64,000 nucleotides of DNA. It comes from Octopus sinensis. Taxonomy: Eukaryota. Both the position numbers and the translations under genes were made by a program. Where the stretch lies: positions 434,001-498,000 of the forward strand of contig NC_043025.1 in the NCBI RefSeq assembly GCF_006345805.1, read 5' to 3'. The notes beneath the pieces are model-generated. The model saw nothing but the letters and a program-made list of their open reading frames with translations, had not been told where the DNA came from and searched no databases. Position 1 is the stretch's first letter. Each line of letters starts with the position of its first letter. Of the stretch, positions 1 through 64,000 are shown piece by piece.

Positions 1-59
1 CTGCTCATGTATTTTAATTTAACCTTAAAAAAAAAAATGAACGAACTATTGAGTTTGGT

Positions 60-150
60 TTAATGGCCTACCAATGTATACTATGAGTTTCTTTGCCCTA
101 GGAGTCGGGAAGACGCTCGGCAAGAAATGGAAGCAAATTTGAAAGAAGAA
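60..150 (+). mobile_element. Probable 3' end of a Dong/R4-clade non-LTR retrotransposon running into (AAT)n
   Basis: Short unique tail (CCCTAGGAGTCGGGAAGACGCTCGG...) abuts a long (AAT)n tract. Dong/R4 elements are known to insert in TAA repeats, and R4-type RT pieces follow at 458-850. Confidence 0.4.
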
Positions 151-152
151 GA

Positions 153-435
<283 letters not shown>

Positions 436-457
436 GCAAAAAAAGAGAAGTAATGAG

Positions 458-850
458 ACCAGAAAAATATTGAGCGACACCGATAGGCTGTACTTGTCCA
501 AACGAAAGGGTGGGAGAGTTTTGATCAGTTGCCAGGACTGTATCGAAGCAGAGGAAAACAGCTTACGGTGTCATAAACAGATGTCGTAGTTTCCAAATTA
601 TTACAGGGTACCATGGCGAAGTGGAATTCACGTCTCTTTCTAAACCATAGTAATGGGATGAGCCAATCTAATAACATCAACATTGAACGAGACATCTCTC
701 AAAGGTGACTCCTTCAACCCATTACTCTTTTGCATGCCATTGATCCCACTCTCAAACGAACTGTGTAACACCAGGCATGGGTTCAAAATGTATAATATAG
801 TAAATCATCTGTTTTATATGAACGATCTGAAGCTGTCTACAACTGGTAAA
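458..850 (+). mobile_element. Two Dong/R4-clade reverse transcriptase fragments
   Basis: DRLYLSKRKGGRVLISCQDCIEAEENSL resembles RLYxxRxxGGRGL. GDSFNPLLFCMPLIPLS...NHLFYMNDLKL resembles QGDSLSPLLF...YMDDLKL. The two pieces are out of their normal order. Confidence 0.8.
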
Positions 851-899
851 AAGAAAAAGAAAGAAAAAGGAGGAAAAAGAAAAGAAAAGAGAAAAGAAT

Positions 900-1770
900 A
901 GAGAAGAATCAAACAATTTTGTGTAAATATGATGGGATTCTCCTGTCATTTTAGTCATTCCTCCTGGGCGCGATGTTAATAACACGCAAACATATTTCTT
1001 CTCATGCATTTTGAGTATTAAACGTGTAGCAAATTCAGAATATTTTCTGAGAATACGCACTTTCAAGTCTTTTTCAAAATTGCATCCGTTTACAGCAAAA
1101 TGTTCGGCAAGTTCTGTCGAACTACTGTCATTGTGCCTGACGTCATATCTGTGCCCATTAAATATTTTGTTTAATTGTTCTGTTGTACAACCAACATAAA
1201 TAAAGTTGTCTTTCGTGCATTCTGCCGCGTACACCAAATGGGAATCTCTACATGTCCCACCTTGTGTATAAATTATAGCATTTCTGTTGTGATTCCTGAT
1301 GGAATTCACTTGACACATGTTGCACAATGAACAAGCTTTTCCTCTCTTGCGGCTGTTTTTAAAGGAACAGCGTGCAGAAGAAGAGGTTAATAGTTCTCTT
1401 ATATTCTTATCTCATCTAAACACTACAATAGGCGGCTGAGGAAATATTTGTTTGAAACGAGGATAAGTTTCCGCAACATGTTGGTAACTTTCATGCAACA
1501 CTTTTGAAATGCCAGCGAAATTTCGGTGTCAGTTAATTACTAAATGAATTATGTCACATATTGTACTAAAGTTGTTTGCTAAAATTATTCGTGAAAGTTA
1601 GACTTTCTTTGCTAATCTTAGCTATCTCATTTGCTATTTGCTTTTATCGTGATTCACTGTAACCGCGTTTGACATAATGGTGTACAAGAGCATTTGCATG
1701 TTTCCAGAAACTCCTCCCTTGTCTGTACAATCCCCATTTATCCGCAAAAATTGGGAATTCGGATTTGACT
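900..1770 (-). mobile_element. Penelope-like element fragment (RT C-terminus plus GIY-YIG endonuclease)
   Basis: ORF 752-1327 has TCRDSHLVYAAECTKDNFIYVGCTTEQLNKIFNGHRYDV...ELAEHF, a PLE-type GIY-YIG domain. Upstream are a CxxC linker and an SQFLRI motif near 1740-1760. Confidence 0.85.
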
Positions 1771-1794
1771 GAATTATATGATGTGGATGATCAG

Positions 1795-1795
1795 A

Positions 1796-1838
<43 letters not shown>

Positions 1839-1848
1839 TTATCAACCA

Positions 1849-1922
<74 letters not shown>

Positions 1923-1965
1923 GTACCTACCTACCTACCTACCTACCTACCTACCTATCTGTCTG

Positions 1966-2012
<47 letters not shown>

Positions 2013-2073
2013 CTATCTATCTATCTATCTATCTATCTCGTTCTCTATCTTTATCTATCTATCTATCTCCCCT

Positions 2074-2107
<34 letters not shown>

Positions 2108-2175
2108 CTTTCTATCTATCTGTTCTGGGTTTCTAGCTGTCAATGATGATTTATAAAACCGTTCCTCTCTACCTA

Positions 2176-2263
<88 letters not shown>
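1795..2263. repeat. (CT)n, (CTAT)n, (CTAC)n and (CTA)n microsatellites
   Basis: Directly visible. Confidence 0.98.
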
Positions 2264-2477
2264 TTCTTGGTGATTTTGTATCCCAATCCACAATTAAAAT
2301 TTTCACTCTCTGAAAAGAAATCTCTACAAATAATGTTTATCTACAGACACCATTCTACATTGACCAGAGAAATCGTTGAGACTTCAAATGACGACAGTAT
2401 TGTCTCTCTCTTCGGAATAAAACACAGAATACAAGTCAAGGAATGAAATAAACACAAAAAGATTCAAATTTGTTTAC

Positions 2478-2735
2478 CGTCTGTATAATTGGTCGGCACA
2501 GATCTTCTCAACTGATAAAAATCGGTATTAGTTGCGCCTATTAGCATTTTCTCTGTTGCGTCATCTTTGTATAAAATACAGCTTGGACTTATCGTTCTGC
2601 TCACGAAGGATTTACATGCAGAAGATTCAAAACACCTCTTCGAACAGTCGAAGGCATCCACATCAAGTGTCATCAATGTTTTACCTTCCTTGAGAAGACA
2701 GTTTCCTACTTTTATAAAATAGTTCAGATGTTCAA
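2478..2735 (-). CDS. Probable host exon encoding a PAN/apple domain
   Basis: Cys pattern DCSKRCFESSACKSF...SCILY...TDFYQL. It is bounded by a pyrimidine-rich acceptor (ttttcctggctttgttatAG) and a GTAAAC donor. Length is 258 bp, symmetric phase 1-1, as typical of extracellular modules. Confidence 0.7.
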
Positions 2736-3994
2736 CTATAACAAAGCCAGGAAAATTAAACAACCCAAATAGAAAGACGTAAATACAATATTGTGAAAAT
2801 ATATAATATAAAGAAAGAGAATATTAAATGTTTGAGGATCAATATTGATATTTTTAACAGGAAGAAGTGATAAAGTTGTTACTACCATAGTGTAGGTACA
2901 AAGCATCTTGGAATATATTATCTGTTTAATAAATATGAGGTTTTAAAGTTGTTTAATTAATTCTATTATTTAAATGATTCATATGCTATGTTCTATAATG
3001 CTTAACTGTTGTGTGTTGTAAAGTTTGCCCCAATGTCAGTACTTAGTCAAATTTAACAAAATGCCTACTTACTGACGAAAATTTGAATTTTAACCAGTAG
3101 AAATTATGTTAAGAATTGAATTCGTCATCATGCGGCTGTATTTTTTTTATTGAACTCAGAATTTAAAATTTCCTTTCCAACTAATTTACTTTGAGAAAGA
3201 AAATATTTTCCTGCACTGAATTGATAAGTTAGTGTAGTGATTTTCATAATTTTCGTACATATAGGTTTATATATTGATATAAATCTACTCACGTCCATTT
3301 CCAAATTTCAATGAGATGTAGAAGAGAACTGCAACGAAAATTTATTTTGTAAAACATTTCATATTTCATATTCACGTTTAACATTAATTTACAAAGAATA
3401 AAGATAAAATGAATAGGAAAGAGAAGTGCTACAAGCATAATTCGATAACAAATACGACGATGACCACCGTTACATCACCATAAAAATTATCCATTGAAAT
3501 AATGAGGGAGAGCGATAAATTGGAGAGGGATAGAAAGATAAACAAAAGTAGAGGGAGAGGAGGAGTGAGAGTGAGATAAAGAGAGAGGAATAGAAATGGA
3601 AAAAGGAGAAGATGAAGAAAGAAAATGAAATGCTATTTCAATTGAGACAAGAAGCATCAGTATTTCTTGGAAGAGAAAATTCTGGACACTTCAGAAAAGA
3701 TTGTGAAAGTATTACGTATATAAGGAGCAGGACAAAGAGTAGTGAACCAAAAAGTTTTTAATTAATCGAGATATAGTCAGGTATTGAAGAGAAAAAACCC
3801 ACCTGAATGAATAATAACCATTGTCAAGAGATGGAAGGGAGAGAATTCCGAAATTGAAATTGATTACTAAATTTTAGTAAGTTTGGGGATAACTCCGGAC
3901 GTGTTTTAGTCTTATCAGATATTCATTAGAAAATATACCCCAATATGTATTTAACCAGATCATAGAATATAATTTTTGTGTGAAAATTACTCAC

Positions 3995-4064
3995 TGAATA
4001 GGCATTGGTTTAAATAATACGATGGAATGTTTCGTAAGACTTCCTTCTGTATGCGGAACGTAGA
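3995..4064 (-). CDS. Candidate 70-bp upstream exon of the same gene (STFRIQKEVLRNIPSYYLNQCLF)
   Basis: Acceptor ttttacttgtatAG and donor GTGAGT. Open from phase 0 and ends in phase 1, compatible with the 2478-2735 exon. No homology recognised. Confidence 0.4.
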
Positions 4065-4890
4065 CTATACAAGTAAAAATATAATGAGATAGTTGACAAC
4101 ATCGTTTCTTGTGATCCATTCCTTGCCAAGAGCATTTTTTTCCTGGAAAGAATCTATCTTCACTGGAACATGTACCATCATTTGAAGACAAGAATGGATA
4201 AGAAGTAATAATAGTATGCATGAAACATGAGACATTACAGCGACCTGACCACAATCAACTTGGGAATGGCAGATAAGATATCAAGGAAAAGAATAGAACA
4301 ATAATATCAAGATCTTTTTGTCATTCAATTTAATCCTACATCTCAAATAATCCCATTCTCTGCATATAAAACATTCCTTGTATAATCACCGGACAATAAA
4401 ATATTTACATTTTACACAACCCATACTGTTAAGAATCACAACGAAGCAATGTATCACAACACATTCTCTAGACATTAACTAATCCAATAAAATAGTAGAC
4501 AGCATATATTCATCTATATCCGAGAGAATAAAATCTGAATAAAAACCTCTCAAATGAAATACATCCAAGGATATATTCATGCATATATTATAGAACCACC
4601 CAGCGAACTTCCACCATGGGTCATCACAATTGCTTAAGGTAAAAATGAATTCCTCGCTCTTTCGGAAACATCAATCTTCTGTATTGACCGCTTTCCACCA
4701 CTTTGATCTGTTTTTTGTATTGAATACGTATCGCCACCGTGGGCCACTGCATCGAACACTTTGAACATATACTTCAAACTATATATCAACTATACATGAA
4801 CTATATATCAACTATACATGAACCCTAAGATGTCTGACTCCGTTGTGTATTATAAATGAATTTCTTGTGTTTGACGGCATGAGCTGTCTT

Positions 4891-4960
4891 TTTTTATATA
4901 TAACTTTTTTGATAAGGTTCATTTCAGGAACTGAAACATGTTATAATGTATATATAAAAA
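4891..4960 (+). ncRNA. Minimal type I hammerhead-like motif, variant core
   Basis: UUGAUAA, stem II GGUUC/GAACU, GAAAC-AU-GUU, enclosed by UUUUUAUAUAUA/UAUAUAUAAAAA. Confidence 0.4.
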
Positions 4961-5041
4961 TTAAAAATTGTATAATACAGCAGCATTTTCGAACTTCATT
5001 TTTTACAAATATATACCTACTCGTACACGAGCTAATCCTAT

Positions 5042-5044
<3 letters not shown>

Positions 5045-5107
<63 letters not shown>

Positions 5108-5331
5108 GTGTGTGTGTGTGTATGTGTGTGTGTATGTGTGTTGTGTGTGTGCGCGTGCGTGCGTGCGTGTGTGTGTGCGTGTGTATACACACACATATAT
5201 ATATATAGAGAGAGAGAGAGAACAGAGAGAGACAGCGAGAGAGAGAGAACAGAGAGAGAGAGAGAGAGAGAAAAAAAGAACGGAAGAGAGAAAGAGGGAT
5301 AGAGAGAGAGAGGAAGAGAGAGAGAGAGAGG
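5045..5331. repeat. (TA)n, (TG)n and (GA)n microsatellites
   Basis: Directly visible. Confidence 0.98.
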
Positions 5332-5429
5332 GTGCAATATGTAAATTGTTGCCATTTTATATTTCAAATTTCGCGTAGCTGCATTCTTTGTCTTTGTATT
5401 TTGTCAACTACACAGTATAGTAGAGACGG

Positions 5430-5910
5430 TTGGGCACCGTCTGTAAGAAAAACAACACAATGATGTGATTCACGCTGCCAGAAATTTGGAAATGACATAC
5501 CGTAATGCTTGGCATTCGCGCCGGAAGTTCCAATACGAACATTTAAGAATGTTTGGGTGTCAATCTGAGGACAGTGCAATCTGAGGACACGTACCGAGAG
5601 AGATAAAAATCGAACATACTGTGAACATCATGGTTTTTGGAGTGATCATTAGTGATTGCGAAGTTATACCTCGAGTCATCTTCTCACACGGCCTCTGATT
5701 CAACACGGAGGCCTGGAGGAGGTAGTGCTGTCCTGGGTCAAGAGGTTGGCTGCCGAGAGACCCCTATGCCTGTCAGACAATTTCTGCAACCACATCATCG
5801 CTAACGTCTGGCCACCTAACTCTCCAGACTGCAACCCCCTTGATTATTAAGTGTGAGGTGCAGTTGAGCGAGAGACGAACAAAACTTCTTGTGACACCAA
5901 GCCCGAAGTT
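5430..5910 (+). mobile_element. Degraded Tc1/mariner transposase fragment (DDxD, maT-like)
   Basis: IMVFGVIISD, LEEVVLSWVK and WPPNSPDCNPLDY*V*GAVERETNK motifs, with deletions and stops. Confidence 0.8.
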
Positions 5911-6124
5911 ATAAGAATATACATGTATATGTACATATAAAAAAAAAACGTGTGAAAAACTGTAAAAAGTGTATGAAGAAAAACATATGAAGAAAATATA
6001 AATGTATATAGCGAGGCGATTGAAAATAATATACTAGGTAGACTGTTAAATTTTAAGTGAATCCGGGATACATCCGGCGTCAAGTCCCAAAGAAAAAGGA
6101 ATCCAAAATAATGTAAGAATAAAT

Positions 6125-6212
6125 CCACGTCTACGGCCGTTTCAAGAGCCACTGCCACGATCCATTACACATTAAAACACCAAACCGGCAGCGGCCCCTT
6201 CATCAGGAAAAA
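6125..6212 (-). ncRNA. Type I hammerhead ribozyme-like motif
   Basis: Minus strand reads CUGAUGA, a 13-bp stem II (AGGGGCCGCUGCC/GGCAGUGGCUCUU), then GAAAC-GGCC-GUA. Stem I is weak. Confidence 0.7.
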
Positions 6213-6398
6213 AATCTTCATCAGAGAAGTTTCCCGTTCTGAGGATCCATCATTCTACGGTATGAATTTATGGGGATGATTTGAAGTTGTGTGACCATTT
6301 ATGTTGTTTATTTTCAACCACTAACTTTGTTTTTTTTACACATATATATGTATATACATAGATACATATATACATACTTACATACATACACAGACATA

Positions 6399-7215
6399 AC
6401 AGAAGTAAATAGACACCTTTACAATCATTGAAATTTATTCAAATCTGAAATAATACATACAAATTATTTAATAATTTTCATAATGTGAATATCTACTACT
6501 TAGTTGACATGCCCTATGCATTTTTCAATGCAAAGCCCCTATTAGGCATCTTACTGATTAGATGACAAATATTCTCTTGCAGAATTTCTTGCCAAGTGTC
6601 ATGCAGTAATCTCAAAAGTTCTGGCTTTGATGATGCCTTCTTGTTATTTTTATGAAGTGTCTTGTCCATTATGTCCCAGAAATGTTCATTAGAGTTCATA
6701 TCTGGTGACTGGTTTGGTCATGGAAGCTTTTTAATGCCCCTCTCATCTAATTTTAGCCGTGTGACAAGGAGCCCTATCTTTCATAAATAGTCTTCTTTGA
6801 TCATTTCACTACTGAAGAAGATTGGAAGGTCTCCTTTCTGCAATGTGAACATAAATTTTTCTGAGTTTATGTTTCTCTCACACTCCACCAACTCTGATCA
6901 ATCATTGCTCCAAATTGCTCCCCAGATCATCATAGAATAGCTGCCGTGTTTCTTGGCCGGAATCTTTTCACATTAAAGTTTTGATCACAGAGTCTCCAGA
7001 CCGACACTCGACCACTGTCAGGAAATACAGCAAATCTAGACTCCTCAGAGACTATTACAGTGTTCCAAAATGCTAGTGGCCTCTCCACCATCTCACTGGC
7101 CCAATCTTTTCTCCGCTTGGTGTTGGTTGCTCGAAGAAGTGGCTTCCTTCTTGTTGCTCTGCCATAGTAACCAAGTTTGTGGAGATACCTGATTGCTGTT
7201 CTGGGACTAACATAA
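6399..7215 (-). mobile_element. Degraded Tc1 (DD34E) transposon, 3' part
   Basis: PNQSPDMNSNEHFWDIMDK...WQEI...LISKMPNR...GMSTK C-terminus, with degenerate IFSxESRF and MIWGAI motifs upstream. Confidence 0.85.
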
Positions 7216-7446
7216 CTTATTTTGTTTTCTAGGTAGAAATGGCTGTCAAGAACGATATGTTACTACTTTAAATCTATCTTCTTGATGAAGGATAATCATT
7301 ATATGAACTTCGTATCGATTTATCACTATTAGCTGGCATTGTATTCCTCAAGTGAAGTGTTTGTATCTATTCAATACACCTTATAAAGATATTCCGGATG
7401 AAAAGGTATTGACTTAACGCTTGAGATGGCATAAGATCACCAGATT

Positions 7447-7480
7447 ATACATACATACATACATACATACATACAAACAC

Positions 7481-7552
<72 letters not shown>

Positions 7553-7620
7553 GTATGGCTGTATGTGTCTGTGTGCGTGCGTGCATGTGAATGTATGTGT
7601 GTTTGCTTGCATGTACGTAC
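7447..7620. repeat. (TACA)n, (TA)n and (TG)-rich microsatellites
   Basis: Directly visible. Confidence 0.97.
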
Positions 7621-7759
7621 TACACACAAGTGAAAAATACCAAAAATTTTGTCAAAATAATTAAAGCAACCATTGATAAATTTCGTATCTAAAGACTTTG
7701 CAGTTAAGAATTTTTTTTAAATTCTAATAATTCTTAAATGTAACATTTCCCGCTGTGAG

Positions 7760-8700
7760 TTGAAAATAATGGGTCGCACTCATTTATAAAGTATATTTCC
7801 ACTTGTGTTTTTAAAACAATGACAGCTATTTCATCATAACTTATATCGTACACCATCAGCTGTTTTAAGATCATCAAAAAGTGCGAGCTTCTTCAACATA
7901 TAACAATAACAATCTCAGATAAAATATTTCTTTTTGCTTTGGACTTAGAAACTAAATTCTTGAAATAAGTTTCTCTTCTCATCTCTCGTGTAGTTTCCAA
8001 GCAGTCATCCTTTTGTTACACATATAATGATAAGGAATATCAATATGTAACCGGCGTCTTGTATTTTTGTATCATTTACTAAGGACAAACCATGATGGCA
8101 GAGACGCGTTACGACGGGCGGCTTTGTCTCTCTCTAACGCTTCTGTCTCATTACCTTCTCTGAAAAAGACGGATTCTTGTTGCAAATGCACTGGCAGCCA
8201 GTATAATAGCATGGGATTTGTTATGTATTCTGTTTTCATGCACTCACATGTCTCCAATGAAAATGCCGTTTTACTTCATCCTGTACAACTTCACTGTCCG
8301 TCTTCCTTCATCGCAAACAATCTGATCTATTCCCAACGGGTCATCTGGATGTAATATTATCAAGATATGGCCACATGACGATCGCTTCTTCTGATAATCA
8401 TTGGTGAGCAAATGAGCAAGCAACTCCATCGAAAACGTGTCTCGTTTTAACACCATTCAAAAGTTATTTTAGTTTCAGTCTGAAATACCTTGCTCCCATT
8501 CTGGTCTTTTTGAGGGATTTTGTTCATGAAATAAGTTATCCTTAATTTCTGGTCAATTTGAATTAAATGTTATAAAATGAAAATATCAGACGAGCCATGT
8601 TAACTTACTAAAGCCATTGCCTCGTAATACCGTTCTCGCATGTTTCTTGGAAATTCTTGGAATGAAGCGAGGAGAATAAGCGCGTGTGTCCAGCCTGAAA
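7760..8700 (-). mobile_element. Highly degraded Helitron Rep fragment
   Basis: Manual minus-strand translation gives RNMRERYYEAMALVS*HGSSDIFI..PEIKDNL..KRP..ARYFRLKLK and DYQK...GHILIILHPDD..IDQIVC. These match Helitron Rep motifs YQDAMA..GKPDLFITFTCNP.WPEI and EFQKRGLPHAHIL. Confidence 0.75.
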
Positions 8701-8789
8701 ACCAGAATCATACGCACCGTTATTTAAATGAACAGCTGAGCTTCTGTAAAGTTTCACGTTCAATATTTGTTGTTGGTTTCTGAATTTGT

Positions 8790-10490
8790 AAGCAGAAGTC
8801 TATTGCGCAAAGATCTTTTCTTTTTCTTTAATTAAAGTATTGCCGTCAGCGGCACGGGCAGGTGCAATCGGGCAGTGCGAAGGACCGAAGATATGTTTAA
8901 TCGAGTTGTAGAATTCGCAAGATTTATTTTCGTCAGCCAAACATTGGATCTTTTCGGAGTTGCGGAGCCACCAGACATTTTGTGCTTCAGAAACCACTTT
9001 GAGGCTAAGGTACAAGAATTTGTGAGGTGGGCGTTATGAGCATGGTTCTTCGTCTACAAAAGAGTTTGGATGATGTCTGCAGATTCATTAAACAAATCAA
9101 GGTTCTTCATGTGGGTTTTTCCAAGAGTGGATTCAGTAGTTTGTCAAATGATGGACATGGCAGAGTCCCAGAGTGAATTGAATTCATTCTGTTCGACCTC
9201 GATTTGTTCAATATAATTCTCAATGTTTTTTCCATATTGCGATGGAGCTCTTTTGGAACTGAAAGAGCTGGAAGAAGTGGGAAGGCAGTAGCGAGGTTTT
9301 CTTGAAGCTTATCTTGTTTCGTTGTACTGGAAAAACAGGCCACATTGAGTATGGGAAACACTTTGCTTTTCGTGGCAGGAGGGCGGATCTGAGGACACAT
9401 ACATGCGGTGATCGGTCCAACATTCTGCATCACGCATATATTTGATATGGAGGACAACTTTCTGATCATGTTCACGAACGCTCACGTAATCGAGGAGATG
9501 CCACATCTTGGAACGAAGATGTCTCCAGTAGAACTTGTATTTATTGGGCTGCTGAAAAATGGTCTTCGTAATCACGAGATTGTGCTCGGCACACAGGCGC
9601 AAAAGGTGAAGACCATTGGTATTCATTTTGCCCATCCCATGAGAACCGAGATCTCTGGGCCAGATGTTTACATTGAAACCGACTCTATCACTGAAATCTC
9701 CAAGAATACCTTTGTCTGTGCGACGTAACCTTCTCTTAACCGAGTTAAGAGACTCGTAGAAGGTATCTTTCGTGTCTTTAATAGTCTCTAATATTGGGGA
9801 ATAGACACTGAAGATAGTGGCGTGCACTTTGTTACTGAGGAGAATTCGGAAAGTCATCAGCCTTTCACTTATATCGGTTGCAATCGAAGAGATGTTCTCC
9901 AGTAATGACGAACGGACAGTAAATCCAACACCATGAATTCTATTATTGCATTGAGGAAGGCCTTTCCAGAAGTATATGTATCCCAGTGAGAAAGCATTCA
10001 TCAGGAAATCTTGTTTCGCTGAGTGCAGTGATATCCACATTGTATCGTTTGAGTTCAGAGGCGATGAGCGTGGCCCCAACGTGGTCATCATGGTGTATCA
10101 AGGTTCGTATGTTGCAGGTAGCAAAAATGAGAGGATTTTCCTTTTAATCATCGAGTACAGTGTGGAATGGCCTACCAGGTGCGATTTCCTGGCCAGGCGA
10201 AAAAGGATTGGCGTCTTTTAGACCACATTTCATAGGCCTCTCTTCAGCTGAGGCAGGCGGTGCTAGTCCTTAAAAGGTCCACCTGGTCAAGCAGGTAGAA
10301 CACGAATCGATGTGCAGTCCCAGGGTAACATCGAGTCGGCCGTATTGCCTGCGTCACCCATGTGCAGGATCCAGACTAAGGGCTTATAACATCATACAGT
10401 TCTTGCTCCCGTCATCTGTTGCTCGTTGCCGAAGGACTTAATTGGGGAGAAGTTGAGATAAGTGGTGTGAGAACAAAACTTGCGCAGCGG
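8790..10490 (-). mobile_element. RTE-clade LINE, 5' part (5' UTR plus APE endonuclease), frameshifted
   Basis: ORF 9309-10091 has YFWKGLP..HGVGFTV, VYSP, LGDFSDRVG, NGLHLLRLC, WRHLRSKMWHLLDYV and TDH, typical of RTE/BovB endonuclease. Confidence 0.9.
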
Positions 10491-10608
10491 AGTTGATTAG
10501 GGTGGTAATGGGGGGAGGGGGGCGGTCCCATTCGCACGCACTTCACTCTTTCTAACCTCGATCCAAGACTCCTTCATTGAAATTTCAACATCATCAACAG
10601 GGTATTTT

Positions 10609-10690
10609 TGTATGTATGTATGTATGTATGTATGTATGTATGTATGTATGTATGTATGTATGTATGTATGTATGCATGTATGGATGTGCA
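10609..10690. repeat. (TATG)n microsatellite
   Basis: Directly visible. Confidence 0.97.
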
Positions 10691-10899
10691 GATTTGTATG
10701 TTTTATGTATGTAATCTCATGCATATAGTTGCACGTCTGGATATGCTCATATATATTTAAATGATAAACTTCTGGAAAGTTTTACAAATTTTTACAGTTC
10801 CAGTGATGGATTGGATCTGTAGCCTTCGAACTAGCTTTCTCTTTTCTGGTTTTGAGAAGCCTAAATATCTCAAGAATGGTATTTAGGCAGTGTAATACA

Positions 10900-11770
10900 T
10901 ATACCGGTTTCCCAGTAATTACAGATATAAACTTGAACTTGTAATCTGGATTGTCAATAGTTCTCAATAGTTCAACGCAGATTTCTCAATAGTTCAACGT
11001 AGGTATTCTCTTTTTCACTATCTTTAGCTTTATGTTAACATCTGCTGGGCAGCTAACTTCCTCACTTGTGCAGTCTCTCTTCTCTATCCCAAGCCTTTAT
11101 ATCAGGTCTGGTGTGCTTACATTTTATTGAGGTCTTCCCTGATACATTTCACCAGTATTCCTTTACATTTTTATTGTTAGTGGCTATGGCTTCTACCATG
11201 GCTTGCGGTTCTTATTTCTTTGTCCTCGGGATTATCCTTCCGACGGATTTCATTGTAGAGTATTCTAGCTACAACACCATGTCTCATCGATAGATAATAT
11301 TGTGATGACATTTTCGGACAATTGCTTATGATATGCGTGGCATCTTCAGTATGAACTTCGCAAAGTCTGCATCGGTTGTCACAACTTACAGTTTTTCTTG
11401 CATCTCTATCCCTTTATGCATCAGGTACTTGGTTGATATTTCCTGTTCCTGGATTGCAAACGCATATCCTTGAAAGTGGAAGGTTGTAATCCGGCAACAA
11501 ATCCATGATAAACTTCTTTGGTGATCGAGGTTACTATCATCACGGCGATTTCTGCTGACATATCCATGCAAAGTCTTCTGTTCATATAGGTTCTTCCTTT
11601 CATCTGATGATATGCTGTGGTAGAGTCGTGCGACTTCTTTGGGCATGTATTCTAGGTTATCAAACAAAGAATGTTGCTCAAGGAGCTGCCTTCCAAGTCT
11701 CATGATGCTATCAGCCTCATGTATGCAAAACTTGATCAAGGGATGCACTTCGACACTTGATAGTTTGAAA
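10900..11770 (-). mobile_element. Dong/R4-clade C-terminal fragment (CCHC finger plus restriction-like endonuclease)
   Basis: GYAFAIQEQEISTKY, CRLCEVHTEDATHIISNCPKMS..YLSMRHGVVA and KHTRPDI..WDRE motifs. Confidence 0.85.
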
Positions 11771-12154
11771 ATGTTGCCGAAGGGAAATGATGCGACATTC
11801 AAAGGCATTTTGGATCGATGTTTAGCCGCGTATGGTATCACTGTATGTATGGATCCGTAAAAATAAAACATGCGCATCAGTCAGAAAATTGTTAATAACC
11901 TGTGAATTGAACAAAAGTAACTTATGCCTTTTTTCTTTTTGTTTCATGAGTTGTACAAAAACATCCTTGTTAGTTTAACTGTGTAAATTTAAAATCAGTA
12001 TTATGTATTTAAAACCTGAATTACCTCCCTTTATATTGAAGTCGGAGTTATTTCCCTTGCAGAAGAAGTTAGATTCACTAAGGGAGATAACTAAAGGTAA
12101 TTAAAAGTTTTCCGAAAACGTTTCCATTGCGTTCATACGTATATGTTTAACTAA

Positions 12155-12345
12155 GGGCGGCGAGCTAGCAGAATCGTTAGCACGCCGGGTAAAATGCTTT
12201 GCGGTATTTCATCTTTCTTCATATTCTGAGTTCAAATTCTGCTGAGGTCGACTTTGCCTTTCATCCTCTCGGGGTTGATTAAATAAGTATCACTTACGCG
12301 TTCGGGTCGATGTAATCGGCTTAAACCCTTCCCCCAAATTTGATA
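12155..12345 (+). mobile_element. tRNA-derived SINE with a Meta-type central domain (octopus OR-like)
   Basis: GGCGGCGAGCTAGCAGAATCGTTAG head, B box GAGTTCAAATTC, and GCCTTTCATCCTCTCGGGGTTGATTAAATAAGTA core. Confidence 0.85.
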
Positions 12346-13178
12346 CCTTGAACAGATGCTTCACTAAATGTCATATAGACGCTTGAGTAAATATATCTTT
12401 GCGAAGTCTTTGTTAATTTTTTTAATAATAATTATTTAAAAAATTATTGAAAAAAAAAGAAAAGAAAAAGATACGTGTTCATTTTCTGTCCAGTGTTTAC
12501 TTGAGTTAAATTACACTGGGCTAAAAGGAAAGAAAAATTGTCATGCTATTTAAACATTTTGAGCTGATTTAGAGTAACTTGAGGGTGCCGAATCCCAATG
12601 TGACATCAGTTTTCAGACAGCACGTGTAGAATTTTTACTTATTCAAAGCATCAGATTTTCCAACCAATTGATAATATTGACAAAGTAGTAGGCTATTTGC
12701 TTTCGATTTTCATTCATAAACTCATCACTGAAAGACAATTAAGTGCTATCAGAAGAAAATGTAGGATACCTGTTATATTGCTACAAAAGATGAGAATTTA
12801 TTTTACTTCATTATCGCTGTAATTATAGTAAAGTTCTCCTAACGGTAGGCTATTGATATTAGGTTATAGTAAACCACACACACTCACTTTTCTTGATAAC
12901 TGCTGTTAAAACAAAGGACATCAAATAAGGGAGCCAGGTTATATGAAAAGTAGTTTAGTTATTTATTAAAGTGATCAATGTTTGAAATTTAGAGATGGAA
13001 AAAACTGTTTCATGATAGCCAGAGTTTCAGTACATTCTATAATAATTTCATTGATTTTTTTTTTCGAGAGAAATATATTTTGATGATTTACTGTAACATT
13101 TACCGTTGATTAGTTTTATATTTTAGTTAACTGATAGGCTTCTTTGAGTGTTGATTTAGGTTATTACTGTATGTACTT

Positions 13179-14533
13179 ATGATGAGCAGAAACGTTTGTG
13201 TTAATCACCCGAACAGCTTTTGTTAAGTGTGTGGAAAATTTGCACCAAAAGATCATAGAAATATGCTTACAAAGAAATTTTTAAATGCTTACAAGTTTTG
13301 CTTTGGGTGCAAAATTGGTATCAAGGTAAACTGTAGGGGCCTCATGTTTATTACAAAATCTGCTCTATAGCACTAACCCAATGGCTGAATGGTAAATGGA
13401 AAAGTATGCTATTTGCATTACCAATGATATGGCGCGAACCAACAAACCACTATACCGATTGTTATTTCTGCTTAACTAACATCACAGGTTTCTCAAAGAA
13501 GACCAAATCCAAGATTATTTATCCAGATTGCCCTTCGGCTTTAATATCAGTTGCTCATAGTGCTGAAAATATTCCAATTCCAGAACCTCTTTCATCTTTT
13601 GACAAAGATAGTTTAAGTGAAGAAAGTACTGCATCTACTTCAATTGAAGTCGTGCCTAGTAATGCAGCAGATCCCTGTGATGAACCAGGATCTTCAAAAA
13701 TGTTCCTTATTTATTAAGTCAACTTGAGTTAAATGATTTAGTTAGAAACTTGGGTTTAACAAAAGAAAAGTCAAAACTACTTGGCTCCAGGTTGAAATAA
13801 TGGGATCTTTAACACGATGATGTATAATGCTCGTATTTTCGAAAACTGCATACAGAATTACATGGATTTTTTACGGAGAAAGACGGTATTTGTTTTTGTT
13901 TTGATGTTGGACTCCTGCGTGAGATGGGGTACAGCCATAATCCTGAAGAATGGAGACTCTTCATAGATTCCAGAAAAGCAAGCCTAAAAGCAGTTTTGCT
14001 GCATAATAGCAATCAAAAACTTTCAATACCACTAGCACATGCTGTAGGATTAAAGGAAACTTATGAATTTTGCACTTGATTAAGCATTCTGAATACAAGT
14101 GGAAAATATGCGGAGACTCGAAAGTTATTGGTTTGCTTCTTGGGTTGCAAATGGAGTATACAAAGCATCAGTGTTTTTTGTGCTTTTGGACCAGCAGAGA
14201 TGACAAGCATCACTATGATCAAAAAGAGTGGCCAAAAGAAGTGATTTCACTCCAGGGAAATACAACGTTAAATATATCTCTTTAGTTGACTCGCAGAAAA
14301 TTTATCTTCCCCTTTACACATTAAAGTTGGCTTATTTAAGAATTTTGTTAAGGCCATAAATGAAGACGGTGTAGGATTCAAATATCTCAAGGAAAAATTT
14401 GTTTCTAGTAAGAGTGAAGCTAAGATCAAAGCTAGTGTTTTTAATGGACCAGAAATTTGCGCACTAATCTGTGATGAGCTTTTTCAAGAAAAATTAAACC
14501 CAGTAAAGAAAGCTGCTTGGGAAAATTTTGTTT
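13179..14533 (+). pseudogene. Chapaev3 transposase, N-terminal and central part
   Basis: MMSRNVCVNHPNSFC*VCG, MLFALPMIWREPTNHYTDCYFC, EWRLFIDSRKASLKAVLLHN, WKICGDSKVIGLLLGLQ..YTKHQCFLCFW, LHIKxGL.KNFVKA and AAWENFV, with stops and frameshifts. Confidence 0.9.
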
Positions 14534-14554
14534 CTCTTCGCTCTTTTAAAAAAA

Positions 14555-14943
14555 TTTTCTCTTTTACTTGATTCAGTCATTTGACTGCGGCCATGCTGGA
14601 GGACCGCCTTTAGTCGAGCAAATCGACCCCAGGACTTATTCTTTGTACGCCTAGTACTTATTCTATCGGTCTTTTGCCGAACCGCTAAGTTACGGGGACG
14701 TAAACACACCAGCATCGGTTGTCAAGCGAGATTGGGGGGACAAACACAGACACGCAAACATATACACACACACAAATACACACATATATATATACATATA
14801 TACGACGTGCTTTCTTTCAGTTTCCGTCTACCAAATCCACTCACAAGGCTTTGTTCGGCCCGAGGCTATACTAGAAGACACTTGCCCAAGGTGTCATGCG
14901 GTGGGACTGAATCCGGAACCATGTGTTTGGTAAGCAAGCTACT
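14555..14943 (-). mobile_element. tRNA-derived SINE (octopus OK/OR type), body and 3' part
   Basis: Same family as the uninterrupted copy at 58612-59025. It breaks off at GGTAAGCAAGCTACT. Confidence 0.92.
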
Positions 14944-17240
14944 TTATTTCAAAAATTTGCCATAAAGGCATGATATAGAGTAGCTTGCGGGTTGGACAAA
15001 GACATTGATGAGGGGAATAATGAAAAGGATGATATTAATAGAAGACAAAAAACGTCCGCCTGTTTTTACTTCTCTAAAACATAATTCTCTTCGTTTTTTT
15101 TTAACAGAAAAAGACAAAACGAGGTAATGAACCTCTTACTTCAGTTTTACAATTTTTGGACTAATAAGTTCATTTAAGAATTGGGGCGTTAAGCCTCTTA
15201 AACACAATAACATGCAATAATCATTAAACATTATACAATAAACATTATAACACTGAGTCTTTTCAACCACATGTCTCTATTCCTCACCAACATCGCTTGT
15301 GTCCGTATACTCCGCCATCCCCCACGCCTCATTGAAGACCAAGGCGGGATCCGCCCGGCCACAAGCGATAATTTCTCATTGAGTCCCTGCAGCCTCTACG
15401 TCATGGGCAACGTTATGACCTCCACAGCTATCTACGGAGGGCATTCGGGATCCTGTGTGAAGGTTAAAGCTACTCCCTTATGGTACTTTTCCAACACCTC
15501 TTCAACCTCTCCTCCTCTGCAGAAGAAGACCAATAGTTCCTCTTCCTCTGGGTTCGAGGTAGTCAATTCTACCGCTGGGGGCACAATTCCTCCCAACGGC
15601 GTCTCTTACCCTGCCGGAGGCACAACCCCTACCGGCAAGGTTCCGGGACATTCCGGTTCTATGTCACCGACTGCCGGCAATGTCCCATTTCTCTTCCTCT
15701 TTTTTCCTCTCAACTGAGGGAGGGCGCGTCTCCTCCGTGACCGGGAGATTCGCCTCGCCTCCCTCATCTCTAGGATCCTTCGTTGAGCACCCATTGTTGC
15801 TCACCTTCTTCCTCTAGCGGCCCTTCTTTGAGGAGTCCTCCGTCTCCTCGGCTGTCTTCGTTCCTTCTTCTACAGAGGCCTCAATCAACTGCTCCAGGAC
15901 TTTGCTTTATTCCTGAGAACAGTTTTTCTTTATATGGCCTGGCTCCAGGCACCGATGACACCTGGGGAGGGGGCGACCCCAAGAATCACCGGGTACCTGC
16001 ATCCGGCCATTTAAAAAAAATCTGGCATAACCAGCTTCATGGCTGATTGGGCTCACAGGGTCAAAACAGCTTTTGACCCAACCCAATCATCCACAGGAAG
16101 AATTTTCACATTGAGAAGCCTGGCTCCGCTTCCACCCAGACCCCGACGGATAGTATCCTCTATCCACTGAGGTTCAATTCCGGGTGGCAAACCACAAACC
16201 CAAGCCTTCGTCAATTTTTTCCCAGAATAAGTGGGAAGAAACAACATTTCTTTACCCTCAAAGGGCTGGCTCGCAAAACTGCGAGCTTCCTCTGGAGTGT
16301 CAACCCCTAGAGATATACTTAATGGTTGGCAGATGTTCCGCCAACTCCTGCTCATTCATCCGCTTGGAGATGACGGCAATGTTGTCGAGAACCTTCGAAT
16401 ACGTTCTCAACACCACCGTTCTTCCCTCTTGCTGTCTGAACCACTCCTTAGGTGGGACAATCTCCCACTCTACAATCTTATCCGTATTTTTGCTATGTTT
16501 TAAATTAAAAAGTAAAATGTCCAAAACAAAAGACAATAGTTCACAAATTTCAAAAAGAAAAGTGAGAGATCAAAAGAAAACAAAAGGGAAGAAGAGAAAA
16601 AGCAAACAGTTCAATAAGAAAGTCACAATAGAAGAAGAAAACAATAGTTCAACAAAATACAGCAAAAAATCTCCTGGGCGTTCAGGTACTCCAAGCCCTA
16701 TGGTACTCCAATTAGAACCTGGACTGCTTCACTTGAAATACAGCTTTCCAATTATTAGTAAACGTAGTTGTAAAAATGCACACTATTCACAAACAGCGAA
16801 CAACTTTTGGTGGCAGGATACGCCACCAAACTATACTTCTCACAATGAGAAAACATTTTCACCTAATACGAACACTTGAAATACAGCTTTCCAATAAATG
16901 GTAAATGTTGTTGTAAAAACATGCACTATTAAAAAGTGAACAACTTTTGGTTGAATGATACGCCCCCAAACTGTACTTCTCACGCGAAAAAAAATTTCAC
17001 TTAATGTGAACAATATTGCTGAACCGCAAGCAGACCAACATCTAGAATCCACTGAGGACTCCTTGTTTGTAAAAAATATAACCACAGACAACAAACCCTA
17101 CTGGACTCAAGAGACAAAAGTCTTACCTTGCAGGAGCTTCTTTTTGGCAGGTTAAACACTGCCGACTGTCTTTTTCAGTGCACATCACAATGACCCATGC
17201 GTACACTGACAACAAAGACTTATGGGAAGTCTCAAAGACT
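14944..17240 (-). mobile_element. ORF1-only non-LTR retroelement, copy A (Tx1/L1-like gag, decayed)
   Basis: Frameshifted ORF at about 16497-15280 with AWVCGLPPGIEPQWI and CCHC knuckle CHRCLEPGHIKKNC (15919-15960). No EN/RT. Ends GAAATA and is flanked by duplicated SINE target. Confidence 0.8.
16730..17011. repeat. Two diverged tandem copies of a roughly 143-bp unit in the 5' UTR of copy A
   Basis: CACTTGAAATACAGCTTTCCAAT... starts at both 16730 and 16873. Confidence 0.9.
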
Positions 17241-17263
17241 CATGGGTTGGTAAGCAAGCTACT

Positions 17264-19436
17264 TTATTTCATTATGGTTTGCCATAAAGGCATTACAAAG
17301 AGAGGCTTGCGGGCTGGACACATACATTGATAAGGTGAATGATGAAACAAGGATGATATTGATGGGAGAAGACAAAAAACGTCCGCCGATTTTCTGCTTC
17401 TCTAAAACATCATTCTTCTTTTTTTCCAACTGAAAAAAACAAAACAAAATGCGGTATTGAACCTCTCACGGCAGTTTTTTACAATTATTGGACTTAATAG
17501 TCCATTACAAATAATAACATGCAATAACATACAATAAAATATTCAATATACAATCAACACTAGTCCATTTACAAATGAGGCGCTGAGCCTCTTGCACTTT
17601 ATAATACTGAGGCTTTTCAACCTCTTGTCAATTTTCCACCTCATCATCGCTTGTGTCCATGTACTCCACCATCACCCATGCTTGCTTTAAAATCAAGGTG
17701 GGCTCCGAGTTGGCGTCACCCGGCCACGAGCGATATTTCTCTTTTAGTCCCTCCAGCCTATGTAACACGCGCAACGTTATCACTTCCACAGCTATCTGCG
17801 GAGGCCATTCGGGATTCCGTGTGAAGGCCAAAGGTACTCCCTCGTAGTATTCTGCCACCACCTTTTTCACCTCTCCACCTCTATAAAAGAAGACCAACTG
17901 TTCTTCGTCCTCCGGGTCCGAGGGGGTCAATTCTACCGTTGGCGGCACAATTTCCGCTCCGCCGGTGAACAACCGATGAGGCTCGGGGACACTCCGGCGC
18001 CTTGTTTCCGACTGCCGGCAATGTCCCGTTTCTCCTCCTCTTCCTCTTTTTTCTTCTCGACTGGGGGAGGGTGCGTCTCTTCCGTGACCGAGAGATTCGC
18101 CGCCCCTCCCTCATCCTCAGGATCCTTCGGTGAGCACCCATTATTGCTCACCTTCTCCCTTTTGCGGCTCTTCTTTGAGGAGTCCTTCGTCTCCTCGACC
18201 GCCTTCATTCCCTCCTCTGCAGAGGTCTCCATCAACCGCTCCAGGACTTTGCTTTGCCCTTGAGGAGAGTTCTTATTTATATGGCCAGGCTCCAGGTACA
18301 GATGACAATTGGCGGGGGGGGCGACCCTGAAGCATTACCGGATACCTAGACCCGGCCATTCTCAAAAAGTCTCGAAATACCAGACTTTCGGCTGACTGGG
18401 TCCATAGGGTCAAAACAATTTTTGACTCCCCCGAGTAAGCCGCAGGCAGAATATTTACGTTGAGGAGCTTGGTGCTACTGCCACCCAGACCCCGGCGGAT
18501 AGCATCTCCTATCCCTTCGTGCTCAACTCCGGGTGGCAAGCCGCATACCCAAGTTCTCGTCAACTTCTTCCCACAATAAGTAGGAAGAAACAAAAATTCA
18601 TTGCCCTCCAGGGCTGGCTCGCAAATTCACAAGCCACTTCTGGGGATTCAAACAGCAACCACATGGTTGCGTATTTGACCCCCGAGAGATAAACTTAATC
18701 GCTGGCTTAAATTCTGCCAGCTCTCTTTCGATTATATCCTTTATGAAAACGGCAATGGCGTCGAGGGTCCTAGAGTAGGTCCTCAAAACCACCGTCTTAC
18801 TTTCAAGTTCTTTTAACCATCTTTTGGGTGGCGTAATTTCTCACTCCACCAACTTTCAATTGTTATTTGCCATGTTTTTTTAAAAATTCCAAAAAAACAG
18901 TTTTAAAATACAAAATAATTAAGAAAAAGGAAGGAAGAGAAAAAAGTTCAAACAAAAAGGAAGGAGAAAAAATAACAGCTCAATAAAGAGTTTTTTTTTA
19001 ATAAAAGATAGATGAAGAGAGAGCAACAGTTCAAAATACAGCAAAGGCCACTCGGCACTGCAGGCCAAAATTTTAACGCAAATGTTAAACAGTTAAAAAA
19101 ATCATTCCAATTTGACAGGAACAATATTGTTGAAATTTTTCTAAAAATTCCCACGGAGTTATTCCTGGACAAATACTATTTTTAAGCGCCCACCAAAACA
19201 AAAATTTTCACAATTAAGTGAAAAAAAAAAATTCACTCAGGCCCAGGTAGACTAGAATCCAGTGACGATTTCTTGTGTGTAAAAAATAGTTGCGGCAAAC
19301 AACAGGTCCTCACTGGACACAAAAAATCTTACCTAACAGCTGAGTTTCAAAAATCTTCCATTTAAGACAGCTTCAAAAACACATCTTACAGCTTCAGTAT
19401 CAAACACAACTCTGATTCGCACATGCGCAATGAAGA
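17264..19436 (-). mobile_element. ORF1-only non-LTR retroelement, copy B (diverged relative of A)
   Basis: ORF from ATG 18873 to stop 17628 with frameshifts. It has TWVCGLPPGVEHEGI, a degenerate knuckle CHLYLEPGHINKNS and the same 3' UTR architecture ending GAAATA. Confidence 0.8.
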
Positions 19437-19465
19437 AAGCAAGCTACTTACCACACCGCCACTCC
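19437..19465 (-). mobile_element. Displaced 5' head of the SINE at 14555-14943
   Basis: AAGCAAGCTACTTACCACACCGCCACTCC matches 58994-59021 of the intact SINE copy. Confidence 0.9.
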
Positions 19466-19691
19466 ATCTAACATACGTTGCAATTGTGAATGATTTTTCG
19501 AAAGCTTATGAGCAACTTGGGAATGTCTCTAAAAGTTCATTTCGTGCACTGTCATCTTGACTTTCTTTCCTCCCAGTATGAGTGATGTAAGCGATGAGCG
19601 GGGTGAACGATTTCATCACAAAATCAAAGAGCTAGAAAGGCGCTACAGTGGCAGACTTACAGCAAACATGCTGACGGACTACTACTGGTTT
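19466..19691 (+). pseudogene. Chapaev3 transposase C-terminal part, running in frame into the satellite
   Basis: VAIVNDFSKAYEQLG..MSLKVHFVHCHLDF..FPPSMSDVSDERGERFHHKIKELERRYSGRLTANMLTDYYW matches the family motif MSLKxHFLHSHLDFFP..VSDEHGERFHQDI..ME.RYQG....MLADYCW. Confidence 0.92.
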
Positions 19692-19842
19692 AAAGAACTA
19701 GAAAGGCGCTACAGTGGCAGGCTTACAGCAAACATGCTGACGGACTACTGCTGGTTTAAAGAACTAGAAAGGCGCTACAGTGGCAGATTTACAGCAAACA
19801 TGCTGACGGACTACTGCTGGTTTAAAGAACTAGAAAGGCGCT

Positions 19843-21509
19843 CGTAAAATTCGGTAAAAAAAGATCAAAAAGAATTGTTGTTGTTGTTGTGGTAATTTTG
19901 AACGGCGTTAAAGCGGTTTCGCGTTCCACTGGTTCTGCGCGTAACACTTTTTCTGTTTTGACGGCCGTTTTGGCCTGTCAGGCGGGAGGAGATGGATGAC
20001 CACTCCCTAGTGGAGGAGTCGGAGGAAGAATGGATATTTGAGAGCTTGTCGGAGACATCGAACTCTGAAGACGAGCAAATCGGTGATGTAAATAATGTGG
20101 AGACAAAAAACAGGAAAACGTACGCAGGAGTTGCAAAAAAGAAGACGGAACAGGAAAAAGAAATAAACCTAGAAAAATTGCCAGGTTTCCAGAGGTATAT
20201 GAGGAAGGACAGCGGCGAGGTGGAACTGGAACCACCACCAAAGAGAAAGGAATGGTACAATAAGAGGACCATAATTTACAGGGTGTTCGTGAACGAAAGA
20301 AAGAAAATAGAGATCGTAAACATGGAATGGATAGAGGAGGCCCTGAGAAGATCGGAGGAGGAAATCATTTTTCTGACTCGAGGATCGAAGTACGGTACTG
20401 TAGTGGTGCATTTTAAAAGTGAGACTGCAGCGAGGAGGATGGCGGTGAAGGCGGTGAAGTCAGAAAGGGTAACACTTTTACCTATGTACTTGAATAGAAG
20501 GATCACACGAGTAAGGGTGGAGGGAGTGCCACCAAACGTGGAGGCTGAGTGGATTGTGCGGCTGTGATCAGCGGCCACGAGGAGAAGTAGATATTCTCCA
20601 TGCCTCGGTCAAGACCGAGGGCTGGAGAGGCGTAATAGTGGAGCTGAACGTGCAGGCGGAGAGCGAGGTACTGGTGGACCTGGCGGAGAGCATTAAATTG
20701 GGAGACGTGATTATGAGAGTGTGGGTGGAGGGCAGAGCTCCACGTTGTTACAAGTGTGGCCTGAGGGGCCACATAAGAGCCTTCTGCCCTCCCCCACCAA
20801 GAGAAAAGGAAATCGTTGAGGAAACTCCAAAAGAGGAGGCCCCAAAAGAAGAAGAAATTAAAGAGAAGCAGACGGAAAGGGAAATGACAGAGGAGGAGGA
20901 CATGCAAAAAGAGTGTGAGGAGGGCAGAAAGAAGAGAAAAGGAAAGAAAAGGAAAAACTGTGCGAAGCCCCAACCCAGCCCAATACCACCCACACCCTTG
21001 GAGACCCATCCTGCCCCCGCAAACAGCAATCCCACCCACTCCCCGCCTACAAGAAAAACGAAAACAGACACACAGAACATACAAAAGCCCCAGTCCTACT
21101 TTTTATGTGTTGTAGGGAAGGGGGATACTGAGAACGCAAGAAGGCTTTTTGAAGACGATGTATGGCAGGAGTATGAGGACGGAAGCTATGCGGTATTCGA
21201 TTTTGAACTCATGGGCTCTTTGATGAGCAAGTGCAATGAACTACGTATAAATTGTTTATCAGCATATATGAAGGATGATATGATAGAGAGATATGAGAGA
21301 GAAATGAAAGGTGAGGTGAAAAACTTTGGAATCGTGATAGGAAACGGAAAGGTAAGTGATGCTGGCGGAGGGGGCCGTTAGCATCGCTTTCATGTTATCA
21401 TTTTTTCATTTTAACATTCATTTAATCATAATTTTAATCGCATTGTTTTATGTCCCCCATGTTTTGTAATGTTCCCTCTTCGTGGCCCCTAGTGGGTAAT
21501 AAAGAAATA
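19843..21509 (+). mobile_element. ORF1-only non-LTR retroelement, copy C, inserted in the satellite
   Basis: Sharp boundaries inside the repeat. Ends ...GCCCCTAGTGGGTAATAAAGAAATA. Flanked by an apparent 35-bp duplication (19808-19842 and 21510-21544). Confidence 0.88.
19992..21381 (+). pseudogene. Tx1/L1-like ORF1 (gag-like, CCHC zinc knuckle), one frameshift near 20560
   Basis: TYAGVAK, RVRVEGVPPNVEAEWI and VWVEGRAPRCYKCGLRGHIRAFCP motifs. About 460 aa if the frameshift is repaired. Confidence 0.82.
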
Positions 21510-24500
21510 GGACTACTGCTGGTTTAAAGAACTAGAAAGGCGCTATAGTGGCAGACTTACAGCAAACATGCTGACAGACTACTGCTGGTTTAAAGAACTA
21601 GAAAGGCGCTACAGTGGTAGGCTTACAGCAAACATGCTGACGGACTACTGCTGGTTTAAAGAGCTAGAAAGGCGCTACAGTGGCAGGCTTACAGCAAACA
21701 TGCTGACGGACTACTGCTGGTTTAAAGAGCTAGAAAGACGCTACAGTGGCAGGCTTACAGCAAACATGCTGACGGACTACTGCTGGTTTAAAGAACTAGA
21801 AAGGCGCTATAGTGGCAGATTACAGCAAACATGCTGACGGACTACTGCTGGTTTAAAGAAAGTAGAAAGGCGCTACAATGGCAGGCTTACAGCAAACATG
21901 CTGACGGACTACTGCTGGTTTAAAGAACTAGAAAGGCGCTACAGTGGCAGGCTTACAGCAAACATGCTGCCGGACTACTGCTGGTTTAAAGAACTAGAAA
22001 GGCGCCACAGTGGCAGATTTACAGCAAACATGCTGACGGACTACTGCTGGTTTAAAGAACTAGAAAGGCGCGACTGTGGCAGGCTTACAGCAAACATGCT
22101 GACGAACTACTGCTGGTTTAAAGACCTAGAAAGGCGCTACAGTGGCAGGCTTACAGCAAACATGCTGACGGACTACTGCTGGTTTAAAGAAAGTAGAAAG
22201 GCGCTACAGTGGTAGGCTTACAGCAAACATGCTGACGGACTACTGCTGGTTTAAAGAGCTAGAAAGGCGCTACAGTGGCAGGCTTACAGCAAACATGCTG
22301 ACGAACTACTGCTGGTTTAAAGAGCTAGAAAGGCGCTACAGTGGCAGGCTTACAGCAAACATGCTGACGGACTACTGCTGGTTTAAAGAACTAGAAAGGC
22401 GCTATAGTGGCAGATTACAGCAAACATGCTGACGGACTACTGCTGGTTTAAAGAAAGTAGAAAGGCGCTACAATGGCAGGCTTACAGCAAACATGCTGAC
22501 GGACTACTGCTGGTTTAAAGAACTAGAAAGGCGCTACAGTGGAAGGCTTACAGCAAACATGCTGACGGACTACTGCTGGTTTAATGAGCTAGAAAGGCGC
22601 TACATTGGCAGGCTTACAGCAAACATGCTGACGGACTACTGCTTGTTTAAAGAACTAGAAAGGCGCGACAGTGGCAGACTTACAGCAAACATGCTGACGG
22701 ACTACTGCTGGTTCAAAGAACTAGAAAGGCGCTACAGTGGCAGACTTACAGCAAACATGCTGACGGACTACTGCTGGTTTAAAGAACTAGAAAGGCGCGA
22801 CAGTGGCAGGCTTACAGCAAACATGCTGACGGACTACTGCTGGTTTAAAGAACTAGAAAGGAGCTACAGTGGCAGACTTACAGCAAACATGCTGACGGAC
22901 TACTGCTGGTTTAAAGAACTAGAACGGCGCTACAGTGGCAGACTTACAGCAAACATGCTGACGGACTACTGCTGGTTTAAAGAACTAGAAAGGCGCGACA
23001 GTGGCAGGCTTACAGCAAACATGCTGACGAACTACTGCTGGTTTAAAGAACTAAAAAGGCGCTACAGTGGCAGGCTTACAGCAAACATGCTGACGGACTA
23101 CTGCTGGTTTAAAGAAAGTAGGAAGGCGCGACAGTGACAGATTAACAGCAAACATGCTGACGGACTACTGCTGGTTTAAAGAACTAGAATGGCACTACAG
23201 TGGCAGGCGTACAGCAAACATGCTGACGGACTACTGCTGGTTTAAAGAACTAGAAAGGAGCTACAGTGGCAGGCTTACAGCAAACATGCTGACGGACTAC
23301 TGCTGGTTTAAAGAACTAGAAAGGCGCTACAGTGGCAGGCTTACAGCAAACATGCTGACGGACTACTGCTGGTATAAAGAACTCGAAAGGCGCTACAGTG
23401 GCAGACTTACAGAAAACATGCTGACGGACTACTGCTGGTTTAAAGAACTAGAAAGGCGCTACAGTGGCAGACTTACAGAAAACATGCTGACGGACTACTG
23501 CTGGTTTAAAGAACTTGAAAGGCGCTACAGTGGCAGGCTTACAGCAAACATGCTGACGGACTACTGCTGGTTTAAAGAACTAGAAAGGCGCTACAGTTGC
23601 AGACTTACAGAAAACATGCTGACGGACTACTGCTGGTTTAAAGAACTAGAAAGGCGCCACAGTGGCAGACTTACAGAAAACATGCTGACGGACTACTGCT
23701 GGTTTAAAGAACTAGAAAGGCGCTACAGTGGCAGACTTACAGAAAACATGCTGACGGACTACTGCTGGTTTAAAGAACTAGAAAGGCGCTACAGTGGCAG
23801 ACTTACAGAAAACATGCTGACGGACTACTGCTGGTTTAAAGAACTTGAAAGGCGCTACAGTGGCAGACTTACAGAAAACATGCTGACGGACTACTGCTGG
23901 TTTAAAGAACTTGAAAGGCGCTACAGTGGCAGACTTACAGCAAACATGCTGACGGACTACTGCTGGTTTAAAGAACTAGAAAGGCGCTACAGTGGCAGAC
24001 TTACAGAAAACATGCTGACGGACTACTGCTGGTTTAAAGAACTTGAAAGGCGCTACAGTGGCAGACTTACAGCAAACATGCTGACGGACTACTGCTGGTT
24101 TAAAGAACTTGAAAGGCGCAACAGTGGCAGACTTACAGAAAACATGCTGACGGACTACTGCTGGTTTAAAGAACTTGAAAGGCGCTACAGTGGCAGACTT
24201 ACAGCAAACATGCTGACGGACTACTGCTGGTTTAAAGAACTAGAAGGGCGCTACAGTGGCAGGCTTCCAGCAAACATGCTGACGAACTACTGCTCGTTTA
24301 AAGAACTAGAAAGGCTCCACAGTGGCAGGCTTACAGCAAACATGCTGAGGGACTACTGCTGGTGTAAAGAACTAGAAACGCGCTACAGTGGAAGGCTTTC
24401 AGCAAACATGCTGATGGACAACTGCTGGTTTCAAGAACTAGAAAGGCGCTACAGTGGCAGATATACATCAAACATGCTGACGGACTACTGCTGGTTTAAA

Positions 24501-27500
24501 GAACTTGAAAGGCGCTACAGTGGCAGACTTACAGAAAACATGCTGACGGACTACTGCTGGTTTAAAGAACTTGAAAGGCGCTACAGTGGCAGACTTACAG
24601 CAAACATGCTGACGGACTACTGCTGGTTTAAAGAGCTAGAAAGGCGCTACAGTGGCAGACTTACTGCAAACATGCTGACGGACTACTGCTGGTTTAAAGA
24701 GCAAGAAAGGCGCTACAGTGGCAGACTTACAGCAAACATGCTGACAGACTACTGCTGGTTTAAAGAACTTGAAAGGCGCTACAGTGGCAGACTTACAGCA
24801 AACATGCTGACAGACTACTGCTGGTTTAAAGAACTAGAAAGGCGCTACAGTGGCAGGCTTACAGCAAACATGCTGATGGACTACTGCTGGTTTAAAGAAC
24901 TAGAAAGGCGCTACAGTGGCAGACTTACAGCAAACATGCTGACGGACTACTGCTTGTTTAAAGAGCTAGAAAGGCGCTACAGTGGCAGACTTACAGCAAA
25001 CATGCTGACGGACTACTGCTGGTTGAAAGAGCTAGAAAGGCGCTACGGTGGCAGACTTACAGCAAACATGCTGACGGACTACTGCTGGTTTACAGAACTA
25101 GAAAGGCGCTACAGTGGCAGGCTTACAGCAAACATGCTGACGGACTACTGCTGGTTTAAAGAACTAGAAAGGCGCTACAGTGGCAGACTTACCGCAAACA
25201 TGCTGACGGACTACTGGTTGTTTAAAGAACTAGAAAGGCTCTACAGTGGCAGACTTACAGCAAACATGCTGACGGACTACTGCTGATTTCAAGAACTAGA
25301 AAGGCGCTACAGTGGCAGACTTACGCAAACATGCTGACGGACTACTGCTGGTTTAAAGAGCTAGAAAGGCGCTACAGTGGCAGACTTACAGCAAGCATGC
25401 TGACGGACTACTGCTGGTTTAAAGAGCTAGAAAGGGGCTACAGTGGCAGGCTTACAGCAAACATGCTGACGGACTACTGCTGGTTTAAAGAACTAGAAAG
25501 GCGCTATAGTGGCAGACTTACAGCAAACATGCTGACGGACTACTGCTGGTTTAAAGAAAGTAGAAAGGCGCTACAGTGGCAGACTTACAGCAAACATGCT
25601 GACGGACTACTGCTGGTTTAAAGAACTAGAAAGGCGCTACAGTGGCAGGCTTACAGCAAACATGCTGACGGACTACTGCTGGTTAAAAGAGCTAGAAAGG
25701 CGCTACAGTGGCAGGCTTACAGCAAATATGCTGACGGACGACTGCTGGTTTAAAGAACTAGAAAGGCGCTACAGTGGCAGGCTTACAGCAAACATGCTGA
25801 CGGACTACTGCTGGTTTAAAGAACTAGAAAGGCGCAACAGTGGTTGGTTTACAGCAAACATGCAGACGGACTACTGCTGGTTTAAAGAACTAGAAAGGCG
25901 CTACAGTGGCAGACTTACCGCAAACATGCTGACGGACTACTGCTGGTTTGAAGAGCTAGAAAGGCGTTACAGTGGCAGGCTTACAGCAACCATGCTGACG
26001 GACTACTGCTGGTTTAAAGAACTAGAAAGGCGCTATAGTGGCAGGCTTACAGCAAACATGCTGACGGACTACTGCTGGTTTAAAGAACGACAAAGGCGCT
26101 ATAGTGGCAGGCTTACAGCAAACATGCTGACGGACTACTGCTGGTTTAAAGAGCTAGAATGGCGCTACTGTGGCAGGCTTACAGCAAACATGCTGACGGA
26201 CTACTGCTGGTTTAAAGAGCTAGAAAGGCGCTACAGTGGCAGGCTTACAGCAAACATGCTGACGGACTACTGCTGGTCTAAAGATCTAGAAAGGCGCTAC
26301 AGTGGCAGGCTTACAGCAAACATGCTGACGGACTACTGCTGGTTTAAAGAACTAGAAAGGCGCTATAGTGGCAGATTACGACAAACATGCTGATGGACTA
26401 CTGCTGGTTTAAAGAAAGTAGAAAGGCGCTACAGTGGCAGACTTACAGCAAACATGCTGACGGACTACTGCTGGTTTAAAGAGCAAGAAAGGCGTTACAT
26501 TGGCAGGCTTACAGCAAACATGCTGACGGACAACTGCTGGTTTAAAGAACTAGAAAGGCGCTACAGTGGCAGGCTTACAGCAAACATGATGACGGACTAC
26601 TGCTGGTTTAAAGAACTTGAAAGGCGCTACAGTGGCAGACTTACAGCAAACATGCTGACGGACAACTGCTGGTTTAAAGAACTAGAAGGGCGCTACAGTG
26701 GCAGGCTTACAGCAAACATGATGACGGACTACTGCTGGTTTAAAGAACTTGAAAGGCGCTACAGTGGCAGACTTACAGCAAACATGCTGACGGACAACTG
26801 CTGGTTTAAAGAACTAGAAAGGCGCTACAGTGGCAGGCTTACAGCAAACATGATGACGGACTACTGCTGGTTTAAAGAACTAGAAAGGCTCTCCAGTGGC
26901 AGACTTGCAACAAACATGCTGACGGACTACTGCTGGTTAAAAGAAATAGAAAGGCGCTACAGTGGCAGACTTACAGCAAACATGCTGACGGACAACTGCT
27001 GGTTTAAAGAACTTGAAAGGCGCTACAGTGGCAGACTTACAGCAAACATGCTGACGGACTACTGCTGGTTAAAAGAACTAGAAAGGCGCTACAGTGGCAG
27101 GCTTACAGCAAACATGATGACGGACTACTGCTGGTTTAAAGAACTAGAAAGGCGCTACAGTGGCAGACTTACAGCAAACATGCTGACGGACAACTGCTGG
27201 TTTAAAGAACTAGAAGGGCGCTACAGTGGCAGGCTTACAGCAAACATGATGACGGACTACTGCTGGTTTAAAGAACTAGAAAGGCGCTACAGTGGCAGAC
27301 TTACAGCAAACATGCTGACGGACTACTGCTGGTTTAAAGAACTAGAAAGGCGCTACAGTGGCAGCTTACAGCAAACATGCTGACGGACTACTGCTGGTTT
27401 AAAGAACTAGAAAGGCGCTACAGTGGCAGACTTACAGCAAACATGCTGACGGACTACTGCTGGTTTAAAGAACTAGAAAGGCGCTACAGTGGCAGGCTTA

Positions 27501-30500
27501 CAGCAAACATGCTGACGGACTACTGCTGGTTTAAAGAACTTGAAAGGCGCTACAGTGGCAGACTTACAGCAAACATGCTGACGGACAACTGCTGGTTTAA
27601 AGAACTAGAAAGGCGCTACAGTGGCAGGCTTACAGCAAACATGATGACGGACTACTGCTGGTTTAAAGAACTTGAAAGGCGCTACAGTGGCAGACTTACA
27701 GCAAACATGCTGACGGACAACTGCTGGTTTAAAGAACTATAAAGGCGCTACAGTGGCAGGCTTACAGCAAACATGATGACGGACTACTGCTGGTTTAAAG
27801 AACTAGAAAGGCTCTCCAGTGGCAGACTTGCAACAAACATGCTGACGGACTACTGCTGGTTTAAAGTACTAGAAAGGCGCTACAGTGGCAGGCTTACAGC
27901 AAACATGCTGACGGACTACTGCTGGTTAAAAGAAATAGAAAGGCGCTACAGTGGCAGGCTTACAGCAAACATGCTGACGGACGACTGCTGGTTAAAAGAA
28001 CTAGAAAGGCTCTCCAGTGGCAGGCTTACAGCAAACATGCTGACGGACTACTGCTGATTTAAAGAAATAGAAAGGCTCTCCAGTGGCAGACTTGCAACAA
28101 ACATGCTGACGGACTACTGCTGGTTTAAAGAGCTAGAAAGACGCTACAGTGGCAGGCTTACAGCAAACATGCTGACGGACTACTGCTGGTTAAAAGAGCT
28201 AGAAAGACGCTACAGTGGCAGGCTTTCAGCAAACATGCTGACGGACTACTGCTGGTTTAAAGAACTAGAAAGGCGCTACAGTGGCAGGCTTACAGCAAAC
28301 ATGCTGACGGACTACTGCTGGTTTAAAGAAATAGAAAGGCGCTATAGTGGCAGGCTTACAGCAAACATGCTGACGGACTACTGCTGGTTTAAAGAACTAG
28401 AAAGGCGCTACAGTGGCAGACTTACAGCAAACATGCTGACGGACTACTGCTGGTTTAAAGAAATAGAAAGGCGCTATAGTGGCAGGCTTACAGCAAACAT
28501 GCTGACGGACTACTGCTGGTTTAAAGAGCTAGAAAGGCGCTGCAGTGGCAGACTTACCGCAAACATGCTGACGGACTACTGCTGGTTTAAAGAGCTAGAA
28601 AGACGCTACAGTGGCAGGCTTACAGCAAACATGCTGACGGACTACTGCTGGTTTAAAGAACTAGAAAGGCGCTACAGTGGCAGACTTACAGCAAACATGC
28701 TGACGGACTACTGCTGGTTTAAAGAACTAGAAAGGCGCTACAGTGGCAGGCTTACAGCAAACATGCTGACGGACTACTGCTGGTTTAAAGAACTAGAAAG
28801 GCGCTACAGTGGCAGGCTTACAGCAAACATGCTGACGGACTACTGCTGGTTTAAAGAAATAGAAAGGCGCTATAGTGGCAGGCTTACAGCAAACATGCTG
28901 ACGGACTACTGCTGGTTTAAAGAGCTAGAAAGACGCTACAGCGGCAGGCTTACAGCAAACATGCTGACGGACTACTGCTGGTTTAAAGAAATAGAATGGC
29001 GCTACAGTGGCAGACTTACCGCAAACATGCTGACGGACTACTGCTGGTTTAAAGAACTAGAAAGGCGCTACAGTGGCAGACTTACCGCAAACATGCTGAC
29101 GGACTACTGCTGGTTTAAAGAACTAGAAAGGCGCTACAGTGGCAGACTTACAGCAAACATGCTGACGGACTACTGCTGGTTTAAAGAGCTAGAAAGGCGC
29201 TACAGTGGCAGGCTTACCGCAAACATGCTGACGGACTACTGCTGGTTTAAAGAAAGTAGAAAGGCGCTATAGTGGCAGGCTTACAGCAAACATGCTGACG
29301 GACTACTGCTGGTTTAAAGAAAGTAGAAAGGCTCTCCAGTGGCAGGCTTACAGCAAACATGCTGACGGACTACTGCTGGTTTAAAGAAAGTAGAAAGGCT
29401 CTCCAGTGGCAGGCTTACAGCAAACATGCTGACGGACTACTGCTGGTTTAAAGAGCTAGAAAGGCGCTACAGTGGCAGGTTTACAGCAAACATGCTGACG
29501 GACTACTGCTGGTTTAAAGAACTAGGAAGGCGCTACAGTGGCAGGCTTACCGCAAACATGCTGACGGACTACTGCTGGTTTAAAGAACTAGAAAGGCGCG
29601 ACAGTGGCAGACTTACCGCAAACATGCTGACGGACTACTGCTGGTTTAAAGAAAGTAGAAAGGCGCTATAGTGGCAGGCTTACAGCAAACATGCTGACGG
29701 ACTACTGCTGGTTTAAAGAAAGTAGAAAGGCTCTCCAGTGGCAGGCTTACAGCAAACATGCTGACGGTCTACTGCTGGTTTAAAGAGCTAGAAAGGCGCT
29801 ACAGTGGCAGGCTTACAGCAAACATGCTGACGGACTACTGCTGGTTTAAAGAACTAGAACTGCTGGTTTAAAGCTTAAAGAGCTAGAAAGGCGCTACAGT
29901 GGCAGGCTTACAGCAAACATGCTGACGGACTACTGCTGGTTTAAAGAACTAGAAAGGCTCTGCAGTGGCAGGCTTACAGCAAACATGCTGACGGACTACT
30001 GCTGGTTTAAAGAACTAGAAAGGCTCTCCAGTGGCAGGCTTTCACAGCAAACATGCTGACGGACTACTGCTGGTTAAAGAACTAGAAAGGCGCTCAGTGG
30101 CAGGCTTACAGCAAACATGCTGACGGACTACTGCTGGTTTAAAGAACTAGAAAGGCGCTACAGTGGCAGGCTTACAGCAAACATGCTGACGGACTACTGC
30201 TGGTTTAAAGAGCAAGAAAGGCGCTACAGTGGCAGGCTTACAGCAAACATGCTGACGGACTACTGCTGGTTTAAAGAACTAGAAAGGCGCTACAGTGGCA
30301 GGCTTACAGCAAACATGCTGACGGACTACTGCTGGTTTAAAGAACTAGAAAGGCGCTACAGTGGCAGGCTTACAGCAAACATGCTGACGGACTACTGCTG
30401 GTTTAAAGAACTAGAAAGGCGCTACAGTGGCAGGCTTACAGCAAACATGCTGACGGACTACTGCTGGTTTAAAGAACTAGAAAGGCGCTACAGTGGCAGG

Positions 30501-33500
30501 CTTACAGCAAACATGCTGACGGACTACTGCTGGTTTAAAGAACTTGAAAGGCGCTACAGTGGCAGACTTACAGCAAACATGCTGACGGACTACTGCTGGT
30601 TTAAAGAACTAGAAAGGCGGACAGTGGCAGGCTTACAGCAAACATGCTGACGGACTACTGCTGGTTTAAAGAACTAGAAAGGCGCTACAGTGGCAGCTTA
30701 CAGCAAACATGCTGACGGACTACTGCTGGTTTAAGAACTAGAAAGGCGCTACAGTGGCAGGCTTACAGCAAACATGCTGACGGACTACTGCTGCTTTTTA
30801 AAGAACTAGAAAGGCGCTACAGTGGCAGACTTACAGCAAACATGCTGACGGACTACTGCTGGTTTAAAGAACTAGAAAGGCGCTACAGTGGCAGGCTTAC
30901 AGCAAACATGCTGACGGACTACTGCTGGTTTAAAGAACTAGAAAGGCTCTCCAGTGGCAGACTTCAGCAAACATGCTGACGGACTACTGCTGGTTTAAAG
31001 AACTAGAAAGCGCTACAGTGGCAGGCTTACAGCAAACATGCTGACGGACTACTGCTGGTTTAAAGAACTAGAAAGGCGCTACAGTGGCAGGCTTACAGCA
31101 AACATGCTGACGGACTACTGCTGGTTTAAAGAACTAGAAAGGCGCTCCAGTGGCAGGCTTACAGCAAACATGCGACGGACTACTGCTGGTTTAAAGAACT
31201 AGAAAGGCGCTCCAGTGGCAGACTTACAGCAACATGCTGACGGACTACTACTGCTGTTTAAAGAGCTAGAAAGACGCTACAGTGGCAGGCTTACAGCAAA
31301 CATGCTGACGGACTACTGCTGGTTAAAAGAGCTAGAAGGCGCTACAGTGGCAGGCTTACAGCAAACATGCTGACGGACTACTGCTGGTTTAAAGAACTAG
31401 AAAGGCGCTACAGTGGCAGGCTTACAGCAAACATGCTGACGGACTACTGCTGGTTTAAAGAATAGAAAGGCGCTACAGTGGCAGGCTTACAGCAAACATG
31501 CTGACGGACTACTGCTGGTTTAAAGAACTAGAAAGGCGCTCAGTGGCAGACTTACAGCAAACATGCTGACGGACTACTGCTGGTTTAAGAATAGAAAGGC
31601 GCTACAGTGGCAGGCTTACAGCAAACATGCTGACGGACTACTGCTGGTTTAAAGAGCTAGAAAGGCGCTGCAGTGGCAGCTTACAGCAAACATGCTGACG
31701 GACTACTGCTGGTTTAAAGAGCTAGAAAGGCGCTACAGTGGCAGGCTTACAGCAAACATGCTGACGGACTACTGCTGGTTTAAAGAACTAGAAAGGCGCT
31801 ACAGTGGCAGGCTTACAGCAAACATGCTGACGGACTACTGCTGGTTTAAGAACTAGAAAGGCGCTACAGTGGCAGGCTTACAGCAAACATGCTGACGGAC
31901 TACTGCTGGTTTAAAGAACTAGAAAGGCGCTACAGTGGCAGGCTTACAGCAAACATGCTGACGGACTACTGCTGGTTTAAAGAACTAGAAAGGCGCTACA
32001 GTGGCAGGCTTACAGCAAACATGCTGACGGACTACTGCTGGTTTAAAGAGCTAGAAAGACGCTACAGTGGCAGGCTTACAGCAAACATGCTGACGGACTA
32101 CTGCTGGTTTAAAGAAATAGAAAGGCGCTACAGTGGCAGACTTACAGCAAACATGCTGACGGACTACTGCTGGTTTAAAGAACTAGAAAGGCGCTACAGT
32201 GGCAGGCTTACAGCAAACATGCTGACGGACTACTGCTGGTTTAAAGAACTAGAAAGGCGCTACAGTGGCAGACTTACAGCAAACATGCTGACGGACTACT
32301 GCTGGTTTAAAGAGCTAGAAAGCGCTACAGTGGCAGGCTTACGCAAACATGCTGACGGACTACTGCTGGTTTAAAGAACTAGAAAGGCGCTTTAGTGGCA
32401 GGCTTACAGCAAACATGCTGACGGACTACTGCTGGTTTAAAGAAAGTAGAAAGGTTCTCCAGTGGCAGGCTTACAGCAAACATGCTGACGGACTACTGCT
32501 GGTTTAAAGAACTAGAAAGGCGCTACAGTGGCAGACTTACCGCAAACATGCTGACGGACTACTGCTGGTTTAAAGAACTAGAAGGCGCTACAGTGGCAGA
32601 CTTACAGCAACATGCTGACGGACTACTGCTGGTTTAAAGAACTAGAAAGCGCTACAGTGGCAGGCTTACAGCAAACATGCTGACGGAACTACTGCTGGTT
32701 TAAAGAACTAGAAAGGCGCACAGTGGCAGGCTTACAGCAAACATGCTGACGGACTACTGCTGGTTTAAAGAAAGTAGAAAGGCGCTTAGGGCAGGCTTAC
32801 AGCAAACATGCTGACGACTACTGCTGGTTTAAAGAAAGTAGAAGGTTCTCCAGTGGCAGGCTTCAGCAAACATGCTGACGGACTACTGCTGGTTTAAAGA
32901 CTAGAAAGGCGCAACATGGCAGGCTTACCGCAACATGCTGACGGCTACTGCTGGTTTAAAGAAAGTAGAAAGGCGCTTTCTGGCAGGCTTACAGCAAACA
33001 TGCTGACGGACTACTGCTGGTTTAAAGAACTAGAAGGCGCTACAGTGGCAGACTTACAGCAAACATGCTGGACGGACTACTGCTGGTTTAAGAGCTAGAA
33101 GGCGCAACAGTGGCAGGCTTACCGCAAACATGCTGACGGACTACTGCTGGTTTAAAGAAAGTAGAAAGGCGCTTTAGTGGCAGGCTTACAGCAAACATGC
33201 TGACGGACTACTGCTGGTTTAAAGAAAGTAGAAAGGCCTCCAGTGGCAGGCTTACAGCAAACATGCTGACGGACTACTGCTGGTTTAAGAAAGTAGAAAG
33301 GCTCTCCAGTGGCAGGCTTACAGCAAACATGCTGACGGACTACTGCTGGTTTAAAGAGCTAGAAAGGCGCTACAGTGGCAGCTTACAGCAAACATGCTGA
33401 CGGACTACTGCTGGTTTAAAGAACTAGGAAGGCGCTACAGTGGCAGAGGCTTACCGCAAACATGCTGACGACTACTGCTGGTTTAAAGAACTAGAAAGGC

Positions 33501-36500
33501 GCTACAGTGGCAGCTTACCGCAACATGCTGACGGACTACTGCTCTGGTTAAAAAGAAAGTAGAAAGCCATAAGTGGCAGGCTTAGAGCAAACATGCTGAC
33601 GGACTACTGCTGGTTTAAAGAAAGTAGAAAGGCTCTCAGTGGCAGGCTACAGCAAACATGCTGACGGACTACTGCGGGTTAAAGAGCTATGAAAGGCGCT
33701 ACATGGCAGGCTTACAGCAAACATGCTGACGGACTACTGCTGGTTTAAAGACTAGAAAGGCGCTACAGTGCAGGCTTACAGCAAACATGCTGACGTCTAC
33801 TGCTGGTTTAAAGAAATAGAAAGGCGCCAGTGGCAGGCTTTCAGCAACACATGCTGACGGACTACTGCTGGTTTAAAGAACTACTAGCAAGGCTCTACAG
33901 TGGCAGGCTTTCAGCAAACATGCTGACGGACTACTGCTGGTTTAAAGAACTAGAAAGGCGCTACAGTGGCAGGCTTACAGCAATCATGCACGGACTACTG
34001 CTGGTTTAAAGAACTAGAAAGGCTATCCAGTGACAGGCTTTCAGCAAACATGCTGACGGACTACTGCTGGTTTAAAGAACAAGAAAGGCGCTACAGTGGC
34101 AGGCTTACAGCAAACATGCTTACGGACTAGTGCTGGTTTGAAGAACTAGAAAGGCGCTACAGTGGCAGGCTTACAGCAAACATGCTGACGGACTACTGCC
34201 GGTTTAAAGAACTAGAAAGGCTCTCCAGTGGCAGGCTTTCAGCAAACATGCTGACGGACTACTGCTGGTTTAAAGAACTAGAAATGCGCTACAGTGGCAG
34301 GCTTACAGCAAACATGCTGACGGACTACTGCTGGTTTAAAGAGCTAGAAAGGCGCTACAGTGGCAGGCTTACGGCAAACATGCTGACGGACTACTGCTGG
34401 TTTAAAGAACTAGAAAGGCTCTCCAGTGGCAGGCTTTCACAAACATGCTGACGGACAACTGCTCGTTTAAAGAACTAGACAGGCGCAACAGTGGCAGGCT
34501 TACAGCAAACATGCTGACGGACTACTGCTGGTTTAAAGAACTAGAGAGGCTCTCCAGTGGCAGGCTTTCAGCAAACATGATGACGGACTACTGCTGGTTT
34601 AAAGAACTAGAAAGGCGCTACAGTGGCAGGCTTACAGCAAACATGCTGACGGACTACTGCTGGTTTAAAGAACTAGAAAGACGCTACAGTGGCAGGCTTT
34701 CAGCAAACATGCTGACGGACTACTGCTGGTTTAAAGAACTAGAAAGGCGCTACAGTGGCAGGCTTACAGCAAACATGCTGACGGACTACTGCTGGTTTAA
34801 AGAACTAGAAAGGCTCTCCAGTGGCAGGCTTTCAGCAAAGATGCTGACGGACTACTGCTGGTTTAAAGAACTAGAAAGGCGCTACAGTGGCAGGCTTACA
34901 GCAAACATGCTGACGGTCTACTGCTGGTTTAAAGAACTAGAAAGGCTCTCCAGTGGCAGGCTTTCAGCAAACATGCTGACGGACTACTGCTGGTTTAAAG
35001 AACTAGAAAGGCGCTACAGTGGCAGGCTTACAGCAAACATGCTGACGGACTACTGCTGGTTTAAAGAGCTAGAAAGGCGCTACAGTGGCAGGCTTACAGC
35101 AAACATGCTGACGGACTACTGCTGGTTTAAAGAACTAGAAAGGCGCTACAGTGGCAGCCTTACAGCAAACATGCTGACGGACTACTGCTGGTCTAAAGAA
35201 CTAGAAAGGCGCTACAGTGGCAGTCTTTCAGCAAACATGCTGACGGACTACTGCTGGTTGAAAGAGCTAGAAAGGCGCTACAGTGGCAGGCTTACAGCAA
35301 ACATGCTGACGGACTACTGCTGGTTAAAAGAACTAAAAAGGCGCTACAGTGGCAGGCTTACAGCAAACATGCTGACGGACTACTGCTGGTTTAAAGAACT
35401 AGAAAGGCGCTACAGTGGCAGGCTTACAGCAAACATGCTGACGGACTACTGCTGGTTTAAAGAACTAGAAAGGCTCTCCAGTGGCAGGCTTTCAGCAAAC
35501 ATGCTGACGGACTACTGCTGGTTTAAAGAACTAGAAAGGCTCTCCAGTGGCAGGCTTTCAGCAAACATGCTGACGGACTACTGCTGGTTTAAAGAGCTAG
35601 AAAGGCGCTACAGTGGCACACTTACAGCAAACATGCTGACGGACTACTGCTGGTTTAAAGAACTAGAAAGGCTCTCCAGTGGCAGGCTTTCAGCAAACAT
35701 GCTGACGGACTACTGCTGGTTTAAAGAGCTAGAAAGGCTCTCCAGTGGCAGGCTTACAGCAAACATGCTGACGGACTACTGCTGGTTTAAAGAGCTAGAA
35801 AGGCTCTCCAGTGGCAGGCTTTCAGGAAACATGCTGACGGACTACTGCTGGTTTAAAGAACTAGAAAGGCTCTCCAGTGGCAGACTTTCAGCAAACATGC
35901 TGACGGACTACTGCTGGTTTAAAGAGTTAGAAAGGCTCTCCAGTGGCAGGCTTTCTGCAAACATGCTGACGGACTACTGCTGGTTCAAAGAGCTAGAAAG
36001 GCGCTACAGTGGCAGGCTTTCAGCAAACATGCTGACGGCCTACTGCTGGTTTAAAGAACTAGAAAGGCTCTCCAGTGGCAGACTTACAGCAAACATGCTG
36101 ACGGACTACTGCTGGTTTAAAGAGCTAGAAAGGCGCGACAGTGGCAGGCTTTCAGCAAACATGCTGACGGACTACTGCTGGTTTAAAGAGCTAGAAAGGC
36201 GCTACAGTGGCAGGCTTTCAGCAAACATGCTGACGGACTACTGCTGGTTTAAAGAACTAGAAAGGCTCTCCAGTGGCAGACTTACAGCAAACATGCTGAC
36301 GGACTACTGCTGGTTTAAAGAACTAGAAAGGCTCTCCAGTGGCAGACATACAGCAAACATGCTGACGGACTACTGCTGGTTTAAAGAGCTAGAAAGGCGC
36401 GACAGTGGCAGGCTTTCAGCAAACATGCTGACGGACTACTGCTGGTTCAAAAGAGCTAGAAAGGCGCTACAGTGGCAGGCTTTCAGCAAACATGCTGACG

Positions 36501-39500
36501 GACTACTGCTGGTTTAAAGAACTAGAAAGGCTCTCCAGTGGCAGACTTACAGCAAACATGCTGACGGACTACTGCTGGTTTAAAGAACTAGAAAGGCTCT
36601 CCAGTGGCAGACATACAGCAAACATGCTGACGGACTACTGCTGGTTTAAAGAGCTAGAAAGGCGCTACAGTGGCAGGCTTTCAGCAAACATGCTGACGGA
36701 CTACTGCTGGTTTAAAGAGCTAGAATGGCGCTACAGTGGCAGACTTACAGCAAACATGCTGACGGACTACTGCTGGTTTAAAGAGCTAGAAAGGCTCTCC
36801 AGTGGCAGGCTTTCAGGAAACATGCTGACGGACTACTGCTGGTTTAAAGAACTAGAAAGGCTCTCCAGTGGCAGACTTTCAGCAAACATGCTGACGGACT
36901 ACTGCTGGTTTAAAGAGTTAGAAAGGCTCTCCAGTGGCAGGCTTTCTGCAAACATGCTGACGGACTACTGCTGGTTCAAAGAGCTAGAAAGGCGCTACAG
37001 TGGCAGGCTTTCAGCAAACATGCTGACGGCCTACTGCTGGTTTAAAGAACTAGAAAGGCTCTCCAGTGGCAGACTTACAGCAAACATGCTGACGGACTAC
37101 TGCTGGTTTAAAGAGCTAGAAAGGCGCGACAGTGGCAGGCTTCAGCAAACATACTGACGGACTACTGCTGGTTTAAAGAGCTAGAAAGGCGCTACAGTGG
37201 CAGGCTTCAGCAAACATGCTGACGGACTACTGCTGGTTTAAAGAACTAGAAAGGCTCTCCAGTGGCAGACTTACAGCAAACATGCTGACGGACTACTGCT
37301 GGTTTAAAGAACTAGAAAGGCTCTCCAGTGGCAGACATACAGCAAACATGCTGACGGACTACTGCTGGTTTAAAGAGCTAGAAAGGCGCGACAGTGGCAG
37401 GCTTTCAGCAAACATGCTGACGGACTACTGCTGGTTTAAAGAGCTAGAAAGGCGCTACAGTGGCAGGCTTTCAGCAAACATGCTGACGGACTACTGCTGG
37501 TTTAAAGAACTAGAAAGGCTCTCCAGTGGCAGACTTACAGCAAACATGCTGACGGACTACTGCTGGTTTAAAGAACTAGAAAGGCTCTCCAGTGGCAGAC
37601 ATACAGCAAACATGCTGACGGACTACTGCTGGTTTAAAGAGCTAGAAAGGCGCTACAGTGGCAGGCTTTCAGCAAACATGCTGACGGACTACTGCTGGTT
37701 TAAAGAGCTAGAATGGCGCTACAGTGGCAGACTTACAGCAAACATGCTGACGGACTACTGCTGGTTTAATGAGCTAGAAAGGCGCTACAGTGGCAGACTT
37801 ACAGCAAACATGCTGACGGACTACTGCTGGTTTAAAGGGCTAGAAAGGCGCTACAGTGGCAGACTTACAGCAAACATGCTGACGGACTACTGCTGGTTCA
37901 AAGAACTAGAAATGCGCTACAGTGGCAGGCTTAGAGCAAACATGCTGACGGACTACTGCTGGTTTAAAGAACTAGAAAGGCTCTCCAATGGCAGGCTTAC
38001 AGCAAACATGCTGACGGACTACTGCTGGTTTAAAGAACTAGAAAGTCTCTCCAGTGGCAGGTTTTCAGCAAACATGCTGACGGACTACTGCTGGTTTAAA
38101 GAACTAGAAAGGCGCTACAGTGGCAGACTTACAGCAAACATGCTGACGGACTACTGCTGATTTAAAGGGCTAGAAAGGCTCTACAGTGGCAGACTTACAG
38201 CAAACATGCTGACGGACTACTGCTGGTTTAAAGAACTAGAAAGGCGCTACAGTGGCAGGCTTAGAGCAAACATGCTGACGGACTACTGCTGGTTTAAAGA
38301 ACTAGAAAGGCTCTCCAATGGTAGGCTTACAGCAAACATGCTGACGGACTACTGCTGGTTTAAAGAACTAGAAAGTCTCTCCAGTGGCAGGTTTTCAGCA
38401 AACATGCTGACGGACTACTGCTGGTTTAAAGAACTAGAAAGGCTCTCCAGTGGCAGGCTTTCAGCAAACATGCTGACGGACTACTGCTGGTTTAAAGAAC
38501 TAGAAAGACGCTACAGTGGCAGGCTTAGAGCAAACATGCTGACGGACTACTGCTGGTTTAAAGAACTAGAAAGGCTCTCCAGTGGCAGGCTTACAGCAAA
38601 CATGCTGACGGACTACTGCTGGTTTAAAGAGCTAGAAAGGCGCTACAGTGGCAGGTTTACAGCAAACATGCTGACGGACTACTGCTGGTTTAAAGAGCTA
38701 GAAAGGCGCTACAGTGGCAGGCTTACAGCAAACATGCTGACGGACTACTGCTGGTTAAAAGAACTAGAAAGGCGCTACAGTGGCAGGCTTACAGCAAACA
38801 TGCTGACGGACTACTGCTGGTTTAAAGAACTAGAAAGGCGCTACAGTGGCAGGCTTCAGCAAACATGCTGACGGACTACTGCTGGTTTAAAGAGCTAGAA
38901 AGGCGCTACAGTGGCAGACTTTCAGCAGACATGCTGACGGACTACTGCTGGTTTAATGAGCTAGAAAGGCGCTACAGTGGCAGACTTACAGCAAACATGC
39001 TGACGGACTACTGCTGGTTTAAAGAGCTAGAAAGGCGCTACAGTGGCAGACTTACAGCAAACATGCTGACGGACTACTGCTGGTTAAAGAACTAGAAAGG
39101 CGCTACAGTGGCAGGCTTTCAGCAAACATGCTGACGGACTACTGCTGGTTTAAAGAACTAGAAAGGCTCTCCAGTGGCAGCTTTCAGCAAACATGCTGAC
39201 GGACTACTGCTGGTTTAAAGAACTAGAAAGGCGCTACAGTGGCAGGCTTACAGCAAACATGCTGACCGGACTACTGCTGGTTTAAAGAAATAGAAAGGCT
39301 CTCCAGTGGCAGGCTTCAGCAAACATGCTGACGGACTACTGCTGGTTTAAAGACTAGAAAGGCTCTCCAGTGGCAGGTTTTCAGCAAACATGCTGACGGA
39401 CTACTGCTGGTTTAAAGAACTAGAAAGGCGCTACAGTGGCAAGTTAGAGCAAACATGCTGACGGACTACTGGTTTAAAGAACTAGAAAGGCTCTCAGTGG

Positions 39501-42500
39501 CAGGCTTACAGCAAACATGCTGACGGACTACTGCTGGTTTAAAGAGCTAGAAAGGCGCTACAGTGGCAGGCTTACAGCAAACATGCTGACGGACTACTCT
39601 GGTTTAAAGAGCTAGAAAGGCGCTACAGTGGCAGGCTTACAGCAAACATGCTGACGGACTACTGCTGGTTTAAAGAACTAGAAAGGCGCTACAGTGGCAG
39701 GCTTACAGCAAACATGCTGACGGTCTACTGCTGGTTTAAAGAGCTAGAAAGGCGCTACAGTGGCAGGCTTACAGCAAACATGCTGACGGACTACTGCTGG
39801 TTTAAAGAACTAGAAAGGCGCTACAGTGGCAGGCTTACAGCAAACATGCTGACGGACTACTGCTGGTTTAAAGAACTAGAAAGGCGCTACAGTGGCAGGC
39901 TTTCAGCAAACATGCTGACGGACTACTGCTGGTTTAAAGAGCTAGAAAGGCGCTACAGTGGCAGGCTTACAGCAAACATGCTGACGGACTACTGCTGGTT
40001 AAAAGAACTAGAAAGGCGTTACAGTGGCAGGCTTACAGCAAACATGCTGACGGACTACTGCTGGTTTAAAGAACGAGAAAGAGGCTACAGTGGCAGACCT
40101 ACAGCAAACATGCTGACGGACTACTGCTGGTTTAAAGAACCTGAACGGCGCTACAGTGGCAGAGTTACAGCAAACATGCTGACGGACTACTGCTGGTTTA
40201 AAGAGCTAGAAAGGCGCTACAGTGGCAGACTTTCAGCAAACATGCTGACGGACTACTGCTGGTTTAATGAGCTAGAAAGGCGCTACAGTGGCAGACTTAC
40301 AGCAAACATGCTGACGGACTACTGCTGGTTTAAAGAGCTAGAAAGGCGCTACAGTGGCAGACTTACAGCAAACATGCTGACGGACTACTGCTGGTTTAAA
40401 GAACTAGAAAGGCGCTACAGTGGCAGGCTTTCAGCAAACATGCTGACGGACTACTGCTGGTTTAAAGAACTAGAAAGGCTCTCCAGTGGCAGGCTTTCAG
40501 CAAACATGCTGACGGACTACTGCTGGTTTAAAGAACTAGAAAGGCGCTACAGTGGCAGGCTTACAGCAAACATGCTGACGGACTACTGCTGGTTTAAAGA
40601 AATAGAAAGGCTCTCCAGTGGCAGGCTTTCAGCAAACATGCTGACGGACTACTGCTGGTTTAAAGAACTAGAAAGGCTCTCCAGTGGCAGGCTTTCAGCA
40701 AACATGCTGACGGACTACTGCTGGTTTAAAGAACTAGAAAGGCGCTACAGTGGCAAGCTTAGAGCAAACATGCTGACGGACTACTGCTGGTTTAAAGAAC
40801 TAGAAAGGCTCTCCAGTGGCAGGCTTACAGCAAACATGCTGACGGACTACTGCTGGTTTAAAGAGCTAGAAAGGCGCTACAGTGGCAGGCTTACAGCAAA
40901 CATGCTGACGGACTACTTCTGGTTTAAAGAGCTAGAAAGGCGCTACAGTGGCAGGCTTACAGCAAACATGCTGACGGACTACTGCTGGTTTAAAGAACTA
41001 GAAAGGCGCGACGGTGGCAGGCTTACAGCAAACATGCTGACGGTCTACTGCTGGTTTAAAGAGCTAGAAAGGCGCTACAGTGGCAGGCTTACAGCAAACA
41101 TGCTGACGGACTACTGCTGGTTAAAAGAACTAGAAAGGCGCTACAGTGGCAGGCTTACAGCAAACATGCTGACGGACTACTGCTGGTTTAAAGAACTAGA
41201 AAGGCGCTACAGTGGCAGGCTTTCAGCAAACATGCTGACGGACTACTGCTGGTTTAAAGAGCTAGAAAGGCGCTACAGTGGCAGGCTTACAGCAAACATG
41301 CTGACGGACTACTGCTGGTTAAAAGAACTAGAAAGGCGTTACAGTGGCAGGCTTACAGCAAACATGCTGACGGACTACTGCTGGTTTAAAGAACTAGAAA
41401 GGCGCTACAGTGGCAGGCTTTCAGCAAACATGCTGACGGACTACTGCTGGTTTAAAGAACTAGAAAGGCTCTCCAGTGGCAGGCTTTCAGCAAACATGCT
41501 GACGGACTACTGCTGGTTTAAAGAACTAGAAAGGCGCTACAGTGGCAGGCTTAAAGCAAACATGCTGACGGACTACTGCTGGTTTAAAGAACTAGAAAGG
41601 CTCTCCAGTGGCAGGCTTTCAGCAAACATGCTGACGGACTACTGCTGGTTTAAAGAACTAGAAAGGCTCTACAGTGGCAGGCTTTCAGCAAACATGCTGA
41701 CGGACTACTGCTGGTTTAAAGAACTAGAAAGGCGCTACAGTGGCAGGCTTAGAGCAAACATGCTGACGGACTACTGCTGGTTTAAAGAACTAGAAAGGCT
41801 CTCCAATGGCAGGCTTTCAGCAAACATGCTGACGGACTACTGCTGGTTTAAAGAACTAGAAAGGCTCTCCAGTGGCAGGCTTTCAGCAAACATGCTGACG
41901 GACTACTGCTGGTTTAAAGAACTAGAAAGACGCTACAGTGGCAGGCTTACAGCAAACATGCTGACGGACTACTGCTGGTTTAAAGAACTAGAAAGTCTCT
42001 CCAGTGGCAGGTTTTCAGCAAACATGCTGACGGACTACTGCTGGTTTAAAGAACTAGAAAGGCGCTACAGTGGCAGGCTTACAGCAAACATGCTGACGGA
42101 CTACTGCTGGTTTAAAGAACTAGAAAGGCTCTCCAGTGGCAGGCTTTCAGCAAACATGCTGACGGACTACTGCTGGTTTAAAGAACTAGAAAGGCGCTAC
42201 AGTGGCAGACTTACAGCAAACATGCTGACGGACTACTGCTGGTTTAAAGAACGAGAAAGGCGCTACAGTGGCAGACCTACAGCAAACATGCTGACGGACT
42301 ACTGCTGGTTTAAAGAACCTGAACGGCGCTACAGTGGCAGAGTTACAGCAAACATGCTGACGGACTACTGCTGGTTTAAAGAGCTAGAAAGGCGCTACAG
42401 TGGCAGACTTTCAGCAAACATGCTGACGGACTACTGCTGGTTTAAAGAACTAGAAAGGCTCTCCAGTGGCAGGCTTTCAGCAAACATGCTGACGGACTAA

Positions 42501-45500
42501 TGCTGGTTTAAAGAAAGTAGAAAGGCGTTGCAGTGGCAGGCTTACAGCAACCATGCTGACGGACTACTGCTGGTTTAAAGAGCTAGAAAGGCGCTACAGT
42601 GGCAGGCTTACAGCAAACATGCTGACGGACTACTGCTGGTTTAAAAGAGCTAGAAAGGCGCTGCAGTGGCAGGCTTACAGCAAACATGCTGACGGACTAC
42701 TGCTGGTTTAAAGAGATAGAAAGGCTCTCCAGTGGCCGGCTTTCAGCAAACATGCTGACGGACTACTGCTGGTTTAAAGAGCTAGAAAGTCGCTACAGTG
42801 GCAGACTTACAGCAAACATGCTGACGGACTACTGCTGGTTTAAAGAACTAGAAAGGCTCTCCAGTGGCAGACTTTCAGCAAACATGCTGACGGACTACTG
42901 CTGGTTTAAAGAGCTAGAAAGGCTCTCCAGTGGCAGGCTTTCAGCAAACATGCTGACGGACTACTGCTGGTTTAAAGAGCTAGAAAGTCGCTACAGTGGC
43001 AGACTTACAGCAAACATGCTGACGGACTACTGCTGGTTTAAAGAACTAGAAAGGCTCTCCAGTGGCAGACTTACAGCAAACATGCTGACGGACTACTGCT
43101 GGTTTAAAGAGCTAGAAAGGCTCTCCAGTGGCAGGCTTTCAGCAAACATGCTGACGGACTACTGCTGGTTTAAAGAGCTAGAAAGGCTCTCCAGTGGCAG
43201 GGTTTCAGCAAACATGCTGACGGACTACTGCTGGTTTAAAGAACTAGAAAGGCTCTCCAGTGGCAGACTTTCAGCAAACATGCTGACGGACTACTGCTGG
43301 TTTAAAGAGCTAGAAAGGCTCTCCAGTGGCAGGCTTTCAGCAAACATGCTGACGGACTACTGCTGGTTCAAAGAGCTAGAAAGGCGCTACAGTGGCAGGC
43401 TTTCAGCAAACTTGCTGACGGACTACTGCTGGTTTAAAGAACTAGAAAGTGTCTCTCAGTGGCAGACTTACAGCAAACATGCTGACGGACTACTGCTGGT
43501 TTAAAGAACTAGAAAGGCTCTCCAGTGGCAGACTTACAGCAAACATGCTGACGGACTACTGCTGGTTTAAAGAGCTAGAAAGGCGCTACAGTGGCATGCT
43601 TTACAGCATGCTGACGGACTACTGCTGGTTTAAAGAACTAGAAAGGCTCCCAGTGGCAGGCTTACAGCAAACATGCTGACGGACTACTGCTGGTTAAAAG
43701 AGCTAGAAAGGCTCTCCAGTGGCAGGCTTTCTGCAAACATGCTGACGGACTACTGCTGGTTTAAAGAACTAGAAAGGCTCTCCAGTGGCAGACTTTCAGC
43801 AAACATGCTGACGGACTACTGCTGGTTTAAAGAGCTAGAAAGGCTCTCCAGTGGCAGGCTTTCAGCAAACATGCTGACGGACTACTGCTGGTTTAAAGAA
43901 CTAGAAAGGCTCTCCAGTGGCAGACTTACAGCAAACATGCTGACGGACTACTGCTGGTTTCAAGAACTAGAAAGTCTCTCCAGTGGCAGACTTACAGCAA
44001 ACATGCTGACGGACTACTGCTGGTTTAAAGAGCTAGAAAGGCGCTACAGTGGCAGGCTTTCAGCAAACATGCTGACGGACTACTGCTGGTTTAAAGAACT
44101 AGAAAGGCTCTCCAGTGGCAGACTTACAGCAAATATGCTGACGGACAACTGCTGGTTTAAAGAGCTAGAAAGGCGCTACAGTGGCAGGCTTTCAGCAAAC
44201 ATGCTGACGGACTACTGCTGGTTTAAAGAGCTAGAAAGGCGCTACAGTGGCAGACTTACAGCAAACATGCTGACGGACTACTGCTGGTTTAATGAGCTAG
44301 AAAGGCGCTACAGTGGCAGACTTACAGCAAACATGCTGACGGACTACTGCTGGTTTAAAGGGCTAGAAAGGCGCTACAGTGGCAGACTTACAGCAAACAT
44401 GCTGACGGACTACTGCTGGTTTAATGAGCTAGAAAGGCGCTACAGTGGCAGACTTACAGCAAACATGCTGACGGACTACTGCTGGTTTAAAGAGCTAGAA
44501 AGGCGCGACAGTGGCAGACTTACAGCAAACATGCTGACGGACTACTGCTGGTTCGAAGAGCTAGAAAGACGCTACAGTGGCAGGCTTACAGCAAACATGC
44601 TGACGGACTACTGCTGGTTTAAAGAAATAGAAAGGCGCTATAGTGGCAGATTACAGCAAACATGCTGACGGACTAGTGCTGGTTTAAAGAGCTAGAAAGG
44701 CGCTACAGTGGCAGACTTACAGCAAACATGCTGACGGACTACTGCTGGTTTAAAGAAATAGAAAGGCGCTATAGTGGCAGATTACAGCAAACATGCTGAC
44801 GGACTACTGCTGGTTTAAAGAGCTAGAAAGGCGCTACAGTGGCAGACTTACAGCAAACATGCTGACGGACTACTGCTGGTTAAAAGAGCTAGAAAGACGC
44901 TACAGTGGCAGGCTTACAGCAAACATGCTGACGGACTACTGCTGGTTTAAAGAAATAGAAAGGCGCTATAGTGGCAGATTACAGCAAACATGCTGACGGA
45001 CTACTGCTGGTTTAAAGAGCTAGAAAGGCGCTACAGTGGCAGGCTTACAGCAAACATGCTGACGGACTACTGCTGGTTTAAAGAAATAGAAAGGCGCTAT
45101 AGTGGCAGATTACAGCAACATTGCTGACGGACTACTGCTGGTTTAAAGAGCTAGAAAGGCGCTACAGTGGCAGACTTACAGCAAACATGCTGACGGACTA
45201 CTGCTGGTTTAAAGAAATAGAAAGGCGCTATAGTGGCAGATTACAGCAAACATGCTGACGGACTACTGCTGGTTTAAAGAGCTAGAAAGGCGCTACAGTG
45301 GCAGGCTTACGGCAAACATGCTGACGGACTACTGCTGGTTAAAAGAGCTAGAAAGACGCTACAGTGGCAGGCTTACAGCAAACATGCTGACGGACTACTG
45401 CTGGTTTAAAGAACTAGAAAGGCGCTATAGTGGCAGATTACAGCAAACATGCTGACGGACTACTGCTGGTTTAAAGAGCTAGAAAGACGCTACAGTGGCA

Positions 45501-48500
45501 GGCTTACAGCAAACATGCTGACGGACTACTGCTGGTTTAAAGAAATAGAAAGGCGCTATAGTGGCAGATTACAGCAAACATGCTGACGGACTACTGCTGG
45601 TTTAAAGAGCTAGAAAGCGCTATAGTGGCAGGTTACAGCAAACATGCTGACGGACTACTGCTGGTTAAAGAGCTAGAAAAAGACGCTACGTGGAGACCTT
45701 ACAGCAAACATGTGCTGACGGACTACTGCTGGTTTAAAGAGCTAGAAAGGCGCTACAGTGGCGACTTACAGCAACATGCTGACGGACTACTGCTGGTTAA
45801 AAGATGCTAGAAAGGCGCTACAGTGGCAGGCTTACAGCAAACATCTGACGGACTACTGCTGTGTTTAAAGAACTAGAAGGGCGCTACAGTGGCAGATTAC
45901 AGCAAACATGCTGACGGACTACTGCTGGTATAAAGAAATAGAAAGGCGCTATAGTGGCAGATTACAGCAAACATGCTGACGGACTACTGCTGGTTTAAAG
46001 AAATAGAAAGGCGCTATAGTGGCAGATTACAGCAAACATGCTGACGGACTACTGCTGGTTTAAAGAGCTAGAAAGGCGCTACAGAGGGCAGGCTTACAGC
46101 AAACATGCTGACGGACGGCTACTCTGGTTTAAAGAACTAGAAAGACGCTACAGTGGCAGGCTTACAGCAAACATGCTGACGGACTACTGCTGGTTTAAGA
46201 AAAGATAGAAGGCGCTATAGTGGCAGATTACAGCAAACATGCTGACGGACTACTGCTGGTTTAAAGAGCTAGAAAGGCGCTACAGTGCAGCTTACAGCAA
46301 ACATGCTGACTGACTACTACTGCTGGTTAAAAGGCTGAAAAGGCGCTACAGTGCAGGCTTACAGCAAACATGCTGACGGACTACTGCTGGTTTAAAGAAC
46401 TAGAAAGGCGCTACAGTGGCAGATTACAGCAAACATGCTGACGGACTACTGCTGGTTTAAAGAAATAGAAAGGCGCTATAGTGGCAGATTACAGCAAACA
46501 TGCTGACGGACTACTGCTGGTTTAAAGAAATAGAAAGGCGCTATAGTGGCAGATTACAGCAAACATGCTGACGGACTACTGCTGGTTTAAAGAGCTAGAA
46601 AGGCGCTACAGTGGCAGGCTTACAGCAAACATGCTGACGGACTACTGCTGGTTTAAAGAACCAGAAAGACGCTACAGTGGCAGGCTTACAGCAAACATGC
46701 TGACGGACTACTGCTGGTTTAAAGAAATAGAAAGGCGCTATAGTGGCAGATTACAGCAAACATGCTGACGGACTACTGCTGGTTTAAAGAGCTAGAAAGG
46801 CGCTACAGTGGCAGGCTTACAGCAAACATGCTGACGGACTACTGCTGGTTAAAAGAGCTAGAAAGACGCTACAGTGGCAGGCTTACAGCAAACATGCTGA
46901 CGGACTACTGCTGGTTTAAAGAAATAGAAAGGCGCTATAGTGGCAGATTACAGCAAACATGCTGACGGACTACTGCTGGTTTAAAGAGCTAGAAGGGCGC
47001 TACAGTTGGCAGACTTACAGCAAACATGCTGACGGACTACTGCTGGTTAAAAGCTAGAAAGACGCTACGTGGCAGGCTTACAGCAAACATGCTGACGGAC
47101 TACTGCTGCTTTAAGAAATAGAAAGGCGCTATAGTGGCAGATTACACAGCAACATGCTGACGGACTACTGCTGGTTTAAAGAGCTAGAAAGGCGCTACAG
47201 TGGCAGACTTACAGCAAACATGCTGACGGACTACTGCTGGTTTAAAGAGCTAGAAAGGCGCTACAGTGGAAGGCTTACAGCAAACATGCTGACGGACTAC
47301 TGCTGGTTTAAAGAGCTAGAAAGGCGCTACAGTGGCAGGCTTTCAGCAAACATGCTGACGGACTACTGCTGGTTTAAAGAAATAGAAAGGCGCTATAGTG
47401 TCAGATTACAGCAAACATGCTGACGGTCTACTGCTGGTTTAAAGAGCTAGAAAGGCGCTACAGTGGCAGGCTTACAGGAAACATGCTGACGGACTACTGC
47501 TGGTTTAAAGAACTAGAAAGACGCTACAGTGGCAGGCTTACAGCAAACATGCTGACGGACTACTGCTGGTTTAAAGAAATAGAAAGGCGCTATAGTGGCA
47601 GATTACAGCAAACATGCTGACGGACTACTGCTGGTTAAAAGAGCTAGAAAGGCGCTACAGTGGCAGGCTTACAGCAAACATACTGACGTACTACTGCTGG
47701 TTAAAAGAGCTAGAAAGACGCTACAGTGGTAGACTTACAGCAAACATGCTGACGGACTACTGCTGGTTTAAAGAGCTAGAAAGGCGCTACAGTGGCAGAC
47801 TTACAGCAAACATGCTGACGGACTACTGCTGGTTAAAAGAGCTAGAAAGGCGCTACAGTGGCAGGCTTACAGCAAACATGCTGACGGACTACTGCTGGTT
47901 TAAAGAACTAGAAAGGCGCTACAGTGGCAGATTACAGCAAACATGCTGACGGACTACTGCTGGTTTAAAGAAATAGAAAGGCGCTATAGTGGCAGATTAC
48001 AGCAAACATGCTGACGGACTACTGCTGGTTTAAAGAAATAGAAAGGCGCTATAGTGGCAGATTACAGCAAACATGCTGACGGACTACTGCTGGTTTAAAG
48101 AGCTAGAAAGGCGCTACAGTGGCAGGCTTACAGCAACATGCTGACGGACTCTGCTGGTTTAAAAACCAGAAAGCGCTACAGTGGCAGGCTTACAGCAAAC
48201 ATCTGACGGACTACTGTTGGTTTAAAGAAATAGAAAGGCGCTATAGTGGCAGATTACAGCAAACATGCTGACGGACTACTGCTGGTTTAAAGAGCTAGAA
48301 AGGCGCTACAGTGGCAGGCCTTCAGCAACATGCTGACGGACTACTGCTGGTTAAAAGAGCTAGAAAGACGCTACAGTGGCAGGCTTACAGCAAACATGCT
48401 GACGGACTACTGCTGGTTTAAAGAAATAGAAAGGCGCTATAGTGGCAGATTACAGCAAACATGCTGACGGACTACTGCTGGTTTAAAGAGCTAGAAAGGC

Positions 48501-51500
48501 GCTACAGTGGCAGACTTACAGCAAACATGCTGACGGACTACTGCTGTTAAAAGAGCTAGAAAGACGCTACAGTGGTCAGGCTTACAGCAAACATGCTGAC
48601 GGACTACTGACTAGGATTTTTAAAGAAATAGAAAGGCGCTATAGTGGCAATTTACAGCACACGGCTGACGGACTACTGCTGGTTTAAAGAGCTAGAAAGC
48701 GCTACAGTGGCAGACTTACAGCAAACATGCTGACGGACTACTGCTGGTTAAAAGAGCTAGAAAGACGCTACAGTGGCAGGCTTAAAGCAAACATGCTGAC
48801 GGACTACTGCTGGTTTAAAAGACATAGAAAGGCGCTATAGTGGCAGATTACAGCAAACATGCTGACGGACTACTGCTGGTTTAAAGAGCTAGAAAGGCGC
48901 TAACAGTTGAAGGCTTACAGCAAACATGCTGACGGACTACTGCTGGTTAAAGAGCTAGAAGGCGCTACAGTGGCAGGCTTTCAGCAAACATGCTGACGGA
49001 CTACTGCTGGTTTAAAGAACTAGAAAGGCGCTACAGTGGCAGTCTTACAGCAAACATGCTGACGGACTACTGCTGGTTTAAAGAGCTAGAAAGGCGCTAC
49101 AGTGGCCGGCTTACAGCAAACATGGTGACGGAATACTGCTGGTTTAAAGAACTAGAAAGGCGCTACAGTGACAGACGTACAGCAAACATGCTGACGGACT
49201 ACTGCTGGTTAAAAGAACTAGAAAGGCGCTACAGTGACAGACGTACAGCAAACATGCTGACGGACTACTGCTGGTTTAAAGAGCTAGAAAGGCGCTATAG
49301 TGGCAGACTTACAGCAAACATGCTGACGGACTACTGCTGGTTAAAAGAATTAGAAAGGCGCTACAGTGGCAGACTTACAGCAAACATGCTGACGGACTAC
49401 TGCTGGTTTAAAGAACTAGAAAGGCGCTACTGTGGCAGACTTACAGCAAACAGGCTGACGGACTACTGCTGGTTTAAAGAACTAGAAAGGCGCTACAGTG
49501 ACAGACGTACAGCAAACATGCTGACGGACTACTGCTGGTTAAAAGAACTAGAAAGGCGCTACAGTGACAGACGTACAGCAAACATGCTGACGGACTACTG
49601 CTGGTTTAAAGAGCTAGAAAGGCGCTATAGTGGCAGACTTACAGCAAACATGCTGACGGACTACTGCTGGTTAAAAGAATTAGAAAGGCGCTATAGTGGC
49701 AGACTTACAGCAAACATGCTGACGGACTACTGCTGGTTTAAAGAACTAGAAAGGCGCTACAGTGGCAGACTTACAGCAAACATGCTGACGGACTACTGCT
49801 GGTTTAAAGAGCTAGAAAGGCGCTACAGTGGCAGACTTACAGCAAACATGCTGATGGATTACTGCTGGTTTAAAGAGATAGAAAGGCGCTATATGGCAGA
49901 CTTACAGCAAACATGCTGACGGACTACTGCTGGTTTAAAGAGCTAGAAAGGCGCTACAGTGGCAGACTTACACCAAACATGCTGACGGACTACTGCTGGT
50001 TTAAAGAACTAGAAAGGCGCTGCAGTGGCAGGCTTACAGCAAACATGCTGACGGACTACTGCTGGTTTAAAGAACTAGAAAGACGCTGCAGTGGCAGGCT
50101 TACAGCAAACATGCTGACGGACTACTGCTGGTTTAAAGAATAGAAAGGCGCTACAGTGGCAGGCTTACAGCAAACATGATGACGGACTACTGCTGGTTTA
50201 AAGAACTAGAACGACGCTGCAGTGGCAGGCTTACAGCAAACATGCTGACGGACTACTGCTGGTTTAAAGAACTAGAAAGGCGCTACAGTGGCAGGCTTAC
50301 AGCAAACATGATGACGGACTACTGCTGGTTTAAAGAACTAGAACGACGCTGCAGTGGCAGGCTTACAGCAAACATGCTGACGGACTACTGCTGGTTTAAA
50401 GAACTAGAAAGGCGCTACAGTGGCAGGCTTACAGCAAACATGCTGACGGACTACTGCTGGTTAAAAGAACTAGAAAGACGCTGCAGTGGCAGGCTTACAG
50501 CAAACATGCTGACGGACTACTGCTGGTTAAAAGAACTAGAAAGACGCTGCAGTGGCAGGCTTACAGCAAACATGCTGACGGACTACTGCTGGTTTAAAGA
50601 ACTAGAAAGGCGCTACAGTGGCAGGCTTACAGCAAACATGCTGACGGACTACTGCTGGTTTAAAGAAAGAAAGGCGCTACAGTGGCAGGCTTACAGCAAA
50701 CATGCTGACGGACTACTGCTGGTTAAAGAACTAGAACGACGCTGCAGTGGCAGGCTTACAGCAAACATGCTGACGGACTACTGCTGGTTAAAAGAACTAG
50801 AAAGACGCTGCAGTGGCAGGCTTACAGCAAACATGCTGACGGACTACTGCTGGTTTAAAGAACTAGAAAGACGCTGCAGGGCAGGCTTACAGCAAACATG
50901 CTGACGGACTACTGCTGGTTTAAAGAACTAGAAAGGCGCTGCAGTGGCAGGCTTACAGCAAACATGCTGACGGACTACTGCTGGTTTAAAGAACTAGAAA
51001 GGCGCTGCAGTGGCAGACTTACAGCAAACATGCTGACGGACTACTGCTGGTTTAATAGAGCTAGAAAGACGCTGCAGTGGCAGGCTTACAGCAAACATGC
51101 TGACGGACTACTGCTGGTTTAAAGAACTAGAAAGGCGCTGCAGTGGCAGACTTACAGCAACATGCTGACGGACTACTGCTGGTTAAAGAACTAGAAAGAC
51201 GCTGCAGTGGCAGGCTTACAGCAAACATGCTGACGGACTACTGCTGGTTTAAAGAGCTAGAAAGGCGCTGCAGTGGCAGGCTTACAGCAAACATGCTGAC
51301 GGACTACTGCTGGTTTAAAGAACTAGAAAGACGCTGCAGTGGCAGGCTTACAGCAAACATGCTGACGGACTACTGCTGGTTTAAAGAACTAGAAAGACGC
51401 TGCAGTGGCAGGCTTACAGCAAACATGCTGACGGACTACTGCTGGTTTAAAGAACTAGAAAGACGCTGCAGTGGCAGGCTTACAGCAAACATGCTGACGG

Positions 51501-54500
51501 ACTACTGCTGGTTAAAAGAACTAGAAAGGCGCTGCAGTGGCAGGCTTACAGCAAACATGCTGACGGACTACTGCTGGTTTAAAGAACTAGAAAGACGCTG
51601 CAGTGGCAGGCTTACAGCAAACATGCTGACGGACTACTGCTGGTTTAAAGAACTAGAAAGGCGCTACAGTGGCAGGCTTACAGCAAACATGCTGACGGAC
51701 TACTGCTGGTTTAAAGAAATAGAAAGGCGCTATAGTGGCAGATTACAGCAAACATGCTGACGGACTACTGCTGGTTTAAAGAACTAGAAAGACGCTGCAG
51801 TGGCAGGCTTACAGCAAACATGCTGACGGACTACTGCTGGTTTAAAGAACTAGAAAGACGCTGCAGTGGCAGGCTTACAGCAAACATGCTGACGGACTAC
51901 TGCTGGTTTAAAGAACTAGAAAGGCGCTGCAGTGGCAGGCTTACAGCAAACATGCTGACGGACTACTGCTGGTTTAAAGAACTAGAAAGACGCTGCAGTG
52001 GCAGGCTTACAGCAAACATGCTGACGGACTACTGCTGGTTTAAAGAACTAGAAAGGCGCTACAGTGGCAGGCTTACAGCAAACATGCTGACGGACTACTG
52101 CTGGTTTAAAGAACTAGAAAGGCGCTGCAGTGGCAGGCTTACAGCAAACATGCTGACGGACTACTGCTGGTTAAAAGAACTAGAAAGACGCTGCAGTGGC
52201 AGGCTTACAGCAAACATGCTGACGGACTACTGCTGGTTTAAAGAACTAGAAAGGCGCTGCAGTGGCAGGCTTACAGCAAACATGCTGACGGACTACTGCT
52301 GGTTTAAAGAACTAGAAAGGCGCTGCAGTGGCAGGCTTACAGCAAACATGCTGACGGACTACTAATGGTTTAAAGAACTAGAAAGACGCTGCAGTGGCAG
52401 GCTTACAGCAAACATGCTGACGGACTACTGCTGGTTTAAAGAACTAGAAAGACGCTGCAGTGGCAGGCTTACAGCAAACATGCTGACGGACTACTGCTGG
52501 TTTAAAGAACTAGAAAGACGCTGCAGTGGCAGGCTTACAGCAAACATGCTGACGGACTACTGCTGGTTTAAAGAACTAGAAAGGCGCTGCAGTGGCAGGC
52601 TTACAGCAAACATGCTGACGGACTACTGCTGGTTAAAAGAACTAGAAAGACGCTGCAGTGGCAGGCTTACAGCAAACATGCTGACGGACTACTGCTGGTT
52701 TCAAGAACTAGAAAGGCGCTGCAGTGGCAGGCTTACAGCAAACATGCTGACGGACTACTGCTGGTTTAAAGAACTAGAAAGGCGCTGCAGTGGCAGGCTT
52801 ACAGCAAACATGCTGACGGACTACTGCTGGTTTAAAGAACTAGAAAGGCGCTGCAGTGGCAGGCTTACAGTAAACATGCTGACAGACTACTGCTGGTTAA
52901 AAGAACTAGAAAGACGCTGCAGTGGCAGGCTTACAGCAAACATGCTGACGGACTACTGCTGGTTTAAAGAGCGAGAAAGGCGTTACAGTGGCAGACTTAC
53001 AGCAAACATGCTGACGGACTACTGCTGGTTAAAAGAACTAGAAAGGCGCTGCAGTGGCAGGCTTACAGCAAACATGCTGACGGACTACTGCTGGTTTAAA
53101 GAACTAGAAAGGCGCTGCAGTGGCAGGCTTACAGTAAACATGCTGACAGACTACTGCTGGTTAAAAGAACTAGAAAGACGCTGCAGTGGCAGGCTTACAG
53201 CAAACATGCTGACGGACTACTGCTGGTTTAAAGAGCGAGAAAGGCGTTACAGTGGCAGACTTACAGCAAACATGCTGACGGACTACTGCTGGTTAAAAGA
53301 ACTAGAAAGACGCTGCAGTGGCAGGCTTACAGCAAACATGCTGACGGACTACTGCTGGTTTAAAGAACTACAAAGGCGTTACAGTGGCAGACTTACAGCA
53401 AACATGCTGACGGACTACTGCTGGTTAAAAGAACTAGAAAGACGCTGCAGTGGCAGGCTTACAGCAAACATGCTGACGGACTACTGCTGGTTTAAAGAGC
53501 GAGAAAGGCGTTACAGTGGCAGACTTACAGCAAACATGCTGACGGACTACTGCTGGTTTAAAGAACTAGAAAGACGCTGCAGTGGCAGGCTTACAGCAAA
53601 CATGCTGACGGACTACTGCTGCTTTAAAGAACTAGAAAGGCGTTACAGTGGCAGACTTACAGCAAACATGCTGACGGACTACTGCTGGTTAAAGAACTAG
53701 AAAGACGCTGCAGTGGCAGGCTTACAGCAAACATGCTGACGGACTACTGCTGGTTTAAAGAGCGAGAAAGAAGGGTTACAGTGGCAGACTTACAGCAAAC
53801 ATGCTGATGACGGACTACTGCTGGTTTAAAGAACTAGAAAGAGCGCTGCAGTGACAGGCTTACAGCAAACATGCTGACGGACTACTGCTGGTTTAAAGAG
53901 CTAGAAAGGCGCTACAGTGGCAGACTTACAGCAAACATGCTGACGGACTACTGCTGGTTTAAAGAACTAGAAAGGCGCTGCAGTGGCAGACTTACCGCAA
54001 ACATGCTGACGGACTACTGCTGGTTTAAAGAACTAGAAAGGCGCTGCAGTGGCAGGCTTACAGCAAACATGTTGACGGACTACTGCTGGTTTAAAGAACT
54101 AGAAAGACGCTGCAGTGGCAGGCTTACAGCAAACATGCTGACGGACTACTGCTGGTTAAAAGAACTAGAAAGACGCTGCAGTGGCAGGCTTACAGCAAAC
54201 ATGCTGACGGACTACTGCTGGTTTAAAGAACTAGAAAGGCGCTGCAGTGGCAGGCTTACAGCAAACATGATGACGGACTACTGCTGGTTAAAAGAACTAG
54301 AAAGACGCTGCAGTGGCAGGCTTACAGCAAACATGCTGACGGACTACTGCTGGTTTAAAGAGCTAGAAAGGCGCTACAGTGGCAGGCTTACAGCAAACAT
54401 GCTGACGGACTACTGCTGGTTAAAGAACTAGAAAGACGCTGCAGTGGCAGGCTTACAGCAAACATGCTGACGGACTACTGCTGGTTTAAGAACTAGAAAG

Positions 54501-57500
54501 GCGCTGCAGTGGCAGGCTTACAGCAAACATGCTGACGGACTACTGCTGGTTTAAAAGAATAGAAAGGCGCTGCAGTGGCAGGCTTATAGCAAACATGCTG
54601 ACGGACTACTGCTGGTTTAAAGAACTAGTAGAAAGACGCTGCAGTGGCAGGCTTACAGCAAACATGCTGACGGACTACTGCTGGTTTAAAGAACTAGAAA
54701 GACGCTGCAGTGGCAGGCTTACAGCAAACATGCTGACGGACTACTGCTGGTTTAAAGAACTAGAAAGCGCTGCAGTGGCAGGCTTACAGCAAACATGCTG
54801 ACGGACTCCTGCTGGTTTAAAGAACTAGAAAGACGCTGCAGTGGCAGGCTTACAGCAAACATGCTGACGGACTACTGCTGGTTTAAAGAACTAGAAAGAC
54901 GCTGCAGTGGCAGGCTTACAGCAAACATGCTGACGGACTACTGCTGGTTTAAAGAACTAGAAAGGCGCTGCAGTCGCAGGCTTACAGCAAACATGCTGAC
55001 GGACTACTGCTGGTTTAAAGAACTAGAAAGACGCTGCAGTGGCAGGCTTACAGCAAACATGCTGACGGACTACTGCTGGTTTAAAGAACTAGAAAGGCGC
55101 TGCAGTGGCAGGCTTACAGCAAACATGCTGACGGACTACTGCTGGTTTAAAGAACTAGAAAGACGCTGCAGTGGCAGGCTTACAGCAAAAATGCTGACGG
55201 ACTACTGCTGGTTTAAAGAGCGAGAAAGACGTTACAGTGGCAGACTTACAGTAAACATGCTGACGGACTACTGCTGGTAAAAAGAACTAGAAAGACGCTG
55301 CAGTGGCAGGCTTACAGCAAACATGCTGACGGACTACTGCTGGTTAAAAGAACTAGAAAGACGCTGCAGTGGCAGGCTTACAGCAAACATGCTGACGGAC
55401 TACTGCTGGTTTAAAGAACTAGAAAGGCGCTGCAGTGGCAGGCTTACAGCAAACATGCTGACGGACTACTGCTGGTTTAAAGAACTAGAAAGGCGCTGCA
55501 GTGGCAGGCTTACAGCAAACATGCTGACGGACTACTGCTGGTTTAAAGAACTAGAAAGGCGCTGCAGTGGCAGGCTTACAGCAAACATGCTGACGGACTA
55601 CTACTGGTTTAAAGAACTAGAAAGACGCTGCAGTGGCAGGCTTACAGCAAACATGCTGACGGACTACTGCTGGTTTAAAGAGCGAGAAAGGCGTTACAGT
55701 TGCAGACTTACAGTAAACATGCTGACGGACTACTGCTGGTTTAAAGAACTAGAAAGGCGCTGCAGTGGCAGGCTTACAGCAAACATGCTGACGGACTACT
55801 GCTGGTTTAAAGAGCGAGAAAGGCGTTACAGTGGCAGACTTACAGTAAACATGCTGACGGACTACTGCTGGTTAAAAGAACTAGAAAGACGCTGCAGTGG
55901 CAGGCTTACAGCAAACATGCTGACGGACTACTACTGGTTTAAAGAACTAGAAAGACGCTGCAGTGGCAGGCTTACAGCAAACATGCTGACGGACTACTGC
56001 TGGTTTAAAAACTAGAAAGGCGCTGCAGTGGCAGGCTTACAGCAAACATGCTGACGGACTACTGCTGGTTTAAAGAGCGAGAAAGGCGTTACAGTGGCAG
56101 ACTTACAGTAAACATGCTGACGGACTACTGCTGGTTAAAGACTAGAAAGACGCTGCAGTGGCAGGCTTACAGCAAACATGCTGACGGACTACTGCTGGTT
56201 AAAAGAACTAGAAAGACGCTGCAGTGGCAGGCTTACAGCAAACATGCTGACGGACTACTGCTGGTTTAAAGAACTAGAAAGGCGCTGCAGTGGCAGGCTT
56301 ACAGCAAACATGCTGACGGACTACTGCTGGTTAAAGAACTAGAAAGGCGCTGCAGTGGCAGGCTTACAGCAAACATGCTGACGGACTACTGCTGGTTTAA
56401 AGAACTAGAAAGGCGCTGCAGTGGCAGGCTTACAGCAAACATGCTGACGGACTACTGCTGGTTTAAAGAACTAGAAAGGCGCTGCAGTGGCAGGCTTACA
56501 GCAAACATGCTGACGGACTACTGCTGGTTTAAAGAACTAGAAAGACGCTGCAGTGGCAGGCTTACAGCAAACATGCTGACGGACTACTGCTGGTTAAAAG
56601 AACTAGAAAGACGCTGCAGTGGCAGGCTTACAGCAAACATGCTGACGGACTACTGCTGGTTTAAAGAACTCGAAAGACGCTGCAGTGGCAGGCTTACAGT
56701 AAACATGCTGACGGACTACTGCTGGTTTAAAGAACTAGAAAGGCGCTGCAGTGGCAGGCTTACAGCAAACATGCTGACGGACTACTACTGGTTTAAAGAA
56801 CTAGAAAGACGCTGCAGTGGCAGGCTTACAGCAAACATGCTGACGGACTACTGCTGGTTTAAAGAACTAGAAAGGCGCTGCAGTGGCAGGCTTACAGCAA
56901 ACATGCTGACGGACTACTGCTGGTTTAAAGAGCGAGAAAGGCGTTACAGTTGCAGACTTACATTAAACATGCTGACGGACTACTGCTGGTTTAAAGAACT
57001 AGAAAGGCGCTGCAGTGGCAGGCTTACAGCAAACATGCTGACGGACTACTGCTGGTTTAAAGAGCGAGAAAGGCGTTACAGTGGCAGACTTACAGTAAAC
57101 ATGCTGACGGACTACTGCTGGTTTAAAGAACTAGAAAGGCGCTGCAGTGGCAGGCTTACAGCAATCATGCTGACGGACTACTGCTGGTTTAAAGAGCGAG
57201 AAAGGCGTTACAGTGGCAGACTTACAGTAAACATGCTGACGGACTACTGCTGGTTTAAAGAACTAGAAAGGCGCTGCAGTGGCAGGATTACAGCAAACAT
57301 GCTGACGGACTACTGCTGGTTTAAAGAGCGAGAAAGGCGTTACAGTGGCAGACTTACAGTAAACATGCTGACGGACTACTGCTGGTTTAAAGAACTAGAA
57401 AGGCGCTGCAGTGGCAGGCTTACAGCAAACATGCTGACGGACTACTGCTGGTTTAAAGAGCGAGAAAGGCGTTACAGTGGCAGACTTACAGTAAACATGC

Positions 57501-57964
57501 TGACGGACTACTGCTGGTTTAAAGAGCGAGAAAGGCGTTACAGTGGCAGGCTTACAGCAAACATGCTGACGGACTACTGCTGGTTTAAAGAGCGAGAAAG
57601 GCGTTACAGTGGCAGACTTACAGTAAACATGCTGACGGACTACTGCTGGTTTAAAGAGCGAGAAAGGCGTTACAGTGGCAGGCTTACAGCAAACATGCTG
57701 ACGGACTACTGCTGGTTTAAAGAGCGAGAAAGGCGTTACAGTGGCAGACTTACAGCAAACACTGCTGACGGACTACTGCTGGTTTAAAGAGCGAGAAAGG
57801 CGTTACAGTGGCAGGCTTACAGCAAACATGCTGACGGACTACTGCTGGTTTAAAGAGCGAGAAAGGCGTTACAGTGGCAGACTTACAGTAAACATGCTGA
57901 CGGACTACTGCTGGTTTAAAGAACTAGAAAGGCGCTGCAGTGGCAGGCTTACAGCAATACTTAT

Positions 57965-58121
57965 TTACGTGTATATATACACGTGTTAGCAGATATATAT
58001 ATATCTATACACACACACACACACAGATATATATATATATATGTGGTGTGTGAGTCTGTATATATGTATGAATGTGTGTATGTATGCATGTATCTATATA
58101 TCTAACTATCTATCAATCTAT

Positions 58122-58159
<38 letters not shown>

Positions 58160-58611
58160 TATATATATGCGGAATATTGTACGTGTATGTATTTGTGTCT
58201 AAGCATATATATATGCACAGTATATGCATTTATACAGATATATATGCACGCACATGTATATATATATACATACATACACACACACATACGCGCACATACA
58301 AACACACAAATATATATATATACATTTATACATAATACAAACATATGTACATGCATACATACATATGTGCATACACATACACATACACCACACACATATA
58401 TATTATAATACACACACATGTATAAATGCACATTTAGAAACACATTCATACACACGGCGTATGTAGATGTATGTATGAATGTATGTATTCTTAGAAATAT
58501 GTTACATATACACACACGTTTATATATATGTACACACATATGTACATACATATCTATATGTATATATATATATATACACATACGTAAATACATATCTATA
58601 TGTATGTATAT
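57965..58611. repeat. Degenerate (TA)/(CA)/(TG) low-complexity tract
   Basis: Directly visible. Confidence 0.95.
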
Positions 58612-59025
58612 ATTACTCTTTTACTCTTTTACTTGTTTCAGTCATTTGACTACGGCCAAGCTGGAGCACCGCCTTTAGTCGAGCAACTCGACCCCGGGAC
58701 TTATTCTTTGTAAGCTTAGTACTTATTCTATCGGTATCTTTTGCCGAACCGCTAAGTGACGGGGACGTAAACACACCAGCATCGGTCGTCGAGCAATGTT
58801 AGGGGGACAAAACAGACCCACACAAACACCACACACACACACACACACCATATATATACATATACGACAGGCTTCTTTCAGTTTCCGTCTACCAAATCCA
58901 CTCACAAGACATTGGTCGGCCCGGGGCTATAGCAGAAGACATTTGCCCAAGATGCCACGCAGTGGGACTGAACCCGGAGCCATGTGGCTGGTTAGCAAGC
59001 TACTTACCACACAGCCACTCCTGCG
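58612..59025 (-). mobile_element. Full-length tRNA-derived SINE (octopus OK/OR type)
   Basis: Minus strand reads CGCAGGAGTGGCTGTGTGGTAAGTAGC (A box), GGGTTCAGTCCC (B box), CTTGGGCAAATGTC, an internal (TG)n and an (AGTAAAAG)n tail. Confidence 0.93.
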
Positions 59026-59168
59026 ACTATATTCATTTTCGCATTGAACACAGCTGAGACGCCGTACACTCACACATGTATGTGCATGTATACACATAAA
59101 TATATATGTTTATATATGCAATAGAAATATGCACGCATATGTATGTATAAGTTTATATATATATAAGT

Positions 59169-59222
<54 letters not shown>

Positions 59223-59364
59223 ATATATAATATATATATAGATTATAATAAATATAGATGTATGAACGTATGTGTGTACATATATATAAACGTGTGTGTA
59301 TATGTAACATATTTCTAAGAATAGATACATTCATACATACATCTACATATATATATATATATGT

Positions 59365-60205
59365 AGACGGAGAACCCGGGGAAGAGGTAGAGGGAGGAAG
59401 AAGAACTAAAAGAAGGACTGAAAGAGCTAAAGGAAGAGCTCAAGCAGGACCAAAGGGTGAAACAACCAGGAATGGAAGTGGAACTGCAAAGGATGGAAAC
59501 AAACAGCGCACACGGGTGTGTAGGTTCTACCTGAGAGGTACCTGCTGGCATGGAAAGGAAGGTGCAGGCTGCCGCTTTGCACATCGGGGACCCTGCCGCA
59601 GAGACACGAGGCAGATGGACAAGCCATCAACACAAGGAAAAGGGAAGGTCCACGCACCACCTGCCTCAAAGCGGAGGTACGCAGATGTTGTGCGTGCCAC
59701 AAACCGCAAACATGATGTTGTTAAAAAGGGCAGCTGCTGAGCAGCAATCTTTTTTGTGCATGGCACAAAAGATTGTACAGCAGCTGACCTGGCTTCATCA
59801 AACCCAAGCCCGCAGGTGGGACTACCCACTATATACAAGACCACCACAGCAAACAGACCCAGGATGGACACCGCCGGCAACAACATACACCTCACCTCGA
59901 TGCTCCTACTGAACATCAGAGGGCTGCAAACACTCAGTAACAGGACAAAGATCCCGTTCTTGAGAGACTTTGTTGCATGCAATCAAGCCTTATGCATAGC
60001 ACTTACAGAAACGCACCTGAAACCGGACATAGCAGATGCGGAGTTACACATACCACAGTATGTTGTACTACGGACCGACAGAAAAGAAAGGAGTCATGGA
60101 GGAGTTGCTATGTACATCCGTGAGGACCTCACACCCCAGGTCCTCTTGTCATACTCAAACTCGGTGTGTGACACACTAATTGTACATATAAGGCAACTTG
60201 ATGTA
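59365..60205 (+). mobile_element. CR1/L2-group LINE fragment: ORF1 end (CCCH finger) plus ORF2 APE start
   Basis: CRFYLRGTCWHGKEGAGCRFAH, then MLLLNIRGL...IALTETHL...DRKERSHGGVAMYI. Confidence 0.82.
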
Positions 60206-60440
60206 GTTGTGTGTGTGTGTGTGTGCGTGTCTGTGCTTGTGATTGTCCTCCACCACTGCTTGACAACGAATGTTGGTTTGTTTACATCCCTGTCACCTAG
60301 TGGTTTGACAAAGAAAACAGAATAAGTACAATGCTTACAAAAATAAAACTGAGTTGATTAATTAAACTACAATTCTTCAAGGCATTGCCCCAGCATGGCC
60401 ACAGACCAATGGTTGGAAAAAGCAGAAGAATAAAAGAATA
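60206..60440 (+). mobile_element. Diverged SINE 3' half
   Basis: (TG)n followed by ...GCTTGACAAC..TGTTGGTTTGTTTAC..CCAGCATGGCCACAG..AATAAAAGAAT, homologous to the 3' part of the 58612-59025 SINE. Confidence 0.8.
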
Positions 60441-60506
60441 CATTCTCTGCTTTGGTCTCATGTTCAAGGCATGAGAAAGCTTGATTTTACATGAGAAGGC
60501 CTAACA

Positions 60507-60770
60507 GACCTGGTAGAAACAGCAGCCAAATCTCCCTCAAATCACACCTTACTGTCTTATGTATGTATATATATATGAGCCAATGAGGGGGACCTCTACA
60601 TGGTAGCTAGACCTGGTAGAAATAGCAGCCAAATTTCCCCCAAATCACACCTTACTGTCTTATCTATGTATATATGTATGTATGAGCCTATGAGGGAGAC
60701 CCCTACATGGCAGCTAGACATGGTAGAAATAGCAGCCAAATCTCCCTCAATCACACCTTACTGTCTTATC
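60507..60770. repeat. About 2.5 tandem copies of a 102-107 bp unit, probably SINE-tail derived
   Basis: AGACCTGGTAGAAA(C/T)AGCAGCCAAATCTCCCTCAAATCACACCTTACTGTCTTAT recurs at 60507, 60609 and 60716. Confidence 0.9.
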
Positions 60771-60863
60771 TTTCTGCTACTTGGATATAGGTGTTATATT
60801 CGTCGTAAAAAAACTTTCCTGTCACACACACGCACACGCACACACACACACACACACACGCAC

Positions 60864-60905
<42 letters not shown>

Positions 60906-60979
60906 GTTAGCTTACAATTTTATTTATATATTTGCGTGTCTATGTGTGGAAAGAGGAAGTGGGAGGCAGAGTGAAAGAA

Positions 60980-61272
60980 TCACTCACTACAGTAAGTGAA
61001 TTACTTTCATTTTATTCGTTGCCCACTGTGTGTATGCGTTTGCGTGTGGTGTAAACCAGACTAAGAAAAGCATTTGACACACACACCAGAATGTGAGTTT
61101 TCTGTAAATTTTGCTTAATTGGAGTTTAAATTTTAAAAACTGGACCTGGCATGACGCGATGCATTGTACTCTTAAAAATGCTAGGTAAATTGTAATTGAA
61201 GAAATCCTATATTGTAGATTTGTATAACTCCCAAAGGGAGGCAGATAAAATCTGCCTTTTATAATAAGAGAT
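60980..61272 (-). mobile_element. Possible non-autonomous Helitron-type element terminus
   Basis: Minus strand begins ATCTCTTATTATAAAAGGCAGATTTTATCTGCCT, a TC..TATTATAAA start plus a subterminal hairpin. The other end was not identified. Confidence 0.35.
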
Positions 61273-61649
61273 ACACACGACTGGTTTTATTCATTTTCCA
61301 GGTACCCAATAGACTCAAAATGTCATGCAATGGGATAATGGTGATGATTCAGAGATTTAAAAGAAATAAGGATGATTATAGTTGGAAGGGCAACTCTACT
61401 GAAACAAAAAGCATCAAGTCCTCAATACCTTTTGGTAGCAGCAACATTAGCATTTTGGATATAATTCATCTGTTTTTGTGGATCATAGAATCATCCATGA
61501 AGGACGTGTAGAAGTCAGTTATGTATACTAAAAAATATATCAACATCATTTAACGTCTGTCTTCCTATAACAGTTGACTACAATGCTGCTATGCCAGTGA
61601 TTGGGTATAATACCTTTCTATATATCCTGATTAACTATATGGGTGAAGT

Positions 61650-62251
61650 GTGTCAGACTGCCAGAAGGGAAGCTAAGAGGCAGGTTTATTTAGCCATAGG
61701 AGAAGCAGATAAGAAAAATTTGCAAATGTTCTGCGCCGTGACGACAAAAGACTTGAGATATTTCGTGTTGCAAGACAGTGTGTGAGAGAGAATCGTGATG
61801 TGGTAGGAGAGAAATGTGTTCGCATGGATAATGGTTCACTTGCGCTAAATGTGGCTGCAAAGAGAGAGGTTTGGAGACGCCACTATGAAAGGTTGCTGAA
61901 TAAAGACAATGAATGGGAGAAAGAGAGTCTGCCGAATGTCGACCCAACTGAGGGACCAGCTATCCGAGTTGACAGTTCTTTGGTAGATAAGATAATTAGA
62001 AGTATGAAGACAGGGAAAGCCCCAGGTCCATCAGGAATTACTGCAGAGAGGCTCAAAATATCTGGCAGTGTTGGTTATAGCCTAGTCACCCGTATAGTTA
62101 ACCAGTTGATACACGAAGGAGTCATACCCAATGACTGGTGTAGCAGCATAATAGTCAACTGCTACAAAGGTAAAGGTGACGCTTTAGATACAAATAATTA
62201 CAGAGGTATCAAGCTGTTGGATCAGGTAATGAAGGTTACGGAGAGGGTCAT
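61650..62251 (+). mobile_element. RTE-group LINE fragment (linker plus start of RT)
   Basis: WRRHYERLLN, MKTGKAPGPSGITAE and IPNDWCSSIIVNCYKGKGDALDTNNYRGIKLLDQVMKV. Confidence 0.9.
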
Positions 62252-62460
62252 ATGTTTGTATATATATTTGTATGTATATGTTTGTATATATATTTGTGTA
62301 TATATGTTTGTATATATATTTGTATATATGTGTTTGTATATATGTTTGTATATATATATATGTTTGTATATATATATTTGTATATATATGTCTGTATATA
62401 TATATTTGTATATATGTTTGTATATAGATTTGTATATATATGTTTGTATATTTGTATATA
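62252..62460. repeat. (TTTGTATATATATG)-like minisatellite
   Basis: Directly visible. Confidence 0.95.
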
Positions 62461-64000
62461 AACTTAGATAAACCTTGATATGTTTCGACCAAAGATTGGT
62501 CCAGGCCATGTCTAACTTAATAGCACCACCTGATAGGATTATTTGAATCCTGTTTAAGTCAAGTTTTGTTTATGGTCCATTCAAGTAGTGAGTTTTTGTT
62601 GGGTGAGTTGAAGCCAATTATGGGTGGCTTATCTGGTATTCCTTGAAGGAATCTATCCAGACTCCGTTTAAAGTTGATGGGATCCTGTTCCTCTTTGATC
62701 TCTTTCGGGACAATGTTAAATAGGGCAGGGCCTGTTGAGGAAAAGAAATTATGTTGCAGTGTACATGTATGTTGTGATCTTGAATTGGGCAGGGGACGTA
62801 TAGCCCGTGGTCCAAGTCTTGGATGAACCTTGAAGCTAATGTTTAGGTCGTTTGGGCTTAGTTAGCGGTATATTTTCCACATCGTACAAATGATGTACCG
62901 CTCACGGCGACGCTGGAGGGAGTAAAGTTTCAAGGCTTTAAGGCGATCCCAATAATCGACAGCAGCCATGCCTTCAATTCGTTTAGTGAGTGCCCTCTGG
63001 GGTGACTCAATTCTGGAGATGTTTTGTCTTGTGTGAGGAGACCACAGTGGACAGCAGTATTCGAGGTGTGGCCGTACAAAGGAGGAGAAAAGTGGTATGA
63101 TGACACCTTGTTCTCTGGACCGGAAAGTTCTTAAGATCCAGGAACTCATCCTACGAGCTATATCGACCTTCTTGTTGATGTGTGCACTCCAACTGAGATC
63201 GTCATCAACAATTACACCCAGGTCTGATATTGTTAGAGGCTGTAAGCGGTTCCCCTTTTATTGAGGAATTTCTTCCAAAATGCATCAGCTCAAATTTTCC
63301 CTTGTTCAGTTGCATTTTGTCTCTGTGTGCCCATTGACTCACAGCATATAGATCAGACTGGAGTTGAGTTCGGTCTGCTTCTTCATTGACGATTTGCTGG
63401 AGCTTAGTGTCATCAGCAAATATTTTCACTTTGCAGTAATGTACGACACTGGAAAGGTCGTTTATGTAAATTATGAAGAGTAGCAGACCCAAAACAGTCT
63501 CCTGGGGGACACCGCTGGTGACTTATGCTGGGCTTGAGTGGACTCCATCAACTACAACATGTGTTTTATTCGCCAGGAAATACTTGATCCAGTGTAGAAC
63601 TTTTCCACGGATTCCAACATTTGCCAATTTTGAGAGTAGGATATTATGGTCTACCCTGTCGAACGCTTCACTGAAGTCAAGATATATGACATCAGAGTTC
63701 GAACCTGTTCCCAAGGCTTTGAGTACATCTTCAATGTGGTGTAAGAGCCGTGTTAGACAGTCCCTGCCACAGCGAAAGCCATGCTGATTTGCATTTAGGA
63801 GTTTGTGGGTCTCCAGGAAGTCAGCTATCCTTGATCTTAACACAATTTCAAACACTTTGATGATGTGGGAGGTGAGTGAGATTGGGCGATAGTTGAGTGC
63901 GAGGGATCTGTTTCCCTGTTTGAAAACCGGGATGACTGACTTGGATAGAAACTGTTTCGGTATATAACCTGCGTCTAACGAATTTCTCCAGAGGTTGGTC
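62461..64000 (-). mobile_element. CR1/L2-group LINE, RT domain and 3' end, frameshifted, continues past the window
   Basis: NYRPISLTSHIIKVFE, QHGFR, DVIYLDFSEAFDRVDH, FADDTKL, RPHLEYCCPLWSPH and LYSLQRRRERY. The 3' UTR has a GACCAATCTTTGGTC hairpin. Confidence 0.92.

What the first reader, a model, noticed from the sequence alone, without database searches (positions are those of the whole stretch)
14944..21509. Three 'half-LINE' elements with gag-like ORF1, no ORF2, and a shared 3' hairpin plus GAAATA terminus
Seen: each element (1.7-2.3 kb) is 5' UTR, CCHC-knuckle ORF1, then a short 3' UTR, with no EN/RT remnant. Each ends in a small hairpin (TGCC-TTTAT-GGCA in A and B, GCCC-CTAGT-GGGT in C) and GAAATA without a poly(A) tail. 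Known: this parallels mammalian HAL1, a non-autonomous ORF1-only L1 derivative. Inference: at least two lineages of protein-coding non-autonomous retroelements borrow RT from a Tx1-like partner that recognises the 3' tail.
Basis: partly seen in the sequence, partly recalled or inferred. Interest (0 to 1): 0.7.

Follow-up and report, generated by a model that had tools for sequence, protein, structure and literature searches.

The report
Octopus half-LINEs nested inside a SINE
Three octopus jumping genes kept their RNA-binding protein but lost the copying enzyme, so they must borrow it, and two of them landed on exactly the same base of another repeat; this is a known lifestyle seen in a new lineage.

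Summary
A (14945-17240, minus), B (17265-19436, minus) and C (19843-21509, plus) are octopus non-LTR retroelements: 5' UTR, an RRM-RRM-CCHC ORF1, a 128-363 nt 3' UTR, then GAAATA with no poly(A). No endonuclease or RT trace was found, and ORF2 cannot fit.

A and B are about 75% identical, with ORF1 dN/dS 0.37 and the same ORF1-to-tail layout, so they are not one-off deletions. C is a distant lineage. Its tail shares only GAAATA and the hairpin geometry with A/B; that hairpin alone is not above chance.

A and B lie head to tail at the same nucleotide of one SINE head, with 13-bp and about 24-bp target duplications. C sits in a 36-kb satellite built from 22 codons of a broken transposase.

Best reading: HAL1-like ORF1-only families mobilised in trans by a target-preferring L1/Tx1-clade LINE. 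The partner, its clade, genome-wide copy number and SINE specificity could not be tested without an octopus genome. Main rival: retrocopies of short ORF1 transcripts from full-length LINEs. Verdict: new variant of a known kind.

The parts
14945..17240 (-). Element A, ORF1-only retroelement, decayed (start codon changed, 7 stops in 355 aligned codons, 28-nt deletion near 16303)
15277..16496 (-). ORF1 of A (RRM-RRM-CCHC, charged linker, C-terminal domain); stop position approximate
14958..14970 (-). 3' hairpin of A (4-bp stem, 5-nt loop), then GAAATA at 14950-14945
14920..14944 (-). Downstream copy of A's target-site duplication (25 nt), continuing into the SINE body
17241..17264 (-). 24-nt SINE-derived spacer between B's 3' end and A's 5' end: upstream TSD copy of A and downstream TSD copy of B
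17265..19436 (-). Element B, ORF1-only retroelement (3 stops in 355 aligned codons, several 1-nt frame slips)
17628..18873 (-). ORF1 of B; 77% identical over 100 aa to Octopus sinensis LOC115225585 (P0002)
17280..17292 (-). 3' hairpin of B, identical to A's; GAAATA at 17270-17265; a longer stem-loop lies upstream at about 17342-17437 (z -3.06 in B, only -1.06 in A)
19437..19449 (-). Upstream copy of B's 13-bp target-site duplication
19450..19465 (-). First 16 nt of the host SINE head, holding an A-box-like motif (read by eye)
   Evidence: comparison with the empty copy
14555..14944 (-). Rest of the host SINE, 342 of 385 aligned bases identical to the uninterrupted copy
58620..59021 (-). Uninterrupted copy of the same SINE (the empty site)
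19843..21509 (+). Element C, ORF1-only retroelement of a distant lineage
19992..21381 (+). ORF1 of C: no in-frame stop, two 1-nt frame slips between about 20555 and 20584
21485..21509 (+). 3' hairpin of C (21485-21497), AATAAA, GAAATA terminus
19808..19842 (+). Upstream copy of the 35-bp repeat flanking C (downstream copy 21510-21544); a duplication or, within a 66-bp array, a 31-bp deletion
19626..57957 (+). 66-bp satellite (3.3 + about 553 units) that C interrupts; each unit is 22 codons in frame with a broken transposase
13180..19625 (+). Broken DNA-transposase remnant (about 13180-14540 and 19466-19625) that hosts the SINE and runs into the satellite
   Evidence: transposase label recalled from motifs, Pfam gave no family

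Best explanation
A, B and C are copies of non-autonomous, ORF1-only LINE families of octopus. SHOWN: each encodes only a type I ORF1 (two RRM folds and a CCHC knuckle); each is bounded by direct repeats of target sequence; A and B descend from masters that diverged under purifying selection and already had the short-tail layout; A and B inserted separately at the same base of one SINE. INFERRED: a master copy is transcribed from an internal promoter in the 5' UTR; its own ORF1p packages the RNA; the endonuclease-RT of an autonomous L1/Tx1-clade LINE is borrowed in trans, nicks the target and primes reverse transcription at the GAAATA end, guided by the conserved 3' region rather than by poly(A); staggered second-strand cleavage gives the 13-35 bp duplications. 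For A/B the borrowed endonuclease prefers the site just 3' of the SINE's A-box-like motif. The first insertion (probably A) duplicated the target, and B then used the regenerated upstream copy. C uses another partner or a looser one.
For: Fold and domains: Atlas look-alikes of the O. sinensis relative P0002 are CCHC/RRM and ZCCHC3-RBD clusters at 0.89-0.93; an AlphaFold model of library relative P0020 (mean pLDDT 73.7, core above 90) matches tandem-RRM proteins. P0002 aligns to A, B (73-77%) and C (33%, E 2e-14). dN/dS A versus B 0.365, bootstrap 0.27-0.50, 345 of 355 codons, third positions 115 of 234 differences. Last 240 nt of A and B 84% identical with 10 gaps, mostly not multiples of three. 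TSDs and the empty SINE copy. A and B differ by about 25% while their TSD copies are identical (13 of 13) or nearly so, so they diverged before inserting. Further family members: P0002, P0056 (62% over 42 aa to A), P0001 (47 of 48 aa to C, O. vulgaris). Precedent: Tx1-clade elements and their non-autonomous dependants share targets inside other transposons (PMC4494074); RRM/CCHC ORF1s of non-mammalian animals are consistent with Tx1 (PMC5203782); O. vulgaris has 13 recently active L1-Tx1 families (PMC13282606).
Against: No partner LINE was seen: none in the window shares the tails, and no longer ORF1-ORF2 form among 8000 candidates of 794-2265 aa (weak). The protein relatives carry no genomic context, so they do not show that other copies lack ORF2; the continuation of P0001 did not match C's 3' UTR (77 of 200 shuffles as high). 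C's tail is unlike A/B apart from the last 6 nt. Whole-tail folds are not significant for A or C (z 0.68, 0.26). Targeting rests on one locus; the other SINE copy in the window is empty. The order A-then-B rests on 7 versus 3 stops, which is weak. dS falls from about 1.9 in the first RRM to 0.27-0.40 downstream, which suggests mosaic history and complicates the single dN/dS figure.
Confidence: 0.62

Rival explanations
1. The elements are retrocopies of short ORF1-only transcripts made by full-length autonomous LINEs that terminate in the inter-ORF spacer. The '3' UTR' is that spacer, and selection on ORF1 acted on the autonomous masters, so no self-sustaining half-LINE family need exist.
For: It explains dN/dS below 1 and the collinear A/B junction equally well. 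AATAAA lies at or just before each end. The post-ORF1 regions are U-rich.
Against: A prematurely polyadenylated RNA should leave a poly(A) tail, and none is present. All 3 of 3 copies in the window are short, with no ORF2-bearing relative. Two distant lineages end on the same hexamer (p about 2e-4). The last 240 nt of A/B are better conserved than ORF1 synonymous sites.
Confidence: 0.2
2. ORF1-only families as described, but the partner is not Tx1/L1: for example an L2/CR1-type or other stringent LINE that reads a stem-loop plus short repeat tail.
For: A small stem-loop before a non-poly(A) end is the pattern described for stringent LINEs, some of which end in short repeats (PMC3747384). RRM/CCHC ORF1s are not unique to Tx1 (PMC5203782). 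CR1, RTE and Dong-R4 are abundant in O. vulgaris.
Against: Long TSDs (13, about 24, 35 bp) and exact-site preference fit the L1/Tx1 clade better than CR1/L2 (own knowledge; for Tx1 targeting). RTE and R4 lack an RRM-CCHC ORF1 (own knowledge).
Confidence: 0.12
3. Each element is a one-off internal deletion of a full LINE, dead on arrival.
For: A and B are decayed. No second copy with proven context was available. For C there is only one copy in hand.
Against: A and B, about 25% apart, have the same ORF1-to-tail layout with no ORF2 remnant; two independent deletions would have to share both breakpoints, and a third would have to do the same in C.
Confidence: 0.06
4. On targeting only: A and B share a site without true SINE specificity. 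The second element used a weak TT/A-type site or the A-rich junction left by the first.
For: One locus only. The bottom strand at the site reads TT/A, like the loose L1 consensus (own knowledge). The first three target bases could pair with an RNA ending in an extended A-rich tail. C lies in an unrelated sequence, and the second SINE copy is empty.
Against: Two insertions on the same base in a gigabase genome are unlikely without preference. Tandem insertion after target regeneration is typical of site-specific LINEs (R1: PMC3414825). The A/B ends carry no poly(A) tract to act as bait.
Confidence: 0.25

Closest known systems
HAL1 (half-L1), mammals
   Same: Non-autonomous derivative that encodes only ORF1p and arose several times (PMC5753468); 5' UTR + ORF1 + short 3' end; TSDs.
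   Different: HAL1 derives from mammalian L1 with a type II (Transposase_22) ORF1 and, as recalled, ends in poly(A). These carry RRM-RRM-CCHC, lack poly(A), are from a mollusc, and A/B show exact-site insertion.
HeT-A (Jockey clade) and Ag-Sponge (CR1 clade)
   Same: The other two 'ORF1-present' non-autonomous LINEs listed in PMC5786205; HeT-A has a knuckle-type ORF1 and forms head-to-tail arrays (own knowledge).
   Different: HeT-A is telomeric with a long 3' UTR and no TSD (own knowledge); neither is L1/Tx1 clade; no sequence comparison was possible.
Tx1 clade (Tx1L, Keno, Kibi, Koshi, Tx1-Mar) and SINEU
   Same: Target preference for repeats, including other transposons; non-autonomous dependants inherit the target (PMC4494074); RRM/CCHC ORF1.
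   Different: Those Tx1 elements are autonomous and SINEU encodes no protein. A SINE head is not among the targets named in the passages read.
SIDEs (R2, R2/R1) and other bipartite LINEs
   Same: Internally deleted, site-specific, use the partner's 3' recognition (PMC3414825).
   Different: They encode no protein.
Dada DNA transposons
   Same: Insert at the A box of tRNA genes (PMC8869645), close to the position used here in a tRNA-like head.
   Different: DDE DNA transposons, unrelated mechanism.

Membership tests
ORF1-present non-autonomous LINE (HAL1-like) | Encodes a LINE ORF1 protein | tested here: met
   Tandem RRM + CCHC; fold made on relative P0020, not on the window protein
ORF1-present non-autonomous LINE (HAL1-like) | No ORF2 (EN/RT) | tested here: met
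   0 of 40 segments hit RT/EN/zf-RVT with working RT controls; only 128-363 nt after ORF1
ORF1-present non-autonomous LINE (HAL1-like) | Inserted by retrotransposition (TSD, defined 3' end) | tested here: met
   13-bp and about 24-bp TSDs against an empty SINE copy; 35-bp repeat for C is ambiguous inside the array
ORF1-present non-autonomous LINE (HAL1-like) | ORF1 kept under selection | tested here: met
   dN/dS 0.365 (0.27-0.50) for A versus B; cannot by itself separate selection before from after ORF2 loss
ORF1-present non-autonomous LINE (HAL1-like) | Multi-copy family sharing one ORF1-to-tail junction | tested here: inconclusive
   A and B share it; other relatives (P0001, P0002, P0056) have no context; C is a single copy
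ORF1-present non-autonomous LINE (HAL1-like) | Autonomous partner sharing 5' and 3' parts | not testable with these tools
   No eukaryotic genome collection; none in the window
HAL1 proper | Type II (Transposase_22) ORF1 from mammalian L1 | tested here: not met
   No Transposase_22 among Pfam hits of 60 aligned members; architecture is RRM-RRM-CCHC
HAL1 proper | 3' poly(A) tail (feature recalled) | tested here: not met
   All three end in GAAATA directly against target sequence
Tx1 clade derivation | RT phylogeny places the parent in Tx1 | not testable with these tools
   No RT in the elements; no fused ORF1-ORF2 relative
Tx1 clade derivation | Type I ORF1 (RRM + CCHC) | tested here: met
   consistent with but not unique to Tx1
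Tx1 clade derivation | Target-sequence preference (over 20% of flanks) | tested here: inconclusive
   2 of 2 A/B copies at one base of one SINE; C elsewhere; one locus only
tRNA-derived SINE (the host of A and B) | tRNA-related head with A and B boxes | tested here: inconclusive
   A-box-like and B-box-like motifs read by eye; ARAGORN 0 genes and no Rfam tRNA match; octopus SINE identity recalled

The most novel reading that the evidence does not exclude
Octopus carries old, repeatedly born ORF1-only LINE families with a non-poly(A) GAAATA end, and the A/B lineage is steered by a sequence-specific Tx1-type endonuclease into the Pol III promoter region of an abundant tRNA-type SINE. That would be a protein-coding parasite of a LINE that uses SINE heads as a safe haven, disables them, and stacks up in tandem at the regenerated site.
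Probability: 0.3. Interest if true: 0.65.

Novelty: new variant of a known kind. Interest (0 to 1): 0.46.

Why it matters
ORF1-only non-autonomous LINEs are rare: one review lists them only for the Jockey, L1 and CR1 clades (PMC5786205). Two distant octopus lineages with a different ORF1 class would show that keeping ORF1 while dropping ORF2 is a recurrent strategy. They would also give natural material for asking what ORF1p offers an RNA that must borrow its RT. A SINE head as a fixed target would extend the known Tx1 target list and could matter in a genome that is about 12% SINE. The elements have no RT, so RT-based annotation will miss or mislabel them. It is a specialist result, not a new mechanism.

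Tried and rejected
Single-sequence fold of P0002 failed (pLDDT 38). The C-terminal domains of A/B and C could not be linked to each other or to the conserved C-terminal domain of long library relatives (profile and hhalign probabilities under 1%; the shuffle control crashed and was not rerun). Atlas on that domain in P0020 gave only leads under 0.8 and ferredoxin-like folds at TM 0.45-0.58. PDB sequence searches of the B and C C-terminal parts found nothing significant. First EN controls failed in Pfam and PDB, so the ORF2 test was redone with RT controls. Rfam and ARAGORN found no tRNA in the SINE head. P0001's continuation does not match C's 3' UTR. A search for longer fused forms found none. 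Two tail folds used wrong B coordinates (17236 instead of 17265) and are not used; replace them. Cluster look-ups for source names gave no answer, so the taxa of P0003-P0151 are unknown. A recalled link between ZCCHC3 and Tx1 ORF1 was not confirmed in the paper checked. Rejected: tandem duplication of one insertion (A/B divergence far exceeds that of their TSD copies); a single template-switch dimer (target sequence lies between B and A); a host gene (TSDs, decay, nesting in repeats); an LTR gag (knuckle-only likeness, RRM core, no long terminal repeats).
Full report
CHECK OF THE OBSERVATION. The three elements exist. A spans 14945-17240 and B 17265-19436 on the minus strand; C spans 19843-21509 on the plus strand. 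Their 5' UTRs are 744, 563 and 149 nt and the regions after the ORF1 stop 332, 363 and 128 nt (A's and B's stops may be decay rather than the original stop, as they fall one codon apart). A and B align over 1411 columns at 75%. C aligns to them only as protein (tblastx E 1e-9 and 3e-5).

HOST. The only named relatives are an Octopus vulgaris predicted protein, 47 of 48 residues identical to the end of C's ORF1, and O. sinensis LOC115225585, 73-77% identical to A and B and 33% to C. The window is therefore octopus (inference).

THE PROTEIN. A profile of P0002 plus window fragments found 285 clusters at E up to 0.001 among 1.84 billion representatives; the best 150 were listed. 130 of the 151 stored proteins hit the three elements by tblastn. 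Pfam on 35 of them showed zf-CCHC and some host-gene fusions but no EN or RT, and none of the 151 has a YADD/FADD-type motif. An AlphaFold model of relative P0020 from a 60-row alignment is confident in the core; Foldseek's best matches are tandem-RRM proteins such as IMP3 RRM12, Sxl and HuD (E 1.5e-4 to 1e-3), and VIA-align gives RRM/ACT-type domains at Z 7-8.4 for residues 62-143 and 142-225 (a common fold, middling Z). The Atlas places P0002 with CCHC, RRM and ZCCHC3-RBD clusters. So ORF1 is RRM-RRM-CCHC, the type I LINE ORF1 of PMC5203782 (passages). In a tree of 24 rows that covered the core (21 stored proteins plus the three window cores; the other stored proteins were left out as too short or repetitive), A, B and P0002 form a 100/100 group on a 1.82-long branch, and C lies elsewhere with no supported placement. 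Two lineages are thus real; whether they lost ORF2 independently is not shown.

NO ORF2. None of 40 stop-free sense-strand segments of 20 aa or more downstream of the knuckles hit RT, EN or zf-RVT. Among 18 control segments from other LINE remnants, two hit RVT_1 (3e-14, 2e-6), one zf-RVT and one EN weakly; earlier EN controls were missed. Space is the firmer argument.

SELECTION AND SHARED LAYOUT. Over 345 stop-free codons of 355 in five gap-free blocks, dN 0.20, dS 0.55, ratio 0.365 (bootstrap 0.27-0.50). dS ranges from 1.9 in the first block to 0.27-0.40 further 3', which hints at recombination between subfamilies. The last 240 nt of A and B are 84% identical with ten gaps, mostly not triplets: conserved but not coding. 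A has 7 stops and B 3 in the aligned blocks. C has no stop and two 1-nt slips; 97 of the 499 satellite marker spacings listed are single units off by 1-3 nt against 345 exact ones, so local indels are common and C may be intact (inference).

THE 3' END. A random end would read GAAATA with p about 2e-4, so the shared hexamer is meaningful. Beyond it, C's tail is not more similar to A or B than shuffles, and C's hairpin is matched by 12% of shuffles. The consensus fold of A/B keeps the terminal hairpin with no covariation in it. B has a strong upstream stem-loop (z -3.06); A folds alike but not significantly. The claim of a shared recognition structure is therefore good within A/B and weak across to C.

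A and B interrupt one SINE. Its first 16 nt lie at 19450-19465 and the rest at 14555-14944; an uninterrupted copy lies at 58620-59021, 342 of 385 aligned bases identical. Reading on the minus strand: SINE head, 13-bp duplication, B, a 24-nt spacer of SINE sequence, A, a 25-nt copy of the same sequence, SINE body. Both 3' ends abut the same target base. Because A and B differ by a quarter while the duplications are nearly identical, these are two separate insertions. C is flanked by an exact 35-bp repeat inside the 66-bp satellite; in an array this could equally be a 31-bp deletion. Its target does not resemble that of A/B. The SINE in turn sits in a broken transposase whose reading frame runs straight into the satellite.

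MECHANISM. The most likely account is target-primed reverse transcription in trans: the element supplies RNA and ORF1p, and an autonomous L1/Tx1-clade LINE supplies nicking and RT. The insertion scars, protein class, selection and missing ORF2 are shown. The promoter, the partner, tail recognition and sequence-specific nicking are inferred. The serious rival is that these are retrocopies of short transcripts from full LINEs; the absence of poly(A) and the conserved end argue against it, but only a genome search can decide.

COMPARISON WITH PRINT. PMC5786205 (passages) lists HeT-A, HAL1 and Ag-Sponge as the ORF1-present non-autonomous LINEs. PMC5753468 (passages) defines HAL1. PMC4494074 (passages) describes Tx1 targeting of transposons and SINEU. 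PMC13282606 (first third of the text, term passages and its one supplement) reports 80 L1-Tx1 families in O. vulgaris, 13 recently active, and never mentions ORF1 or non-autonomous LINEs; its consensus library was not in the supplement, so these families may already be in it. Passages only: PMC5203782, PMC3414825, PMC3747384, PMC8869645, PMC4758252, PMC11203168, PMC10351740, PMC12988792. Bao and Jurka 2010 was not held; details of HAL1 tails and of Kojima and Fujiwara 2004 are recalled. Ten searches listed no paper on ORF1-only Tx1-type elements in cephalopods or on a SINE-head target; subscription journals, Repbase and Dfam were not covered, and supplements of the other papers were not read.

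UNCHECKED. No octopus genome could be searched, so copy number, the partner and target specificity remain open. The taxa of the unnamed protein relatives are unknown.

VERDICT. Real, correctly described, HAL1-like in lifestyle but not HAL1. New variant of a known kind; interest 0.46, higher if SINE targeting holds genome-wide.

Noticed in passing
window 19626-19842 and 21510-57957: The 36.5-kb satellite (66 bp, about 556 units) is a tandem amplification of 22 codons from the C-terminal part of the adjacent broken transposase, in frame and without stops in the consensus unit; the transposon's own 3' end is missing after the array. The transposase motifs are recalled as Sola2-type; not tested.
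   Followed up: partly
window 13180-21509: Four-level nesting: DNA transposon, then SINE, then two half-LINEs; and transposon-derived satellite, then half-LINE C. The SINE shows no clear TSD and a few dozen bases of the transposase seem lost at its site.
   Followed up: partly
window 17042-17128 and 19252-19334 (minus): The otherwise divergent 5' UTRs of A and B share an 89-column block at 74% that begins with a splice-donor-like motif, followed by a pyrimidine-rich tract before the start codon: possible promoter element or 5' UTR intron.
   Followed up: no
window 16730-17012: A's 5' UTR has a two-copy tandem repeat of about 143 bp at 81% identity, as in monomer-type LINE promoters.
   Followed up: no
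proteins P0007, P0020, P0024, P0028, P0040, P0042, P0087, P0104, P0112, P0122, P0141: Long ORF1 relatives share a conserved C-terminal domain of no Pfam family, possibly a third ferredoxin/RRM-like fold; A, B and C have C-terminal domains that could not be linked to it.
   Followed up: partly
proteins P0041, P0056, P0064, P0129: ORF1 fragments appear fused to WD40, integrase, LDL-receptor and C2H2 zinc-finger domains in predicted proteins; probably gene-model artefacts or exonised copies.
   Followed up: no
window 752-1411, 9100-10130, 11000-11900, 59741-60325, 61560-62250, 62540-64000: Remnants of other retroelements: GIY-YIG (Penelope-like), EN-like, zf-RVT and RT-bearing fragments; none shares the half-LINE tails.
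   Followed up: partly
window 60506-60771: 103-bp tandem repeat, 2.6 copies; and a diverged copy of the SINE's 3' part at about 60202-60440 on the opposite strand.
   Followed up: no

What the first reader, a model, noticed from the sequence alone, without database searches (positions are those of the whole stretch)
19557..57957. A 37-kb satellite born in situ from 22 codons of a Chapaev3 transposase
Seen: the unique transposase reading SDERGERFHHKI continues without a break into about 550 copies of KELERRYSGRLTANMLTDYCWF, so parent element and satellite are still joined and in frame. Known: this peptide is the conserved Chapaev3 segment right after the motif holding the presumed third catalytic acidic residue. 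TE-derived satellites more often come from UTRs, LTRs or MITE interiors than from a catalytic-domain coding segment. Inference: this is the birthplace of a satellite. It could be a heterochromatic or centromere-like seed, a small-RNA source against the Chapaev3 family, or a repeat-protein locus.
Basis: partly seen in the sequence, partly recalled or inferred. Interest (0 to 1): 0.9.

Follow-up and report, generated by a model that had tools for sequence, protein, structure and literature searches.

The report
Satellite array grown from dead transposase
A 66-base piece of a broken jumping-gene enzyme is repeated head-to-tail about 556 times at one spot of an animal genome, likely a functionless satellite that grew where its parent lies, a clean animal example of a process already described in plants.

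Summary
The array is real but not unbroken or in frame. About 556 head-to-tail 66-bp units (3.3 at 19626-19842, 553 at 21510-57957) are split by a young 1,667-bp ORF1-only retroelement. The reading frame from the transposase stops after 89 codons, and 121 of 555 units shift frame. The unit is codons 520-541 of a Chapaev3-like transposase (RAG1/Transib fold), seven codons after the invariant Glu of GERFHQ. The parent copy was already dead and interrupted by 4.9 kb of insertions. All 470 genome-wide matches to the unit-unit junction lie in this window. Four sister copies of the same 20-kb duplicated block carry one unit and continue to the transposon's right end, which the array-bearing copy has lost. 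Variant units cluster in local domains with no synonymous bias, and junction-bridging contigs occur in 4 of 4 public runs laid. Best reading: a single-locus, neutrally evolving satellite born in situ. The close precedent is Chenopodium CficCl-61-40, derived from CACTA tnp2 and attached to it. New here: an animal, Chapaev3, and un-amplified sister copies as controls. Repeat-protein reading rejected; centromere and small-RNA roles untested. Interest 0.35.

The parts
12511..12540 (+). Left target-site duplication (TTA, 12511-12513) and left terminal inverted repeat of the Chapaev3-like element (starts CACTG at 12514)
   Evidence: sister loci show the matching right end followed by TTA; hallmarks as in PMC4079192
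13182..14538 (+). Dead transposase, residues 1-455 of the 560-aa relative P0001, with stops and frameshifts
   Evidence: tblastn; 82-88% identical to dispersed copies matching over 1.2 kb or more, 96% to a sister copy
14534..19464 (.). 4.9-kb interruption of the transposase: a SINE-like repeat (about 14560-14940; label recalled) and two older ORF1/zinc-knuckle elements on the minus strand (14927-16277 and 17247-18625 are 75% alike)
   Evidence: uninterrupted copy L014 joins 14533 to 19465 within about 14 bp; shared wholly or partly by the sister loci
19465..19625 (+). Transposase tail, residues 468-519, with the invariant Glu513 codon (19605-19607) of GERFHQ, the likely third catalytic residue
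   Evidence: fold match to RAG1/Transib; groups with the sister loci at 100/99 support
19626..19842 (+). First 3.3 units; unit 1 (19626-19691) is the parent's own codons 520-541
19843..21509 (+). Young ORF1-only (RRM-like plus CCHC knuckle) retroelement, 5'-truncated by about 50 bp, ORF frameshifted here, flanked by a 31-35-bp duplication of array sequence (19808-19842 = 21510-21544)
21510..57957 (+). Main array, 553 units, in local variant domains (a 17T-20C type mainly at about 28-44 kb, a 65-bp deletion type at 44-49 kb, a 20G type at 50-57 kb, a dimer-like pattern at the right end)
57958..58400 (.). Right junction into simple-repeat-rich DNA; the transposon's last 350 bp and right inverted repeat are absent
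154..19691 (+). Segmentally duplicated block (about 20 kb) shared with four other places (two on C17, C8469, C9506); similarity ends at the first unit

Best explanation
This is a single-locus array of about 556 66-bp units joined to the dead Chapaev3-like transposase from which its unit comes, and it likely arose there by one small tandem duplication and likely grew without a function by unequal exchange. Shown: unit identity, single locus, dead parent, single-unit sister copies, local variant domains, the retroelement inside the array. Inferred order of events: (1) a Chapaev3-like copy inserted during a family burst (dispersed copies now differ by 10% pairwise); (2) it was broken by a SINE and ORF1-type elements; (3) a 20-kb block holding it was duplicated (1-5.5% divergence); (4) in this copy alone codons 520-541 were duplicated head-to-tail by slippage or break repair, with at most a 3-bp AAA microhomology; (5) unequal crossing-over and gene conversion expanded the array and homogenised it locally (units 3.7% from the majority); (6) the transposon's 3' end was deleted or rearranged away; (7) a young ORF1-only retroelement (0.4-1.3% from its relatives) inserted into unit 4. 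The open 22-codon frame is inherited from the parent; a unit length divisible by three has a one-in-three chance.
For: Single locus: 320 of 320 exact and 470 of 470 two-mismatch junction matches in the genome lie in this window. The 34 matches to the unit outside the window are listed singly, and 7 of 7 opened hold one unit. Four sister places align over the left block up to the unit, then continue to the right inverted repeat plus TTA. The window's tail groups with them (100/99), and 12 of 555 units are identical to a sister's single 66-mer. Units within 10 positions differ at 3.98 sites against 4.82 for units 100 or more apart; 500 shuffles gave 4.69 +/- 0.016, minimum 4.64. A frameshifting 1-bp deletion is shared by 37 units, mostly in one domain. 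There is no synonymous excess once transitions and transversions are separated (8 Fisher tests, lowest p 0.11). Contigs bridging a unit-unit junction by 31 or more letters each side are listed for 4 of 4 runs laid, under three organism codes and four studies. The array lies in a gap-free stretch of about 151 kb. Precedent: PMC7320549.
Against: Simple slippage should keep both flanks, but the transposon's 3' end is missing and the array sits exactly at the end of the duplicated block, so a second event is needed. Run X1 may be the assembly's own source, the two X6 contigs have depth under 5, and the organism codes may label near-identical taxa. Counted by copy number, synonymous variants are 556 of 1,346 substitutions against 40 of 198 possible changes; two common transitions (164 and 160 copies) make up over half of them. 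A single-copy parent stretch folds better than shuffles as DNA (z -3.2 and -2.2), unexplained. Neutrality is inferred from absence of coding signal only; chromatin and small-RNA roles are untested.
Confidence: 0.7

Rival explanations
1. The array was made by the rearrangement that ended the duplicated block: break-induced replication with repeated template switching, or a 66-bp circle amplified by rolling circle and recombined back into the parent, joined the C17-type block to unrelated DNA. Still functionless, but born in one burst at a breakpoint.
For: Similarity to all four sister places ends at the unit; the transposon's 3' end has no match in 114 kb of C29 and no C29 hit among 44 listed matches; divergence from the sister 66-mer is flat along the array, 2.6-3.4 differences per unit; array divergence (3.7%) overlaps sister divergence (1.1-5.5%).
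Against: A one-step burst gives identical units; the domains and multi-unit repeats (lags 15, 20, 23) need later unequal exchange anyway. A later deletion explains the missing end as well. No un-rearranged version of the right junction was found.
Confidence: 0.15
2. The array has been co-opted as a heterochromatin or centromere seed near the chromosome end, or as a small-RNA source that silences Chapaev3 relatives in trans.
For: It lies at 0.45-0.49 Mb of a 17.06-Mb contig; the junction is present under three organism codes; the unit is 83-92% identical to dispersed family copies; an RNA dimer folds better than shuffles (z -2.6, not controlled for the repeat).
Against: One 36-kb locus on one contig, with no copies on other chromosomes in the assembly. 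The 11 family copies opened are all broken, longest frame 257 codons, so no active target was seen. No Rfam match in 12000-24000.
Confidence: 0.1
3. Assembly artefact: a few real units were expanded, or unrelated contigs were joined through the repeat.
For: 59 indel types are singletons, as read errors would be; the right flank is unrelated to the sisters' continuation; the left flank is nearly identical to C17 in places; no spanning read was seen.
Against: 308 distinct sequences among 553 units in ordered domains; no long identical blocks, longest near-identical run 9 units. Summed contig depth on the units reaches 10^4-10^5 in X1 and X2 against 30-150 for single listed flank contigs, although the tool states this is no copy number. 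Only one left and one right array end exist in the assembly.
Confidence: 0.03
4. The locus encodes a new repeat protein made of the 22-residue transposase segment.
For: 413 of 555 units are 66 bp and stop-free; open stretches reach 985 codons. The repeated peptide scores against 22-residue leucine-rich repeats.
Against: The frame from the tail ends after 89 codons; 121 of 555 units shift frame and one frameshift was amplified 37-fold; no synonymous bias. The LRR scores come from the shared period: two core leucines are Arg and Gly here, and 0 of 101 hits match the transposase profile.
Confidence: 0.02

Closest known systems
Chenopodium CficCl-61-40 satellite from CACTA tnp2B (Belyayev et al. 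2020, PMC7320549; parts 1-3 of 5 read)
   Same: A short fragment of a cut-and-paste transposase coding region is the start monomer of an attached array in the same orientation; the parent is a defective copy; Chapaev and CACTA are grouped in the CMC megafamily (PMC4079192 passage).
   Different: There: plant, about 40-bp unit, many arrays, up to 3.8% of the genome, parent 82-95% alike, recurrent formation proposed. Here: animal, Chapaev3-like, 66-bp unit, one 36-kb locus, parent 95-100% alike to the majority unit, un-amplified sister copies still present, no sign of recurrence.
TE ORF-derived satellites: chicken HinfI (CR1 ORF2), Phodopus PROsat (L1 ORF2), rye B-chromosome satellite (gag) (review PMC9659126, passages)
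   Same: Monomer derived from a TE coding region; the review also says non-coding TE parts are the more common source.
   Different: Those come from retrotransposons, and the passages read give sequence similarity rather than a preserved birthplace.
Chapaev3 transposons (Merrow, Garfield, Conan; PMC4079192, passages and one supplement file)
   Same: CAC...GTG ends, TWA target duplication, a transposase of about 550 residues with invariant acidic residues.
   Different: No direct alignment to a named Chapaev3 transposase was possible; all copies opened here are dead; no internal array of this kind appears in the passages read.
HAL1 (half-L1), ORF1-only non-autonomous non-LTR elements (PMC5753468, passage), for the 1,667-bp insert
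   Same: Encodes only an ORF1-type protein, variable 5' end, fixed 3' end, target duplications.
   Different: ORF is RRM-like plus CCHC knuckle (ZCCHC3-like), most opened copies share one 19-bp target, and the partner LINE was not identified.

Membership tests
Chapaev3 transposon (parent) | Terminal inverted repeats with 5'-CAC and GTG-3' ends | tested here: met
   Left end at 12514; right end in 4 of 4 sister places, both ends in 3 of 4; feature from PMC4079192
Chapaev3 transposon (parent) | 3-bp TWA target duplication, between A and T | tested here: met
   TTA on both sides in sister copies, A before the left one; the base after the right one is C in the sisters and T in L014, L015, L020, L021
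Chapaev3 transposon (parent) | DDE transposase related to Transib/RAG1 | tested here: met
   Model of relative P0001 (pLDDT 86.3): RAG1 E 3.6e-8, HzTransib E 3.2e-6; RAG1 Z 18.7, rmsd 3.8, 370 aligned
Chapaev3 transposon (parent) | Glu of GERFHQ is the third catalytic residue | tested here: inconclusive
   D260, D314 and E513 invariant in 28 of 28 (also E290, E523); position fits RAG1 E962 by distance from the aligned end (39 vs 46 residues); no residue-level superposition returned
Chapaev3 transposon (parent) | N-terminal Chapa zinc finger | tested here: inconclusive
   Conserved Cys/His pattern in residues 6-97; weak ZAD-domain fold hits, Z 5.6 and 4.7; no Chapa profile available
Chapaev3 transposon (parent) | Phylogenetic placement among Repbase Chapaev3 families | not testable with these tools
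   No Repbase; supplement file 1 of PMC4079192 could not be searched
Satellite DNA | Long head-to-tail array of a short monomer | tested here: met
   556 units, 36.7 kb
Satellite DNA | Concerted evolution (neighbours more alike than distant units) | tested here: met
   3.98 vs 4.82 differences; shuffles 4.69 +/- 0.016; domains
Satellite DNA | Heterochromatic state | not testable with these tools
   No chromatin data
Centromeric satellite | Present on most chromosomes in large arrays | tested here: not met
   470 of 470 junction matches at one locus of the assembly; collapsed or unassembled arrays are not excluded
Centromeric satellite | CENP-A occupancy | not testable with these tools
   No ChIP data
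Repeat-protein gene | Continuous reading frame through the repeats | tested here: not met
   Stop after 89 codons; 121 of 555 units shift frame
Repeat-protein gene | Purifying selection on the peptide | tested here: not met
   8 Fisher tests, lowest p 0.11
Leucine-rich repeat | LxxLxLxxNxL core (consensus recalled) | tested here: not met
   Alignment to LRR hit P0031 puts Arg and Gly at two core Leu positions
ORF1-only non-autonomous non-LTR element (insert) | Single ORF1-type frame, no reverse transcriptase, target duplication | tested here: met
   462-463-aa frame intact in 5 of 12 copies; weak zf-CCHC below cut-off; CCHC/RRM clusters 0.90-0.92; duplications read by eye
ORF1-only non-autonomous non-LTR element (insert) | Autonomous partner sharing the 3' end | not tested
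   Not searched

The most novel reading that the evidence does not exclude
A dead transposase's catalytic-helix codons have been turned, at one chromosome end, into a functional satellite shared by related species: a heterochromatin or centromere seed, or a piRNA source guarding against re-invasion by Chapaev3 relatives, with its un-amplified sister copies preserved as built-in controls.
Probability: 0.1. Interest if true: 0.7.

Novelty: new member of a known kind. Interest (0 to 1): 0.35.

Why it matters
Satellites rarely keep their birthplace. Here the parent, the exact monomer boundary, un-amplified sister copies of the same locus and a young insertion inside the array give an ordered history of one array before it has spread. 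That makes it a good test case for how a unique sequence becomes a satellite: whether heterochromatin follows copy number (array against single-unit sisters) and how fast length changes among individuals. It extends the transposase-to-satellite route from plant CACTA elements to an animal Chapaev3-like element. It is not a new mechanism and shows no function, so interest is moderate.

Tried and rejected
Similarity search with the unit did not list the main array, because common words are skipped; it was therefore not used to claim a single locus, and junction patterns were used instead. Pfam does not name the transposase, and a sequence profile found no solved relative (one chance hit at E 0.045); only fold search did. 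The Atlas gave unnamed eukaryotic clusters and a RAG1_RNase_H lead at 0.81. Searching 1.84 billion representatives with 4.7 units returned 101 hits; 8 of 10 scanned were LRR proteins, mostly Roco type, and none of 101 matched the transposase profile, so no other protein with this segment repeated was found. A single-sequence fold of 11 units gave pLDDT 45, which says nothing either way. Sequencing runs: no RNA holder listed. In run X2 the bin over the unit-to-insert junction had depth 3 against 9,009 in X1; a hole in contigs proves nothing, so the insert's possible polymorphism is unproven. Depth ratios differed between X2 and X3 several-fold but are not copy numbers. C13483 matches the right flank only from 60212 and does not show the pre-junction state. 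A 5-bp AGAAA repeat exactly 66 bp apart in the parents was considered as the crossover site and rejected, because the array junction carries the upstream letters before it, not the downstream ones. No strong array-wide higher-order period. Rfam, tRNA and bacterial promoter scans gave nothing of use. The tool for contigs encoding P0001 was closed, so its source context is unknown. Yuan and Wessler 2011 was not held, so CMC catalytic motifs were not checked at source. Literature searches for a prior report of this array (listings only except where stated) showed none; subscription journals and Repbase Reports are not covered. Earlier scan findings: none.
Full report
OBSERVATION. Tandem Repeats Finder gives two blocks of one 66-bp unit: 3.3 copies at 19626-19842 and 552.8 copies at 21510-57957. 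The unit reads KELERRYSGRLTANMLTDYCWF in one frame; the other five frames contain stops. The unique peptide SDERGERFHHKI runs in frame into unit 1. In the main block 423 of 553 units are 66 bp and 308 are distinct. In codon phase 121 of 555 units have a length not divisible by three and 233 of 555 share the first unit's frame. The array is real; 'unbroken and in frame' is wrong.

SETTING. The window is G000:C29:434001-498000 of a 2.72-Gb assembly; C29 is 17.06 Mb. From recalled SINE sequence I take the host to be a cephalopod mollusc; this label is recalled and untested. Assembly gaps lie at C29:375,705 and window position 93,312, so the array is inside a gap-free stretch of about 151 kb.

THE PARENT. 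The element starts at 12514 with CACTG after TTA. A 252-aa frame from a sister copy found 30 relatives of 449-661 aa among 1,423 candidates; 28 were aligned (P0027 and P0030 left out). The best, P0001 (560 aa), maps to 13182-14538 (residues 1-455, with stops and frameshifts) and to 19474-19691 (residues 468-541). The unit is residues 520-541, seven codons after Glu513 of GERFHQ; D260, E290, D314, E513 and E523 are invariant in 28 of 28. The AlphaFold model (pLDDT 86.3) matches RAG1 (E 3.6e-8) and HzTransib (E 3.2e-6) (Z 18.7, rmsd 3.8, 370 aligned). The unit covers the end of the helix holding Glu513 and the next helix. That Glu513 is catalytic is inferred from invariance and position. CAC...GTG ends and TWA duplications are the published Chapaev3 hallmarks (PMC4079192, passages and supplement file 2), and Chapaev3 is placed with Transib and RAG1 (PMC4411706, passages). 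An uninterrupted copy joins 14533 to 19465 directly, so 4.9 kb were inserted here. Ten dispersed copies differ by 10.2% on average over 45 pairs, and none of 11 copies opened has a frame over 257 codons.

SINGLE LOCUS, WITH SISTERS. The unit has 34 listed matches outside the window, each single; 7 of 7 opened hold one unit. An exact junction pattern has 320 matches in the genome and 320 in the window; with two mismatches, 470 and 470. Four places (C17 at 12.95 and 14.47 Mb, C8469, C9506) share about 20 kb of the left flank, including all or part of the transposase interruptions, at 1.1-5.5% substitution divergence over three stretches. The two small contigs are 98-99.5% identical to the C17 copies over several kb and may be second haplotypes, so at least two sisters are independent. 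All four carry one unit and continue about 350 bp to the right inverted repeat and TTA. The window's tail groups with them at 100/99 in a 14-row tree (three short rows dropped), and 12 of 555 units equal a sister's 66-mer exactly. The parent was therefore already broken before the array formed (inferred). The array-bearing copy lacks the transposon's 3' end: no match in 114 kb of C29 and no C29 hit among 44 listed matches, with 40 of 165 candidates scored.

ARRAY ANATOMY. Units differ from the majority by 3.7% and from each other by 7.1% with gaps. Variants cluster in domains. Units within 10 positions differ at 3.98 sites and units 100 or more apart at 4.82; 500 shuffles gave 4.69 +/- 0.016. 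Short multi-unit repeats (9 units at lag 15, 7 at lag 20) and a dimer-like right end fit unequal exchange. A 1-bp deletion was copied into 37 units. Variant types show no synonymous excess (8 tests, lowest p 0.11). Against this, copy-weighted counts lean synonymous (556 of 1,346), over half of it from two transitions, one matching the parent and one matching the dispersed family.

READ SUPPORT. Twenty runs hold part of the array, best share 0.45. Laid on 19000-20050, 4 of 4 runs list a contig bridging a unit-unit junction by 31 or more letters each side (X1 record 6, X2 record 15, X3 record 23, X6 records 25 and 26; 26 of 7,936 pieces shown), under organism codes A, B, B and C. Summed depth over the units is orders of magnitude above single flank contigs, which fits hundreds of copies but is stated by the tool to be no copy number. 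X1 may be the assembly's source and the X6 contigs have depth under 5.

THE INSERT. It belongs to a young family (64 matches listed, 39 of 736 candidates scored) with 7-22 mismatches to 11 other copies. Five of 12 copies keep a 462-463-aa frame resembling RRM-CCHC proteins. Other copies are about 50 bp longer at the 5' end and sit in 19- or 23-bp duplications of two recurring targets (read by eye). Here it duplicates 31-35 bp of array, with head-to-tail junctions on both sides, so it entered an array that already existed (inferred).

MECHANISM. Most likely a chance 66-bp tandem duplication in a dead copy, expanded by unequal exchange, later losing the 3' flank and gaining the insert (0.7). Birth at the rearrangement breakpoint is the main alternative (0.15). 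Co-option as chromatin seed or small-RNA source is untested (0.1). Artefact (0.03) and repeat protein (0.02) are disfavoured.

COMPARISON AND NOVELTY. PMC7320549 (parts 1-3 of 5 read) describes Chenopodium arrays whose start monomer is a 40-bp fragment of a defective CACTA tnp2, attached and in the same orientation, confirmed by PCR and nanopore reads; it cites an Arabidopsis En/Spm case too. PMC9659126 (passages) lists further ORF-derived satellites and says non-coding TE parts predominate. PMC6947457, PMC8101967 and PMC5753468 were seen as passages. Searches listed no report of this array or of a Chapaev-derived satellite; I read listings only, and Repbase and subscription journals are not covered. 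Verdict: a new member of a known kind, unusually well preserved, with no shown function. Interest 0.35.

Noticed in passing
window 19843-21509; L060-L070: A young, abundant 1.7-kb element encoding only a 462-aa RRM/CCHC ORF1-like protein. Seven of 11 other copies sit in the same 19-bp target duplication, two in a second 23-bp target, and two are part of a head-to-tail run; many copies form such runs. Looks like a target-specific non-autonomous non-LTR family; partner LINE and target repeats not identified.
   Followed up: partly
window 14927-16277 and 17247-18625, minus strand: Two older elements, 75% alike and distantly related in protein to the young insert, sit side by side in the same transposase copy, so three ORF1-type elements hit this one locus.
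   Followed up: partly
window 7600-9600: Identical (100% rounded) to C17:12,954,868-12,956,867 while neighbouring parts are 90-97% alike; parts recur many times on C17 at 21.7-22.0 Mb. Suggests gene conversion in a C17 duplication family, or a C17-derived block at the C29 end.
   Followed up: partly
window 2464-2823, minus strand: Short frame with a cysteine pattern like a PAN/apple domain exon (label recalled) inside the duplicated block; possibly part of a duplicated gene family.
   Followed up: no
window 752-1411, minus strand: 219-codon frame with a GIY-YIG-like motif (label recalled), possibly a Penelope-like endonuclease remnant.
   Followed up: no
window 21511-21819 translated: The repeated peptide scores up to E 6e-38 against 22-residue leucine-rich repeats of Roco proteins purely through its period and a few shared residues: a trap for annotation.
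   Followed up: yes
G000:C29 about 526,100-527,300 (L045): A second tandem array, 34-bp unit, 35.6 copies, runs into the assembly gap 35 kb right of the main array.
   Followed up: no
window 60240-61275: Very abundant young repeat (6,249 candidates, 94-97% identical) containing a 103-bp internal tandem repeat.
   Followed up: no
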